A stretch of DNA of 64,000 nucleotides from Haliotis rubra (Eukaryota). The stretch is from the NCBI RefSeq assembly GCF_003918875.1, contig NW_025764891.1, forward strand, positions 9,052,001 to 9,116,000, written 5' to 3'. Made by a program: the position numbers and the translations under genes. How positions within the stretch are numbered: position 1 is the first letter of the stretch; the number at the start of each line of letters is the position of its first letter. The notes under the pieces were generated by a model. It was not told the DNA's origin. It did no database searches and worked only from the letters and a program-made list of their open reading frames with translations. Shown piece after piece: positions 1 to 64,000 of this stretch.

Positions 1-621
1 AGGATACACTTTTGTTTCCGTGTTCGAATATCAGAATATTTTATTTGAAAATGCAAAATTTGTCTTACTCATTGGGCCGAGTGGAGCATTGCTTTATCCT
101 TTGTTCCGGATTTTTTATATTATTATATGCATGTCCTTCCACATTCATATTATAGAATAACAGATTTCACACGGAAGGTCTATGAATCAGGGACGTCAGA
201 CGAGGTCGCATCACCGGTACCGTTGCTTGGGGTTTGCGAGATGAAATGAATGGCCCCGTTCCGCAAACCGACATTCTCGCTAAGGTTGACATAAATCTAT
301 ATTAACGTATGGGAGTTATCGGGTTAGCCCTACGATCGCTTTGCTGAACGGCCCTGGTCATATTGATAACAATTTATCTTTGAACATTAGATAAACTCAT
401 GTTTCTGCGACTCATTATCTGTGGGAGTTTTTGGCTATGCTGAAATTTCAGTGACTACTAGGTCGTTTAATATGTTAATTTTGAAATGTTACGAAGGATT
501 ATGCTTCACCCTAACGTATTTTGTAACTGTTTTGGCTGATACTATTTTCCGGCATAATAATGTGTGCTTGATGACAATATCAGGTTTTCAGCTTGAAATG
601 TCTGCGGCCGTTCATGGTTAC

Positions 622-3600
622 CTGGTTCACTTTCAGCAGTCCACGTTTCATAGAAAATCCCAGTCTTGTTGTCCCACAGTGTCCACTGTGCAAATTCGTT
701 GAACATTTGACCTGGTACAGACAGAAAGAATACGTTTACTAACGGATTAATTCGCCCTGAAGATCAGGGTTTGAATGGGCCTTCAGAAACCCAAACTTGT
801 CGTAAGAGGCGACAGTTTGTTCTTTTGTTGATTAACGCTACAGTCGGCAATATTCCAGCTGTATGACAGCTGTCATAATAATCGAGTCTGGACCAGGCAA
901 TCCAGTGATCGATATCATGAGCATATCGGCACAACTGGGATACGATGCCATGTGTCAACACAGTCAGCAAGCTTGACCACCCGATCCCATTAGTCGCCTC
1001 TTACGACAAGCATGAGTTGCTGAAGACCAAGTCTAATTAGCACGGATCTTCACGGGCAACTAACGGATCAGGTGGTTAGGCTCTTTCATTTGAAAAGTGG
1101 GGCGGTGAGGTAGCCTATAGTGGTTAAAGCGTTCACTCGTCACGCCGAAGACCCGTGTTCAATTCCCCCAAATGGGTTTACATTTGTGAAGGCCCCCGCC
1201 GTGATATTGATTTAATAACGCTAAAAAGCGGCGTAAAGCCATACTCACTCACTCACTTATTGGAAAAGTCGAGGCATTTATTTGTAATAGTGGTAAGACA
1301 GGTTTTCCAAGTCTTCCATGCCCGATAAGAAACATATTGTACTCATTCTTCAAAACCTCTGATGTACCCGAGGAAGTACTGACATGCTCCTCATGTCAAC
1401 GCCGACAAAAATGTAAATCGGATGGACAAGCAGTGGACATATCTTGCGTATTATCATATTTCACCCTGCCTGTGATATAACGACTGCGGCGTTTAACAAC
1501 ATCCCTTCACTCACTCTCCATGCAGGGGCGGTGGGGTAGCCTAGTGGTTAAAGCGTGCGCTCGTCACGCCGAAGACCCGGGTTCGATTCCCTACATGGGT
1601 TAAATGTGTGAAGCCCATTTCTGGTGTCCCACGCCGTGATATTGCTGGGATATTGCTGAAAGCGGTGTAAAACCATACTCACTCACACTCCCCCTGCTTG
1701 CATACCGGTTATGTCGGCCACCTTGACCAAGGTGCCGTTTTGCGACCAGTGGATGTCGTCAATGCCGTCGTATATGCAGGTGGCGCCCTGGTTGCACCAT
1801 TCCAAGGTGTTGTTGGGCAGAACGTGGGCGAAGGTGCAGTTGAACAGCTGGAACAGCTCGTACCACTCCATGGTGTAGTTGAGGCCGGTGTTGAGGTTCT
1901 TGAACCCAAGGGCGTCGTGCATGATATGCTGAAGCAGATGTTAAGTCCATTGCTGCACTATTAGTAACACTCATAGACCTCACAAATCCTATATATGGGA
2001 TAGTACTAAGTGCAAACCTAATACTTTTTTATCGAATGAGTCCGTTCCTAGATTCAAACCCAACTCTCAGAGAGGTAGAGAACTGGAAGACCTAATCGCG
2101 TTGAGTCACAAAGCCTCTGAGAAGTGCAAAGACGCTAACTGTGCTAGTGATTAGGTGGCGCACTCTGAGAGTACGGGTTCCCAAGGGGGAATGATGTCTC
2201 AGTAGCATTATTATTGACAATTAACATATATAATTAGAACTTTAGAAAACTACCCTGATGTTATATTTGATTCAAATAATTATTTTGAAATATAGTACAT
2301 GTCTCTGTAACATTGTTATTGACAATTAACGTATACAAATAACATGATAGAAAACTGCACTGAAGTGATATTGATTCAAACCATCATTTTGCAAAATACT
2401 ATACAAAAGATTTATATAACATAGACAAAAACACACAAAACACGCTTACAACGTTTTGCCCAACCGGCACGTTTTCAAAATATCTTCAGGATGAATAGAC
2501 TAACGCTTAGTCACTGAATATATATCATTTTAATAGAAACAAATGGTTCCTTTTAAACTGAAAAGGAGCCCCAGTGAGATGGGAGACCCTAAGGAATTAT
2601 AGACTTGCTCCATTTAAGGCTTTAGCATTACAGAAAGAGCTGGGCGGACTAAGGGAGACAGGCTACAGAACGCAAAGTTGACTTAGTGCCCATTACATTA
2701 AAATGATGCATTGTACTTACAAACTTGGCAAGCAGGTCACCAAACTTGAACTCCCAGACTGGGGCCTTCAGAGCATACACCTCTATCACGTCAGTGGCCT
2801 GAAAGGTCGGCATGGTGTTGGCTTCTCGCCCTGTGGGACAGAATGGGATCACCCCAGCCTGGCAGTAAGGGTTTGTTGGGGGTCGGGACGTAAACCGCCT
2901 GAAAAACCATATATGTACCCTTAGAACACTGAGATCTTGTATCTTCTCTAAAAAGGAGTGAGTGAGTTTAGTTTTACGCCGCTTTAGCAATATTCCAGCA
3001 ACACAACGGCGGGGGACACAAGAAATGGGCTTCGGGTTTTCAACGCGATGAGCGGACGCTTAAACCATTAAGCTACCTCATTGTCTCTATCCAAATACGA
3101 GGAACGCATGCTATTACAAAGTTGTTAGATTGCACATATTTTCTTTCTGATGCATATATTGATGCTCATTCTGTTGATCACTGGATTGTCTGGTCCAGAC
3201 TCGAGTTTTACAGACCTCCGCCATAAAGCTGTCATATTGCTGTGTGCGGCGTTAAACAACAAACCAACGAGCCAACCACTCACTATTTGATGGTTGGTTG
3301 GTTTTGTTGTTTAACGCTGCTCTCAGCAATGTTCCCGCTATATGAAGGCGATCTGTAAATAATCGAGTCTGGACCAGACAATCCAGTGATCAACAGTATG
3401 AACGTCGATCTACGCAATTGGGATACGATGACATATGTTGACCAAGTCAGCGAGCCTGACAAGTATGAGTTACTGAAGATTAATTCTAGCCCGGATACAA
3501 AATTGTTAAGCGTCCAAAATCATTTACCAAAATCATTTGTTTCAGGGACAAAACTCACATTCATGAATTGGGGCGGTGAGGTATCCTAAAATGTTAAAGC

Positions 3601-3962
3601 GTTCGCTCGTCACACCGAAGACCCGGGTTCGATTCTCCACAAGGGTACAATGTGTGAAACCCTTTTTTGGTGTCCCCCGTCGTGATATTTACTGGAATAT
3701 TGCTACAAGGGGCGTAAAGCTATAGTTACTCACTCACTTCAGAGTGATGAGCCAACGCTTGGACCACTAATCTACCCCACCCGATATGACAAGATCGCTG
3801 AGGCGTACAACGTTTAATTCAAGATTTCATATTCACAGGTCTCTGTAAAACAAATCTGAAAATAGTAACAACGTCTTACCGATATGGGACTGGCCATTCT
3901 GTTGCTGATGTTATTCCAATGACAACGAGAAATATCAACACAAGCCTATCGACCGCAGCCAT
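622..3962 (-). CDS. CLN5: CLN5 orthologue (copy 1), exons 1-4; last exon lies beyond the left edge of the window
   Basis: GT-AG exons 3962-3880, 2898-2721, 1928-1706 and 711-622 join in frame: [41 protein letters not shown]...FCPTG...[50 protein letters not shown]...WCNQGATC...[24 protein letters not shown]. This closely matches human CLN5 motifs ([58 protein letters not shown]). Signal peptide present. Confidence 0.95.
1525..1690 (+). mobile_element. tRNA-derived SINE, family A (about 160 bp)
   Basis: GGGGCGGTGGGGTAGCCTAGTGGTTAAAGCG (A box)...GGTTCGATTCCC (B box)...GATATTGCTGG.ATATTGCT.AAAGCGG.GTAAAAC, then (ACTC)n tail. Other copies at about 1098-1257, 2957-3080, 3570-3737, 8495-8595, 16590-16705, 19243-19405, 22166-22472, 29161-29310, 31323-31425, 51476-51638 and 57786-57935. 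Confidence 0.9.
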
Positions 3963-4009
3963 TTTGAAGGTCTGGTGTAGATTTCGTGACCCTCATGATC
4001 AAATGACAA

Positions 4010-4055
4010 CACGTGCTTGTAAGCTTCCATGGGCTACTTTAGCGATAGACACGTG
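4010..4055. promoter_or_regulatory. Two CACGTG E-boxes upstream of CLN5 copy 1
   Basis: CACGTG at 4010-4015 and 4050-4055, about 50-90 bp upstream of the ATG at 3962. Confidence 0.4.
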
Positions 4056-4358
4056 AGATCGGATACAGGCCAGGGGTCAAAGGTTTTCGGATACAATAAA
4101 TAAACACACCCGCCGTCTACATAGATAAAGAGCGTTGTGATCACACTGTAATTAAGTTGCTAGGTATACCAGTTTTCTATTCAGGGTTTAAAAGCAACGG
4201 CAATGACAACGAGCAACGTTGTTTGAAGCGATACTGCGAGATAATGCGATATCATGCTATATTTATAACCTACCAACTATTCACATATATACGTTAAGGA
4301 GAGCCCTCCTATATATACTACCCATCAATAGTTTAGACTCTCTTTAAACACTCACTAT

Positions 4359-4724
4359 AGTCTGTTTGCAGTGAAAACGTACCGATGAATTTCACTTTAA
4401 ACAAGAAAGTAAATCGAATAAAGTGAAATTAAGATTGCGAATCCTCATAATTTTACCTTGCCAACTGAACATTTAAATATCAGAATTTTATTAAACTTAG
4501 GATAAAAGTTGTTTAACGAACGATCATAGTTTCAAATCGTTTTTATTGGTTTGCATTGTAAGGGCGTTAAACAAATTTTATCCTAAGATGAATAAAATTC
4601 TGAGATTCAAATGTTCAATTGGCAAGGTAAAATTATGAGGAGTCGCAGTGTTAATTTCACTTTATTTGATTTACTTGTTTGTTTAAAGTGAAATTCATCG
4701 GTACGTTTTCACTGCAAACAGACT
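4359..4724. mobile_element. Foldback MITE with about 160-bp inverted arms
   Basis: 4359-4518 is the near-perfect reverse complement of 4565-4724 (AGTCTGTTTGCAGTGAAAACGTACCGATG...CATCGGTACGTTTTCACTGCAAACAGACT). Confidence 0.8.
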
Positions 4725-5309
4725 TTTTATGTTATGTATATATATATGGTTACATCGAAGATGAATTTCTCCACTAACTTGGGGGAACCAACTGTAAACG
4801 TTATGCAGATAAATCACACAAGAATCATGCATCCAAATGCTGTAAAGCATGCGCAAAACATCGTGCATGTGAACAGCTGCGTTTTGGTGTAAAGGTTTGG
4901 TAGGAATTCGCCAATTTCACTGAGTTTCATCATTTATTGAACTCATAACAGTAAACTTTTCAACGTTACGAATTTGTTTAACAATACGTCAGTTCATGTG
5001 TGAACAGTACCCTTAAACAGTATGGAGTATTTTGCAAAATCTAGTTGATTGAAGTAAGCGAGTCTAAACCTTTGATGGGTAGTATAGATAGCCTTGCTTT
5101 GCGTTGTAGGTCGTTATGGCATGACAAAAACACAGATGCTACCTCGCATGTTTATATAAAGCCTGATAAACATCATTATAACTTGCCCGCTTATGAATTC
5201 GTATTTTCGTCCATTATTTATAATTGAGAAACATTTGTATCAACATGTCCAGGTACCAGTGACAGTTGTATGAAGCATCTGGTAAACACTGGTATCAGTT
5301 CTTTCACGT

Positions 5310-5775
5310 GATCTAAAGTGAATCATATCATATGTGATTTTCATCTTACGCCTTATTTTCCTCTGCACATGGGATTCGTGACTGGGATGCTGTGATCTAA
5401 GGAGAATCAGATGTCAATTTGATGGAAGCCGTTATTTTCCTCTGCACATGGGATTCAAGACTGGATGCGGTTGACCTAAGGTGAATCAAATGTGAATTTG
5501 ATGGAAGCCGTTATTTTCCTGTGCACATGGGATTCATGACTGGAATGCTGTGATCTAAGGTGAATCAGATGTGAATTTGATGGAAGCCGTTATTTTCCTG
5601 TGCACATGGGATTCAAGACTGGATGCGGTTGATCTAACGGTTAATCAGATGTGAATTTGATTGGAGCCGCTGTTTTCCTGTGCACATGGGATTCAAGACT
5701 GGATGCGGTTGATCTAACGGTGAATCAGATGTGAATTTGATTGGATCCGCTATTTCCCCCTGAACCTGGGATTTA
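5310..5775. repeat. 79-bp tandem repeat, 5-6 copies
   Basis: GCCGTTATTTTCCT.TGCACATGGGATTC recurs at 5428, 5507 and 5586. Confidence 0.85.
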
Positions 5776-6003
5776 CGACTGTGATGAGTCGAGCCGATTC
5801 GACGTTCAGAAAAGCACCCCTCTGTCATGCGAAGGCCTTCCGATCGTGCTTTTGAGTCCCGATGGGTTCTTGTCATCACCAAAACCTTGGTCTCTGGTTT
5901 CACGAAACGGGTCATCTTCTAACACCTGCGTGCACTCCGGGTCCTCCAGCCACATTGTGCTGACATCCCTGATGTAACTAACATGCAGTATGTAGCAATG
6001 TTA

Positions 6004-6241
6004 GTGAGTGAATGAGTTTAGTTTTACGCCGTACCCTGCAATATTCCAGCTATATGGGGGCGGTCTGTAAATAATCGAGTCTGGACCAGACAATCCAGTG
6101 ACCAACAGCATGAGCATCGATCTACGCAAACGGGATACGATGATATGTGTCAACCAAGTCAGCGAGTCTGACCACCCGACCCGATCGATTACGACAAGCA
6201 TGGGTTACTGAAGATCAATTCTAACCCGGATCTTCACGGGT
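6004..6241 (-). mobile_element. SINE-like retroposon, family B (about 250 bp, no tRNA head)
   Basis: Family consensus head GACCCGTGAAGATCCGGGTTAGAA...CTTGTCGTAAGAGGCGACTAACGGG; 3' end GCTGGAATATTGC...GGCGTAAAAC(ACTC)n shared with family A; this copy has TSD TGTAGCAATGTTA. Other copies at about 830-1056, 3305-3495, 19611-19854, 21786-22026, 29575-29820, 31090-31266, 38997-39231, 41888-42123 and 63520-63763. Confidence 0.88.
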
Positions 6242-6514
6242 TGTAGCAATGTTAAACCAAACTCACTCATTCATGATCTGAGACATTACCGCCAAGTCTC
6301 AACGCGGTATCAACATGCAATCGTTTCAATGACACAATTAGGAACACAATCTTGTACATGATAGGTTTTATTATCACCGAGGATGTTGACAAACAAGTGT
6401 GTATCAATCAAGAATAACATGTACACCAGAATAACGCATCTCCATATAGGGTACCACCACCAACCCACCGCCCCTCTCCATACTCACGTATAATATTAAA
6501 CCTTGAACCAAAGA

Positions 6515-6676
6515 CTGACTGAGTTTGGTTTTACGCCGCTTTTAGCAATATTCCAGCAACATCACGGCGGGGGACACCAGAAATGGGCTTCACACATGGT
6601 ACCCATGTAGGGATTCGAACCCGGGTCTTCGGCGTGACGAGCCAACGCTTTAACCACTAGGCTACCCCACCGCCCC
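6515..6676 (-). mobile_element. Family A SINE, full length with TSD
   Basis: Near-consensus copy flanked by the 12-bp direct repeat TTGAACCAAAGA (6503-6514 and 6677-6688). Confidence 0.92.
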
Positions 6677-6879
6677 TTGAACCAAAGAAAGCACATACGA
6701 ACATAACAGATGATGAGATAACAAAAACATGTTACAGGTCCGAATAATGATCAACTCTTTGATATTACATCATATCACCCAAAACGATTCTGTAGTGAAT
6801 TAACAGTTACGTTGTCTCAGACGAGTACATTGAGATGAAATTATAACATAATATCCACTCGACCACCCAAGCGGTCGCT

Positions 6880-9800
6880 TTATGGGAAATAGAGAGCTAG
6901 TTGTATAATGCTAAAAAACGGTTTAACAAGAGGTGCAAACCAATATTCGGAGTTGATATGAATGTATAAACCTCCGTGAGTTTCGGCATAAGTCTGCGCA
7001 ATTAGCATATTTGTCGCCGAATTGAATCCACCAAATGTGTTGTTAAATAGGCGGTAGTAGTCAGTGATGTTCTTGGCCAACGATTCATCCCGCCCCGAGC
7101 CGAAGATTACCGAAGAGTTTCCGAGAAACGTCGGTTCTGGTCCTCGGCTGGCCATCATTGTGTAGTTTGCCTTGGCGCCCTTCACGAATGTCACTCCTAT
7201 ATCCGCCATTGCGTGGTAGGTTCTGTTTATGAAACTACCACAGTCGTTGGAACGAAACCAGAATGTTGAACCTTTAAATAGTACAATGATGTCTGACATT
7301 TTGTCCCAGAAATAACGTTATCTTATTATGAAATATAAACATCTAGAAAACAAAGCCAAATGGAGCCCCGAACAATCCCTAATCTAAGGAGGCAATCTAT
7401 ACTTGCCAAATCATGCTAGACTTGAGTATGACTCCTGTTTAATACATTCTCTAGTGTCTGGGAAACAAACTAGCCTCCAGCAGGATCAGTGATTCACTTG
7501 ATGTCTGGCATGATATGTATTAATTGCATAGATCGATGCTATTGTCAGAAATTGAAGGTCTGGTCCACTCCATAATTTACAGCAAACACACAGCTGGAAT
7601 ATCCGAACCCGGGTCTTCGGCGTGATGAGCGAACGCTTCAACCACTAGGCTAACCCACCGCCCCGGAATATTGCTGATTGAGGACATACCAAAGAAACTT
7701 TGTACGAGACTTGACATCACTTTAGTGTATTAACAGGAGTAATCACCGTGTATTAGATCTATACCCAAAGAACTTATTTAAGCACCACTGATATAGCGCA
7801 CGATTGAATGAGCCCAGATCTTAACCCTTTGGAACATATATGGGACATGACAACAAAGGGATCCTTCTGTACCGAACCTGGCCCAACTGGAAGCTGCTTT
7901 ACACGAGGAATGGCGTATACTGCCCTTTCGGAGGAACAGAAGGCGGGGTATGAGGAGGAGAGTCATATAGTCACATGGAGATTACACTCGGTATTGACCT
8001 TAAATCGTGTAAGACAAGCAAAATGAGCAACATTAAACATTCCAGGGTCATACTTGTACAGACATGATTTTGTATGAAAATCGGTGTTTTTCAAAACGAG
8101 CAATTATCAGACAGGGGGTGCTTAATTAAATTCTTTGTGTATATATTATGAATGAGCATACAAAGATTCTACCGAAAGCCACCCATGCCTGATTTTCGAG
8201 AAGATCCTTACCTGAAGTGTCAAGGATAGTGCTGCCTCCACAGTCAATGTTTGTATCATTTTCATGCTGTAACCAGCCAGCATACTTGTTAAACTGGTTC
8301 CCTGAAACGACCAATAACATTTGACAGTAATTTTCCAGGATAACGATCAGTGAAGATCCGGATTTGAGTTGTTTTCAGCAACCCATGCTTGTCGTTAGAA
8401 GCGACTAACGTGTGGTCAGGCTCGCTGACTTGGTTGGCACATGTCATCGTATTCCAATTGCGTATCTGTTCCTACCAGTCATGTTTGCTGTGACTGACTG
8501 ACTGAGTTTGGTTTTACGCCGGTTTTAGCAATATTCCAGCAATATCACGGCGGCGGACACCAGAAATGGGCTTCACTCATTGTACCCTTGTGGGCATGTT
8601 TGCTATGAGAGACATCTGTCACTTCTATCTGTTCTTACCTGTCCTGTTTGTTATGAGAGACATCTGTCACTTCTATCTAGCCCTACCTGTCCTGTTTGTT
8701 ATGAGAGACATCTGTCACTTCTATCTAGCCCTACCTGTCATGCTTGCTATGAGAGACATCTGTCACTGCTATCTGTTCCTACCTGTCATGTTTGCTATGA
8801 GAGACGTATGTCACTTCTATCTGTTCCTACCTGTCACGTTTACTATGAGAGACATATGTCACTTCTATCTATCCCTACCTGTCATGTTTGCCATGACAGA
8901 CATCTGTCACTTCTATCTGTTCCTACCTGTCTTGTTTCGCTATGAGAGACATCTGTCACTACTATCTGTTCCTACCTGTCATGTTTGCTATGAGAGACAT
9001 CTGTCACTTCTATCTGTTCCTACCTGTCATGTTTACTATGAGAGACATCTGTCACTACTATCTGTTCCTACCTGTCATGTTTGCTATGAGAGACATCTGT
9101 CCGTTGTTCTCGGGCAGGAACTTGTCGCTTATTGCATCAGTGACGCAGAAGCCGCCTTGATTGCACCAGAGAAGACTGTCGTCTTCGAGCACTCTCGCGA
9201 ATGAACATTGACTGATGAGGTACAAACCGTACCAGTCAACGGTGTAGTTGGTGTTGGTGTTGACGTTACGGAAACCTACGGCCACGTGCTTCGGAAACTG
9301 CCAAAGACAAAATATGCAATTTTTCATTTATTCAAGCGGAACAGTTTAACATATCTTCAGTTTTGCTTTTGATAACATGGATAGAACGCCCACCCACCAG
9401 CAATGTCGCAGTGGGGTTTAAAATGATTATTTAATATTATATTGGGGGCACTAAAATGGGTTTATGTATGGGGAATTGAACGCGGATCCCCTTTAGGGAT
9501 ACAGCCGAATCCGACACATTTACCAGTCCAAAGATGGGACACATTAAAAAACCCACACTATTTGTTAATCCTCAAAATGTATGTAGATCCTAAACACTTT
9601 CCTTGTCCCATACTTTTGAAGCGTCAAGGTCTAAGCATGCTCACTACCTAATCAAATATCAGCCGTTTCCCTAGTGTTTAATCTAACCCAAATTTAACAC
9701 TGGTATTCTTACATCAGGCAAATGTAGGCTTGGCGTCAGATCGGAATACATATGGAACAGTTCCACTCGGTCATTATCGGAGAACCTCGGCATACTGATA

Positions 9801-10385
9801 CCATTTGCACAGAATGGTGGGTTGGGCTTCTCACATCTCGGATCTAACGGTGGCCGGTGAGACACTCGCCTGCAACACAGAGTGAGTGAGTGAGTGAGTG
9901 AGTGAGTGAGTGAGTGAGTGAGTGGGTGCTCTTTCAACAGTAGGCCTATTTCATTCAGAGAAATCACGAATATAATCCTGATGTTGTGCAGACAAACATG
10001 GGGTCATATTAGGGAAATAGATGTAATTCGAATGAGTAAGTTTAGTTTTCCGCCGCTTTTTTCAATATTCCCGCAATATCACGGCGGCGATGTAATTCGA
10101 ACCTTCATTACTGAATCATTGTATATTAGGGACACTCCTGTCCAAAACATGTTTTACTTGTTAAGGAAACATTTCTATACCTAAATTTTACATTTTGGAT
10201 AGAAGGGCGCCGTCCTGGCCGATGACGATAAGCTGGATAATTGCTAAGTGTTTTCGTTACACCACAAATATACAACAGAACGGCTAAAATTTCACTTACC
10301 GATGCTCAACTGGCCACTTGCGTTGTTGGGAATATACTTGTGACAGACAGATGATTGTGAGGATACCAAATATCATTGAGGACAT
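6880..10385 (-). CDS. CLN5-like paralogue copy 2, complete, 5 exons, 316 aa
   Basis: Exons 10385-10300, 9869-9713, 9297-9072, 8301-8212 and 7271-6880 total 951 nt with no internal stop and the same intron phases (2,0,1,1) as copy 1. Signal peptide MSSMIFGILTIICLSQVYS; motifs KWPVEHR, KHVAVGF..NYTVDWY, WCNQGGFC, WFRSNDCGSF, EPTFLGN, INSEYWFAP. Confidence 0.92.
7790..8130 (+). mobile_element. Tc1/mariner transposase 3' remnant
   Basis: SPDLNPLEHIWD motif (third acidic residue of the Tc1 DD34E triad) at about 7811-7846; frameshifted afterwards. Confidence 0.75.
8595..9100. repeat. 48-bp minisatellite (about 10 copies) made from the copy 2 exon 3/intron 3 junction
   Basis: Unit ATGAGAGACATCTGTCACTTCTATCTGTTCCTACCTGTCATGTTTGCT; the last unit overlaps exon 3. 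Confidence 0.92.
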
Positions 10386-11057
10386 GTTTTCGTTTTCACA
10401 ATCCAGTGTTGTGTGTGTGGAATTGTCACATTGTGAAAACATTAAATATGATTCAGTTGATGGACCTCCTGGAAACTCTTTCAAATTTGGAAATGTCATC
10501 TCAAATTAATTTTGCGAATACCTGCAGTGATTTAATTAAGTATGTTAACATGCAAGTGAAAAGGGGTTATTAATTGGTTACTGATCATATTTAGGAAGTG
10601 GTCAAATGTAACATATGTTACATTTTAAGGGGGGAAGGGACAAGAAAGAGGGAATGGTGATGATTTTAAAGGGGGTTATCCATTTTGTTCTGGGCAGGTA
10701 GGGGAGTCATCAATTTTCGGGGGTTTGGGTGGGGAGGGGGAGGGAAGGTCAGCCATTTTTCTCAATTTTGTACATAATGATATTAAACAAATGGGCTTAA
10801 AAATTATGGGAAGGGGTGGGTGGGGGTCATTTATTTTGTACATGGCATGATGGGGTGTGTGTTACTTTGTACATAAAGTTTAGAGGGGGGGGGGGTCATG
10901 AAGATTCTCCATAGCTTTCTACTTCACTTGGAGTTTGAATGATCATCATGTCCGCGCTCGTTCGGATATAACGATCTTATTTGTGTGTCGTATTAAACTA
11001 AGCGCGCCCATTCCTGATAAAAGCAAACGTATTCACTAGCAGAGGTTTCGTTAGGAA

Positions 11058-11102
11058 TCATGTGACATAAGTCACGTGATTTTGCAACCGGTGTCACGTG
11101 AC
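11058..11102. promoter_or_regulatory. Cluster of MiT/TFE E-boxes (M-box plus two CLEAR-like sites) in the COMMD6 / CLN5-copy-2 divergent promoter
   Basis: TCATGTGAC at 11058-11066, GTCACGTGAT at 11071-11080 and a perfect CLEAR GTCACGTGAC at 11093-11102, just upstream of the COMMD6 ATG and about 700 bp from the copy 2 ATG. Confidence 0.65.
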
Positions 11103-11110
11103 TAAACAAC

Positions 11111-14100
11111 ATGGCGGCTATATTGCAAAGCTTGCCGCAAGGTGAAACCATCAAACCATTTCCAAGTAGAAATACAAACGCAGTTGCTTTAATATACGAT
11201 GGAGTATTTTTTAAAATACTTTCAAGTTGTTCAATGAGTTCCTGGAATGTTATTTGGAGGGTAGCAATAAATCTTAATATATAATCGCAATCGCTCGTCC
11301 GGAATTCGTAGCTGTTATTCTTATAAACTTACATCAAAATTGTAAATATTTTTCATGGCCAGTGTATCCTCCAGCGTTGGAGTGGTATGATGCTAGCTGT
11401 GACACAGGCGCCATAAAACATTACAGTTTGCAGAAATAGTTTCAGATACGCATTCGTGTGGTCGGCGACAGTTGAATGATGTAACATAAACATGTCATAT
11501 TACTAATATACCATGTTCATGTTACATCATTCAACTACCGTGTGGTCGGCGACAGTTGAATGATGTAACATAAACATGGTATATTACTAATATACCAGGG
11601 GCGGATACAGCTTTTGGAGAAAGGGGGGGTGCACACTATTGAGAAAAGGAGGGGTGCACACTTGCACCCCCCTCTGGATCCGCCTATGAATATACCATGT
11701 TTATGTTACATCATTCAACTGTCGCCGACCACACGAATGCGAATGCGTATCTGAAACTAGTTAGGCGAGCACACCTTGGTATATAGTGCAAGGTCGTTTA
11801 GTTATATGCTGGACTATGTGGGCATGAGACCAGGACGAAACTCCACCAAAAACTAGAATTAGTACTTTTCTAAGAAAGTGTAATCCCATTATGACCTGGT
11901 ACATTTCACCTCTTTACGAAATGACAAAATTGACCCTAAACCGTTGAAACCATCCGCACGTTCATGTGTTTCAATTGCAACGAGACTTTTACAGCTACAA
12001 CTTCTGCAGTAACTGTTCCAGACATAACACTGTGTTTACCTGTTACGTTTAATCAATTTAGCAATGTTAATCATGTTGAAAGTGGAGAGATTTTCTCCTG
12101 AAAAGAATCTTTGTTTTGTTACAGTTTGTCATGTCACTGATGTTTTTGTTCAGGTTTCCAAGAAGCTATTACAGATGCAAGTCAGCTTCCTCAAGATATG
12201 CTTGCACAGATTGTGAGTAAAAAATAGAACTGCTGTAATACAAGTTTGCAACCCTCCTCCACCCTCATTCTATGATGAACAAGCAATATCGTAATTAAAC
12301 TTGTATTTATATAGGATTTTACCAGAATACATCTCATACCAATCAAAATTAAGAGTGGATGCAAATGACATCAACTGTTAGTCTCATTTGATGCAAAAGA
12401 AAATGAATATGGGTTGGTTGAAATTAGATTAGCTGATAATGTCAGATGGAGTAAATGCTGTCATAGTCCAGAGACCATATATGGTCTCTGCTTAGGACGA
12501 ACATTGCCATATTTGGGGAAGTGAAGTGACAGATGTTTGAAAGGTTCAATAATGTAATGATTGTCATGCAATTTTATGATAGCTTCAGCATCTTTTGGAT
12601 CATTCTTGCAGTGTTGGAATGTAGTTCCATCCCTTTAGGCAGGCCAGTAGCCTGTGGTTATTGGTCCCTGTTTGCATTGATTATGTTCCTGGGTTCATCA
12701 GTCGACACCAGACCCTTGCTCACAGTTAAAAAAATTACAATAGGAAAAATTAATTCTGCACCTTAATTCTGGATCATTGAGAATGAGTATGTCAGTATTC
12801 AAGAATATGAATATGTTAGAGCTGATGTGAAACGTGGTCCGATGTTGTGTTTGAAATTATTGCACTACTGTAATGAAATGCATGAATGTCTATTAAAATA
12901 ATCAGCGTCATGAGCATTGCTCTACTTATCGTATCCCAAATGTGCAGATCAATTAGGGCTGCACAATATAACCGGTTAACCAGTATTTACCGGTTCAGAC
13001 CTGAAAACGATACGTATTGCGATTCGCTGATCGAAAACCGGTACTTTGACATGCATTTGGAAAACTTCGTAAACTTCGTAATCTTCGGATATTTCGGTTT
13101 TTTTTTAATTGTTCTTTTCCCTGTTTCATTAGTGCCAAATGTTACTTACATTTTTATTTTGTCATGATTAAAAGTTTTTATAAAAGGTTAATCAATCATA
13201 GTGATTTTGTTGTGTTTTTGCTTTATAATCAAGCATTAACTCGATTATAAGTAGTTTTTGTTAACAAAATAATCCTTGCAATATATTGCAATACATATCG
13301 CAATATATGCTTCCACATTGCAATATATCGCAATATGAAAATTCTCTGCAATACCCACCCCTAAGATCAATGCTCATGATGTTGATCACCGGATTTTCTG
13401 GTCCAGACTCAATTATTTACAGATGGCCGCCATATAGCTAGAATGTTGCTGAGTGCAGCGTTAAACAAAAAACGAACAAACTATTAAACTACTTGTACTT
13501 CTCCAGATCTGTGCCAGTTTATTAATGCTAACACATTGAGATACTATGATGCAGTCTGACACGAATACCCCTGTCATTAAACTGACTCCAGACTGACCAT
13601 TCTTTGTTGTGTCCCCATAATGCTGACAGCCAAGTAGAAGACAGGGTCAAGGACAGCCAACCTGTTCTCGGGACAGACGTTCCCTTTAATAGACTATGGA
13701 GGCGGTATAAACAGTGTTTGAAATTTGCTTGACACTGCAACAGTCTAAGTAAACTTAGGCTCAGTATTATTTGTTACACTGCCATACTGATCAGTATTGC
13801 AATGTAAGGAAAAATACTGAGCCTAAGTTTACTTAGACTGGACCCTGCCAGCTCTTCTTAACTACTTTATTGCCAATTGCACAAATGGTTACTACCAGCT
13901 AGTTATTTCTGTCCGAGTGATGACTGTCAATGTATTTGAAAATATCTGGGAGAACTACTTCCAAGATGTTTTCAACAGAATAAATCATTATTATACCAAA
14001 GAAATAAAGAGATTCTCCTTCAAGTACTTCAATTATGGTCAAATTGGTTTTTTTCAGAAGGTCTTGGTAATTGTGTACAACTCATTCCCTATTGATGCAT

Positions 14101-17100
14101 GTTTTCAGTGCCAGGATGTTTCAACGTTTCTGCAGTACAAATCTGGTCCAGTAAAGCCAGAGAAGTATACACAGGTAACCTCCATCTCTTTAATACTCGC
14201 TGTTTCACAAGTGCTCAGACTTTGTGGTTAGTCCTGATGGAATGTAAAATGTATTCAGTTTGTAGCATAGAGGACTGGTTTAGAGTTACAGCTCTCAACA
14301 GCTACTAGTCTGTCTACACACTAGCGGTAATTTTGAGGGCTTCAGGTAAACATGTCGCAAGAGCTATCTTTATGTTTATAAAGCTGTGAATGCTAAAAGA
14401 ACTCTAGAAAGTCTGATAAAAATTATGATGATGACTCTATTAGTCTCAGGCTAACAGACTAGCATGATTTTTTAGGGCTTCCGGTGAACATATCGCAAGA
14501 AATATGTTAATGATTATGAAGCTGTTAAACGTAAATCTAAGAAAATTGATCATGTATTGTCTACTTGCATGCATTTAATAACCTGAGCATGCAACTTTCA
14601 AGACTGGCTAGTTATATTTTTGTGTCTCCAGCTTGTCTGTCTTGTTGGGAATTGAAGTACATTACTCATTACTCTTATTTGGCTATTTCCCTGATAGGTA
14701 GAATGAACACACAGATGTTGCAAGTGACAGTTACCATGGTAACAAAACAACAATGAGTCTGAGATTGTGTCATGTTGTGATTCCTGATTGACGACGTATC
14801 ACACTGACAGTTGACAATGTGTGTGTTCTAATATAGATGGTATCTTGCAGCTTCAGTTTCACAATGTCATGCAGGTTCATTGTGTACATCAGAGTTGCTC
14901 ATGATTTGGAAAAGCAAATGACAAAACAGGACAATTTTCATGGACAAGTGAAACATAGGTTGTTAAATCCATTGGTAGATCACAAAATACCTGGGGGTTA
15001 GTGATAGTTTATCTAAAGTAAGGAAAGGTTTACAGACCATTTATTTCTATGTATCAGTGTGCTTTCAAAATTACATTACATTTCAAAATTTAAGAAAAAC
15101 CTTTTGAAATTAAATTGAAAAGAAATGTAAACAAAATTAATTTTTTGTATAATATCAATTCATTCATGACCCTGTCCAATTATTTTTTTTTGTATGACCC
15201 TCCTTTGAAAACCCATATTTTTCCATGGCCCTCCTCTTATTCCCTCTGAAGCCCAATAATAAATAGCCCCTCCCTTGTTGATTATAAAGAAGTTATAAAG
15301 TTTAATAAAAAAGTTGTTGTTGTACGAAGAAAGGAACAAATATCATTTGTCAACCAAAGTTGAAAAATATTGTTGTGCTTTTACATTTTTCGTTCACTGA
15401 AGGTCATGAAAAAAATTGAAAAGGACATCTGAAGGGTCGAACAAAATTATGACAAGCATGAATTGAGGGGCTATACATCTTCAGGTACATTTGTGAATCA
15501 AACATGCCCCATGCCCCGACCAAACCCACACCACCCTGCCCCCCTGTCATAAATGACTGATCATTAACCTAAATTGTTTCACCTAAACACTAAATTGTTT
15601 TGTACATTTAAGTTTTGTATATGAATGTGACTATGGACAATATCACTTGTAAAAATATTGTTTCTGCCAAGAAACTTTTTCCTTAAAAAATAAGTAATGA
15701 AAACCTGTAGAATAAATATCTCTTGACTTATGAAACTCTTGTTTTTGACTGGTATGAATATATATGACATGTAATAAAACAATGTGTGCCATTCCCACTA
15801 TTAGAATGGTGATGTGATGTATAACATATACAAATACACTGTGTGTTAAGCTAGCATACATTCATAGCACATTATGTATTTGATTCTTGCAGCTATTGGA
15901 AGCCGCCTCAGCAAGTCCAACCAAGGTCTCAATGAATAGTGTTGTGAATGCTCTCACCTATATACTTCGGTAAGTTGCCTGATAAATGGTAAGATGGTAA
16001 TGATTACGATGTTGGATGTTGTTGTTATGGTGACAATGATGATGATGGTGGGGGTGGAGGTGATAATGATGTTTTAGAATGTCTTAATGATGATGAAGAT
16101 GACGATGATGATGTAGTTGATGTGGGTTTGGTGATGTGATGATGATATTGATTATGATGATCAGATGAAAATGATGATAATGATGTTGATGGCGATGATG
16201 ATTATGATGATGATCCTTCCTAATGGCTGTGATGTTATCTTAGATTTTGCATCTGGTTTGATTCTCAGATCGGCTGCAGCATTAAAGCTAGATGGCGAGG
16301 AATTTCAAAATCAGCTGATCACATCAGATATTTTCACAAAGGATGTTTTGGACACACTGGTGCACACCTGGAGGGAGCAGGTAAGGGGGAATGTACGATC
16401 ATATTTAGCTGACATGTACAGATCCTGCAGCTCTTATTGAAAAGAATAACTAAATCTCTTCACTATGTGAGTGAGAGTTGTTCCATTCACTGGTGAAAGA
16501 CATTCAAAGAAAGTACTTGTTGTTACCTTGCACTCAGAATTGAGTAAATGTGACAAGCCCTCGTGGGCTTTGAATATGTCTTATTGATAATATGGGTTCG
16601 ATTCCTCTCATAGGTACAAAGTGTGAAGCTCATTCCTGATGTCCCCCACCATAATATTGCTGGAATATTGCTAAAAGCCACATAAACACATACTCACTCA
16701 CTCACACACGCTTGACGTTTCATATTTCTTTGTCAGGGGAGACAACTCATGGAAACAACATCACAACTGCAATGCTTGAACGTGGGACAGGTTAGTATCA
16801 TATACAATCATTGGTCATGCTGATAAAAACTGATCTACAGAAGATCTCTGGCAACGTTTTGAGCTGAGTTTTGTTGGTTAATTTGATGCCTATGCTACTA
16901 CAGTGGAAACCTGATAAGTAAAATTTCAAGGGACTCACCAAAATTGTTTACTTATCAGGTATTTTACTTATCCAAACTTATAAAAACTGGCAAATGACAA
17001 CCGTATGCATGTATATGTAACAATGAACAACTTATCAGGGCTGGCCTTCAGTTGTCGGTGTATTGTCAACTGCGTGCTGCCAGTGAGCTGTAAGTAGGAT

Positions 17101-19080
17101 GTTTGTTTGACTGGAGACTGACACGTGCCCCTCATGTCGGATTACGTGGTAATCACTAATTTAGTTATCTGGTCTCTTTTGTTAAGTAATTTACTTCCAG
17201 GGACCGTGAGAAGACGTTTAGTTAAGCGGTATTGTTTACTTATCCAAGTTTAGTTAACCAGACTCTAATAGTGATAATTAATGAAGAAATTTGCCGGGAC
17301 CAAAGAATAGTGTTTACTAATCAGGTCAGTTTAGTTAAGCGGTCTTTACTTCTGCGGTTTCCACTGTATCTCTATTTACAGTTACCACTCTGTAACTTCA
17401 GTTGAATTACAGTGTGTGTTTTCACATAGTATTAGAATGGCGATAATCTTCTGTTCTTATCCTTCTCTGTCAGCGTTGTCAGCATATTCACAGTCATGCT
17501 ATAAACACAAGCAGAATGTTGAGTCTCGACACAACAGTGCTTCACGATATATATGTGATGTAACATATCTTATATACTCTTACAAAAAAAGTAGGGGAAC
17601 TTCATTGTTAATTTACAATTGAAAAATTGGGAGATATTTCAGAGTCAGTCAATGTTGATATGATAATAATGAATGTTGTGAGAGTGCATCACCACCTGCA
17701 CTTCGTTACGACCATAGTTGTTTGTACAGTAATCGCTCTTGAAAGATGATTGGTTTATGATGTGAAATTTGCATGTGTACGATTTTCATTTTCAAACCAA
17801 ATAACCCGGCTAGAAACAAACACTTACAAGTGTGTGATGCAAGATGATTGTCAAGATTAATGGTCTACAGTGATTTTTCGACCTTCTTCATGTTCTTGTA
17901 AACCGCCAAAATCAAGAATGACACCCCATGCTCGTGTATGGGGCTACTGCGTTCATCCCATGAGTTGTGTTTAAGGGTGGTGCAAAAGAGAAATGGCGGT
18001 TTGTTCTTAAGATGTTTGTCTTTGAAAAGTTTGTTAATGCTTAAATTTCCTATCCAAATTGAAACTTCAGGTTCCACTACTTTTTTTTAAGAGTATATGT
18101 GGGATCACACTTTATCAGTAAAGTGCAGATTCTAGGGTTTTTGGGGGTTGTTCAATCGCATTCAACTACCTTCGATTTTTTGTAATTGATAAGTTTTATT
18201 ATCTGTGTCTTTATCAGACTGGATTGTCATGCCCGCGGTCACGTCATAAGGTGCAGATAACTCTAAATGACAAAACTGGAAAATGGCGTATTCATTCATT
18301 GCTTGAATGAACATGTAATCAAATGAAAACCATACATTTTGAGCACTCAATCCCTCACTCCCTTGATCCCCAGCTGCTGGACCTGCAGTGGAGAGTGGGT
18401 GTGGCCATTAGTTCCGATGACTGCAAGAGCCTCAACTCCCCCCACCATCACCCTCCTCCTCACCATCGCTGAGACAGGTGGCAGCATCACCAAACACTCC
18501 GTGGAGATGACGCTCACCCAGTTTAGGGTAGGTGCTGCCATCTTGGACAACAAATGAGTTTCTTTGAAATGCTGGGAATTAATTTTATTCATATAACATG
18601 TATAGGTGTTTGAAGCAAACATGTTTAAAACAGCTAGCTGTTGATCTCTGAATTTGACCCTCAGCATGTTTAACATAGATGTTGAAATGCACAAATGATA
18701 CACATCGCACATCACTGATCATGAAGGTGAAATATATTTTTGGCAAACTTGGCAAATTCAGCCATAATGCATTGCTGTGGTAGCCATGTTATCTGGCACC
18801 TCACACAATTGAGATTGTTTTCATGCATTATTCTTCTTAGATGTAGTTAGAATGTATGCTATATTTTGGAGTTTATTATTTATCTTGTTTTGTTATAATA
18901 TGACTTAATATTGAAAATAATTAAAAACAATTTTATGAACTATAAATCCTCAGAGCTATATCTTTCTGTGACAGTAAATATATGTCAGAAATGTGTACAA
19001 CTTTAGGCATTGTCTTCATTCTGTTTCAGAATTTTTCCCGGCAGTTAAAAGAAATGGCAGTGTTGATGGAGACAGTTTGA
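11111..19080 (+). CDS. COMMD6: COMM domain-containing protein 6, 8 exons, about 200 aa (apparent +1 frameshift in exon 7)
   Basis: GT-AG exons 11111-11141, 12154-12212, 14109-14174, 15893-15969, 16269-16380, 16737-16790, 18374-18527 and 19030-19080. C-terminus LLDLQWRVGVAISSDDCKSLNSP/TITLLLTIAETGGSITKHSVEMTLTQFR-NFSRQLKEMAVLMETV matches the COMMD6 COMM domain (DFQWKLGMAVSSDTCRSL...FEMTIPQFQNFYRQFKEIAAVIETV). Total 604 nt, i.e. one extra C in the run at 18438-18443. Confidence 0.88.
11437..11760. mobile_element. MITE with long TIRs, carrying a nested small hAT-like element (11596-11688)
   Basis: TAGTTTCAGATACGCATTCGTGTGGTCGGCGACAG... is inverted at the right end; inner CAGGGGCGGAT...ATCCGCCTATG is flanked by AATATAC. 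Confidence 0.7.
12954..13363. mobile_element. Non-autonomous hAT element inserted in a family B SINE
   Basis: TAGGG...CCCTA ends; 8-bp TSD AGATCAAT (12946-12953 and 13364-13371); the flanks rejoin into SINE sequence. Confidence 0.85.
16000..16215. repeat. Degenerate (GAT)n microsatellite in COMMD6 intron 4
   Basis: Visible GAT-rich tract. Confidence 0.75.
16901..17366. mobile_element. Non-autonomous Tc1/mariner (pogo/Tigger-like) element
   Basis: TIR CAGTGGAAACC...GGTTTCCACTG with TA on both sides. Confidence 0.82.
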
Positions 19081-19407
19081 CGAATGCTAACCTCAGCTGT
19101 TTTCAAACTGACAGGGATAAAGATACCAGTTAATTCCATTTTATATTGACACAAGTCTATCATTACCATAGCAACCAGTGTTTATTTGTGTGGCACATGA
19201 TCCTGCATCTCCTATATACTACTATTAAATACAGGGCTTTCTTGGCAGTGGGGTAGCACAGTGGTTAAAGTGTTTGCTTGCCTTGCTGAAGGTCCAGGTT
19301 CCTTTCCTTAATATTAGTCCAGTGGTTGATATGCATTTTAGGAGTCCCCTGCCATGACATTGCTGGAATACTGTTAAAAGTGGCCTCATACCATACTCAT
19401 TCATTAA

Positions 19408-19573
19408 GGGGCGGTGGGGTAGCCTAGTGGTTAAAGCGTTGGCTCGTCACGCCGAAGACCCGGGTTCAATTCCCCACATGGGCACAATGTGTTAAGCCCA
19501 TTTTCTGGTGTCCCCCGCCGTGATATTGCTGGAATATTGCTAAAAGCGGCGTAAAACTAAACTCAGTCAGTCA
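19408..19573 (+). mobile_element. Family A SINE, full length
   Basis: Consensus copy flanked by CATTCATTAA, inserted in the tail of an older family A copy. Confidence 0.9.
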
Positions 19574-20059
19574 GCCCATTCATTAACTATTTGGCTGTCT
19601 TGGTTAAACAGTGAAGATCTGTTTTTTTAGAATTGTTCTTCAGTAACCCATGCTTGTCGTAAGAGGTGACTGGCGGGATCAGGTGGTCAGGCTCGTTGAC
19701 TTGGTTGACACCTGTCATCGTATCCCAATTGTGTAGATTGATGCTGATGCTGTTGATCACTGGATTGTCTGGTCCAGACTCGATTATTTACAGACTGCCG
19801 CCGTATAGCTGGAATATTGCTGAGTGCGGCATAAAACTAAACACACTCACTCACTACACAAAATACGATAAAAAGATTGTATTTGTTGTTTCCCTGTCTG
19901 GTAGGTATCGGAATGGGTCAGCACAATGAATCAGGCATTGGTCCTGATGAGTACAAGCAAGCACAAACACACGTGCATATGTGTCGCAATATGCAGGTAT
20001 ATGGGGTGATTGACAGTCAGGAGAACCATGTTTATACCCCTTATCTTCAACATTGGGGG

Positions 20060-20812
20060 GACCCGTGAAGATCCGGGGTAGAATAGGTCTTCAGCAACCC
20101 ATGTGCTTGCCATAAAAAGGCGACTATCTTGTCGTAAGAGGCGACTAACGGGATCGGGTGGTCACTTTCGCTGACTTGGTTGACACATGTCATCGGTTCC
20201 CAATTGCGCAGATCGATGCTCATGCTGTTGATCACTGGATTGTCTGGTCCAGACTCGATTATTTACAGACCGCCGCCATATAGCTGGAATATTGCTGAGT
20301 GCGGCTTAAAACTAAACTCACTCACTCACTCAACATTGGGGGCGGTGGGGTAGCCTAGTGGTTAAAGCGTTGGCTCGTCACGCCGAAGACCCGGGTTCGA
20401 ATCCCCACATGGGTACAATGTGTGAAGCCCATTTCTGGTGTCCCCCGCCGTGATGTTGCTGGAATATTGCTAAAAGCGGCGTAAAACCAAACTCATTCAG
20501 TCATTTCAACATTGATGTTAGTTCAACTACTTAACAGTAAGGACCCGTGAAGATCCGGGGTAGAAAAGATCTTCATCAACCCATGCTTGCCACAAAAGGC
20601 GACTATGCTTGTCATAAGAGGCGACTAACGGGATCGGATGGTCAGGCTTGCTGACTTGGTTGACACATGTCATCGGTTCCCAATTGCACAGATCGATGCT
20701 CATGCTGTTGATCACTGGATTGTTTGGTCCAGACTCGATTATTTGCAGACCGCTGCCAAAAAGGTGGAATATTGCTGAGTGCGGCGTAAAACTAAACTCA
20801 CTCACTCACTCA
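20060..20812 (+). mobile_element. SINE cluster: family B (20060-20330), family A (20338-20503), family B (20541-20812)
   Basis: TSDs TCAACATTGGGGG, TCAACATTG and TAACAGTAAG respectively. Confidence 0.9.
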
Positions 20813-21185
20813 CCTAACAGTAAGACAACAGCTCAGTGTGGTGTACACTTATGCTCAGCTGCCATCATAGAAGCAATATTGGTTGATTCCTGCATAAAAA
20901 TATTAGTACATGAATTTTGAAAATATTTAATTCTGATTGGCCTATCCGAGGTTACAAATCACAATAACCACTTCTGATTGAATCAGCAACTTAGATTTAA
21001 GGCAATATGTCATCATTCCTTTCACATTAGGTTTGTGTACTCTACAACAAAGAGTGTTGTGGAAACAAACCTGTGAAGTACTGACCATGGAGAAATAACT
21101 TGTGGATTAACTTGGCCACTGTTGAATGTGGAGGCTCTGCCAGACATCAATAAGTACAAAATTAATTATTTGCTGATAAACACTG

Positions 21186-21635
21186 TAGTGTTGGGAATTG
21201 GATAAAATCTCATAATTGATGATTGGTTCAATACAACCGATCAATCATCGAAAATAATTGGTCAGCATCATTTATCAAATGTTTCTGGTTATGTTTGTTA
21301 CTGCACAAAAAACAAAGAAAAAACATGTAGTTCTTATGAGTCATTTTGCAAATTCCACAAAATGCATGTGCAAATTTAACATCTTTAAAGGATGACTAGT
21401 ATGTTAGGAACATAAATTTCCAGGAGTCTTTAAGATAAATTCAATCCTGACTTGGAACGAGCTTGTAATGTTTATGAAATGTAACAGACAAAACCAACCT
21501 TGTGAAAAATATTGTTAATGCAAACAAGTGTTCCAGAATTGTTTGTGTTCGATTATGAGAAAACATGATCGATTGCTTGGTCGTTTAGTCATTGCGACCA
21601 ATCTTCGATTATTTCAATTAATCGGACCACCACTA
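21186..21635. mobile_element. Non-autonomous hAT element
   Basis: TAGTG...CACTA ends with 8-bp TSD AAACACTG (21178-21185 and 21636-21643). Confidence 0.75.
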
Positions 21636-23919
21636 AAACACTGTCAGTAATCAATACTTATATATGAATGATTATTTATGATACTCAATGGTGCTGCGTG
21701 TTGCTACTTTTTGTTTTGTGTTGCATTGTCAAAAATTAAATCTTGTGTTCAATATATAGAAACAATAAGACAGGAACTGAGAGTGTGAGTGAGTGAGTTT
21801 AGGTTTTCGCCGCACCCAGTACTATTCCGGCTTTATGGCTGTGGTTTGTAAATAGTCAAGTCCCGACCAGTCAAACCAGGGATCAACTGCATGAACATCG
21901 ATCTACGCAATTGGGATACGATAACATGTGTCAACCCAGTCAACAAGCCTGACTACCTGATCCTGTTAGTCGCCTCTCACGACAAGCATGGGTTACTGAA
22001 GATCAATTCTAACCCGGATCTTCACAGATGGAAGTGAGAGACTGTGGAAGTGAAGTTGAAGACAGACAGTGCTTGAATGTCTGATGGTGACAATGATGCC
22101 ATGCTCATGTTAACAGAACTGTTAAGTGTTTGTTTACTGTTATGATCTTAATATTTGTTAAAATCAGTGAGGTAGCCCAGTGGTTTAACCATTCGCTTTT
22201 CATGCTGAAGACCCAGTTTTGAATCCCCACAGAGGTACAATGTGTGAAGCAATGTGGTGTTTCTCATGGTGGTATTTCTAGAATATTGCTAAAAGTGGTG
22301 CAAATCCATACTCACTCACTCACTCACTATTAGTGATAGTATCAAAATTGATTCTCTCTTGAGTGGGGTTCGATTCCCCACATGGGTACAATGTATGAAG
22401 CCCATTTCTGGTGTCCCCAGTCGTGCTATTGCTGAATATTGCTAAAAGCGGGGTAAAACCAAACTCACTCACTAACTTTTGAGGAAATGTGGGTTAGCCA
22501 AGTGGATAGTGCTGCCACTCATTATGATAGTAATGTTTGCTCGGAATACTGAATATAATACTTAGAGTTAAGAAACTCAGTAATCTTAAGAGTGCCTACT
22601 TACATCAACTCCAAACGAATGAAAATGTACTGTTCCATGTCAGTATCAAATACTATTCACATGACAACATCTTCACATATACATTCAGCCCCCACTGAGA
22701 AGGTCAGAATATCCCCATCAAAAGTTGTCAGGTATACAACTATACAAATAGAAGAAAGACAAAGCATTTGATAGGGATATTTTAATGTTTCTTTAGCAGT
22801 TAGACATAGCATCATGTGTATATGAAATATGAAAGATGAAGAGATCTTACACTGTTCCACTTTTGAAGTCTTTGTTGGATATTTTTATCTCGTAAACAGC
22901 TACAGAAAACTGATTCTCATTGTTTCAAATGTATATTTATTGTTTAAGACATCCAATTATCTTTACCTAAAATTGAGTAGTATATTGAGTAGTATATACT
23001 GTTATTTGTCAGCTTGAGGCATTTTGATATTTGGTTATTATGACACCATGACAGGTGTTTATTTGGTGAGTGTGCATAATGATATTTGCTTTTTATACTA
23101 TTGAGACATGATACATAGTCCAGCTTTTTTATGTGTATCATATGTATCCAGATCTGACAGAAACCCCATGTGTTTTAAAGCTTTGAATTTCAGGGATTTT
23201 GAAATGACATTGTTCTTTGACTCTCCAGTGAACACCACCTGTCATATTTGCTTATACTTTCATATATCCTAGCAGAGAAAATATACTGTGCTTCCTATTA
23301 AATGGTGAGAGGTTTATGTTTTCCAGTGTAACAGCATACATATGTACAACAGTGTTATACTCATTATTAACCGGTTTTGAAAGGCTAAAAAACTAAATTA
23401 AACTCTGTATCCAGTTTGTCTAGTTACTACCGGTATCTTACATCACATTCAGTGAAGTCCGTTTCACATGAAATTGCATGGAAATGAAACTATAAGGACA
23501 AGAAGACTCTGGAATAGAACCTTCTTGTCATTATGTTTTTGTCAGCTTTTACAACAAAGGACGATGCCATTAAGAGATCTTATTATAGCCAACTACTGGG
23601 TATAAAGTAATATCTTATGTGTTGTGTTCCTGAGTAATATCATTTACTTTTGATATTCATGCAACTAAAGACTGTTCAGGACATGGAATAATTCTTTGGG
23701 AAATGTTTATGAAATTAAGTTATTGTTTTTCACTACACACCATCCCACCCAGTATTCATAATCCCTTTTTTTGTTCAGTGAAGAATATTTAATTTTTATA
23801 TTAACTCATTTGATAAAGACACATGGAATCCTAAAGATCTGTTTTGAAAATGTGGTAGTACATTGTGTCTGTGTTTTTTATATATTTTATTTATTTACAA
23901 TGGACTGTCCATTCACTTG

Positions 23920-24066
23920 TTTAGTGTTATGATGCTTGATTGACCTGTTCAGTGTTATGACACTTGATTGACCTGTTCAGTGTTATGACACTTGATTGAC
24001 CTGTTCAGTGTTATGACACGTGATTTACTTGTTCAGTGTTATGACACTTGATTCACTTTTCAGTGT
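23920..24066. repeat. 28-bp tandem repeat, about 5 copies
   Basis: TGTTCAGTGTTATGACACTTGATTGACC. Confidence 0.8.
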
Positions 24067-25069
24067 TCTTATTTTTTCCACAGTGATATATTGTCATGTA
24101 AGCATGTCCTTCATGTGGTGTTGTGTTGCCTGTTTTATCAGATAAACATGTTACGCTTTCTCATTATCAGCCATTAGCGAGACAGTTGTATGGATATACG
24201 ACTATACCATTAAAAAATAGTAGGGGATATTGGATGTACAAGATTGATAAAATGCAGATGATGAAGCCAAGGAGGAAAGAGATGATGAAGAGAAATTAAG
24301 GGGAAATGTGACAATTTATTCCATTCCTTTGGAAATGTTTCATCTGTATGGATATATATCACTTTTTCTCATATGCATTTGCATTGGCTAGTGGTATGCT
24401 CGAAAAATTGAACATCCCCTACTTTTTTGAATGATATAAATTACAATGAGTATTTCAGTGAAAATAGTATATGTAACTCCCTTACCAAGCAAGTGACATT
24501 GCATCACGTTCTGGTTAACGGTGTTACTATCTATGTCACACTCTTTGTTACTAAGTTGTATATCCATAGGATTATTGCTTTGTTCAGTGTAACAGCTTCT
24601 AACTGACACTTAAAGAAGTTGGCCATGGCCTTCTAGGTGCAGCTTTGGTTTTGCCAAGGGCGTGGCTAAATAGGTGACGTGGAACTGTGGCTATTGCCTC
24701 TTATATGTGTGGCAGGTGATGAGTGACACCAATAAATATGTTTATACAATATATCCCGGTCTTTTGTTGTGTTTGCAAGGTGAAACATCAGGACATGTAT
24801 TCAGAAGGGTATCTTAAACTCCCTATCTCTGTACACCTGAGACTCTGCATGACCTGTTTCAGATGTAGTAGGTTTAAAGTTGCAGTTGGTTTTAGGAGAT
24901 ACACAAATGTCCCATACACCTAACGACTATGAAGATATTGTATACAAATAGGACGATCTTTTGTTAAAGATGAATTTCAAGTATTGCTTGCATGTGAGCG
25001 TTACTCAGCCCTATGGATGTGGAAAGGGTTTTGTTGCTTCTATTGTCTATGAGTGTTGAGATTGTGTTG

Positions 25070-27135
25070 TTTGTCCATGACAAGTAGTTATATAGGTCAT
25101 CCATGACTGTCACGGTTGTGTTGGTTGAAAAAGACAAATGGCTGTTTTGGTCGTCCATGACTGACGGTTGTGTTGGTTGAATAAGACAAATGGCTGTTTT
25201 GGTCGTCCATGACTGACGGTTGTGTTTGTTGAATAAGACAAATGGCTGTTTTGGTCGTCCATGACTGATGGTTGTGTTGGTTGAATAACACAAATGGCTG
25301 TTTTGGTCGTCCATAAATGGCTGTTTTGGTCGTCCATGACTGTCACGGTTGTGTTTGTTGAATAAGACAAATGGCTGTTTTGGTCGTCCATGACTGACGG
25401 GTGTGTTTGTTGAAAAAGACAAATGGCTGTTTTGGTCGTCCATGACTGACGGTTGTGTTGGTTGAAAAAGACAAATGGCTGTTTTGGTCGTCCATGACTG
25501 TCACAGTTGTGTTGGTTGAATAAGACAAATGGCTGTTTTGGTCGTCCAGGACTGACGGTTGTGTTGCTTGAAAAAGACAAATGGCTGTTTTGGTCGTCCA
25601 TGACTGACGGTTGTGTTGGTTGAAAAAGACAAATGGCTGTTTTGGTCGTCCATGACTGACGGTTGTGTTGGTTGAAAAAGACAAATGGCTGTTTTGGTCG
25701 TCCATGACTGTCACGGTTGTGTTTGTTGAAAAAGACAAATGGCTGTTTTGGTCGTCCATGACTGACGGTTGTGTTGGTTGAAAAAGACAAATGGCTGTTT
25801 TGGTCGTCCATGACTGTCACGGTTGTGTTGTTGAATAAGACAAATGGCTGTTTTTCCCTGACTTGCATGGTGTGTCAGTTGAATATGACAAAAAGACAAA
25901 TGGCTGTTTTGATTCGTCCATGACTGACGGTTGTGTTTGTTGAAAAAGACAAATGGCTGTTTTGGTCGTCCATGACTGTCACGGTTGTGTTTGTTGAAAA
26001 AGACAAATGGCTGTTTTGGTCGTCCATGACTGACGGTTGTGTTGGTTGAAAAAGACAAATGGCTGTTTTGGTCGTCCATGACTGTCATGGTTGTGTTGGT
26101 TGAATAAGACAAATGGCTGTTTTGGTCGTCCCTGACTGACGGGTGTGTTGGTTGAATAACACAAATGGCTGTTTTGGTCGTCCATAAATGGCTGTTTTGG
26201 TCGTCCATGACTGACGGTTGTGTTTGTTGAATAAGACAAATGGCTGTTTTGGTCGTCCATGACTGACGGTTGTGTTGGTTGAATAACACAAATAGCTGTA
26301 TTGTTCGTCCATAAATGGCTGTTTTGGTTGTCCATGACTGTCACGGTTGTGTTGGTTGAAAAAGACAAATGGCTGTTTTGGTCGTCCATGACTGACGGTT
26401 GTGTTGGTTGAAAAAGACAAATGGCTGTTTGGTCATCCATAAATGGCTGTTTTGGTTGTCCATGACTGTCACGGTTGTGTTGGTTGAATAACACAAATGG
26501 CTGTTTTGGTCGTCTATGAATGGCTGTTTTGGTTGTCCATGACTGTGACGGTTGTGTTTGTTGAATAACACAAATGGCTGTTTTGGTCGTTCATGACTGT
26601 CACGGTTGTGTTGGTTGAATAACACAAATGGCTGTTTTGGTCGTCCATAAATAACTGTTTTGGTCGTCCATGACTGTGACGGTTTTGTTGGTTGAATAAC
26701 ACAAATGGCTGTTTTGGTCGTCCATAAATGGCTGTTTTGGTCGTCCATGACTGTGACGGTTGTGTTGGTTGAATAACACAAATGGCTGTTTTGGTCATCC
26801 ATAAATGGCTGTTTTGGTTGTCCATGACTGTAACGGTTGTGTTGGTTGAATAACACAAATGGCTGTTTTGGTCATCCATAAATGGCTGTTTTGGTTGTCC
26901 ATGACTGTAACGGTTGTGTTGGTTGAATAACACAAATGGCTGTTTTGGTCATCCATAAATGGCTGTTTTGGTTGTCCATGACTGTGACGGTTGTGTTGGT
27001 TGAATAACACAAATGGCTGTTTTGGTCATCCATAAATGGCTGTTTTGGTTGTCCATGACTGTAACGGTTGTGTTGGTTGAATAACACAAATGGCTGTTTT
27101 GGTCGTCCATGACTGTCGTGATTGTGTTGGTGGTG
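25070..27135. repeat. 52/54/77-bp minisatellite
   Basis: GGTTGTGTTGGTTGAAAAAGACAAATGGCTGTTTTGGTCGTCCATGACTGAC; a 77-bp variant with a 23-bp internal duplication dominates the right end. Confidence 0.95.
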
Positions 27136-27777
27136 TATGACTGTAATGATTGTGCATGAGTTTCATGCTGTGTTCGATGTTCGTGTGTCTCTGGACACAA
27201 GTGTGCCAACCTTCCGACCCGTTTAGTCGCATCACAAGACTAGCATAGCTGAGGACCAATTCTAACACATAATCGAACACCACCAACAACAGGGGATTCC
27301 TTGCATCGTCTATAGATAACCAGCAACCTTTGCTTGGAAGAGATGACAGGGTGGTCTGACTCAGTAGCGTAGATTCCATTCCAGCTGTTTGACTGGCTGA
27401 TCATGAACGTCCTATCTCCACCTGGAAAGCGTGGGTTCGAATCCCGGATGAGATCCAACATCAAACGTGCTGGTGTTTCTACTTTTCTAAGAAGGTATTG
27501 TCCCACATATAACACTTATTACATCTGACCCTTCTCTAAATGACAGTATTCATAACTTTCGGCTATGCGAGAAGTACAAACTTACCCTTGTGGGAGGGAA
27601 CACAAAGATGGTGATGTTGACCCTAAAACTACGACGCTTGTTACATTTACCGATCTACTTCATGTACCTGGATTAATGCTGAGTGCAGAGACAAAGAAAG
27701 AAAGAAAGAAGCAAATGGTATTTGCATAAAATAGAGATACTGATGAAACAATACGAACATATATCCCAACAAAGCAA

Positions 27778-27783
27778 TTTATT
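27778..27783 (-). other. Putative polyadenylation signal of copy 3 (equivalents at 38366-38371 and 51738-51743)
   Basis: AATAAA on the minus strand in a conserved context (plus strand tatcc..aaag.a.tttatt) downstream of the stop codon in all three copies. Confidence 0.55.
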
Positions 27784-28216
27784 GTTGTTTCGTGGTACAG
27801 GCAAAGGGAAGACCATTTGATCCAATGTAAGAAGGATGGTGGTGTTTTTCGGAGGAGAGTCGGGCGAGTTCATGTTGGGATACAAAACTACTGTTCCTTG
27901 TTGAGGATCCCCGTTTTCATTTGACAATGAGTAGAGCTAACATTTGAATGTATATTTTACATGAGCCTCCAACCTGGAATAGGACACCGCCCGGTTTATC
28001 TTCATGGTGACACCTCTGGGTATTGGTCAAGACAAATTAAAATATCAGAAATATATCAGTATTTTGCAACAACGACGCTCCCCCCAAAAAACCCCCAACA
28101 ACAACAAACAAAAACAAAAACAACAACAACAAAAACACAAAACAACAAAAACCCAAAACAAAACAAAACACAAAACCCAAAAAATAGATACATATAATAA
28201 ACAACAACAAAACACA

Positions 28217-28349
28217 NNNNNNNNNNNNNNNNNNNNNNNNNNNNNNNNNNNNNNNNNNNNNNNNNNNNNNNNNNNNNNNNNNNNNNNNNNNNNNNNNNNN
28301 NNNNNNNNNNNNNNNNNNNNNNNNNNNNNNNNNNNNNNNNNNNNNNNNN
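28217..28349. other. Assembly gap (N run) within an A/C-rich low-complexity tract in the copy 3 3' UTR
   Basis: Run of N; the paralogous A-rich tract at 52260-52500 is resolved. Confidence 0.99.
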
Positions 28350-28494
28350 AAACCAGAACCAAAAAAACAACAAAAGCAACAACAAACAAACGAGAAAAAA
28401 ACCCCACTAAACAAAACCGGCCACAGGTAATTAAGACCGATCTCAAACCAAGATGTTACTGCTGCCACATGAACCTCATCCCCTGTTAAATGGT

Positions 28495-31400
28495 CTACTC
28501 GTACCCTGGTAACGGGACTACCATTTGGGTAAGCGTGTCTGGAGCTCGGGATGTAAACTTCGCATACCAGTAAGCTTCATTGTAATACATGTACAAATAG
28601 TCAATATCTTTGTCGCCCCATGTCTTGAAGAACGAGATCAGCCTCTGGGCCAAGACTGGGTCTCCGTCAACGCCGAATATCTCCGTGTGGTTGCCCAGGT
28701 ATTCAGGCATATATGTGTAGGCGATGGCCAGGTCGTAGGTTGGTTGAAAGTCGGGATAGAATCTCACGCCGAGATCATAAAGGGCTTGAAATGCCCGCTG
28801 AACAAAGCTGCCACAGTCCCAGGACTCCGTCCAGTAGGGACCATCTGGAATGAAGTGTTGGTCTGTTTAGTATCACGCCCCAGAAAACATCCATTTTAGT
28901 GTTTTCATAGAGTCTGTTTAATGTATGAGGTATCGCTAAGGTTTAAGACGTAGATGTTGATAAAGTCTGTTGAGAGAATAAGGGTTCTGGCGAATAATGT
29001 CCCGACGTATAACTAGCTCAGACAATTAAGTTGAAGTATAATACAATGTGATTTTTCAGACTTGTACAGCAACGACCATTTAGTGGAAAATAGTACATTT
29101 AATTACTTGTGTTTTACACATCCTACAACTATATTTTATGCAGTGATTCCTGCGGCTCTCGGGGGCGGTGGTGTAAGCTAGTGGTTAAAGCGTTCGCTCG
29201 TCACGCCGAAGATCCGGGTTCGACTCCCCATATGGGTGCACTGTGTGAGGCGCATTTCTGATGTTGTCCGCCCTGATATTGCTAAAATATTGCAAAAAGC
29301 GGCGTAAAACTATAACCCACGTAGACATGGGACTCTCCGATATAACTCCGAAGAGAATCGCAGTAGGCTTTTCCAGGCGGACCACGTGATCAGTCCACCG
29401 GCGAGGGGCTTGGAGAACCATAGTCTTGTTCGTTACTTTAGTCTGCTATCTGATGCCCATATAGTAAGGTGTTGTTGTATGCTAATTTGGCCCCTCACCA
29501 TTATCTATATCTCCTGGACTCGCGTTTCTGTAAACTTACAATAACCCCTGGATCCACTCCGTGGTTCTGGAGATCCGTGAAGATCCGGGTTAGAAATAAT
29601 CTTCAGCAGCCCATGCTTGTCGTAAGAGGCGACTAACGGGATCGGGTGGTCAGGCTCACTGACTAGGTTGACACATGTCATCGTATCTTAATTGCGTAGA
29701 TCGATGTTCATGCAGTTAATCCCTGGATTGTCTGGTCCAGACTCGATTATTTACAGACCGCCGCCATATAGCTGGAACATTGCTGAGTGCGGTGTTAGAC
29801 AACAAACCAACCAAACCAAAACGTAGTTCTTGCGATCGTACATTATCCACTGCTGATGTTAATTTTCAGTTAAAGCAATTTGCAGAAAATGCAAGGACAA
29901 CACGTCAGTTAAGGTAACGCGTATTACCAAGAAAACCAAGACAGCGCTTGTCTTAATGGACATGATGATGACATGTATCTGATATATATGAAAGTAAGAA
30001 TCACCAGGAATTATGTAGTCAAGAACAGAATCGGAATCAAGGCGCTTCAAATACTTTCTCACAGAAATTCAACCCCTGATGGTAGAGGATGCCCCCCAAC
30101 TTACCTCTGGAACGCATCAGATGTGCCGTGTCGCCATAGATACCAGTACTGTTGTCCCACGTGACCCAGTGTGAGAAAGCATTGAGGAGTTTGCCTGAAA
30201 CGATATTTCTATTAGAAAATAAATAGAATGAGATATTAAGTAGAAAATAAGTGAATATATTATGCTTCAACACTAACACAATCGGATCATTCGGAACTAA
30301 CAAACAATTCTCTGGGAAGTAACATTTCATGCTGTATGCGCAATTTGACTTTTTTCTGAGCAAATGAATCTTGGTGAATCTTGTGGACCTACCGGTTGTC
30401 TTCGCCACCGGATGGCGTACTGCTTTTGGCCCTTGGAAGAAGCTGCTGAAGTTGGAACTGAAGCACGATGCGCCCTGGTTACACCAGAGGAACGAATCAT
30501 CTTCCAGCACCGCGGGTCGGGAGCAGTTTATGATGCTGAACATATGGGCCCAGTCCAAGGTGTAGTAGAAGCCAGTGTTGAGGTTGTGCAGGCCAATGCC
30601 GGCGTGATGCGGCATCTAAAGTGAATTAGCGAAAACGTGAGTTGGTTTGGTTTCATACTCAGATGTCTGCGTTTGCTGAGGTTGGTTTGCTGTTCTCAAC
30701 AATAGTCCAGCTATATGGCAGCGTTCTGTTCTTTTGCAAATCCTGCTATCTACCGAAATCTGCAGGGATGCCGAAATCTAAAGGACAGTTTAATTACCAA
30801 GCAAATGTTGATTTCTGAAGGGGGCTTTGCTTAGACTGCATAGACTCGGGAAGATGGGTGACACATTCACTACATATTGTAATCACATGACCCGACGTTT
30901 TCAGCCGCTGCTCAAATACTTCTTTGCGCGAAGGAGGGGTCAAACAATTTCTCTTTGGACCCACAACACATTAGTTTTTAATTCTTCAACACTTTGCTGA
31001 ACACTTTACCCCGTGAATATAAAACGGCCTCCCACAACTTTCTCCCGGAAAGGGGATCGTGGTTTTACCTGGTGTTGGGTGCTTACGCAGAAGAATTGAT
31101 CTTCAGTAACCCTTGCTTGTCGTAAGAGGCGACTAACGGAATCGGGTGGTCGATGCTCATGATGTTGATCACTGAATTGTCTGGTCCAGACTCGATTATT
31201 TACAGACCGCCGCCATAAAGCTGGAATATTACTGACTGCGGCATAAAACTAAACTCACTCACTCACTTATGCAGAAGAGCTGTTAAATATACATATGTGG
31301 TGTTCATACATCCTTCACAGATTGGGTACAAGGTGTGAATCCCAGTTCTGGTGTCCCCCACCGTGATGTTGCTGGAATATTGCTAAAAGCGGCGTAAAAC

Positions 31401-32591
31401 CAAACTCAGTCAGTCAGTCAGTCAGTCCTTCACAGATGTTCTATAGATAGATGACGTTTAGGCGCTGGACACATCGGATCTGTTCTGTTTCTCTTGGTGA
31501 TGCATTTCTGTCTCCAATCGGAATTAATATGGTACCTATTCTCACCACTTTGTCGATAGATGGAACGCGTCTTCCACTTCCCCTCATGCTGTAGATCACT
31601 ATGGTGTCGTCGTCATCAAAAGTCACCATCGGCACTCCGTCGGAACAGAAGTGTTTGTCCTGTGGGTTTTTACAGCGAGGATCCACTGGTGGTCTACTTT
31701 TAAAGCGTCTGGAAATATTAAAAAAGTGAACATGGTTAAAAAGGTTTGTTTGCGTGTTATTTATTACCGCACTAAGCAATATACCAGTGTTGTGATGGAG
31801 TCCTGTAAATATATTCGTATATATCTTTGACGCGTCAAAGAAACAGTCGATCCTTTTCAGTGTGGACACCGTTAGTCCTCGTTCCAAGCCGATGTAGGAC
31901 GTGCAGAGTTACTCATTAACAATGATTCGAGAATCCGATAAATATGTTTTGACAGACCAGTCGACGCACCCCTGTTTAGATGCCACATTCCCATGAGCCC
32001 ATGTTCTTGCATAACAAAGCATGACCTACAAACGACTAAAGTGGTCCTCGGTAATTCGGTTAGAAGTAACTGAACTGTTGAAACGTTGACGTAACGTGTG
32101 TGTCGTATGTTGTATATGTTGTACATATTATGCATATTTATTTTGCATATGGGCCTATGTCCTTCATGAACTAAACTGATTGATTGATCAGGAGAATTTA
32201 CAGTGAATTGTACCGTTCGGAATAGCGAAATAGTAAATAGTTTCATCTTAAAGTTCTAAACAAGCGAAGAAGATAACACTCTACTATAACAATGGTTTGA
32301 AAAGAAAACTTTCTACTCCCGACACCGATTATACATCCCGGCACCGTGTCTTTAGCTTTGGCGGTACTCCCCTACTCCCTTGGAAATTAGCTCTCCAGGG
32401 AAATCCGAAATATACATTTTAGCCTTCCCGGGACAACGAAAAAATAAATTTTAGCCTTCCCGGCACGACACCTTTCAGAACAACGACTCATGTTTATCTC
32501 ACCTATGTGGCATAACATAGTCAAAACTCCCAGCCTCGACTGTCGTCCAAATGATTCCATGAGAAAACAGTATCAGAGCTGTCAGCAACAT
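28495..32591 (-). CDS. CLN5-like paralogue copy 3, complete, 5 exons, 304 aa
   Basis: Exons 32591-32503 (MLLTALILFSHGIIWTTVEAGSFDYVMPHR, signal peptide), 31708-31546, 30615-30393, 30194-30105 and 28844-28495 total 915 nt, open frame. Motifs HHAGIG..YTLDW, WCNQGASC, WDNSTGIY, WTESWDCGSF, PEYLGNHTEIFG, YYNEAYW. Confidence 0.9.
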
Positions 32592-33223
32592 TGTCGATAT
32601 GAAGATGCAAGGTGACTGACTTTGTTATGTTTCTGTTGAAACAAACAACTCATATATAGTTGGAAGGGATATGAAAGGGAAATTAAATATTAGTTAATTA
32701 GTTCACGGGGCACTTCTCCAATCTGTTGACCCGAACACGCCACTGCATGGGTTTATAGGGCTGAATGATAACGTGAGCCTCACATATAATAATGATACAG
32801 AAACAGTTTGCTGTCGTCACTGCATGATCCCCCGGAGAGTTGCTTGTAGTGACCCGGGCACAACAGTGCGTGACCACGTGATCATGTTGTGGTGTAGTTA
32901 GGTCCATGTAAATTCCTATTTTTTTCAGTAATGTCATTGTAAATATTTTGTTGTCGACGTTACATGATGTCATACGGTTTTAATCTCGGAAACTTACCTA
33001 TCAATTGGGAAAATTGTTTCTTGTTACAAGATAGTAAAATAAACAGGTATCTGTGAGCTTTGCTTAATCTCTATGAAAACAGATCTTCTTCAATAGTTCT
33101 GATTTAATAAAATTGTCACAATGTCACGTTGCATCAGTGACATTGTTTAACATGATTTACACTGTTCTGTTTGTCGTCTGTCAGTGACATTGTTCTGCTC
33201 GAAATTTATTAGTGACATTGTCA

Positions 33224-35895
33224 GTGACATTGTTGTGTTGGTTGTCTATCATTTACATTCCCCTATATGTCGTCTGTCTGTGACATTGTTGTGTTGTTTG
33301 TCTGTCATTAACATTCCCCTATATGTCGTCTGTCTGTGACATTGTTGCGTTGGTTGTCTATCATTTACATTCCCCTATATATCGTCTGTGTGACATTGTT
33401 GTGTTGGTTGTCTATCCTTTACATTCCCCTCTATGTCGTTTGTCTGTGACATTGTTGCGTTGGTTGTCTATCATTTACATTCCCCTATATATCGTCTGTG
33501 TGTGACATTGTTGTGTTGGATGTGTATCCTTTACATTCCCCTATATATCGTCTGTCGGGGACATTGTTGCGTTGGTTGTCTATCATTTACATTCCCCTAT
33601 ATATCGTCTGTCTGTGACATTGTTGTGTTGTTTGTCTATCATTTACATTCCCCTGTATGTTGTCTGTCTGTGACATTGTTGTGTTGGTTGTCTATCATTT
33701 ACATTCCCCTATATATCGTCTGTCTGTGACATTGTTGCGTTGGTTGTCTATCATTTACATTCCCCTATATATCGTCTGTGTGTGACATTGTTGTGTTGGT
33801 TGTCTATCATTTACATTCCCCTCTATGTCGTTTGTCGGGGACATTGTTGCGTTGGTTGTCTACCATTTACATTCCCCTATATATCGTCTGTGTGTGACAT
33901 TGTTGTGTTGGTTGTCTATCATTTACATTCCCCTATATGTCGTCTGTCGGGGACATTGTTGCGTTGGTTGTCTATCATTTACATTCCCCTATATATCGTC
34001 TGTGTGTGACATTGTTGCGTTGGTTGTCTATCATTTACATTCCCCTAGATATCGTCTGTCGGGGACATTGTTGCGTTGGTTGTCTATCATTTACATTCCC
34101 CTATATATCGTCTGTGTGTGACATTGTTGTGTTGGTTGTCTATCCTTTACATTCCCCTATATATCGTCTGTCTGTGACATTGTTGTGTTGGTTGTCTATC
34201 GTTTACATTCCCCTATATGTCGTCTGTCGGGGACATTGTTGCGTTGGTTGTCTATCATTTACATTCCCCTATATATCGTATGTGTGTGACATTGTTGCGT
34301 TGGTTGTCTATCATTTACATTCCCCTATATATCGTCTGTGTGTGACATTGTTGCGTTGGTTGTCTATCATTTACATTCCCCTATATATCGTCTGTCGGGG
34401 ACATTGTTGCGTTGGTTGTCTATCATTTACATTCCCCTATATATCGTCTGTGTGTGACATTGTTGTGTTGGTTGTCTATCCTTTACATTCCCCTATATAT
34501 CGTCTGTCTGTGAACATTGTTGTGTTGGTTGTCTATCATTTACACTCCCCTATGTGTCGTCTGTCTGTGACATTGTTGTGTTGGATGTCTATCATTTACA
34601 TTCCCCTATATATCGTCTGTCTGTGACATTGTTGTGTTGGTTGTCTATCATTTACATTCCCCTATATGTCGTCTGTCTGTGACATTGTTGTGTTGTTTGT
34701 CTATCATTTACATTCCCCTATATATCGTCTGTGTGTGACATTGTTGCGTTGGTTGTCTATCATTTACATTCCCCTATATATCGTCTGTGTGTGACATTGT
34801 TGTGTTGGTTGTCTATCATTTACATTCCCCTATTTGTCGTCTGTCTGTGAACATTGTTGTGTTGGTTGTCTATCATTTACACTCCCCTATATGTCGTCTG
34901 TCTGTGACATTGTTGTGTTGGATGTCTATCATTTACATTCCCCTATATATCGTCTGTGTGTGACATTGTTGTGTTGGTTGTCTATCATTTACATTCCCCT
35001 ATATATCGTCTGTCTGTGACATTTTTGTGTTGTTTGTCTATCATTTACATTCCCCTATATGTCGTCTGTCTGTGACATTGTTGCGTTGGTTGTCTATCAT
35101 TTACATTCCCCTATATATCGTCTGTGTGTGACATTGTTGTGTTGGTTGTCTATCATTTACATTCCCCTATTTGTCGTCTGTCTGTGAACATTGTTGTGTT
35201 GGTTGTCTATCATTTACACTCCCCTATATGTCGTCTGTCTGTGACATTGTTGTGTTGGATGTCTATCATTTACATTCCCCTATATATCGTCTGTCTGTGA
35301 CATTGTTGTGTTGGTTGTCTATCATTTACATTCCCCTATATGTCGTCTGTCTGTGACATTTTTGTGTTGTTTGTCTATCATTTACATTCCCCTATTTGTG
35401 GTCTGTCTGTGACATTGTTGTGTTGGTTGTCTATCATTTACTTTCCCCTATATGTCGTCTGTCTGTGACATTGTTGTGTTAGTTGTCTATCATTTACATT
35501 CCCCTATTTGTCGTCTGTCTGTGACATTGGTGTGAAGGTTGTCTATCATTTACATTCCCCTATTTGTCGTCTGTCGGCGACATTGTTGTGTTGGTTGTCT
35601 ATCATTTACATTCCCCTATTTGTCGTCTGTCGGCGACATTGTTGTGTTGGTTGTCTATCATTTACATTCCCCTATTTGTCATCTGTCGGGGACATTGTTG
35701 TGTTGGTTGTCTATAATTTACATTGCCCAGTATGTCCTCTGTCAGTGACATTGCTCTATTTGTCGTCTGTCTGTGACATTGTTGTGTTGGTTGTCTATCA
35801 TTTACATTGCCCAATATGTCCTCTGTCAGTGACATTGCTCTATTTTTCGTCTGTCTGTGACATTGTTGTGTTGGTTGTCTATCATTTACATTGCT
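33224..35895. repeat. 56-bp minisatellite, about 47 copies
   Basis: GTGACATTGTTGTGTTGGTTGTCTATCATTTACATTCCCCTATATGTCGTCTGTCT. Confidence 0.95.
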
Positions 35896-36654
35896 CTATA
35901 TCTATGCCGTTTATTATTGGCATAGCTGCGTTGATAGTTTAAGACTTTCATGGTCACATGTTTGATTAAAAACCTATAATTGTACTGGTTGTCCATCACT
36001 GTTATGGCTGTGCTGGTTGTTTATGATTGTCACGATTATGTTGGTTGTGTTTAATAGTTGCGATAGTTGTCCAAGACAAATGACTGTATTTGACTCTCAT
36101 AGTTGTTGTGTTTGCCTTTTACTGCCATGGTTGCTTGGATGTCCACGATTCCCATCGTTATGTTGCTTATTCATGACCAATGGCTGTGCTCTATGTCAAT
36201 GACTGCCTTAGTTGTGTTGGTTGCCTATGGTTACCGTTGTTGTGTTACTTGTTTATAATTGTTATGTCTGTGTTTGTTACCCATGACTACCATGGCTGTC
36301 CAAGACCAATGGTTGAGCTCCTTGTCCCGATTGTGTTTGTTATCCACCTCTGTCACCTCTGTCACGGTTGCGGTTGCGTTGCGTTGACTGTTCATTTCTA
36401 AGGGCTGTGTTGGTTGTCTATGACTACCATGGTAGTGACGAATGATAATGGTGGTTGTCCGTGATGGTCATTGATGTGCTTCTGTGTTTCGCTTTGTTGT
36501 AAGCTTGTAGACACTCTTTTGGACACAATTGTGTACTAACCGCCCGACCCCTTCAGTCACCTCACAGGACAAGTATAGCTGGGGACCAATTCTAAAGCAA
36601 AATTGAAAACACCAACCACGCTGGATGTAGGAAAAAAAGACACAGGAAAAAACG

Positions 36655-37705
36655 TATGTGAGGAAATGTGATAAGTAACTGTGATTCATGATTGATCCTC
36701 TGTGAGGAACTGTGATTAGTACCTGTGATTCATGATTGACCCTCTGTCAGGAACTGTGATTCATGATTGATCCTCTGTGAGGAACTGTGCTTAATAACTG
36801 TGATAATGATTGATACTCTGTGAGGAACAGTGATCAGTAACTGTGATTTATGAATGATCCTCTGTAAGGAACTGTGATTCATGATTGATCATCTGTGAGG
36901 AACTGTGCTTAGTACCTGTGATTCATGATTGATCCTCTGTGAGGAACTGTGATCAGTAACTGTGATTGATGAATGATCCTCTGTAAGGAACTGTGATTCA
37001 TGGTTAATCATCTGTGAGGAACTGTGCTTAGTAACTGTGATTCATGATTGATCCTCTGTGAGGAACTGTGCTTAGTACCTGTGATTCATGATTGATCCTC
37101 TGTGAGGAACTGTGATCAGTAACTGTGATTTATGATTGACCCTCTGTCAGGAGCTGTGATTCATGATTGATCCTCTGTGAGGAACTGTGCTTAATAACTG
37201 TGATAATGATTGATCCTCTGTGAGGACCTGTTATCAGTAACTGTGATTTATGATTGGTCCTATGTTAGGAACTGTGATTCATGATTGATCATTTGTGAGG
37301 AACTGTGCTTAGTACCTGTGATTCATGATTGATCCTCTGTGAGGAACTGTGATCAGTAACTGTGATTTATGAATGATCCTCTGTAAGGAACTGTGATTCA
37401 TGGTTAATCATCTGTGAGGAACTGTGCTTAGTAACTGTGATTCATGATTGATACTCTGTGAGGAACCGTCATCAGTAACTGTGATTCATGATTGGTCCTC
37501 TGTGAGGATATGTGAGTGAGTGAGTGAGTTATTATTTAACGTCACATCGGCAATATTTCAGCCATATCGTGACGAGAACAGAAATAGCATATATATAGAG
37601 ATTATAAAACCTGCCGACGAAGGACAGTATGAGGATATGTGATCAGTAACTGTGATTCATGACTGATCCTCTGTGAGGAACTGATTTATGATTCATTCTG
37701 TGATT
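36655..37705. repeat. Composite 31/44-bp minisatellite
   Basis: AACTGTGATTCATGATTGATCCTCTGTGAGG with an optional AACTGTGCTTAGT subunit. Confidence 0.9.
37516..37629 (-). mobile_element. 5'-truncated retroposon tail inserted in a minisatellite
   Basis: GATATGGCTGAAATATTGCCGATGTGACGTTAAA plus (ACTC)n on minus; 13-bp TSD TGAGGATATGTGA (37503-37515 and 37630-37642). Confidence 0.8.
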
Positions 37706-38594
37706 TATGATCATAATTAAACATATTAAACAGATACTATACAATTATTGTGACTTTTCTTCCTGTGACTTTTTTCCTTGCCAAAATTGTGACTTATCCG
37801 TGACTTTTTTCCCTGTGACTTTCTTTCCGATGACCACCCCACTACCCACAGCAGACGAACCGGCGATGATTCGTGGCAGATACCCAGCAACCTATGCTTA
37901 AATGGTCACGATTAAAATGGGTCGCGGGGAACGCCAGCAATTCAATCACATGAGTGTCTGTTCCGGAATGGCTTATTATCGGATGTGATTTCGGATCATA
38001 CTGAACCTCAAACACACCAGATTGTGTACTTCTCTAAGAATTTGTGGTCCCAATCATAACACTTGTCACATTTACTTGTTTCCAATTTTCCGAATGACGT
38101 TTAGTGGAATGATCGGAGGATGAATGTGTTAGATTGCTGTGTTAGAGGGGAGGCGATTGGGTGCCTCAGTTTTAAGGGGGTGGATTTAAATCAATGGTGA
38201 GACCCCCAAACCAAAGTACCATAAATGTGTAATTCCAAATATAAGGTTCAATCGTCTTCATATATCTGAATTATTCTGTCCACAATCAAACACTAAGACG
38301 GCAATGATGCTTGCTTCATATGACACTGATTAAAAACAAAGCATAAATATATCCCATCAAAGCATTTTATTGGTGTTCCATGAAATGTTGAACGGCAAAC
38401 TCCAAACTGTTCAATTGACCGTCTTGGAATCGGCCTTGACGAACGTCGATATATAATACAGACAAATGGAAGACCATTTGGTTGAATGCAAGGAGAAGAT
38501 TGAGTGAGTGAGCTAGGCGTTATGCAGCTTTTAGCACTATTCCATCAATATCACGGCGGGGGGACGTCAGAAAGTTAATTCTTTGTTAAATGGT

Positions 38595-41500
38595 CTACTC
38601 ATATCCTGGTAAGGGAACTATCATTTTGGTAAGCGCGTCTGGAGGTTGGGATGTCAGCTTAGCATGCCAATACGCTTCATTGAAATACAGATACATATGG
38701 TGATGGTCTTTCTGGCGCAAATGCTTGAAATACGAAATCAGCCTCTGGGCCAAGACTGGGTCTCCATCAGCGCCGAATATCTCCGTGTGGTTGCCCAGAT
38801 ATTCAGGCCTATGTGTGTAGGCGATGGCCAGATCGTAGGTTGGTTGAAAGTCGGGATAGAATCTCACGCCGAGATCATAGAGTGCTTGAAATGCCCGCTG
38901 AACAAAGCTGCCACAGGTCCAGGTGTCCGTCCAGTAGGGGCCATCTAGAATGAAATGTAGGTGTGATTAGTGCCATGTCCAATAAAAACACATAGTTTGG
39001 TTTTTTATTACGTCGCACTCAGCAACATTCCAGCTCCTTTGCAGCAGTCAGTAAATAATGAAGTCTGGACCAGAAAACCCAGTGATAAACAGCATGAACA
39101 TCGATCTACGCAATTTGGATACGATGACATGTGCCAACCAAGTCAGCAAGCCTGACCACCCGATTCCGTTAGTGGTCTCTACGACAAGCATGGGTTACTG
39201 AAGACCAATTCTAACCCGGATTTTCACGGGTCAGCTCATCTGTGAATCGTGGTAGGTCATGCAAATCGATTTTAAAGGGCATACTTTTGCGTATTGTACT
39301 CGCCATCTGATTGGTTATACCTAGTAGCGTAGCTAATCAAATTGACAAACAGAAATCAAATAAAGGTAACTTGAGATTGTTAGAACCACGTGAATGGATC
39401 TACGGCTTAGAGTAGGATGATGCTCACCTCTGGAACGCATCAGATATGCCGTGTCGCCATAGATACCAGTATTGTTGTCCCACGTGACCCAGTGGGAGAA
39501 AGCACTGATGATTTTGCCTGAAAAGATGTTTCCATTAAAACATTAATCAGGTGAGATAATGAAAAGAATATAACTGGACTTATTCCACCCCTTCACTCAC
39601 TCATTTTCAGGCAGAAAACCAACACATATTGGCACATTATTTATAAGCAATACATCCTTACCTGAGAATATAGTATTTACCACTTCCTCAGTGGTGATGA
39701 AGACCACGTCATTCGTCAGTTATCGCCAAAACCCGGAGAGTTAATATGCTGATGAGGGTCAGGTAACAGAGGTACCATAAGTCACCATAATGGTGATCTA
39801 CGTTAAGTTGATGGCTATCTGAAGCCTTTTTCTGTTTTGAATAGTGCAGTCGCAGTTATGACCTTTTAATGTCCTAATGCTAGTGTATATATATCAACTT
39901 TACGAAGATCACCATAATGGTGACTTTGGGGACTTATGGTGCCTCTGTTTGATTGCGATCTGTTTGGTTGTAACATAATGGTGATCTACGTTAAGTTGAT
40001 TGCTATCTGAAGCCTTTTTCTGTTTTGAATAGTGCAGTCGCAGTTATGACCTTTTAATGTCCTTATGCTAGTGTATATATATCAACTTAACGATGATCAC
40101 CATAATGGTGACTTTGGGGAATTATGGTGCCTCTGTTTGATTGCGATATGTTTGGTTGTAACATAATGGTGATCTACGTTAAGTTGATTGCTATCTGAAG
40201 CCTTTTTCTGTTTTGAATAGTGCAGTCGCAATTATGACCTTTTAATGTCCTTATGCTAGTGTATATATATCAACTTAACGAAGATCACCATAATGGTTAC
40301 TTTGGGGACTTATGGTGCCTCTGTTTGATTGTGATCTGTTTGGTTGGCACCATAATGGTGAGTTGAGAGGAAGGTGATTACTTAATGGATGACGTCTTCT
40401 GTATCATATTATGATGTCACTTTTCAGTAAAAGGTCGTATATCTCACTAAGGCGGCTGTGATGGTCTAGTTACAGACATAATCGTAGTTTCTCGCAGTGC
40501 CTCATTAACTAAGCAGGTATGGGTGACAGTATCGGCGCTATGGTGAATCTCATGGACCTACCAGTTGTCTTCGCCACCGGGTGGCGCTCTGTTCCTGGTC
40601 CCCGGAAGTAGCCGGTAAAGTTGTTACTGAAACACGACGCGCCTTGGTTACACCAGAGCAACGAATCATCCTCCAGCACCGTGGGTCGGCTCCAGTTCAG
40701 AACGCCGAACAGAGGGGACCAGTCCAAGGTGTAGTTGAAGCCAGTGTTGAGGTTGTGCAGGCCCATGCCGGCGTGATGAGGCATCTAAAGTGAATTAGCG
40801 AGTAAGTGTGTGAGTTGGTTTGGTTTCAAACCGTGCTTAGATCAGTGTGTGTTATCTGAACAGGATAGATTGGCCACTGTCAATCATGTGTAGCATCTGG
40901 GTACAGTGCTTTCCCCGATACAAGGTGGTTTACTGGCAATAGAATACCAGTTTGTATCCGTGTCGAACTTTTCGAATTTCGTGTTCGTTCGTAGCGCCAC
41001 CAATGGCGCGTTGCTACTTATGCCCCTTTTATGTCCTTCCTATTAACAACTCAGATTTCACCTGTCATGTTACTTGCATATTGGTCTAACAAAATGGCGG
41101 CTCCCAGTCAAGACGGTCCGATCGAAAATCAAGATCTACAGACTGTATATTGTAATGAAACGCGTATTACTTTGCGAAGTGCATCAACTTACTTTAGCAC
41201 CTTGATTAAAAACATGAAAAATGGGAAAATATCTGTCGACACCTCGTTGACGGGATTCATGTTTTGCAAATCGTGAGGATGTTCAGGGGTCGCGTGTGCC
41301 TATGAGTGAGTGAGTTTTAGTTTTACGCCGCACCCAGCAATATTCCAGCTATACCGGGGCGGGCTTAGGATAGAGTCGACTAACCAATAGTTGCTATCAC
41401 CGATGAGTAACATCTGGATACAGAATTGGTGGTTCGATCGGCCCTTCTTTGTCCTTCCTACTGACCAATCAGATTTCACTTATCATAGTACTTGTATTTG

Positions 41501-43986
41501 CTTCCAACAAATGACGGTCTTGATGTATATTGGAATGAAACGAGTATTACCTTGCTAAGTGCATCAAATAATGTCAACACCTTGATTAATAACATGAACA
41601 AAATGACAAAATATCTGTCGACGTCCATTTGACGGGGCAAATGTTTTCCAATTCTGCTATCAACCGAAATCTGCAGGGATGTCTATTTCGTTTGGTGGCT
41701 TAGCTTGGACTATGCATAGACCCGTTAATCCAGCCAGAACATAACTTTCATGAAGGTCAAGCGAAATTCGGCAATGGTGGAAGATGGACTTCCCCTTGCC
41801 TCGGGAAGATGGGTGACACACTATCGGTGAATATTGTAAACGTCTGGCTCAACGTTTTCAATCGTTTACATAGTGTCGGGTTAAGCGTGAGTGAGTGAGT
41901 TTTACGCCGCACTCAGCAATATTCCAGCTGCATGGAGGCGGTCTGTAAATAATCGAGTCTGGACCAGACAATCCAGTGATCAACAGCATGAGCATCGATC
42001 TTCGCAATTGGGAACCGATGACATGTGTCAACCAAGTCAGCGATCCTGACCACCCGATCCCGATCGCCTTTTATGACAAGCATGGGTTGCTGAAGACCAA
42101 TTCCACCCCGGATCTTCACGGGTGGTGGGGTAAGAAGAGACGGGAGGTGTACATGCGAGCTAAGTGTCATTGAGTATACCCCCTTTACAGAGGCTGTATA
42201 GACACAGGACGTTTAGGCGCTGGACACTCAGAATCTGTCCTGTTTTTTTGTGGATGATGTAATACTGTCCCCAAAACTATTTGCAAGAGGGTTAATCAAC
42301 AATTAATGCAGTGTTCTCACCATTCTGTCGGTGCCTGGGGTATGGCTTCCACTTCCACTCATGCTGTAGATCACTATGATGTCGTCGTCATCAAACGTCG
42401 CCATCGGCTCTCCGCCGAAACAGAAGTGTTTTCCCTGTGCATTTTGACAGCGAGGATCCGATTGTGGTCTGCTTTCAAAGCGTCTGGAAATATTGAACCT
42501 GCATCAGCATGGTCAAGAGGTTTGTTTACTTAAGTATTATTTTATCAGTAAATTATCGAGTCAATCGAAAACTCTTTCGGGGTTATATCATCACTATTAC
42601 TGGCCACCTGATCAGTAATGGTTTCTGGTGACCTGTATTGTAACCCGGATGTTTAACAGGATGAGGGTGGGTTTATAGGTAGGGCTTGGACGACAAAATA
42701 AAGGACCGTTCATAATTTATGGCTTAGGTGTGTGTGTGTGTGTGCGCGTGCGTGCGAGCGTGCGTGCGTGCGTGTGTTGTTGGTGAACGGTCCCTAAGAT
42801 ACTTATAAAATAATCGATTCCCTTCTGTTGATTAGTAAGTCCGATGACCTCCTATTTCATGAGGCAAATAATATATATATTAATAATCACGGATAACCCA
42901 AGCTGCTTGTGAGGTGCCAGAGGGTTAATAGTCACATGACATTTCCCACCTGGTACCTATTTTCTGCTGGGTGAACAGAGGCAATTTTGAACAAACTCAC
43001 TTGCCTAAGGTGAGACCATATGTATCACACGTGCTGTTGTAGGGCAGAACTGAAGTTCCAAGAAACTCTTAGGAGTCAAGCTGCCAATGGTCACCCATCC
43101 AAGAATTCTCCGCGCCCAACGATGCTTATCTTCAACTGATTTGTGAATTTGTGAGAGAGGAGTACTATTTGATAAAAGTCTATTGCAACGAGTTGTTTAA
43201 AATATACGACTGAAGCAAGACAAAAGTAACATTTTTTGTTACCCACCCTAAACTCAGGCCTTCAAATGTATGGATACTTAGCCTAATATCCTTATGGCAG
43301 TAGCGCTTGAATACATAAAACAAAGTTCTTGAATGACATCACCCAGCTTCCTGCTTAATACTGATACGTACTGCGACTACCACAAAAAGATTTCAGACAT
43401 GTCTGTAAATTGGCAAGGCAATGATGATAGTAATGGTGGAAACTAGACATGGTAGGTAGGTCAGGACACTTAGCGAAACCTTAGTACTTCCGGTGACAAA
43501 CTACGTTTCATACCTTTTGGAATGGTCTCATGGTTGCCATGTTTGTCGCAAACATGTCCAAGTAACAGTAAAACCTCGTTATCGTGGACATGGTTCGTCC
43601 TCGTTTTCAGGACGATATAGGACATACAGAATTACTGTTTAACTCGAAAATATGTCTTTGATAGCCCAGTCGAAACACCCCTGTGTGAGATGACACATCC
43701 GAGCATGAACCCAGTTCTTCCATAACAAAACAGGACACACAAACACCACCACTGGACTGGTTCCCGGTAATCCGGTTATCCGAAACATGAAAGTGAACGT
43801 AAACGCTGATCGGGACAATTTACAGTGAACTGTACTGTTCGGAAGAACGCGGTTTCATTGCAAACTGTTTTAGAACAACGACTCATGTTTATCTCACCTG
43901 TGTGGTATAACATAGTCAAAACTCCCAGCCTCGGCTGTCGTCCAAAAGATTTCATGAGAAAACAGTATCAGAGCTGTCAGCAACAT
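38595..43986 (-). CDS. CLN5-like paralogue copy 4, complete, 5 exons, 304 aa
   Basis: Exons 43986-43898, 42483-42321, 40784-40562, 39517-39428 and 38944-38595. Sizes (89,163,223,90,350) are identical to copy 3; frame is open; catalytic His, Asp and Cys (WTDTWTCGSF) are retained. Confidence 0.9.
39765..40345. repeat. 188-bp hairpin-like unit in three tandem copies (intron 3 of copy 4)
   Basis: CATAATGGTGATCTACG at 39786, 39974 and 40162; each unit has inverted ends. Confidence 0.88.
42895..43140 (-). mobile_element. Degenerate 5S-rRNA-derived (SINE3-like) element with a CORE-like body
   Basis: Minus strand GAAGATAAGCATCGTTGGGCGCGG...CTTGGATGGGTGACC resembles the 5S internal promoter (A and C boxes), followed by CCTTAGGCAAGT...TGCCTCTGTTCACCCAGCAGAAAATAGGTACC (CORE-like). 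Confidence 0.6.
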
Positions 43987-44041
43987 TGTCGATGCCGGGC
44001 CACAGTAAATTTTGCAATATTGCTATTAAAACACAGAACCC

Positions 44042-44048
44042 TTTTATA
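44042..44048 (-). promoter_or_regulatory. Putative TATA box of CLN5-like copy 4 (equivalents at 32653-32658 and 60000-60006)
   Basis: TATAAAA about 56 bp upstream of the ATG; TATATA and TATAAAT occur at the equivalent position in copies 3 and 5. Confidence 0.5.
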
Positions 44049-44237
44049 GGTAGTACATATGTATAAGGGTAATTAAATATGAATGTAATTAGTTCGCCGG
44101 ACACATCCCACCATGCAGAGCTGCTTGAGTTGACCTGGGCACATCACTGCATGGGTTAATACGAGGGGTGAGTAATAACGTGAACCTCACATATAATAAT
44201 GATAGAGAAATTGTTTGTTGTGGACATTTTATGATGC

Positions 44238-45660
44238 TGAAAACCAAGAAGAATTCGATCTTTTACTTCCGCAGCCCAGTGAGCCTTCCTTCGGTAATTA
44301 TACAAACCATACTGGAGATGGGACTTGCCCCAGGGGAAGGCACAGATGGTCAAACCATCTAAAAACCACACTAATTGAGTGTGCAAAAGCGACAGGATGG
44401 CCTGAAAATCCACGCGTCAATGGCAAAAATCGCTTAAGCTGCATTGGGAAAATACAATGTCAATGTATGCTTACCCGACGGAGCAAAATCTCCGGGACCA
44501 ACTCTGGCAACTTAAGCTTCACATGCGCCGTGAGCCAGTTGAACCCACAACTGGTGCCCGTCAGGAACCTTTGCATGAGCAGAATGCTCAAGTAGCTGCA
44601 GACTCAAAACTCCTTATGGACGTCTGCGGCAACCTCTTTCCTCTTTCTGATGAAAACTGTTCCGGCATAGAGCCAGTTGGCCTCGAAATTTCTGACCCTC
44701 ACTCTTCTTCTTCCTCAGGTAAAAATCCAGTTTACATTTTGATTAACTCAATTTATTATTTGTGATTTACCTTTAACAAATGGAGGCAAATTAAAGAACT
44801 AAAATGTTTTTTCCCAAAAATGAAATTGATTTATTTAATGAAGCTATTTCCCTAAAACTTTCTGCGGACTGTTCGTTACATGAAGTTAATTGTTGTGTCT
44901 ATGCTGCCGCTCGAACTCTAAAGGAACTTCACATCTAATATCTATTGATGATAACAAAAGACCAAAGAAAAAACGGTTTCTAGTAAAACTTAATGAAATT
45001 ACAAGAAACATTTCTGGATAGAGAGCTGTGCCTTAAAATGAGATCGTCAGGGAACCCAATGTCTAAAAGACAAAAGTCAATCTGGAGAAAATTAAAATTT
45101 TTAAATATAGGACAACTTGTTTGAGTATTGAGTACAATAATCTGTATCGAAACGTCGCACTCACAAAATAAAGAAGTTGTAATCCTAAAAAAATTGTTCT
45201 ACATTGTAATATAGGACAACGAAAGAAAATGTACTTCTCCTTACGGGAAAAGTAAAGGTTTGGACTGAGAGAAAGAAGAAAATGGGAAAAGAAGAACAAA
45301 TTCATCAAACAAATAAAAAGGTTAGAAACAATCTGTTTGAGAAGCATTTTTACAGGCAACTCAAAACAAAGGGTAATGGTGAACATGCTGACGGCCTCCG
45401 ATGGATGCCAATGAGAGGTTCTGGAAACAGTTGTGGTCTGTCAAACCTGATCGTGTCCTCTTTGATAAAGCCAATTATAATTATATCATTGAATTTTCTG
45501 TCCCTTTTGACAGCAACGTGATTGACAAGATTCAGGAAAAGTATGCTAAATATGCGTACCTCGCCTTTGAAATGTCTTGCTTTCATCCCAACTATACTGT
45601 CGTCAGACTCCCTACTGTTCTCGGTGCCCTTGGTTTGGTACCTCCTGTTCTTTTGGGGGG
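44238..45660 (+). mobile_element. Internally deleted RLE-type non-LTR retrotransposon (R4/Dong- or NeSL-like)
   Basis: C-terminal KPDRVLFDK...IIEFSVPFDSNV..KIQEKYAKY..LAFEM...VVRLPTVLGALG (PD-(D/E)xK restriction-like endonuclease); N-terminal fragments RHRWS, EVNCCVYAAA and NNLFEKHFYRQL; no RT domain. Confidence 0.65.
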
Positions 45661-45663
45661 TTG

Positions 45664-46060
45664 AGTCCCATCCGGGATTCGAACCCACACCCTCAGAGTC
45701 AGGCACCTAATCGCCAGCACACAAAGTCAGACGCCTAGTGTAATCCCAAATATAACATATGTTACATTTGACCACTTTCTAAAATGGCATTGTGTATTTC
45801 ATAGCTTTCGGCCGTGGGAGCCGTGCCAATTAACACTTATCAGAGGGGTACACAAAGTCCGCAGTCTAGACTACCAGTTATCCGACTTCCATTTTTGTGG
45901 AAGCCGCGGTGGCTGAGCGGTCTAGGCGTCTGACTTTGTGTGCTGGCGATCAGGTGCCTGACTCTGAGTACTAGAATCTGTACTTTACTGAGAAAGTGTA
46001 ATCCCAAATATAACATATGTTACATTTGACCACTTTCTGAAATGGCATTGTGTATTTCAT
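45664..46060. mobile_element. Rearranged fragments of a further tRNA-derived SINE family (related copies at about 53236-53490, 27430-27600 and 2040-2130)
   Basis: GTGGCTGAGCGGTCTAGGCG (A box) at about 45908 on plus; an inverted copy with GGTTCGAATCCC at 45664-45738; shared body GTAATCCCAAATATAACATATGTTACATTTGACC. Confidence 0.6.
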
Positions 46061-46660
46061 ATCTGTCCTCTCGTCATTCAGTTTGAGGTAATTCAGATTC
46101 CTCCAGTGCCGTGTGTCATCAATGCACTGTCCGAGTCTTGTGATGTGGATAGATAGTTCTGCAGTTTGGAAGGAAATATACATATGATTATCATCAGCAT
46201 GGAAGTGGAAGTTCAAAGAATGTTTCTTGATAATATCTCCAATTGTTAGATTGTATAAAGTAAAAAGAAGTGGTCCGAGAACAGAACCCTGAGGAACCCC
46301 ACATTGACTTTTGAATGTGATAGAACGCTTATCTTGAACTTTCACGGACATTGTACGGTCAGAAAGATAATATTTGATCCACTATAGAGCTGCCCACGAA
46401 TGCCAAAGGTGTTTAAGCCTGTTTAGCAATATGGTGTTGTCAGTAGTGTCAACATCAGATGAAAGATCGAGGAGGACAAGAAGTGTAGCTTTCTGTTGCC
46501 CAATGGATGTCATGATATCATTGTAGACCTTCGCAAGAGCTGTCTTAGTACTGTGATTTGACTTGTGTGCAGGCTGATATGTTTCAGTAACATAATTATG
46601 TATCAAATGTTGCTCTAGGTGTGGAGCTATTACTCTCTTAAGACACTTAGACACAAATGA
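46060..46660 (-). mobile_element. CR1/L2-type LINE reverse transcriptase fragment
   Basis: HSTKTALAKVYNDI, LLVLLDLSS.VDTTD, GVPQGSVLGPLLFTLY, HADD, LKLNDERT; frameshifted. Confidence 0.85.
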
Positions 46661-46807
46661 AAGATAAGACCAAGAGAAGATAGTGATATAGGTTGTCTGG
46701 ATGTCATACGGGAATAATCTCCACAACTTGTTAGCATTGATCAATCTCACTGAAATTGTTTCTTTCACTCCGATTAAGTAGTGATGACTTTATGATATTG
46801 TTATATA

Positions 46808-47629
46808 TACTATCCCCAAAAAGAAACGCATAGACCAGAAATCTGTTGCGAAAATGTTGTATTTTCAAACACGTATAACTCGTCCACAAATAGACTTTAG
46901 TACATGAACTTTTACATCAGTTTAGAGAAGGAAATGTCTATACAACCAAGTGGATTATTTTAGATAACGGCCCCGACGTCAGGTCTTCTGGCTCTCAGTC
47001 CAATCTCTATCAACCTGTTCCGTACAGTTAGACCGGATATCCTCCGAAGTCCAGGCACCCTGGCTGCTGTGCTCTCACCCGTGGCCGTACGAACACGCAA
47101 ATGTAGTACCCGGATGACCCGATCTTGGGCTGGAGTGGTGCCTCGAGGTCTGCCTGTACGGGGACAGTCGTTTGTTATACTTGTTTGGTTGTAACGAGCT
47201 GCAAGCCGTGATATCGTGCTCAGACTAACATTCAGACGCCTGGCAACAAAAGATTGCTTATCTCCAGCGTGCATTCTTTCAATGGCGATGTTCTGTGTCG
47301 CATCGTCAAGACGTGGCGTAGTGATTTGACCTGAAACTCCTTCAAAACGAATGCCGATTTCCGAAAGTAATCTGCATTTTATAGCCTGACAGTGCATGCT
47401 CTTTGCTGCACAATTTCAACTGGAAGGTGATTTCTGTTGCGTTGTGGCGATGCCTGTTTAATCCTTGTAAGAAATCGCATCAAAATCAACATTTTCAGGT
47501 AAAGTCGATTTTCTACTTGTGCAATTGTGTAAAATCATGTTATCAACACTTTTGTTACATATTTGGACGATTGTTTGAACACAATAGGTAATTAATAGAT
47601 TTTGTATGCGTTTCTTTTTTGGAATAGTA
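46808..47629 (-). mobile_element. Internally deleted Tc1 transposon
   Basis: TIRs TACTATCCCCAAAAAGAAACGCATA / TATGCGTTTCTTTTTTGGAATAGTA with TA TSD; empty sites at about 47960 and 60450. Encodes only the paired-like HTH (VARRLNVSLSTISR...PRTGRPRGTT...TVRNRL...RARRP). Confidence 0.88.
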
Positions 47630-50449
47630 TATGTGATCAAACGTTACATCAGTAACAGAATGATATATTTTGTTGCATGCTCTAGTCATTCCCTTTGCAT
47701 CAATAACAGTGTGAAGCTATTATCCTCTCAAGACACTTAGACACAAATGAAAGATTAAACCCACAGTTATAGCTATATAGGTTGTCTGGATGTCATACGG
47801 AAATAATCTCCACAACGTTCCGGTCACTTGAGCAAATTGTTTCTTTGTCTGTGACACGTTAGTAAAATAAGCACGGTGAGCATTGATCTGTGAGCATTGA
47901 TCAATCTCACTGAAATTGGTTCGTTCCCTCTGATTCAGTAGTGCTGACGTTATGATATTGTTATATATGTGATCAAACGTTGCATCAGTAACAGAATGTG
48001 TTGACGATGACGTCATTCTGTTTGTTGTCTGTGTCTTACATTGTTGTGTTGTTTACCCTTGAGAGACGCTGTTGTTGCCTGTCACTGACCATGTGATGAT
48101 TGTTGTCAGTCACTGACACTGTTGTAATTGTCAGTGATTTACTCTGCTAGTTGTTTGTGTCTAACAACGTTGTTGTGATTGTCTGTCACTGACGTTGTTG
48201 TTTTGTTTTTGACAACAGATCGTTCTAAAATGTATATACTTAGTGTATTTATAATATTCTGAACTTTTGTGATAACAAAAGCCCTAATTTGACAGTAGAA
48301 GGCATTATGCTAACTATTCTTAAAAAAGAACTCATTTTATTCGGAGTGATTTGCTCAGAGTCTGATAATAAAGTTTTGTTGTGTTTTCTCGATACAGAAC
48401 TCTGTTTTGCCCGTTGTGAGTGACTGTTATTATTGTCTGTCAGAGAACAAACACAATACTGTCAGTGACATTGTTGTGTTTATGGTCTGTCACTAACATC
48501 GTTGTGTTAGTTGTCTGTTAGTGACATTGTGCTGCTTTGTCGTGTCGTAACTGACGTTGTCGTGTTTGCTGTTTGTCACTGGCATTGTTGTGTATTTTGT
48601 TTGCTATTGACATTGTTTGTGTTTGTTGTCTGTTTCTGACACCGTTCTTGTTTATTGTCGTTTAGTCACTTGGGTGTGTTGGTTGTCAAATACTGATGCT
48701 TTCATGTTGATATCATGCGTGGTTTGTCTTTGACTCTCATGGTCGCGTTTTTATCCAAAACCACCATGTTTGGTGGGTCTTTTCCCCACCCCACCTCCCC
48801 CTACCCCCAGAACCTAAAGTTGTCCTGGATGTCTATGACTATTCAAAACTGGGAGGGGGTTGGTTGTTCTGGACAAATGGTTGGCCAAGCCTTGTGATTG
48901 TGCTGGGTGTATATGATTGTAACGGTTATGTTTAATAGCTGTAACTTTCATGGTTATGATGGTCATCCAAGCCTAATGGTTGTATTTGTTGCCCATGACT
49001 CTAATCGTTGTGTTGGTTGTCCATAACAGTTGTTCTGGGTGACTATGACTTTCCTTGTTCTGTTAACTGTTTACGACTGCTATATTTGCGTTTGTTATCT
49101 TTGACTGCCATGGTTGTGTTGGTTGCCCATGACGTCATGGTGTTGTTGGTTGTACAAGACTAACAGTTGTTCTGGATGTCTATGACTGCCCTTGTTCTGT
49201 TGGTTGGTCATGTGTTTGTTATTCTTGACTATGATGGTCCTGCTTGATGTCTAAGACCAAAGGTTCTGTTGTTTGTCTATGACTGTCGCGGTTGTCTGTT
49301 AACAATGACTGTCACATTTGTGTTGGTTGTCCAAGACTAATGGTTCTGTTGGTTGGCTATGACTGTCGCGGTTGTCTGTTAACGATGACTGTCACATTTG
49401 TGTTGCTTGTCCAAGACTAATGGTTCTGTTGGTTGGCTATGACTGTCGCGGTTGTCTGTTAACGATGACTGTCACATTTGTGTTGCTTGTCCAAGACTAA
49501 CGGTTGTATCTGTTGCCCATGACTGTCATTGTTGTGTTGGTTGTACAGGACTGTGGTTGTGCTGGATGTCTATGTGTGTCATAGTTGTGTTGTATGCCTT
49601 TTACTTCAGATATTGTGTTTGTTGTCTACGAGTAGCGTAGTTGTGTTGGTTGTACAAGACCTACGATTGTGAAGGATGTAAACGACTTATGGTTGAGTTG
49701 AACGTCTATTACTGTCATTTTTGTATTGTTGTGTATGACTATTTTGGTTGTGCTTTTATTTAAGACTAATGGTTGTGTTGGTTGTCGATGACAAATGGTT
49801 TTATCTAACCTCACACATAAATGCCGCTTTCTGATTGGCTGAGCGCTCTTCTATTATTTTCAATGTACCCCGCGTACAAGCGAGGTACATTTCAATGTAT
49901 CCCGCTGTCAATGGCAACTCATTTGGTACTTCGCGGTAGTAATTCTTTATCTGGAATTACATTGAATCACGTATGCTGTACGGAAATTACCGATGTTTTG
50001 CGAATGCAAATCGATGGAAGGGAGATAACTCTAAATCTGTTTTTCTTGTCAGCAAAATCTAGCGATGGCTACAAAAAGATTTGTACCCGTGCTTAAAACA
50101 ATTCAAAATTAACATTAAGATGTTCGGTAAGATAAATACGTTGTTCACTGGTCCCTCGTGGCCCATGGGTTGATGTACCCTCGATGTTTGTTTATGTTCC
50201 CTGAGCCCGAAAGGTTGATGTACCCTCGATGTTTGTTTGTAAACAAACATCGAGGGTACATCAACCCATTCCCCCCTCGTGACCAGTGAACAACTTATTA
50301 TGTTGTCTTTCATGACTGTCTTATATCGGTTTTGAATGACTGCCATGGTTGTGTACATTTTTCATTACGATCATTGTTGTGCTGGTTGTCAATGACTGCA
50401 ATGGTTGTGCTGGTGATCCATGACTGTCATGGTTGTGTTAATTGTCGAG

Positions 50450-51380
50450 GACTAATGGTTGAATTTGTTATCCATCACTGTTATCATTCTGTTAGCTGTC
50501 CAATGCTAATGGTTGTGTTGGCTGCCCTATACTAATGGTTGTGTTGGCTGTCCAATACTAATGGTTGTGTTGGCTGCCCTATACTAATGGTTGTGTTGGC
50601 TGTCCAATACTAATGGTTGTGTTGGCTGTCCAATGCTAATGGTTATGTTGGTTGTCCAATACTAATGGTTGTGTTGGTGGTCCATGACTGACATGATTGT
50701 TAGTTGTCTGAGATTAATGGTTGTGTTGGTTGCCCTATACTAATGGTTGTGTTGGCTATCCAATAATAATGGTTGTGTTGGCTGTCCAAGAATAATGGTT
50801 GTGTTCGCTGTCCAATACTAATGGTTATGTTGGTTGCCCTATACTAATGGTTGTGTTGGCTATCCAATAATAATGGCTGTGTTGGCTGTCCAAGAATAAT
50901 GGTTGTGTTGGCTATCCAATAATAATGGTTGTGTTGGCTGTCAAACACTAATGGTTGTGTTGGCTGTCCAATACTAATGGTTGTGTTGGCTGCCCAATAG
51001 TAATGGTTGTGTTGGCTTCCCTATACTAATGGTTGTATTTGTTATCCATCAATGTCATGGTTCTGTTAGCTGTCCAATACCAATGGTTGTGTTGGCTGCC
51101 CTATACTAATGGTTGTGTTGGCTGTTCAATGCTAATGTTTGTGTTGGATGTCCAATGCTAATGGTTATGTTGGTTGTCCAATGCTAATGGTTGTGTTGGC
51201 TGTCCAATGCTAATGGTTGTGTTGGCTGTCCAATGCTAATGGTTGTGTTGGTTGCCCAATAATAATGGTTGTGTTGACTGTCCAATACTAATAGTTGTGT
51301 TGGTGGTCCATGATTGTGTTAGTTGTCTGAGATTAGTGGTTGTGTTGGCTGCCCGATACTAATGGTTGTGTTGGAGGCCA
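50450..51380. repeat. 26-bp minisatellite within a wider degenerate GTT-rich region (48000-51400)
   Basis: ACTAATGGTTGTGTTGGCTGTCCAAT. Confidence 0.9.
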
Positions 51381-54300
51381 ATGACTGACATTGATGTGCA
51401 CGTGTGTTATGCTGTGTTGCATGTTCGTGTCTACAATTCTGTGCCAACCGTCCGACCCGTTCAGTAGCTTCACAGGGCGGTGAGGTAGCCTGGTAATTAA
51501 AGCGTTCGCTCGTCACGCCGAAGACTCGGGTTCGATTCCCCACATAGGTACAATGTGTGGAGCCCACTTCCGGGGTCCCCCGCCGTGATATTGCTGGAAT
51601 ATTGCTAAAAGCGGCGTGAAACCATACTCACTCACTCACCCAGTCGCTTCACAGGACAAGTACACCTGGGGACGGCAGTGGCACACCATATGAAGACACT
51701 AATTAGGAACAATACGTACAGATATCCAATCAAAGTATTTATTTGTGTATTTGGAACGAGAAAATCCAAACTTGTCAATTTATTGTCTGGGAAATGCCCT
51801 TGATATTAAAACATTTCAATACACAGACGAAGTGACGGCCATTTGATCCAATGCAAGAAGGAGGGTGGAGAGTCGGGCAAGTTCATGTTGGGATACATAA
51901 CTACTGTTCCCTGTTGATGATCCCCGATTTCATTTGGCAATGTAAATGGCAATGGCATAGGAAATCGCCCGGTTTATCCTCACGGTGATGTCTCGGGTTG
52001 TTTCTTTAAGTGGAATTAGAAACTGGTTTGACGAAGAAGAGCAAATTTTATGGATTGAAAATCAACAAGAACATACGTGAAGGATACATGCGTTTATACA
52101 ATTGAGTGTGATTACATTGGTTCTGGATGTTGCGCATCCCTCATTTGAAAACGGTGGCAGCATCTGTGCAGTTCTCAATCCATGAAACCTGTCATTCTCC
52201 CGCTTATTAGTTCAGGAACATCAATATATTTTGCAACAACTCCTCTCCCCCAAAGACAGCAAACAAACCCAAAATAAACAAACAAAACAAAAACAAACGT
52301 CCCTCCCACCACAACCCCTCCCCAAAATAACAAAACAAAATAAACAACAAAACAAAAAACAAAAGAAAACCCCAAAATAAACAAAAAAAACCAAACAAGC
52401 AAAAACAAACAAACAAGCAAAAAAAAAACCTCCAAAACGAACTAAAAAATAACCCACAAACTCCAAACATAACAAACCCAAACAAACCCACAAAAAAATC
52501 TGTTACTGCTGCCACATGAACCTCATCCCCTGTTAAATGGTCTACTCGTACCCTGGTAACGGAACTACCATTTGGGTAAGCGTGTCTGGAGCTCGGGTTG
52601 TTAACTTCGCATACCAGTAAGCTTCATTGTAATACATGTACAAATGGTCAATATCTTTGTTGCCCCATGTCTTGAAGAACGAGATCAGCCTCTGGGCCAA
52701 GACTGGGTCTCCGTCAACGCCGAATATCTCCGTGTGGTTGCCCAGGTATTCAGGCATATATGTGTAGGCGATGGCCAGGTCGTAGGTTGGTTGAAAGTCG
52801 GGATAGAATCTCACGCCGAGATCATAGAGTGCTTGAAATGCCCGCTGAACAAAGCTGCCACAGGTCCAGGTGTCCGTCCAGTAGGGACCATCTGGAATGA
52901 AATGAATATGAGTGTGATTTAAACCCTTTAAAACATATACTGAAGTTTTTCACAGTCAGTAAGAGGCGACGTTAAGGTCGGAAATCTTATAGTTGATAGA
53001 ACTGGGTGGTCGATTATCAAGGGAATATGTGACTTTAAACTGACCAACGACTTAGCGTAAGGTTGAGAAAAGGTCAGGAATATGTGACTCCAACCAACGA
53101 CTAGTGGAGAAAAGGTCAAGAAAAGCCACTGAAAGAAAAATCAGTGGAGTGTATTACTCAGTGCAGATAAGAAATACTTACACTTCTCAGAGAGGTATAC
53201 AAAGTACGTGATCGAAACATTTTGTGAAAGATCTGTGGCTGAGTGGGTTAGATCGCTGTGCTTGCGATTTGGTGCCTCACACTGAGAGTGTGAGTTCGAA
53301 TCCCGGATGGGTCTCAACCCCAAAAGTATTAATCCCAAATATAACGCATTTTGCATTTAAAGATGAACTTCATGAACCTGCATTATTGCTGTGTTCTACA
53401 ACAAACAAAGAGACGGCAATAGTACTAGAATATGTACTTTTCTGAGAAAGTGATATATTTGACCACTTTCTAAATGGCATTCTGTATTCATTCAACAACT
53501 ACATTATATGAAGATTTACGTCTTTGTCCTGAGTTGGAAAAAAACAAATAAAAGGGAGAAGGCAAGGATGTGTCTCTTAGTACCAAATAAACGAAGCCAC
53601 TGACAATTTTAAAAGTCATGAAAACATCCTCTCCATCAATACGCTGTTTGAGGGCATTCTTTTGTGTGTCAGTCATTTTTTCAATCTTGAATTTCTCTCA
53701 AACTCGTCCGTTATGAATGGGACTGGCTGCCATGCTGAGGATGGTTTAACAAACACACTAGCGTAACCAATCAGATTGACAAACATACATCAAGGGTGTA
53801 TAATTTAAGATTGCGACAACCATGGACATATATCCATGGCTTAGGGTAGGTTCACGGAAATGCCACCCCGGATGATAGAGAATGCTCCCCAACTCACCCC
53901 TGGAACGCATCAGATGTACCGAGCCGCCATAGATACCAGTATTGTTGTCCCACGTAACCCAGTCAGAGAAAGCATTGATGATTTTGCCTGAAAAGATGTT
54001 TCCCTTTAAGTATTTTTAATTGGATAAGATAAAAATAACAGGAAATAACTGAATGTATAATACTTCCGAATTACTGCCCATCGTTGACCGGATTTATATA
54101 TTATCTCTGTGGAACATTGCCATGGATTGGTGTATACAAATTTACCATAGTTTCTCGCAGTGCCGCATTAGCTATTTAGGTATTGGTGACAATGGTGAAT
54201 CTTGTGGACCTACCGGTTGTCTTCGCCACTGGATGACGTTCTGCTGGTAGACCCTGGAAGAAACTGTTGAAACTGTCACTGAAGCATGACGCGCCTTGGT

Positions 54301-55269
54301 TACACCAGAGGAACGAATCATCCTCCAGCACCGTAGGTCAGGAGCAGTTTAAGATACCGAACATAGCGTACCAGTCCAAGGTGTAGTTGAAGCCAGTGTT
54401 GAGGTTGTAAAGGCCAATGGCGGCGTGATGAGGCATCTGAAGTGAATTAGCGAGTGTGTGAGTTGGTTTGGTTTTTACACTCAGATGTCTGCTGTCCTAT
54501 ACCTGGGCATTGAGCAGAAAAAAAGACGGTCATTTTGATTTTTTTAAGATGCACCTGGGTGACCTAGGTAAACATCTGGATGACCTTATTATGTATACGT
54601 AGGTGTGTGGTTTCATACTCTGCGTGTGCTAAAGTCGACTAACAGTTGTTATCACCGATGAGTAACGACTGGATATGGAATTTCGTGGTTCTATCTGCAC
54701 TGGTTATTTATGGCCCTTATTTGTCCTTCCTATTGACCAGTCAGATTTCATCGATCATATTACTTGCATTTGCTTCCAACAGAAGTGTTTGAGTTGATTT
54801 GGTTTCATACTCAGAGATTTTTGTGTGCTTAGGATGGAGTCGATGAGTGACGCCTGGATAGTGTGTCACATATCCTCCCGAAACAAAATAACATACAAGT
54901 TTCCACCATTGCAGAACTAGGCTGTAAATCCGTGGCTTAATGGTAGCGCCACCAGTGGCATGTGGCTAGTTATATCATTTCTTTGTCCTTCCTATTGGCC
55001 AATCAGATTTTCCCTATCATATTACTTGCATTAACTACCAACATAATGGCTGCTCCCAGTCAAGAGGAAATGATAAAAAATAAGATATAATATTGTATTG
55101 AAACGGGCATTACCTCTTCAAGTGTCTCATTATTACTTCAGCATCTTTCCTCTAGTAAATACCTATTGACGCTCGTTTGACGTTACACGTATGTTGTATT
55201 TATTGCAATCAACCCAGATATATATATTTATTTCGGGTACTGAAAGGCCACAGGCCTGTAGCACAACAC

Positions 55270-56980
55270 ATTTATAAATCAATATTTACACGCACATTGT
55301 AATATACAAGTAGAAGAGAAAATAATCAACTGTAGGTTACATTGTGTTCTGAGATATATTCTGTCCTAAACAACATGGGTTAGTAAGCAAACATGGACAA
55401 GTTTTGAAGTATAGTATGGTTTTTGTTATTTAACAATGCTGAAAATTTATAAAGGTTTGGATGGGCACAATAATATTTCTTAATATACAACTTTCTCAGG
55501 GAATTATAAGCAGGGCAAATTAAAAGAAAATGATATTCATATTCTATTTGGTTAATAACACATAATTTGCAAGTTCTATTTTCATTTTTGACATTTTTAA
55601 ATCTTCCACTTTCGATAAATAAATCATGTGAAGAACATCTTAATCTGCTTAACGCTGTCCTATACTTTTTGACGTTTAGACATGAAAGATAAATTTCGGC
55701 GTCAAAAGTACATTTAAACATCTTATAATACAAACATTTACTGGAAAGTGATAACTTTTCAAACCATTCTTGCAAATAGATATCTTTTAATCTTCGTGTT
55801 AGTTCTCAAATAAACTTACCCTCAGAATCAACATACTATTCGTTCCATACAAAACCAAACCCTTTCGAGAATAGAAAATTTCTAACAGAAGAAACCCAAT
55901 TTGTGTGTCCATTTTTATCTTATACCTATAAGAAGGCATCTTCAGTAATTTTAACCAGTATTTTATAACTCTGATATTTGAAAACAAGTGCATCGGGTAT
56001 TTACCACATGTTCCATACACCATTGTATTCATCGTATTGGATTTAGCACCAAGAAATCTTTTACATGCTTTCAATTGAACTCTTTCCATATCATTGCAAT
56101 AATTCAAACCCCATATTTCGGCTCCATACAATATAATTGGCTTAAGTTTGGCATCAAATATTTTAAAGTATGAACTTATAATCTATGTCTCCAAGTACAT
56201 TTAAATGTTTAAAGATACCTATCATGACCGTTTGTGCCTGCAAACAAGCGTAATTAACATGTGCTGTCCAAGATAAACAATTACTGAAGAACATTCCCAA
56301 ATATTTGTACGAACTGGTGCATTCTAATTCTTTACCTTTATACAACTGTTTCTCGTTTTTTCATAAACGTTCCCCTTTTTTAAAAGCTACTACTTTAGTT
56401 TTATTTCTATTTACAGTTAATTTTTATTTGTCACAATAACTCTCAAGTTCTTGTATAAGTCTTTGTAAACCTGCAACAGTGCTTGAGAATAGCACGATAT
56501 CGTCTGCAAAAAAGCAGAAGAAAAATATGTACTAGGTCAGGGTGTAACTGTATTCCATACTCACAATTGCTTTCAATTTGGGTTGCTAATTCATTTATGA
56601 AAAAGGAGAATAAAATGGGCTAAGTATGCAGCCTTGTCTTACCCCGAGTTGTAGTTCAAAGGAATCTGAGAATTCATTGTTATTCTTAACACAAGCTTTA
56701 ACATTTTCATACATATTCTGAATAATTTTTTTCATTTTAGGACTTAGACCATGGGTATTAAAAATAGGCCATAGCTTTTGTCTGTCAACTGAATCAAATG
56801 CATTTTCGAAATCAACGAAGAGTGTATAGAGTTTACCACCTTTGGTGTTGAGGTATCTCTGTATAAATACTTTGTAATATAAACATATTGTCAGTAGTCG
56901 TATATCCATGTCTAAATCCTAACTTGGATTCATTTATTTTATTCAATGCCTCTCCCCAAGTTACTAATCTTCTAATCAGC
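55270..56980 (-). mobile_element. 5'-truncated degenerate LINE (RTE-X-like) in intron 2 of copy 5
   Basis: FVDFENAFDSVDR, GVRQGCILSP, FADDIV, YKYLG, YGAEIWG and the C-terminal RCSSHDLFIESGR...CKLC...EYHFLLICPAY; multiple frameshifts. The clade call is from motif recall. Confidence 0.85.
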
Positions 56981-57411
56981 CCAGATGTGCAGGACAGTTT
57001 ACGAACCGGATTGTCGAATTCGTTACATGTGTCAACCCAAACATGACTACCATTCCAGCTAAATTCAGGTACCTCCCGTTTCTCGAGAAGATGTGTGACA
57101 CACTATTAGTGCATATTTAATCATCTGACCCAAAGTATTCAGTCAATGCTCAAATATTCTTTTTCCCCGAAGAAGGAGCCAAACAGTTTTTCCTTGGACC
57201 CAGAACACATTATGTATATTTTATTGTCTTGCTGAAACATAGGGACAGAGAGAAATTTTCGACCACTTTAAGGAACACATAACCTCTGAAATTTCAAACA
57301 GCCGGCCCTTGGAACAAGATACATGTAGATGGTGCGGACAGACAAGGAACTGAGGTATATTTACGAGATGGTTAGTGTTCATGCATGGGTTGTAAATATG
57401 TTTCACATATA

Positions 57412-57657
57412 ACCCGTGAAGATCCGGGTTAGAATTGGTCTTCAGAAACCCATGCGTGTCGTAAGAGGCGACTAACAGGATCGGGTGGTCAGGCTCTCTG
57501 ACTTAGTTGACACATGTCATCGGTTCCCAATTGCGCGGATCGATGCTCATGCTGTTGATCACTGGATTGTCTGGTCCAGACTCGATTATTTACAGACCGC
57601 CGCCATATAGCTTGAATATTGCTGAGCGCGGCGTAAAACTAAAATCACTCACTCACT
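57412..57657 (+). mobile_element. Family B SINE-like element in intron 2 of copy 5
   Basis: Full length, TSD TTTCACATAT. Confidence 0.88.
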
Positions 57658-58382
57658 CTTTCACATATTCTCTTGATATAGGTATTTTTGTCGTTGACGT
57701 TTAGGCACAGGACATCTCAAACCATTTCTGTATTTCTGGGTTGTGCATGTCTGCCCCCAACACCATCTGCATGTGGGTTAATTAAGAGTGAGTGAATGAC
57801 TTTAGTTAACGCCCCTTTTAGCAATATTCCAGCAACATCGCGGCAGGGGACACCAGAAATGAGCTTCACACATTGTACCCATGTGGGGAATCGGACCTGG
57901 GCCTTCGGCTTTAACCACTAGCCTACCCCACCGCTCTGGGTTAGTTAAGAAAGAATGTAGTGTTCTCACCACAACGTCGATGCCTGGGATGTGGACTCCC
58001 TTGTACCTCGTGCTGTAGATCATTATAACGTCGTCGTCATCAAACGTTACCATCGGCACTCCGTAGTAGCAGAAGTGTTGGTCCAGTGGGATTTTACACC
58101 GAGGATCCACTGGTGGTCTACTTTCAGAGCGTCTAGAAAATTAATGGTAAAGGTTTACAGACCTCAGCATAGCTAAGAGGTTTGTTTGCCACATAAAGGT
58201 ACATAAAGCACGACACTGGCCCAGACCAACAGGAAGGGGTGCAGGATAAAAGTTTCTTGCAACGAGTTGTTCCAAAATATACAACTGAACAAAGATTAGA
58301 ACGCAGTAATTTGTTTCTTACCTATCCCAAAATCACCTCTTCGAATTTATACATACGTTGTCTGATCTCTCAATCGCAGCGG

Positions 58383-58627
58383 GACCCGTAAAGGTCCAGG
58401 CTAGAATTGGTCTTCAGTAACCCACTTGTCGTAAGAGGCGACTAACGGGATCGGGTGGTCAGGCCCGCTGACTTGGTTGACACATGTCATCGCATCCCAA
58501 TTGTGTAGATCGATGCTCATGTTGTTGATCACTGGATTGTCTGGTCCAGACGTGATTATTTACAGACCGCCGCCATATAGCTGGAATATTTTTGAGAGCG
58601 GCGTAAAACTAAACTCACTCACTCACT
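58383..58627 (+). mobile_element. Family B SINE-like element in intron 1 of copy 5
   Basis: Full length, TSD ATCGCAGC. Confidence 0.85.
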
Positions 58628-58701
58628 ATCGCAGCTGCGCAGTAATACTTAACACAGCGGTGACATCATCGGACTGCCTGCTCACTACGCATGTTAAGGG
58701 T

Positions 58702-59075
58702 GAGGTGAGGTGAGGTGAGGTGAGGTGAGGTGAAATTGGGTTTAACGTCGTACTTGAGAATATTTCGCTCATATGACGACGTGCATGCGTGTGTATGTGT
58801 ATGTGCGGCTGCTTGTACTAGCCCAGACTTAAGCTGGTTTAATAGTGCTAGACCACTGAGATACCATGCCGCAGTGAAGCATGAATACCCCACTCAGACA
58901 CATTATACTGACACCGAGCCGACCAGTCCTTGTTGTACCCATTAATGCCGAGCGCCAGACAGGCACCAACAAGTACCATATTTTAACGTCTTTTGGTGTG
59001 ACGCGGTCGGGGATCGAACCCGCGGCCGTCCGCTCTCCGGGCGGACGCTCTAATCACTACACCACGGAGGCGGTT
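58702..59075 (-). mobile_element. tRNA-derived SINE with a Meta/MESC-like central domain
   Basis: tRNA head (GGTGTAGTGATTAGAGCG...GGGTTCGATCCCC), core GACTGGTCGGCTCGGTGTCAGTATAATGTG, (CACCT)n tail, 13-bp TSD GCATGTTAAGGGT (58689-58701 and 59076-59088). The domain name is from recall. Confidence 0.8.
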
Positions 59076-59519
59076 GCATGTTAAGGGTAAGGTATATTTT
59101 AATTATGATCTGGAAAGCAGTCCGATATTACTTTATTATCACGAACCTGGAATTGGATCCCATAGATATGTTTGATGTCGATTATTCCAACGTGAATAAG
59201 CAACAGGTAAACCACGTTAATGTGGCCATGGTTAGTCCACACTTTCTGGTCGGTCTTCATACATAGAACATAGTATTACTTTATTGCTCATTAACAAACG
59301 ACACGAAAATTCGGAAACATTTACCGATAGTCCAGTGGACACATCCCAGTTATAGATGACATATTCCTCACATGAACACATGTTCGTGGATAACAAAACC
59401 TGACACACTAACAGCACCACAAGAAACAAGTAAGTACCGTTCATTCGTTCATTGGGACAATTTATAGTTAAGTGTGCCGTTTGGAATACGGATGTTTCAC
59501 TGTAAACTGTTTCAAACCA

Positions 59520-59825
59520 GACCCGTGAAGGTCCGGATTAGAATTTTGGCCTTCAGTAGTTTGTGAGTTAGTTAGTTTTACGCCGCGCTCAGCAATATTC
59601 AAGCTATATGGCGGCGGTCTGTAAATAATCGAGTCTGGACCAGACAATCCAGTGATCAACAGCATGAGCATCAATCTGCACAATTGGGAACCGATGACAT
59701 GTGTCAACCAAGGCAGCGAGCCTGACCACCCGATCCCGTTAGTCGCCTCTTACGACAAACATGGGTTACTGAAGGCACATTTTAACCCGGACCTTCACGG
59801 GTTTGGCCTTCACTCACTCACTCAT
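59520..59825. mobile_element. Nested family B insertion (mini plus-strand element containing a full minus-strand copy)
   Basis: Outer TSD TGTTTCAAACCA (59508-59519 and 59826-59837); inner TSD TTTGGCCTTCA (59545-59555 and 59802-59812). Confidence 0.75.
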
Positions 59826-60597
59826 TGTTTCAAACCAACGAATCATGGTTATCTCACCTATGAGGTATAACATAGTCAAAACTCTGAGCCTCGACTGTCG
59901 TCTGAAAGATTCCACAGAAAAACAGTGTCAGAACTGTCAGCAACAGCAACATACTGGGTCGATGCCGGGTGATGATGTTTCTAATGAAACAAACAACCCA
60001 TTTATAGGTGGTACAGATAAAAGGAAATGATATTAATTAAAATTATTTTCATTTGTTTCTTGTGTTGACCCGAGCACGTCACTGCATGGGTTTATAGAGT
60101 TGAGTGATGACGTGAGCCTCATTTAATAATGAAAGAGAAATAGTTTGCAGCCGACATTGTATGACTACCTGGAGAGTTGCTCGTGTTGACTCGGGCACAA
60201 CACTGCATGGGTTTAAACGAAGCTTGAGTGATAGTGTGCACATGAGCCTCACATATAATAACGACAGAGAAATATTTTGTTGTCGACATCATATGATGTC
60301 AAACGGGAATAATCACCAAACCTTTCCGTTCAATTGAGCAAATTGTTTCTTTCTCTGTGACACGCTAGTAAAATAAGCACTGTGAGCATTGATCAATCTC
60401 ACTGAAGTTGGTTCTTTCCCCCTGATTCAGTTGTGATGACTTTGTGATATTGTTATATATGTGATCAAACGTTACATCAGTAACAGAATGAATTGCAAAT
60501 ATTTTGTTGCATGGCGTCATTCTCTATGCATCAATAACAGAATGATTTGACGTTGACGTTATTCTGTTTGTTGTATGTGACTTACATTGTTGTGTCA

Positions 60598-61030
60598 AGC
60601 GGCCTTCATATGGTAAACTAACGTTTGACAGCACATGCTAATTTTTTTTAAAGCTGTCAAACTCGCTCTTTCTCACGTCAAACACATGTTGTTAAACTTT
60701 CGTGTCATTTGAGCGCCATGTCTCTATCGGTGCGGTCTGTGACAAGGAGACCCAAAACATCACGTGATAATTTCGTTGACTGTGACTGGTAGTTTCTGAA
60801 CAACACGAGTTTGACAACACTTCATACGTCAAACTTAGTTTGACAACACAGAAAAATGGTGGAAAAGTTGGTGAGAATAGAGACCGATCCCATTTCTCGA
60901 CAACAGTTTGACAACCCTGAAATTGGCGAGTTGCTGGAATGTTCACACTCTCAAACACGAGTTTGACAACATACTCACTCTCTTTGACAACATGTGTCGT
61001 CAACTTAAATTTGCCATGTGAAGGCCGTTT
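60598..61030. mobile_element. MITE with imperfect TIRs (possibly PIF/Harbinger-like)
   Basis: CGGCCTTCATATGGTAAA...TTTGCCATGTGAAGGCCG, with internal GTTTGACA repeats. Confidence 0.55.
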
Positions 61031-61380
61031 TACAGTGTTGTGTTTGTTGTCTTATCTGGACATGAACGTACTTCATGTGGTTCTGATGGTTGTACACGTA
61101 GCTCTGATGGTTGTCTTTGGCTATGTTTGCGTGTGACTTTTTGGTAGTTCTGATGCTGTTATATTGGATATCCTGATGCGGGTGCGATGGGTCTCCTTCA
61201 CTAACTTTATTGGTTAGCGTAACTGGCATGGTTGTATCGGAAAAATAAAATAACCATAACAGATTTTTCAACAAAAAAAACCCCGTATTTTCACCTAATG
61301 TTTAACATATCGTAAATTTAAGATGACTTGGTAATTGGCTCTGACCTGGATTTTGGGGCATGCAAGGGTAGGAGTATTTC

Positions 61381-62672
61381 TGACCACCCCTGGGCGCAAC
61401 TTTCCCTTGTCCTTGTTCTTTGACCACCCCAGGGCGCAACTTTCCCTTGTCCTTGCTCTTTGACCACCCCAGGGGGCAACTTTCCCTTGTCTTTGCTCTT
61501 TGACCACCCCAGGGCGCAACTTCCCCTTGTCCTTGTTCTTTGACCACCCCAGGGCGCAACTTCCCCTTGTCCTTGCTCTTTGACCACCCCAGGGCGCAAC
61601 TTTTCCTTGTCCTTGCTCTTTGACCACCCCAGGGCGCAACTTTCCCTTGTCCTTGCTCTTTGACCACCCCAGGGCGCAACTTTCCCTTGTCCTTGTTCTT
61701 TGACCACCCCAGGGCGCAACTTTTCCCTTGTCCTTGTTCTTTGACCACCCCAGGGCGCAACTTTCCCTTGTCCTTGTTCTTTGACCACCCCAGGGCGCAA
61801 CTTTCCCTTGTCCTTGTTCTTTGACCACCCCAGGGCGCAACTTTCCCTTGTCCTTGTTCTTTGACCACCCCAGGGCGCAACTTTCCCTTGTCCTTGCTCT
61901 TGACCACCCCAGGGCGCAACTTTCCCTTGTCCTTGTTCTTTGACCACCCCAGGGCGCAACTTTCCCTTGTCCTTGCTCTTTGACCACCCCAGGGCGCAAC
62001 TTTCCCTTGTCCTTGCTCTTTGACCACCCCAGGGCGCAACTTTCCCTTGTCCTTGTTCTTTGACCACCCCAGGCGCAACTTTCCCTTGTCCTTTGCTCTT
62101 TGACCACCCCAGGGCGCAACTTTCCCTTGTCCTTGTTCTTTGACCACCCCAGGCGCAACTTTCCCTTTTGTCCTCTTGACCACCCCAGGGCGCAACTTTC
62201 CCTTGCTCTTTGACCACCCCCAGGGCGCAACTTTCCCTTTGTCCTTGTTCTTTTGACCACCCCAGGGCGCAACTTTGACCACCCCAGGGCGCAACTTTCC
62301 TTTGTCCTTTGTTCTTTGACCACCCCAGGGCGCAACTTTCCCTTGTCCTTGCTCTTTGACCACCCCAGGGCGCAACTTTCCCTTGTCCTTGTTCTTTGAC
62401 CACCCCAGGGCGCAACTTTCCCTTGTCCTTGCTCTTTGACCACCCCAGGGCGCAACTTTCCCTTGTCCTTGTTCTTTGACCACTTCAGGGCGCAACTTTC
62501 CCTTGTCCTTGTTCTTTGACCCCAGGGCGCAACTTTCCCTTGTCCTTGTTCTTTGACCACCCCAGGGCGCAACTTTCCCTTGTCCTTTGACTACCCCAGG
62601 GCGCAACTTTCCCTTGTCCTTGTTCTTTGACTACCCCAGGGCGCAACTTTCCCTTGTCCTTGTTCTTTGACT
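61381..62672. repeat. 40-bp GC-rich minisatellite, about 32 copies
   Basis: TGACCACCCCAGGGCGCAACTTTCCCTTGTCCTTGTTCTT. Confidence 0.96.
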
Positions 62673-64000
62673 AAGTCACAGATTTCAGTTTAATGGCATC
62701 GGATGGTTTCTTACCAATTAATCCAGTTACTTCGCTATTTATCGCTAACACGCATCATAATGGGTAGTGAGCGATCTCGTGCCTCCATATTCTACTAAAG
62801 ACAATGTCATGGGCATAATTTACATGGAGATGCATAGGAAAAGTACTTTTCAGACCATGTGAACACGAAGATTAGTCACTTGAAGGTCCGTAACGTTAAG
62901 CAAAGTGAAACAAGCGTCTGTAAAATACGTCACACTTTGTTGTAGCGTGGCCATTCTTTCAAATGTTTACCTCTCTAATTGTTGTCTTAAGAGCCGATTA
63001 AATTGGCAAGGTATCGATGTGACCGACAGGTGGACTTGTGTTCTCATGAATGTTCTCAAAACCTAGTTCACCTGCCTTGAGCAATTTCGACCGCCCTGAT
63101 CAAGCGCGCATTTAGCCGGTTGCGGCGCAAAACAACATCCAACAACCATAAGATTGTGGCCATCTCACAGTCGAAGTCAAAACGAAGCTTATACACCGAC
63201 ATATATACTAGACATAATAAGTTAGGGATATTGGTATTTTTATGATTTATATTTTATCAGTGTGTCAATGAATAAATAGATCATTATTCATAATTTCAAA
63301 ATTTGCATATATCCCTAACTATATTTGTTCAGTATATATTTCTGGAATATGACGGCGTTAACTAACAAACAACCACAAACATGTACACCGACATAAACCA
63401 GGTTAATTGCAATGGAAGCTGATCGAATTGAAAGAATCACTCGTAAAATATACCAGTACACACTTCAACTTATACTGTATCTCAGTGGGATAACGATGTT
63501 AAACTACGGCATGGTATGTTATTGGTTGGTCTGTTGTTTAATGCCGCACTCAGCAATATTCCAGCTATATGGCGGCGGTCTGTAAATAATCGAGCATGGA
63601 CCAGACAATCCAGTGATAGACAGCATGAGCATCGATCTAAGCAATTGGGAACCGATGACATGTGTCAACCAAGTCAGCGAGCCTGACCTTCCGATCCCGT
63701 TAGTCGCCTTTACGACAAGCATGGGTTACTGAAGATCAATTCTAATCCGGATCTTCACGGGTCGGGCTCTGTTGGACGTGGTTGCTGACGACCAATTCTA
63801 ACCTGAATCTTCAGAGATTGCATTTGGTATATTGTGTCTGTGGCTCAGCTGTACAAAGGCAGGTATTAGTCTCCATGCTAGCACAAGCAGCCACAAACAC
63901 GTCCATGCACGTCGCTATGTTAGTACAAAACAATTGCACTCGACGTTCAACCACACTTCATCTTGTTTGTTTGCTTTCTGTCTAACGCCGAACTAGTGAT

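What the first reader, a model, noticed from the sequence alone, without database searches (positions are those of the whole stretch)
622..59952. Five-gene tandem expansion of CLN5 (Batten disease / BMP synthase family): one conserved orthologue plus four divergent paralogues with signal peptides
Seen: five genes in the same orientation with identical intron phases and a 90-nt exon 4. Copy 1 is close to vertebrate CLN5; copy 2 and the copy 3/4/5 group are strongly diverged but keep the signal peptide, the four structural cysteines, WCNQG and the YN..YW tail. Known: CLN5 is single-copy in mammals and is a lysosomal NlpC/P60-fold Cys/His/Glu enzyme. Inference: a lineage-specific family of neofunctionalised lipid transacylases, acyl hydrolases or thioesterases, possibly digestive, immune or mucus-related. 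I know of no description of such a family.
Basis: partly seen in the sequence, partly recalled or inferred. Interest (0 to 1): 0.88.

Follow-up and report, generated by a model that had tools for sequence, protein, structure and literature searches.

The report
Abalone CLN5 gene cluster with divergent copies
This stretch of the blacklip abalone genome carries the normal CLN5 (Batten-disease lipid enzyme) gene next to four strongly diverged extra copies, one of them broken by a stop codon; the family is real, abalone-specific as far as the databases show, and kept by selection, but it is already auto-annotated as "CLN5-like" and its function is untested.

Summary
Five CLN5-family (Pfam PF15014) genes lie on the minus strand. 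All have GT-AG introns, identical phases (2/0/1/1) and a 90-nt exon 4.

- **Copy 1** is the canonical gene. Its 191 residues are identical to the start of Haliotis rubra P0171, but its last exon lies off the window.
- **Copy 2** gives an intact 316-aa model. No H. rubra protein matching it was found.
- **Copy 3** is identical to RefSeq P0019.
- **Copy 4** is intact; RefSeq annotates only its last 214 aa.
- **Copy 5** has an in-frame TGA (54340-54338).
- **The N gap** lies 145 nt 3' of copy 3's stop codon, outside any coding sequence.
- **The array is not contiguous.** A COMM-domain gene on the opposite strand separates copies 3 and 2.

The same layout exists in H. asinina. H. rufescens and H. 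cracherodii also carry canonical, copy-2-type and copy-3-5-type proteins. A further member lies about 0.9 Mb away.

All divergent copies form one long-branched clade that I found only in Haliotis. They keep the signal-peptide-like N-terminus, four disulfide cysteines, His166, Cys280 and the CLN5 fold (TM 0.78-0.90 to 6R99). They replace Tyr258 and the acyl-pocket residues, and copies 3-5 lose one C-terminal helix.

dN/dS is 0.23-0.34 between species, against 0.085 for the canonical gene.

They are most likely secreted or lysosomal Cys-His acyl enzymes with changed specificity; this is inferred, not shown.

The parts
622..3962 (-). Copy 1: canonical CLN5 orthologue. Exons 1-4 are 3962-3880, 2898-2721, 1928-1706 and 711-622. 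Exon 5 lies outside the window.
   Evidence: Model, all GT-AG. Its 191 aa are identical to the N-terminus of H. rubra P0171 (332 aa). Pfam CLN5 scores 480 bits for P0171. dN/dS versus H. asinina is 0.085.
6880..10385 (-). Copy 2: divergent paralogue, intact, 316 aa. Exons are 10385-10300, 9869-9713, 9297-9072, 8301-8212 and 7271-6880.
   Evidence: Model. It is 85% identical to H. asinina P0004, which has the same exon structure. No H. rubra protein of this type was returned. dN/dS is 0.23. The AF2 model of orthologue P0004 matches 6R99 at TM 0.81/0.90.
28495..32591 (-). Copy 3: divergent paralogue, intact, 304 aa. Exons are 32591-32503, 31708-31546, 30615-30393, 30194-30105 and 28844-28495.
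   Evidence: Identical to RefSeq H. rubra P0019. The positional orthologue in H. asinina is P0001. dN/dS is 0.34. The AF2 model has pLDDT 85 and TM 0.78/0.82 to 6R99.
38595..43986 (-). Copy 4: divergent paralogue, intact ORF of 304 aa. Exons are 43986-43898, 42483-42321, 40784-40562, 39517-39428 and 38944-38595. It has D279->T and C194->W.
   Evidence: Model. Its C-terminal 214 aa equal RefSeq P0022. Site table. The H. asinina positional orthologue is a pseudogene.
52542..59952 (-). Copy 5: divergent paralogue with a premature stop. Exons are 59952-59858, 58132-57970, 54436-54214, 53987-53898 and 52891-52542.
   Evidence: Model. Splice sites and frame are otherwise intact. Exon 5 is nearly identical to copy 3 (dS 0.04, against 0.38 in exon 3), which indicates gene conversion.
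54338..54340 (-). In-frame TGA in exon 3 of copy 5, where copies 3 and 4 have CGA (Arg).
   Evidence: It is a C-to-T change at a CpG. Whether it is a fixed pseudogene lesion, an allele or an assembly error cannot be told from one assembly.
28217..28349 (.). Assembly gap in the 3' flank of copy 3, not in coding sequence.
   Evidence: it lies 145 nt downstream of the stop codon. Both flanks are collinear with H. asinina.
18311..18554 (+). COMM-domain exon of an unrelated gene on the opposite strand that separates copies 3 and 2. By synteny the gene spans roughly 10.9-19.2 kb.
   Evidence: Pfam PF07258 in two frames. The syntenic gene in H. asinina L001/L004 was called with a COMM domain. A 1-nt difference in a C run explains the frame change.

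Best explanation
This is the CLN5 locus of the blacklip abalone (Haliotis rubra).

**Origin.** The canonical lysosomal CLN5 gene (copy 1) gave rise, by tandem duplication in the abalone or vetigastropod lineage, to a clade of fast-evolving paralogues. These form three subfamilies: copy 2, copies 3-5, and a dispersed member about 0.9 Mb away.

**Dynamics.** The copy 3-5 subfamily evolves by birth-and-death and gene conversion. Copy 3 is the stably conserved member. Copy 4 is intact here but dead in H. asinina. Copy 5 carries a nonsense codon here.

**Shown.** The intact paralogues are protein-coding genes under purifying selection. They encode CLN5-fold proteins with a hydrophobic N-terminal leader, both disulfide bridges and the Cys280-His166-acid (Asp or Glu at position 183) centre.

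**Inferred.** They still work as cysteine-dependent acyl-enzyme catalysts: the thiol attacks an ester or thioester, and the acyl group passes to water or to a lipid acceptor. They act on different substrates from canonical CLN5, because Tyr258, the three acyl-pocket residues (V150, I164, I308) and the strand that carries V150 are all replaced. Copies 3-5 have also lost one C-terminal helix. They probably act in the secretory or lysosomal lumen, or extracellularly.
For: - **Family and gene structure:**. Whole-protein Pfam CLN5 scores are 161-209 bits for the paralogues against a cut-off of 27.
- **Species:**
- **Conserved locus in H. asinina:** three copy-3-5-type genes, then a COMM-domain gene, then copy-2 type, then canonical, then AIF1. 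Paralogues also occur in H. rufescens and H. cracherodii.
- **One paralogue clade:** support 100/99, inside the mollusc part of the tree. Grouping it with the Haliotis canonical gene is not rejected (AU p = 0.20).
- **No non-Haliotis member** among 1.84 billion cluster representatives.
- **Selection:** dN/dS is 0.085 (canonical), 0.23 (copy 2) and 0.34 (copy 3). All bootstrap intervals are below 1. Core windows have dN/dS 0-0.19 with dS 0.3-1.0, so the conservation is not merely gene conversion.
- **Catalytic and structural residues:**, interpreted with PMC9012467.
- **Fold:** AF2 models at pLDDT 85-87.5 match 6R99 at TM 0.78-0.90, E 1.8e-24 and 3e-28.
- **Helix loss:** a helix at 271-286 of the copy-2-type model has no counterpart in the copy-3 model, matching a deletion of about 19 aa in the alignment.
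Against: - No expression or activity data could be reached. The only non-RefSeq sequence of the subfamily (L005) is genomic, not cDNA.
- Luebben et al. found that Y258D, V150S, I164S and I308S each severely reduce CLN5 thioesterase activity. The paralogues differ at all four positions, so they may be inactive.
- dN/dS is 3-4 times higher than for the canonical gene, and 0.48-0.59 among copies 3-5.
- Two of three members of that subfamily are damaged in one species or the other.
- The tree does not resolve where the long-branched clade attaches.
- Signal peptides were judged only by hydrophobicity.
Confidence: 0.6

Rival explanations
1. The paralogues are catalytically dead 'pseudoenzymes'. They keep the CLN5 fold and are kept by selection for binding (lipid, glycan or protein) rather than catalysis.
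For: Tyr258 is replaced by Cys or Gly, and all three acyl-pocket residues are replaced. D279, whose D279N variant severely reduces activity, is Thr in copies 4 and 5 (PMC9012467). The strand carrying V150 is rewritten, and it evolves at dN/dS of about 0.9.
Against: His166, Cys280 and an acidic residue at position 183 are invariant across all three subfamilies and four species, despite about 30% overall identity. The segment just after Cys280 shows dN = 0 against dS = 0.31. Retention of a complete nucleophile, base and acid set is hard to explain without catalysis.
Confidence: 0.2
2. The divergent copies are non-functional duplicates in slow decay. The gene models are artefacts of recent duplication.
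For: Copy 5 has a nonsense codon. The H. asinina orthologue of copy 4 has a stop plus frameshifts. dN/dS among copies 3-5 is 0.48-0.59. RefSeq models for copy 4 and for P0021 are partial. No H. rubra protein matching copy 2 was returned.
Against: Copies 2 and 3 have intact orthologues with identical exon structure in H. asinina, and related intact proteins in H. rufescens and H. cracherodii. Between-species dN/dS is 0.23 and 0.34, with no bootstrap replicate reaching 1. Core regions are under strong constraint. This rival is plausible for copies 4 and 5 only.
Confidence: 0.08
3. The divergent clade is an old, separate CLN5-like family that predates molluscs and was lost elsewhere. It is not an abalone-lineage expansion of the canonical gene.
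For: The stem is very long (1.07 substitutions per site) and identity to any canonical CLN5 is about 30%. The AU test does not formally reject placement outside all protostome canonical genes (p = 0.085) or outside canonical molluscs (p = 0.39).
Against: The best tree nests the clade among molluscs. The paralogues sit physically next to the canonical gene with identical intron positions and phases. No member was found outside Haliotis. Long branches are expected to be pulled toward the base of the tree.
Confidence: 0.1

Closest known systems
Canonical CLN5 (lysosomal bis(monoacylglycero)phosphate synthase / S-depalmitoylase; human structure 6R99)
   Same: Pfam PF15014 over most of the length. 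The fold is the same (TM 0.78-0.90). Both disulfides, His166, Cys280, an acidic residue at 183 and the N252 glycosylation sequon are kept, as is a cleavable-looking N-terminal leader. Intron positions match the neighbouring canonical abalone gene.
   Different: Only about 30-35% identity. Tyr258 becomes Cys (copy 2) or Gly (copies 3-5). The V150, I164 and I308 pocket residues are replaced, and the '[11 protein letters not shown]' strand is rewritten. Glu183 becomes Asp. Copies 3-5 lack about 19 aa, one helix of the C-terminal helical region. Evolution is 3-4 times faster, and the genes are multi-copy with pseudogenisation and gene conversion.
PPPDE1/PPPDE2 (DESI) permuted papain-like NlpC/P60 thioesterases
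   Same: According to PMC9012467 they share the circularly permuted His-Tyr-Cys centre and thioesterase activity with CLN5. They are the nearest structural relatives outside the family.
   Different: Not detected here by sequence or by Foldseek as hits to the abalone models. They are cytosolic, much smaller, and lack the disulfide-stapled N-terminal strand and the C-terminal domain.
Second CLN5-like gene of the whelk Babylonia areolata (P0134)
   Same: An independent extra CLN5 copy in another gastropod with a changed active site.
   Different: Only moderately diverged (63% to its canonical partner). It is on another chromosome-sized contig and keeps Tyr258, but has Ser at the Cys280 position. 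It does not group with the abalone paralogue clade.

Membership tests
CLN5 family (Pfam PF15014) | Significant match to the family profile above the curated cut-off | tested here: met
   Scores are canonical P0171 480 bits, copy-2 type P0004 209, distant member P0023 175, and copy 3 (P0019) 161, against a cut-off of 27. Individual exons of all five window copies also hit.
CLN5 family (Pfam PF15014) | CLN5 three-domain fold as in crystal structure 6R99 | tested here: met
   The AF2 model of copy 3 has TM 0.78/0.82 and E 1.8e-24. The model of the copy-2 orthologue has TM 0.81/0.90 and E 3e-28. 6R99 is the only significant PDB hit for either.
CLN5 family (Pfam PF15014) | Two disulfide bridges, C119-C208 and C126-C214 (PMC9012467) | tested here: met
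   All four cysteines are present in copies 1-5 and in every Haliotis relative that covers these positions. Bridge formation itself is not testable here.
Catalytically competent CLN5 (thioesterase / BMP synthase) | Nucleophile Cys280 and base His166, with His positioned by Glu183 | tested here: met
   Cys and His are invariant. Position 183 is Glu in copy 1 and the distant member, and Asp in copies 2-5.
Catalytically competent CLN5 (thioesterase / BMP synthase) | Third centre residue Tyr258 (Y258D is pathogenic and severely reduces activity) | tested here: not met
   It is Cys in the copy-2 type and Gly in copies 3-5 and the distant member. It is kept in copy 1. This depends on the alignment; a neighbouring Tyr (position 257) is kept in copies 3-5.
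Catalytically competent CLN5 (thioesterase / BMP synthase) | Hydrophobic acyl pocket V150, I164, I308 (Ser substitutions severely reduce activity) | tested here: not met
   All three are replaced in every paralogue: gap or Gly, Pro, and Met or Ala. They are intact in the canonical Haliotis protein.
Catalytically competent CLN5 (thioesterase / BMP synthase) | Measured lysophosphatidylglycerol-to-BMP transacylation or thioesterase activity | not testable with these tools
   Needs recombinant protein assays.
Lysosomal / secretory-pathway protein | N-terminal signal peptide and N-glycosylation sequons | tested here: inconclusive
   Hydrophobic N-termini have a maximum 9-aa Kyte-Doolittle score of 2.8-4.0, and there are 4-8 N-x-S/T sequons per copy. 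AF2 gives a low-confidence N-terminal helix for copy 3. No dedicated signal-peptide predictor was available.

The most novel reading that the evidence does not exclude
Copy 2 and copy 3 encode the first extracellular (secreted, for example digestive-gland or mucus) enzymes of the CLN5 fold. Their rebuilt acyl pocket would be adapted to lipids of the abalone's seaweed diet or of microbes, such as phosphatidylglycerol-type or other acyl lipids. That would make them a natural example of how the CLN5 Cys-His acyl-transfer machinery is retargeted to new substrates.
Probability: 0.15. Interest if true: 0.6.

Novelty: new variant of a known kind. Interest (0 to 1): 0.38.

Why it matters
CLN5 is a single-copy human disease gene, and its enzymatic role (BMP synthase, depalmitoylase) was established only recently.

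In abalone, the same fold has been duplicated and selection has preserved the Cys-His-acid centre, while the acyl pocket, the third active-site residue and a C-terminal helix were rebuilt. This gives a set of natural variants for asking which parts of CLN5 determine substrate choice and membrane or lipid engagement.

For abalone biology it flags candidate secreted lipid-acting enzymes.

The significance is limited. The proteins are clear CLN5-family members already carried in RefSeq as 'CLN5-like'. Tandem expansions of lysosomal or secreted hydrolases are common in molluscs, and no functional evidence exists yet.

Tried and rejected
1. **Full-length searches with spliced window proteins.** Not possible by reference, so I searched with copy 3's last exon and used the returned database proteins as proxies. 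Copy 3 equals P0019 exactly.
2. **Expression evidence.** The single non-RefSeq member of the copy 3-5 cluster (P0168/L005, run DRR299178) retains the intron acceptor upstream of exon 5. It is therefore genomic, not cDNA. No transcript evidence could be obtained.
3. **Literature.** Searches for CLN5 with abalone, Haliotis or mollusc terms, for CLN5 paralogues, and for the RefSeq product name found nothing relevant.
4. **Placing the paralogue clade by phylogeny.** AU tests left both 'sister of Haliotis canonical' (p = 0.20) and 'outside canonical molluscs' (p = 0.39) standing. 'Outside all protostome canonical genes' is disfavoured but not rejected (p = 0.085).
5. **A sixth copy inside the window.** Rejected. 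WCNQG occurs five times only. The extra member P0002 maps about 0.91 Mb away on the same scaffold.
6. **The N gap breaking a gene.** Rejected.
7. **Core identity among copies 3-5 being gene conversion only.** Rejected for residues about 192-256, where dN is about 0 while dS is 0.1-0.3. Accepted for exon 5 of copies 3 and 5, and for exons 1 and 4 of copies 3 and 4.
8. **Other hits of the whole-library search (P0003-P0018).** All are closest to canonical CLN5 of other taxa, not to the paralogue clade.

Full report
**Observation**

The window is eukaryotic DNA of about 40% GC with one 133-N gap. A six-frame motif scan found WCNQG five times, always on the minus strand. All-against-all comparison of stop-to-stop ORFs grouped them into four exon families, each present in up to five copies. 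Pfam CLN5 (PF15014) hits individual exons with E-values down to 1.8e-37.

I built explicit gene models by reading the splice sites and checked them.
- Every intron is GT-AG.
- Exon 1 ends in phase 2, exon 2 in phase 0, and exons 3 and 4 in phase 1, in all copies.
- Exon 4 is 90 nt in all five.
- Exon 3 is 223 nt, except in copy 2 (226 nt).

Three corrections are needed.
- Copy 1 lacks its last exon, which lies before base 1.
- Copy 5 has an in-frame TGA at 54340-54338, where copies 3 and 4 have CGA.
- A COMM-domain gene on the opposite strand lies between copies 3 and 2.

**The assembly gap**

The Ns (28217-28349) lie 145 nt downstream of copy 3's stop codon, in T/G-rich low-complexity flank. 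No reading frame crosses them. The two sides are collinear with the H. asinina chromosome. I did not fill or reconstruct the gap.

**Organism and annotation status**

Database proteins were retrieved with copy 3's last exon and with follow-up searches.
- Copy 3 is identical to a Haliotis rubra RefSeq protein (P0019).
- Copy 4's C-terminal 214 aa equal P0022.
- Copy 1's 191 aa equal the start of the 332-aa canonical H. rubra protein P0171.
- No H. rubra protein matching copy 2 or copy 5 was returned.
- RefSeq names all of these 'CLN5-like' or 'BMP synthase CLN5-like'.
- Relatives of copy 2 exist in H. asinina, H. rufescens and H. cracherodii.
- Relatives of copies 3-5 exist in the same three species, two annotated per species.
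- A further subfamily (P0002 in H. rubra, P0023 in H. asinina) lies about 0.91 Mb away on the same H. rubra scaffold.

**Locus conservation and dynamics**

In H. asinina the order is:
1. three copy-3-5-type genes
2. the COMM-domain gene (opposite strand)
3. the copy-2 type
4. the canonical gene
5. AIF1

This matches the window. By flanking and intron similarity the three copy-3-5-type genes are positional orthologues of copies 5, 4 and 3.

The H. asinina counterpart of copy 4 is a pseudogene, with a stop inside the WCNQG motif and several frameshifts. In H. rubra it is copy 5 that carries a stop.

Synonymous divergence is mosaic.
- Copies 3 and 5 have dS 0.04 in exon 5 but 0.38 in exon 3.
- Copies 3 and 4 have dS about 0.05 in exons 1 and 4 but about 0.3 elsewhere.

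This indicates gene conversion. The subfamily tree is accordingly unresolved for H. rubra and H. asinina, while the two American species share an older pair of duplicates. The overall pattern is birth-and-death with concerted evolution.

**Phylogeny**

I built a 46-taxon tree (LG+C20 PMSF) with canonical CLN5 from molluscs, other lophotrochozoans and deuterostomes.
- All divergent Haliotis proteins form one clade (100/99) on a long stem (1.07).
- That clade attaches within the unresolved mollusc part of the tree.
- Grouping it with the Haliotis canonical gene costs 1.8 lnL (AU p = 0.20).
- Putting it outside all protostome canonical genes costs 9.1 lnL (p = 0.085).
- Putting it outside canonical molluscs costs 2.6 lnL (p = 0.39).

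The tree alone therefore cannot date the origin. Three further facts favour an origin within the abalone or vetigastropod lineage:
- tandem linkage to the canonical gene;
- shared intron positions;
- no member outside Haliotis among 1.84 billion cluster representatives.

**Selection**

| Comparison | dN/dS (NG86) | Bootstrap 95% interval |
|---|---|---|
| Canonical, H. rubra vs H. asinina | 0.085 | 0.03-0.18 |
| Copy 2 vs orthologue | 0.23 | 0.15-0.35 |
| Copy 3 vs orthologue | 0.34 | 0.23-0.50 |
| Among copies 3-5 | 0.48-0.59 | not listed here (per-pair values) |

A sliding window over copies 3, 4, 5 and the H. asinina orthologue shows:
- strong constraint around WCNQG (0.12-0.19);
- strong constraint from just before the catalytic Cys to about residue 256 (0-0.18, including dN = 0 with dS = 0.31);
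- near-neutral values in the leader (1.4) and at residues about 61-95 (0.9), the segment that replaces the canonical [11 protein letters not shown] strand.

So the paralogues are constrained protein-coding genes with a conserved core and hypervariable patches.

**Active site and structure**

I used a 407-residue primate sequence for numbering, and Luebben et al. 2022 (PMC9012467) for residue roles.
- **Kept in every paralogue:** the four disulfide cysteines, His166 and Cys280.
- **Glu183** (which positions the His) is Asp in copies 2-5 and Glu in the distant member.
- **Tyr258** is Cys in the copy-2 type and Gly in the others.
- **Pocket residues V150, I164 and I308** are all replaced.
- **D279** is Thr in copies 4 and 5.
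- **Deletions:** copies 3-5 lack about 19 residues, and the distant member 17, in the C-terminal helical region.

| AF2 model | pLDDT | pTM | TM vs 6R99 | E-value |
|---|---|---|---|---|
| Copy 3 (P0019) | 85 | 0.83 | 0.78/0.82 | 1.8e-24 |
| Copy-2 orthologue (P0004) | 87.5 | 0.83 | 0.81/0.90 | 3e-28 |

For both models, 6R99 is the only significant solved structure. The copy-2-type model has a helix at 271-286 that is absent from the copy-3 model.

The literature places an amphipathic helix in the luminal C-terminal part of CLN5 (PMC9348797). That this is the deleted helix is my recollection of its coordinates, not something I tested.

**Interpretation**

Shown:
- a real, conserved, selection-maintained CLN5 family of several subfamilies in abalone;
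- the canonical gene alongside it;
- one nonsense-bearing member in this assembly.

Inferred:
- The intact paralogues are luminal or secreted Cys-His-acid acyl-enzyme catalysts with a rebuilt substrate pocket. I favour this because the complete nucleophile, base and acid set is invariant at about 30% overall identity and lies in the most constrained regions.
- The main rival is a non-catalytic binding role. All four positions whose mutation severely reduces human CLN5 activity are changed.
- General decay is excluded for copies 2 and 3, but is plausible for copies 4 and 5.

**Novelty**

No paper describing CLN5 expansions in molluscs was found. The sequences are nevertheless already in RefSeq with family-level names, and they pass every family membership test. 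I rate this a new, undescribed variant (subfamilies) of a known kind, of moderate interest.

CLN5 duplication is not unique to abalone. Babylonia areolata has a second copy with Ser at the Cys280 position.

**Earlier notes of this scan**

Two earlier notes on this same stretch agree with what I measured here: loss of about 18 aa of a C-terminal helix in copies 3-5, and hypervariable patches.

Noticed in passing
window 18380-18500 (+): The COMM-domain exon of the intervening gene reads in two frames. The window has one more base in a C run ('CTCCCCCCACC') than H. asinina ('CT-CACCCACC'). This is either a real frameshift or, more likely, a homopolymer error of the assembly. It warns that single-base lesions here, including copy 5's TGA, need read-level confirmation.
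   Followed up: partly
window 8595-9101: A 48-bp minisatellite (10.5 copies, 91% matches) begins inside the last ~30 nt of copy 2's exon 3. It repeats the exon end together with its GT donor through intron 3. The same array exists in H. asinina (L001 ~11764-12810). Each unit carries in-frame stops, so downstream donors would not extend the protein.
   Followed up: partly
L004 4690-7419 (H. asinina): An unannotated third copy-3-5-type gene lies between P0021 and P0001. It has a stop in the WCNQG motif and frameshifts in exons 3, 4 and 5. It is the positional orthologue of the intact window copy 4.
   Followed up: yes
L002 8502-13898 (H. rubra scaffold, ~0.91 Mb from the window): A further CLN5-like gene (P0002; H. 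asinina P0023) of a third divergent subfamily. An exon-2-like segment lies upstream of the annotated start, so the RefSeq model (219 aa) is N-terminally truncated.
   Followed up: partly
protein P0134 (Babylonia areolata): This whelk has a second CLN5-like gene on another chromosome-sized contig, 63% identical to its canonical copy. It has Ser at the catalytic Cys280 position and Ser at D279: an independent CLN5 duplication with an altered nucleophile.
   Followed up: partly
window 45971-47397 (-): Transposon remnants lie between copies 4 and 5: two reverse-transcriptase (RVT_1) ORF fragments and a helix-turn-helix (transposase-like) ORF.
   Followed up: partly
window 25095-27131, 33219-35901, 36657-37515, 49248-51374, 61381-62671: Large minisatellite arrays (periods 52, 56, 119/400, 26-80 and 40 bp) fill the intergenic spaces downstream and upstream of copies 3-5. 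Some are shared with H. asinina. Many short interspersed repeats occur throughout, for example around 19.6-20.8 kb, 57.4-58.6 kb and 63.5 kb.
   Followed up: no
L004 1047-1137 (H. asinina P0021 gene): The 272-aa RefSeq model P0021 skips the 90-nt exon 4, although that exon is present with intact AG and GT sites. This is probably an annotation or isoform matter rather than a lesion.
   Followed up: partly

What the first reader, a model, noticed from the sequence alone, without database searches (positions are those of the whole stretch)
6880..54436. Catalytic triad kept but changed: His and Cys conserved, Glu replaced by Asp in all four paralogues
Seen: copy 1 MHDALG...YTMEW puts His and Glu 17 residues apart, as in human H166/E183. 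Copies 2-5 read KHVAVG..YTVDW or HHA(G/A)(I/M)G..YTLDW, with the same spacing but Asp. The nucleophile Cys (human SYDC) survives as SNDC, SWDC, TWTC and TWTC. Inference: the paralogues are active enzymes, and the shared Asp suggests copies 2-5 descend from one duplicate.
Basis: partly seen in the sequence, partly recalled or inferred. Interest (0 to 1): 0.7.

Follow-up and report, generated by a model that had tools for sequence, protein, structure and literature searches.

The report
Abalone CLN5 paralogues with Asp triad
An abalone genome carries, next to its normal CLN5 lysosomal lipid-enzyme gene, four fast-evolving extra copies that keep the catalytic Cys and His, swap the supporting Glu for Asp, and have lost other residues that are invariant in the other sampled CLN5 proteins; they are probably enzymes with a changed job, not simple duplicates.

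Summary
The window is Haliotis rubra scaffold QXJH01000001.1. It holds five tandem CLN5 (PF15014) genes on the minus strand, each with five exons. Every quoted motif is present.

- **Catalytic residues:** His and the acidic residue are 17 residues apart in all copies. Alignment to human CLN5 (PDB 6R99) maps them to H166, E183 and C280.
- **Asp is unusual:** Glu183 is invariant in 119 other CLN5 proteins. Asp (codon GAC) occurs only in Haliotis paralogues.
- **The N gap:** it lies in a T/G-rich tract 146 nt beyond the stop codon of copy 3, so it breaks no coding sequence.
  - The paralogues also lost invariant Tyr258, Trp261, Asp167 and Val150.
  - Copies 4 and 5 have Thr at Asp279.
  - A sixth paralogue 0.9 Mb away keeps Glu and groups with copies 3-5. 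Asp is therefore not a clean shared-derived marker (two changes on the best tree; a single origin is not rejected, AU p 0.17).
  - The assembly gives copy 5 an in-frame TGA, but contigs of three public runs read CGA there.
- **Signs of function:** the paralogues are under purifying selection (dN/dS 0.23-0.59 against 0.08 for the canonical gene). Their models superpose on 6R99 at Z 30-33.

Verdict: these are Haliotis-specific, probably neofunctionalised Cys-His-Asp CLN5 relatives. Activity and triad geometry remain untested.

The parts
622..3962 (-). Copy 1, the canonical CLN5 orthologue, partial. Exons 3962-3880, 2898-2721, 1928-1706 and 711-~622; the Cys exon lies off the left end of the window. 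His codon 1919-1917, Glu codon (GAG) 1868-1866.
   Evidence: Guided model. About 93% identical to the H. rufescens canonical protein P0050 in exon 2. dN/dS 0.08 against H. asinina. Keeps V150, D167, E183, Y258 and W261.
6883..10385 (-). Copy 2, the Asp-type paralogue of subfamily 'c2'; 315 aa, intact. Exons 10385-10300, 9869-9713, 9297-9072, 8301-8212 and 7271-6883. His 9288-9286, Asp (GAC) 9237-9235, Cys 7242-7240.
   Evidence: Model with GT-AG introns. Pfam PF15014. 6R99 alignments. Orthologues in H. asinina and H. cracherodii. The NCBI model XP_046582570.1 covers only 136 aa.
28498..32591 (-). Copy 3, Asp-type, subfamily '3-5'; 304 aa. Exons 32591-32503, 31708-31546, 30615-30393, 30194-30105 and 28844-28498. 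His 30606-30604, Asp 30555-30553, Cys 28815-28813.
   Evidence: The translation equals XP_046582678.1 (P0032) exactly. AlphaFold2 model pLDDT 86, pTM 0.83. 6R99 match: Z 30.3, rmsd 2.5 A over 270 residues.
28217..28349 (.). Assembly gap (N run), in the 3' flank of copy 3.
   Evidence: It lies 146 nt past the stop codon TAG at 28497-28495, inside a T/G-rich low-complexity tract. It is not in any exon.
38598..43986 (-). Copy 4, Asp-type; 304 aa, intact. Exons 43986-43898, 42483-42321, 40784-40562, 39517-39428 and 38944-38598. His 40775-40773, Asp 40724-40722, Cys 38915-38913. Thr replaces Asp279, and Trp replaces the Cys at the column of human C193.
   Evidence: Model. The NCBI model XP_046577945.1 (214 aa) starts at a Met after the catalytic His. 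Site table.
52545..59949 (-). Copy 5, Asp-type. Exons 59949-59858, 58132-57970, 54436-54214, 53987-53898 and 52891-52545. His 54427-54425, Asp 54376-54374, Cys 52862-52860. Retroelement reverse-transcriptase-like ORFs (56918-55383) sit in the intron between exons 2 and 3.
   Evidence: Model (the ATG one codon upstream was seen). The exon-5 block is 97% identical to that of copy 3, consistent with gene conversion.
54338..54340 (-). In-frame TGA in the His exon of copy 5 as assembled; copies 3 and 4 have CGA (Arg) here.
   Evidence: Sequence. Every Logan contig covering 54340 reads G on the + strand, which gives CGA: X1 142/142, X3 58.8/58.8, X8 13.9/13.9 depth. The stop is not supported by reads.

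Best explanation
The window is a tandem CLN5 gene cluster of the blacklip abalone. It holds one canonical, strongly constrained CLN5 (the lysosomal Cys-His acyl enzyme, described as an S-depalmitoylase and as BMP synthase) and four Haliotis-restricted paralogues in two subfamilies: copy 2, and copies 3-5.

The paralogues keep an N-terminal hydrophobic leader, the whole CLN5 fold, the nucleophile Cys280 and the general base His166. They also keep a carboxylate 17 residues after the His, but it is Asp instead of the otherwise invariant Glu.

The surroundings of the active site are rebuilt. Tyr258, Trp261, Asp167 and Val150 are replaced, Ile308 is changed, Asp279 is Thr in copies 4 and 5, and copies 3-5 lack about 18 residues of a C-terminal helix.

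The most likely reading is that these are secreted or lysosomal Cys-His-Asp acyl-transfer or acyl-hydrolase enzymes that form a thioester intermediate as CLN5 does. After duplication in the abalone lineage they evolved a different acyl or acceptor specificity (neofunctionalisation).

- **Shown here:** gene structures, residue states, fold, selection, lineage restriction and synteny.
- **Inferred:** that they are catalytically active, and that their substrate differs.
For: - **Family and residues:** Pfam PF15014 on all exons. H166, position 183 and C280 are mapped by alignment to 6R99.
- **Conservation of the three columns:** His, Cys and Asp/Glu are kept in all 11 Haliotis paralogue sequences from four species. 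Glu is kept in 119/119 other CLN5 proteins.
- **Gene integrity:** five-exon ORFs with canonical splice sites. The only stop, in copy 5, is contradicted by reads.
- **Selection:**
  - Purifying selection across orthologue pairs: pN/pS 0.27-0.47, p <= 1e-7.
  - The same on the catalytic exons among copies 3-5: p <= 3.5e-4.
  - The N-terminal exons look neutral at about 0.95.
  - The canonical gene has dN/dS 0.08.
- **Fold:** Z 30.3 and 32.8 to 6R99. In the model His sits on a beta strand, Asp on the next strand, and Cys at the N-terminus of a helix.
- **Conserved cluster:** the order [3-5-type copies]-COMMD-[copy 2 type]-canonical CLN5 recurs in H. asinina and, in part, in H. cracherodii; H. rufescens shows two tandem 3-5-type genes.
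- **Lineage restriction:** an exhaustive HMMER search of 1.84 billion representatives found the divergent types only in Haliotis.
- **Remodelled pocket:** copies 3-5 keep only 34 of 81 near-invariant CLN5 columns, and copy 2 keeps 46.
Against: - No activity data exist. No RNA run was found, so expression is unverified.
- Tyr258, which Luebben et al. treat as catalytic and whose Y258D variant severely lowered thioesterase activity, is absent from all paralogues. That fits loss of catalysis as well as a change of catalysis.
- Among the near-invariant columns, 20 of 81 survive in all paralogues. Survival of both His and Cys is therefore only mildly improbable by chance, about 0.06.
- The AlphaFold2 models rest on an alignment dominated by canonical CLN5. 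They cannot prove triad geometry, and their coordinates could not be inspected.
- dN/dS is three to six times that of the canonical gene.
Confidence: 0.6

Rival explanations
1. The paralogues are pseudoenzymes. They keep the CLN5 fold and lipid or ligand binding under selection but no longer turn over substrate. The retained Cys, His and Asp are structural leftovers.
For: - Invariant Tyr258, Trp261, Asp167 and Val150 are lost.
- Asp279 is Thr in copies 4 and 5; in human CLN5 the D279N and Y258D variants show severely reduced activity.
- Only 34-46 of 81 near-invariant columns are kept.
- Other CLN5-family members without the triad exist, for example a hagfish entry with R/A/S at these positions.
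Against: - Cys280, His166 and a carboxylate at 183 are kept in all 11 sequences across four species, over dS up to ~0.55 within each subfamily.
- The catalytic exons are the most constrained parts.
- Glu to Asp is the most conservative change that keeps a His-orienting carboxylate.
Confidence: 0.25
2. The paralogues are redundant BMP synthases or depalmitoylases with the same substrates as canonical CLN5, that is, simple dosage copies.
For: They share the fold, leader and dyad. NCBI names them 'BMP synthase CLN5-like'.
Against: - They are only ~30-35% identical to canonical CLN5.
- Pocket residues V150, I164 and I308, which Luebben et al. mutated as the palmitate pocket, are all changed.
- Copies 3-5 lack about 18 residues of a C-terminal helix.
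- Their rate of protein evolution is much higher than that of the canonical gene.
Confidence: 0.1
3. The paralogues are decaying pseudogenes.
For: - The assembly shows a TGA in copy 5.
- A retroelement sits in a copy 5 intron.
- The NCBI models of copies 2 and 4 are truncated, and no copy 5 protein turned up in the searches.
Against: - Reads give CGA, not TGA.
- All four ORFs and all splice sites are intact.
- pN/pS is significantly below 1.
- Orthologues are retained in four species.
Confidence: 0.05

Closest known systems
Human CLN5 (PDB 6R99), the lysosomal Cys-based S-depalmitoylase / bis(monoacylglycero)phosphate synthase
   Same: - Pfam PF15014.
- Whole-chain fold: Z 30-33, rmsd 2.1-2.5 A over 270-281 residues.
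- His166 and Cys280 are kept, with a carboxylate at 183 at identical spacing.
- N-terminal leader, the WCNQG..C motif and the N252 sequon are kept.
   Different: - Glu183 is Asp.
- Tyr258 is Gly or Cys, Trp261 is lost, and Asp167 is Ala or Val.
- Pocket residues V150, I164 and I308 are changed.
- Asp279 is Thr in copies 4 and 5.
- The [12 protein letters not shown] motif is lost.
- Copies 3-5 lack ~18 aa of a C-terminal helix.
- Identity is about 30%.
Canonical Haliotis CLN5 (copy 1 of this window; H. rufescens P0050)
   Same: Same tandem cluster, strand and exon layout. It is the presumed parent of the duplicates; AU does not reject a joint clade (p 0.22).
   Different: The canonical gene keeps all sampled near-invariant residues and has dN/dS 0.08. 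The paralogues have dN/dS 0.23-0.59 and a rebuilt active-site surround.
Sixth Haliotis paralogue (XP_046582248.1; orthologues in H. cracherodii and H. asinina)
   Same: It belongs to the same divergent clade and is sister to copies 3-5. It shares their C-terminal deletion, Gly at 258, Ala at 167 and the CG[ST]F motif after the nucleophile.
   Different: It keeps Glu (GAG) at 183. It lies ~0.9 Mb away on the scaffold, outside the tandem array.
Permuted NlpC/P60 papain-like enzymes (PPPDE/DeSI, HRASLS/TIG3, TseH, Aichivirus 2A)
   Same: Next-best structural matches (Z 5.5-6.7 for TseH and Aichivirus 2A, Z 3.5 for TIG3). They share a Cys at a helix N-terminus and a His on a beta strand. By general knowledge, the third polar residue varies in this superfamily.
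   Different: Only the core ~100-130 residues align, at 10-14% identity. CLN5 proteins have large extra domains.

Membership tests
CLN5 family (Pfam PF15014) | A significant match to the family profile above the gathering score | tested here: met
   His and Cys exons of copies 1-4 score 44.7-130 bits against a cut-off of 27. The Cys exon of copy 5 scores 51.9 bits; its split His exon scores 26.6 bits.
CLN5 family (Pfam PF15014) | The three-domain CLN5 fold as in PDB 6R99 | tested here: met
   Copy 3 model: Foldseek E 6e-24, TM 0.77/0.81; VIA Z 30.3. Copy-2-type model (H. asinina orthologue): Z 32.8. Caveat: the models were built from an alignment rich in CLN5 sequences.
CLN5 family (Pfam PF15014) | Nucleophile Cys280 and general base His166 | tested here: met
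   Both are present in copies 2-5 and in all 11 Haliotis paralogue sequences.
CLN5 family (Pfam PF15014) | Glu183 orienting the His (invariant in 119/119 sampled CLN5 proteins) | tested here: not met
   Asp (GAC) in copies 2-5 and their orthologues. This is a conservative replacement at the same spacing.
CLN5 family (Pfam PF15014) | Tyr258 of the His-Tyr-Cys centre (Luebben 2022), invariant in 119/119 | tested here: not met
   Gly in copies 3-5 and in the sixth paralogue; Cys in copy 2. The role of Tyr258 is taken from PMC9012467.
CLN5 family (Pfam PF15014) | BMP synthase (transacylase) or S-depalmitoylase activity | not testable with these tools
   This needs recombinant protein and lipid or thioester assays.
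   Model coordinates are not exposed. Only secondary-structure placement could be checked: His88 on strand 87-95, Asp105 on strand 101-108, and Cys199 at the start of helix 199-212.
Functional (non-pseudogene) paralogue | Intact ORF, canonical splice sites, and dN/dS significantly below 1 | tested here: met
   The assembly's TGA in copy 5 is contradicted by reads.
Functional (non-pseudogene) paralogue | Evidence of transcription and correct splicing | tested here: inconclusive
   No RNA run held the stretch. Only contigs of DNA-like or unknown kind were laid.

The most novel reading that the evidence does not exclude
The abalone lineage has evolved a new subfamily of CLN5-fold acyl enzymes. 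They work with a Cys-His-Asp centre and without the otherwise invariant Tyr258 and Trp261, and they act on a substrate other than lysophosphatidylglycerol or palmitoyl-thioesters. If so, this is a natural experiment showing which CLN5 active-site residues are dispensable for catalysis and which set specificity.
Probability: 0.3. Interest if true: 0.55.

Novelty: new variant of a known kind. Interest (0 to 1): 0.42.

Why it matters
CLN5 is a Batten-disease gene whose chemistry (thioesterase versus BMP synthase) was worked out only recently, and it is usually a single-copy, very conserved gene.

A lineage-specific expansion keeps the Cys-His dyad under selection but replaces Glu183, Tyr258, Trp261 and the acyl-pocket residues. 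That gives natural variants for asking which residues are needed for acyl-enzyme formation and which fix substrate choice.

For abalone biology it flags a small, fast-evolving, probably secreted or lysosomal enzyme family of unknown role.

It also corrects the record. Three of the four paralogue genes are truncated or missing in the public annotation, and the stop codon in copy 5 is probably an assembly error.

Tried and rejected
- **Copy 5 as a pseudogene:** I first read the in-frame TGA of copy 5 (54340-54338) as a pseudogene mark. I rejected this after contigs of three runs read CGA there.
- **Asp as a shared-derived marker of copies 2-5:** not upheld. The Glu-bearing sixth paralogue nests inside the clade, although a single Asp clade cannot be rejected.
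- **Long-branch check:** with one divergent group left out, the other attaches elsewhere in the unresolved molluscan part of the tree. The 100/99 support for their union may therefore be partly long-branch attraction.
- searches failed because the coordinates were given high-to-low, and were repeated correctly. The first splice-model attempts missed short exons and were redone.
- **Literature:** no paper mentions CLN5 together with Haliotis.
Full report
**What is in the window.**
- The window has 41% G+C and one N run, at 28217-28349.
- Six-frame reading plus tblastn with abalone proteins shows five tandem CLN5 genes on the minus strand, each with five exons: a signal-peptide exon, an N-terminal exon, a His/acid exon, a short exon carrying human position 258, and a Cys exon.
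- Splice-refined models give intact ORFs with GT-AG introns for copy 2 (315 aa), copy 3 (304 aa), copy 4 (304 aa) and copy 5.
- Copy 1 is cut by the window edge after its fourth exon.
- Copy 3 translates exactly to XP_046582678.1 of Haliotis rubra. It sits at about 9.07-9.09 Mb of QXJH01000001.1, so the window is blacklip abalone.
- The public models of copy 2 (136 aa, without the Cys exon) and copy 4 (214 aa, starting after the catalytic His) are truncated. No protein for copy 5 turned up.

**The gap.** The N run lies 146 nt downstream of the copy 3 stop codon (TAG, 28497-28495). It sits in a T/G-rich low-complexity tract that also follows copy 5. It touches no exon, and nothing in the finding depends on continuity across it. 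I did not fill it.

**The observation.**
- phmmer against PDB chains aligns the His exon of copy 2 to human CLN5 residues 166-238, and its Cys exon to 269-391. That places the His on H166, the Asp on E183 and the Cys on C280.
- All exons match Pfam PF15014.
- The His-to-acid spacing is 17 residues in every copy. Asp is GAC in all Asp-type genes, and Glu is GAG in the canonical gene and in the sixth paralogue.
- In an alignment with 119 other CLN5 proteins from vertebrates to rotifers, the columns read H 118/119, E 119/119 and C 119/119.
- Asp was seen only in Haliotis paralogues.

- *More of the active site has changed.*
  - Luebben et al. (PMC9012467) name His166, Cys280 and Tyr258 as the catalytic centre, with Glu183 positioning the His. 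They show that Y258D, D279N and the pocket mutants V150S, I164S and I308S all severely lower thioesterase activity.
  - In the paralogues Tyr258 (119/119 elsewhere) is Gly in copies 3-5 and Cys in copy 2.
  - Trp261 (119/119) is Ala, Val or Ser. Asp167 (118/119) is Ala or Val. Val150 is Gly or deleted. Ile164 and Ile308 are changed. Asp279 is Thr in copies 4 and 5.
  - Of 81 columns that are at least 95% conserved in 121 non-paralogue CLN5 proteins, copies 3-5 keep 34 and copy 2 keeps 46. Twenty survive in all 11 paralogue sequences, and H166 and C280 are among them.
  - Copies 3-5 also lack about 18 residues before the FYxYYN strand, as another first-stage note says.
- *Copy 5 carries an in-frame TGA in the assembly.*
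  - The TGA is at 54340-54338, where copies 3 and 4 have CGA.
  - Logan contigs of four public runs were laid on 52300-55300. Every contig covering 54340 reads G on the + strand, which gives CGA. This holds in the same organism (X1, depth 142 of 142) and in two other organisms (X3, X8).
  - The stop is therefore most likely a consensus error or a rare allele. X1 may be the assembly's own sample, and contigs drop rare variants.

**Are they functional genes?**
- Coding sequences of orthologues were extracted from H. asinina, H. cracherodii and H. rufescens loci.
- dN/dS is 0.08 for the canonical gene, 0.23-0.31 for copy 2 and 0.28-0.59 for the copy 3-5 type.
- pN/pS is significantly below 1 for orthologue pairs (p <= 1e-7). 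It is also below 1 for the His and Cys exons among copies 3, 4 and 5 (p <= 3.5e-4). Exons 1-2 look neutral at 0.94-0.99.
- The exon-5 block of copies 3 and 5 is 97% identical, against 75-81% in the other exons. That points to gene conversion.
- No RNA run was found, so transcription is untested.

**Fold.**
- AlphaFold2 models of copy 3 (pLDDT 86, pTM 0.83) and of the H. asinina orthologue of copy 2 (pLDDT 89, pTM 0.85) were built.
- They match 6R99 at Foldseek E 6e-24 (copy 3 model) and VIA Z 30.3 and 32.8, with rmsd 2.5 and 2.1 A over 270 and 281 residues.
- The next hits are NlpC/P60-type proteins: TseH and Aichivirus 2A at Z about 5.5-6.7, and TIG3 at Z 3.5.
- In the copy 3 model His88 lies on a strand, Asp105 on the next strand, and Cys199 at the start of a helix.
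The alignments behind the models are dominated by canonical CLN5.

**History.**
- An exhaustive profile search of 1.84 billion representatives, plus two indexed searches, found the divergent types only in Haliotis: H. rubra, H. asinina, H. rufescens and H. cracherodii.
- Gene order is conserved. In H. asinina it runs [3-5-type copies]-COMM-domain gene on the other strand-[copy 2 type]-canonical CLN5, then an AIF-1/EF-hand gene. H. cracherodii shows the COMM-domain gene, copy 2 type and canonical CLN5 in the same order, and H. rufescens shows two tandem 3-5-type genes.
- A careful ML tree joins all divergent paralogues (100/99). Inside that clade it places a sixth, Glu-bearing paralogue as sister to copies 3-5 (94/87). 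That paralogue is XP_046582248.1, about 0.9 Mb away, and it shares their deletion.
- Asp then needs two changes: two gains, or a gain and a reversal. A tree with all Asp-bearers together is not rejected (AU p 0.167).
- Placing the whole divergent clade next to the Haliotis canonical gene is also not rejected (p 0.22).
- When one divergent group is left out, the other attaches elsewhere in the unresolved molluscan region. Long-branch attraction may therefore add to the support.
- Shared derived states, such as Gly281 after the nucleophile and the loss of Tyr258, Trp261 and Asp167, still favour a common origin.

**Verdict.**
- The paralogues are real, constrained, Haliotis-specific CLN5 relatives. 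They keep a Cys-His-carboxylate centre but have a rebuilt pocket.
- The most likely mechanism is a CLN5-like acyl-Cys enzyme with changed specificity (about 0.6). A non-catalytic binding protein is the main rival (about 0.25).
- No paper links CLN5 to abalone. The BMP synthase role of CLN5 is taken from the literature listed.

Noticed in passing
window 54338-54340: The assembly has TGA in the copy 5 His exon, but contigs of three public runs, including one from the same organism, read CGA (Arg). This is probably a consensus error or a rare allele.
   Followed up: yes
window 28454-28857 and 52501-52904: The last exon plus short flanks of copies 3 and 5 are 97% identical, while their other exons are 75-81% identical. 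The pattern fits gene conversion limited to about 400 bp.
   Followed up: partly
window 8595-9101: A 48-bp tandem repeat (10.5 copies, 91% matches) starts inside the 3' end of copy 2 exon 3. The unit contains the last exon codons plus the GTAGGA donor, so the donor site is reiterated through intron 3. The read-through frame hits a stop.
   Followed up: no
window ~18495-19080, + strand (L002:23512-24097): A COMM-domain gene (200-aa product) lies on the opposite strand between copy 2 and copy 3. The same gene sits between the two paralogue types in H. asinina, and next to the copy 2 type in H. cracherodii.
   Followed up: partly
window 55383-56918, minus strand: Reverse-transcriptase-like ORFs of a retroelement lie inside the long intron between exons 2 and 3 of copy 5. 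SINE-like repeats (~220 bp, 83-91% identical) are scattered through the window.
   Followed up: no
window 33219-35901, 25095-27131, 50490-51374, 61381-62671: Large minisatellite arrays lie between the genes, with units of 56, 52, 26 and 40 bp and 34-48 copies. They create long spurious ORFs in several frames.
   Followed up: no
P0028 (UniRef entry, Myxine glutinosa CLN5) and P0015 (ENA fragment): The hagfish entry has Arg, Ala and Ser at the His166, Glu183 and Cys280 columns. P0015 also has Ser at the Cys column. So CLN5-family members without the Cys nucleophile exist elsewhere.
   Followed up: no
L001 (QXJH01000001.1:8157785-8181685): A sixth divergent CLN5 paralogue of H. rubra has Glu at 183 and the motif ANDC. 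It lies ~0.9 Mb from the cluster, and its public model (219 aa) starts just before the catalytic His.
   Followed up: partly
window 52864, 52865, 52871: Some contigs laid on the copy 5 Cys motif read the copy 3 state (SWDC instead of TWTC). This is either cross-mapping of the 97%-identical copy 3 exon or allelic gene conversion, and the two could not be told apart.
   Followed up: no

What the first reader, a model, noticed from the sequence alone, without database searches (positions are those of the whole stretch)
28560..28660. Copies 3-5 lack about 18 aa of the C-terminal amphipathic membrane-binding helix
Seen: between the LISFF/ITDYY helix and LY(M/I)(Y/H)(Y/I)N, copy 2 has 28 aa (RLFNNTFGGFNSATNMLIAQTYAETHGG), the same length I recall for human ([28 protein letters not shown]). 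Copies 3-5 have only 10 polar residues (KTWGDKDIDY, KHLRQKDHHH, KTWGNKDIDH). Known: this region of human CLN5 is an amphipathic helix that mediates membrane association. Inference: copies 3-5 are soluble, perhaps secreted, and act on non-membrane substrates.
Basis: partly seen in the sequence, partly recalled or inferred. Interest (0 to 1): 0.72.

Follow-up and report, generated by a model that had tools for sequence, protein, structure and literature searches.

The report
Abalone CLN5 paralogs missing one helix
Three tandem abalone copies of the lysosomal lipid enzyme CLN5 lack one whole surface helix yet are still predicted to keep the CLN5 fold, a lineage-specific variant; nothing here shows that the loss makes them soluble or secreted.

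Summary
The window is Haliotis rubra and carries five CLN5 (PF15014) genes on the minus strand. Copies 3, 4 and 5 have a 9-residue polar loop (c3 28623-28597) where copy 2, human CLN5 and every other retrieved relative have 20-32 residues.

Four alignment methods and two AlphaFold2 models place the gap in the same spot. It removes one complete helix (human 353-368) and part of the loop before it.

Among 124 family proteins, only Haliotis proteins have the short linker: clade A in four species, and clade B 0.9 Mb away on the same scaffold. The two clades are sister groups, which points to one deletion event.

Copy 3 is a real gene. Its five exons translate exactly to an NCBI protein, dN/dS against the H. 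asinina orthologue is 0.34 (0.16 in the exon with the deletion), and its model matches the human crystal structure at TM 0.81/0.86. Copy 5 has an in-frame TGA. Copies 4 and 5 have Thr where human Asp279 sits.

Canonical CLN5 is generally regarded as soluble and is partly secreted. Its membrane anchoring is contested, and human lysosomal targeting depends on a glycan, not on this helix. Copy 2 keeps the length but not the amphipathic character. No RNA or protein evidence was found.

This is a new variant of a known family, of modest interest.

The parts
28495..32591 (-). Copy 3 (c3), a short-form CLN5-like gene of 5 exons: 32591-32503, 31708-31546, 30615-30393, 30194-30105, 28844-28495 (stop codon 28495-28497). 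It encodes 304 aa with an N-terminal signal peptide.
   Evidence: The spliced translation equals H. rubra protein P0001 (XP_046582678.1) residue for residue, with AG/GT at every junction. Pfam PF15014. AlphaFold2 mean pLDDT 87.2.
28597..28623 (-). The deletion site in c3: a 9-residue polar loop (TWGDKDIDY) between helix 251-262 and strand 271-276.
38595..43986 (-). Copy 4 (c4). Homologous exons: 43986-43898, 42483-42321, 40784-40562, 39517-39428, 38944-38595. The 304-codon reading frame is open. The deletion loop is at 38723-38697. Thr (ACC, 38918-38916) replaces the Asp before the catalytic Cys.
   Evidence: The NCBI model P0003 covers only the last 214 aa.
52542..59952 (-). Copy 5 (c5). Exons: 59952-59858, 58132-57970, 54436-54214, 53987-53898, 52891-52542. 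There is an in-frame TGA at 54338-54340 (CGA in c3 and c4). The deletion loop is at 52670-52644. It has the same Asp-to-Thr change as c4 (52865-52863). It is probably a pseudogene in this assembly.
   Evidence: No NCBI protein for it was returned.
6880..10385 (-). Copy 2 (c2), a long-form divergent paralogue. Approximate exons: 10385-10296, 9871-9713, 9306-9070, 8329-8201, 7272-6880. The 28-residue segment is at 7053-6970.
   Evidence: tblastn with the H. asinina orthologue P0007. The AlphaFold2 model of P0007 has a helix at 272-286 in this segment.
640..2903 (-). Copy 1 (c1), the canonical CLN5 orthologue, only partly inside the window: exons 2-4 at 2903-2760, 1928-1704 and 712-640. The last exon is not in the window.
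   Evidence: Pfam score of 130 bits on exon 3. tblastn with Mytilus CLN5. It groups with Mytilus in the tree, support 98/92.

Best explanation
An in-frame deletion of about 18 codons became fixed in a Haliotis-specific branch of the CLN5 (bis(monoacylglycero)phosphate synthase, permuted papain-like) family. It removed one complete alpha-helix of the C-terminal domain (human 353-368) and part of the disordered loop before it.

Shown: the flanking helix and the following beta-strands are joined directly by a short acidic loop, and the rest of the fold is predicted unchanged. The short forms have a cleavable-looking signal peptide, N-glycosylation sequons, the four disulfide cysteines and the Cys280/His166 pair. 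Copy 3 is under purifying selection.

Inferred: they are folded glycoproteins of the secretory/endolysosomal lumen that still form an acyl-cysteine intermediate. They probably have a changed substrate or partner surface, for three reasons: the helix is gone; the conserved third active-site residue (the Tyr258 column) is Gly; and two of the three residues lining the proposed acyl pocket that could be mapped (Ile164, Ile308) are Pro and Ala in copy 3. The canonical BMP-synthase role most likely stays with copy 1.

The deletion more likely trims or reshapes a surface of an already soluble enzyme than turns a membrane-anchored protein into a soluble one. Within this array, copy 3 is the intact member, copy 4 is intact but altered next to the catalytic Cys, and copy 5 is broken.
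For: - Gap position.
- Structure: the P0001 model has helix 251-262, loop 263-270 and strand 271-276. The long-form P0007 model has helix 250-261, helix 272-286 and strand 288-293.
- Fold kept: Foldseek against 6r99_A gives E 1.9e-27, TM 0.81/0.86, rmsd 2.5.
- Distribution: the linker is 6-9 aa only in Haliotis short forms and 20-32 aa in every other retrieved family protein whose sequence spans the site (77 sequences, many of them members of the same clusters). Only 76 relatives were found in 1.84 billion representatives, and none of the short ones is from outside Haliotis.
- Tree: short A plus short B support 98/94; together with c2-like 100/98; c1 with Mytilus 98/92.
- Selection: c3 against the H. 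asinina orthologue gives dN/dS 0.34 overall and 0.16 in exon 5. Exon structure and the neighbouring COMM-domain gene are the same in both species.
- Residues: His, Cys and the four disulfide Cys are aligned. The Tyr258 column is Gly in short A and B and Cys in c2-like.
- Literature on solubility and secretion of canonical CLN5.
Against: No RNA or protein evidence was obtained. The runs that hold the locus are genomic DNA, and the one Logan contig is unspliced genomic sequence. The tools return no model coordinates, so I could not measure how close the helix lies to the active site, or whether it is buried or exposed. dN/dS among the three paralogues is about 0.5, which fits relaxed constraint. 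Copy 5 is broken and copies 4 and 5 carry Asp279-to-Thr; the human Asp279Asn mutant loses activity. The Tyr258 column is not Tyr, and human Tyr258Asp is inactive, so activity itself is uncertain. The signal peptide was judged by eye, not with a predictor.
Confidence: 0.6

Rival explanations
1. The helix is the membrane-binding element of CLN5. Losing it releases copies 3-5 from membranes, so they are soluble, perhaps secreted, and act on non-membrane substrates.
For: The deleted segment is amphipathic in canonical members (moment 0.4-0.7). It overlaps the region proposed as a membrane anchor (cited; the residue range is recalled from memory). The replacement loop is polar and acidic. The short forms have plain signal peptides.
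Against: Membrane anchoring of mature CLN5 is disputed, and most CLN5 is soluble. Canonical CLN5 with the helix is itself partly secreted, and its targeting is glycan-dependent. An amphipathic pattern is also what a surface helix packed on a protein core shows. The second half of the proposed 353-392 region is beta-strand and is retained. Charge at pH 5 is not reduced. There are no localisation data.
Confidence: 0.2
2. The short forms are decaying duplicates, and the deletion is one lesion among several in genes that are losing function.
For: c5 has an in-frame TGA. c4 and c5 have Thr at the Asp279 position. The Tyr258 column is lost. Paralogue dN/dS is about 0.5. NCBI models for c4 (P0003) and for H. 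asinina P0005 are incomplete. No expression evidence was found.
Against: Full-length open short forms with identical exon structure exist in H. rubra, H. asinina, H. rufescens and H. cracherodii. dN/dS against the orthologue is 0.34, and 0.16 in the exon with the deletion. The deletion is shared by two clades only about 40% identical to each other, so it is old and has been maintained. The model is confident and matches 6R99.
Confidence: 0.12
3. The gap is an artefact of alignment, annotation or assembly.
For: None found. An assembly gap (28217-28349) lies nearby.
Against: The region sits inside one uninterrupted exon in three copies in this window and in four species. Four alignment methods and two structure models agree. 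The assembly gap lies downstream of the stop codon.
Confidence: 0.02

Closest known systems
Human CLN5 / BMP synthase (PDB 6R99; Pfam PF15014)
   Same: Same family and fold (phmmer E 8.9e-36; Foldseek TM 0.81/0.86). The Cys280 and His166 positions, the four disulfide cysteines and several N-glycan sequons are kept. It also enters the secretory pathway.
   Different: The short forms lack human residues about 352-369, which are the helix and half of the loop that is disordered in the crystal. The Tyr258 column is Gly, Glu183 is Asp, and Ile164 and Ile308 are Pro and Ala. They have a short classical signal peptide instead of the long N-terminal extension of the 407-aa human precursor, and the protein ends straight after the PLPG motif, so there is no counterpart of the C-terminal N401 glycan site.
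Copy 1 of this window and Mytilus CLN5 (P0082): canonical molluscan orthologues
   Same: Same locus (c1) and same gene family. c1 exon 3 scores 130 bits against the CLN5 profile and groups with Mytilus.
   Different: Canonical members keep a 26-residue linker with a strongly amphipathic helix and the FYETW motif that contains the Tyr258 equivalent.
Copy 2 / H. asinina P0007: the long-form Haliotis-specific paralogue
   Same: It is the sister lineage of the short forms (100/98), has a signal peptide, and has also lost the Tyr258 column (Cys there).
   Different: It keeps the helix (predicted at 272-286), but the helix has low amphipathicity (0.15-0.29).
PPPDE1/PPPDE2 (DESI) permuted papain-like thioesterases
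   Same: They share the circularly permuted His-Tyr-Cys catalytic core with CLN5 (PMC9012467).
   Different: They lack the central and C-terminal domains of CLN5 altogether. No direct match was seen here.

Membership tests
CLN5 family (Pfam PF15014) | Profile match above the gathering score | tested here: met
   The last exons alone score 52-56 bits (c3-c5) and 70-84 bits (c2) against a cut-off of 27. P0001 carries PF15014.
CLN5 family (Pfam PF15014) | Three-domain CLN5 fold as in 6R99 | tested here: met
   The AlphaFold2 model (pLDDT 87.2, pTM 0.84) matches 6r99_A with TM 0.81/0.86, rmsd 2.5 A, E 1.9e-27. The next hit has E 0.012.
CLN5 family (Pfam PF15014) | Catalytic Cys280 and His166 | tested here: met
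   Both are aligned in c3, c4 and c5, in short clade B and in c2-like.
CLN5 family (Pfam PF15014) | Third active-site residue Tyr258 | tested here: not met
   The column is Gly in short clades A and B and Cys in c2-like. Clade A keeps a Tyr one position earlier, at the human Tyr257 column. Whether that Tyr can substitute could not be tested.
CLN5 family (Pfam PF15014) | Asp279 before the catalytic Cys (the human Asp279Asn mutant is inactive) | tested here: inconclusive
   Asp (GAC) in c3 and in the other species' short forms. Thr (ACC) in c4 and c5.
CLN5 family (Pfam PF15014) | Two disulfides (human C119-C208 and C126-C214) | tested here: met
   c3 Cys42, Cys51, Cys129 and Cys135 align to the four human cysteines. 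The bonds themselves were not tested.
CLN5 family (Pfam PF15014) | C-terminal-domain helix at human 353-368 | tested here: not met
   Absent in c3-c5 and in all Haliotis short forms. Present in every other retrieved family protein that spans the region.
CLN5 family (Pfam PF15014) | BMP synthase (lysophosphatidylglycerol transacylase) or thioesterase activity | not testable with these tools
   This needs an enzyme assay.
Membrane-anchored CLN5 (amphipathic-helix model of Larkin et al. 2013) | Amphipathic helix in the C-terminal region | tested here: not met
   The helical part is deleted. The retained part (human 370-392) is predicted as beta-strands. The 353-392 range is recalled from memory, because the paper was not held.
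Membrane-anchored CLN5 (amphipathic-helix model of Larkin et al. 2013) | Tight, carbonate-resistant membrane association of the mature protein | not testable with these tools
   This is disputed even for human CLN5.

The most novel reading that the evidence does not exclude
The abalone short forms are a natural helix-deletion experiment. Removing helix 353-368 abolishes interfacial binding to lysosomal membranes and produced a new class of secreted CLN5-derived acyl hydrolases or transferases that work on soluble or dietary lipids outside lysosomes (digestive fluid, mucus or haemolymph). That would identify this helix as the membrane-docking element of BMP synthase.
Probability: 0.12. Interest if true: 0.6.

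Novelty: new variant of a known kind. Interest (0 to 1): 0.33.

Why it matters
CLN5 is the Batten-disease protein now recognised as the lysosomal BMP synthase. How it meets its membrane-embedded lipid substrates is unsettled, as is whether a C-terminal amphipathic helix anchors it.

Abalone carry conserved paralogues that lack exactly that helix, next to paralogues and an orthologue that keep it. This gives a ready-made comparison set for binding, localisation and activity assays. It also shows that the CLN5 fold is predicted to tolerate loss of the helix.

Beyond that, this is an ordinary lineage-specific gene-family expansion. The genes are already annotated as 'CLN5-like', and nothing here shows a new function.

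Tried and rejected
- RNA evidence. Both sequencing-run runs listed no run on record as RNA. The four runs laid on c3 cover introns as well as exons and show only repeat-driven joints, so they are genomic DNA of related abalone and say nothing about expression.
- The only Logan member of the short-form clusters (P0124, locus L001) has an intron acceptor upstream of exon 5, so it is genomic too.
- Word-index protein searches returned only the five Haliotis short forms. For that reason, and because the claim of lineage restriction rests on absence, I used the exhaustive representative search.
- Literature. The Larkin 2013 paper is not held. No paper links CLN5 with molluscs. No structural study of CLN5 membrane binding was found.
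- Net charge and pI as a proxy for binding anionic membranes showed no difference between short and long forms, so I dropped it as evidence either way.
- I first read the catalytic Tyr as conserved from the IYG motif. Column-by-column checking showed that this Tyr aligns to human Tyr257, not Tyr258, and I corrected the claim.
- I could not measure solvent exposure of the helix or its distance to the active site, because the structure tools return no coordinates.
- The assembly gap 28217-28349 was not filled or looked up.

Full report
**What is in the window**

The window is eukaryotic DNA. The five exons of copy 3 translate exactly to the Haliotis rubra protein XP_046582678.1 (P0001, 304 aa, named 'ceroid-lipofuscinosis neuronal protein 5-like'), with AG/GT at every junction. 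The locus is on scaffold QXJH01000001.1 of assembly GCA_003918875.1.

Five CLN5 (PF15014) genes lie on the minus strand:
- c1 is the canonical orthologue. Only exons 2-4 are inside the window; its exon 3 scores 130 bits.
- c2 is at 10385-6880.
- c3 is at 32591-28495.
- c4 is at 43986-38595.
- c5 is at 59952-52542.

**Check of the observation**

The finding's coordinates encode LISFFK, the loop TWGDKDIDY (28623-28597) and LYMYYN. Copies 4 and 5 read HLRQKDHHH and TWGNKDIDH at the same place.

For copy 3, phmmer aligns residue 261 to human 341 and residue 272 to human 370, so 10 residues face 28.

The following results put the gap in the same place:
- MAFFT L-INS-i on 25 C-terminal regions.
- An HMM alignment of all 124 family proteins collected. 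That alignment is sharply bimodal: 6-9 linker residues in the eleven Haliotis short forms, and 20-32 in every other sequence that spans the site.
- Pfam coverage: the match to the CLN5 profile ends at position 248-250 of 302 in c3-c5 but runs to 284-295 in c2.

**What was deleted**

AlphaFold2 with a 38-sequence alignment gave confident models for the short form P0001 (pLDDT 87.2, pTM 0.84) and for the H. asinina orthologue of copy 2, P0007 (pLDDT 90.2, pTM 0.85).
- P0007 has helix 250-261, a loop, helix 272-286, then strands 288-293 and 296-301.
- P0001 has helix 251-262, an 8-residue loop, then strands 271-276 and 279-285.

So the deletion removes one whole helix plus part of the loop before it and leaves the flanking elements in register.

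In the human crystal structure the first part of this stretch is disordered (six residues missing at 347). The C-terminal domain is described as three helices and a small sheet (PMC9012467).

The short-form model superposes on 6r99_A with TM 0.81/0.86 and rmsd 2.5 A (E 1.9e-27). The next PDB hit is at E 0.012.

In canonical members the deleted helix is amphipathic: the 18-residue hydrophobic moment is 0.4-0.7. The human value is 0.31 over 18 residues and 0.48 over 11. In copy 2 and its orthologue it is not amphipathic (0.15-0.29).

**Distribution and history**

The word-index search found only five Haliotis short forms. The exhaustive search of 1.84 billion representatives found 76 relatives at E <= 0.001. 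Source names show the following:
- Short forms occur in H. rubra, H. asinina, H. rufescens and H. cracherodii (clade A, which includes c3-c5).
- A second short clade B (P0006 in H. rubra, P0081 in H. asinina) is about 40% identical to clade A. It lies 0.9 Mb away on the same scaffold.
- No short form from outside Haliotis was retrieved.

A maximum-likelihood tree gives these groupings:
- c1 groups with Mytilus CLN5 (98/92).
- All other Haliotis paralogues form one clade (100/98).
- Within that clade, short A plus short B (98/94) is sister to the c2-like long form.

This fits a single deletion after the split from the c2 lineage.

**Are the short forms working genes?**

Evidence in favour:
- c3 and its syntenic H. 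asinina orthologue have the same five exon lengths and the same downstream COMM-domain neighbour. They differ with dN/dS 0.34 overall and 0.16 in the exon that carries the deletion.
- All short forms begin with a short hydrophobic leader ending in VEA/G, judged by eye.
- They keep several N-glycan sequons and the four cysteines that form the two human disulfides.
- His166 and Cys280 are conserved.

Evidence against:
- The family-wide Tyr258 column is Gly in both short clades and Cys in the c2-like proteins. Clade A keeps a Tyr one position earlier. The human Tyr258Asp mutant is inactive.
- Copies 4 and 5 have Thr (ACC) instead of the Asp before the catalytic Cys. The human Asp279Asn mutant is also inactive.
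- Copy 5 has CGA changed to TGA at 54338-54340.
- dN/dS among c3, c4 and c5 is about 0.5.
- Exon 5 of c3 and c5 is far less diverged (dS 0.04) than their N-terminal halves (dS 0.27), which suggests gene conversion.

No expression evidence could be obtained. The runs holding the locus are genomic DNA, and the one Logan contig is unspliced.

**The interpretation**

That paper is not held. Later papers cite it as proposing association with lysosomal membranes through an amphipathic helix. From memory, the proposed region is residues 353-392 of the 407-residue numbering. If so, the deletion removes its first 17 residues, and the remainder is beta-strand in both models.

The anchoring itself is disputed:
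- A review reports that Jules et al. contradicted Larkin, and calls CLN5 a soluble lysosomal glycoprotein.
- Canonical human CLN5 is partly secreted (about 17%), and its lysosomal delivery depends on a mannose-6-phosphate glycan.

So having or lacking the helix does not predict 'membrane-bound versus secreted'. Net charge at pH 5 is not lower in the short forms. The inference is possible but unsupported, and I give it about 0.2.

**Most likely mechanism**

The short forms are folded luminal glycoproteins derived from BMP synthase. They retain the Cys-His pair and therefore probably still act through an acyl-cysteine intermediate. This is inference.

Three changes argue for a changed substrate or partner surface rather than the housekeeping BMP-synthase role, which copy 1 presumably keeps:
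- The C-terminal-domain helix is lost.
- The Tyr258 column has changed.
- Two pocket positions differ: human Ile164 and Ile308 are Pro and Ala in c3 (read from the alignment; the pocket residues are named).

Whether the helix borders the acyl groove could not be checked, because no coordinates are returned.

**Comparison and novelty**

These are members of the CLN5 family by sequence and fold, but they fail two family-wide features (helix 353-368 and the Tyr258 column). The genes are already annotated as 'CLN5-like', and no paper on molluscan CLN5 was found.

I rate this a new variant of a known kind, of modest interest. It offers a natural test set for the contested helix, but no new function has been demonstrated.

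Noticed in passing
window 54338-54340 (minus strand): Copy 5 has an in-frame TGA in exon 3 where copies 3 and 4 have CGA (a CpG transition). All five of its exons and splice sites are otherwise present, so it looks like a young pseudogene or a null allele.
   Followed up: partly
window 38916-38918 and 52863-52865 (minus strand): Copies 4 and 5 have Thr (ACC) in place of the Asp directly before the catalytic Cys. Copy 3 and the short forms of three other abalone species keep Asp. The human Asp279Asn mutant at this position is pathogenic and inactive.
   Followed up: partly
window 28495-28844 versus 52542-52891: Exon 5 of copies 3 and 5 is much less diverged (dS 0.04) than the rest of the two genes (dS 0.27). 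This suggests gene conversion between tandem copies about 24 kb apart.
   Followed up: partly
c2, c3-c5 and P0006/P0081 (alignment A1, Tyr258 column): All Haliotis-specific CLN5 paralogues, long and short, have lost the family-wide Tyr258/Trp261 motif (FYETW). It reads IYGDTA, VFGQM or IDCGG instead. Copy 1 keeps it.
   Followed up: partly
proteins P0016, P0099, P0027 (lamprey and chimaera 'CLN5-like'): These vertebrate CLN5-like paralogues have Arg in place of the catalytic His and Ser in place of the catalytic Cys. They look like pseudoenzymes.
   Followed up: no
window 38595-43986: The NCBI model for copy 4 (P0003, 214 aa) starts at an internal Met. The window nevertheless holds an open 304-codon frame with a signal-peptide exon and canonical splice sites, so the annotation may be truncated.
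   Followed up: partly
window 25095-27131, 33219-35901, 36657-37515, 50490-51374, 61381-62671: Large minisatellite arrays (units of 52, 56, 119/400, 26 and 40 bp, up to 48 copies) lie between the CLN5 copies. They account for the strong GC and AT skews seen there.
   Followed up: no
window 29130-29910 and 31000-31470 (introns of copy 3): High-copy repeats, one with a tRNA-like head around 29160-29240, attract enormous contig depth in the genomic runs of related abalone. They look like SINE-type retroposons.
   Followed up: no
locus L004 23512-24097 and L002 22582-25802: A COMM-domain gene lies about 9 kb (H. rubra) and about 7 kb (H. asinina) downstream of copy 3 and of its H. asinina orthologue, on the opposite strand. 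In the window that is near 19 kb on the plus strand. The conserved synteny supports orthology.
   Followed up: partly
protein P0005 (H. asinina, 272 aa): This short-form model lacks the whole of exon 4, the segment that carries the Tyr257/258 region. It is either a skipped exon in the annotation or a real loss.
   Followed up: no
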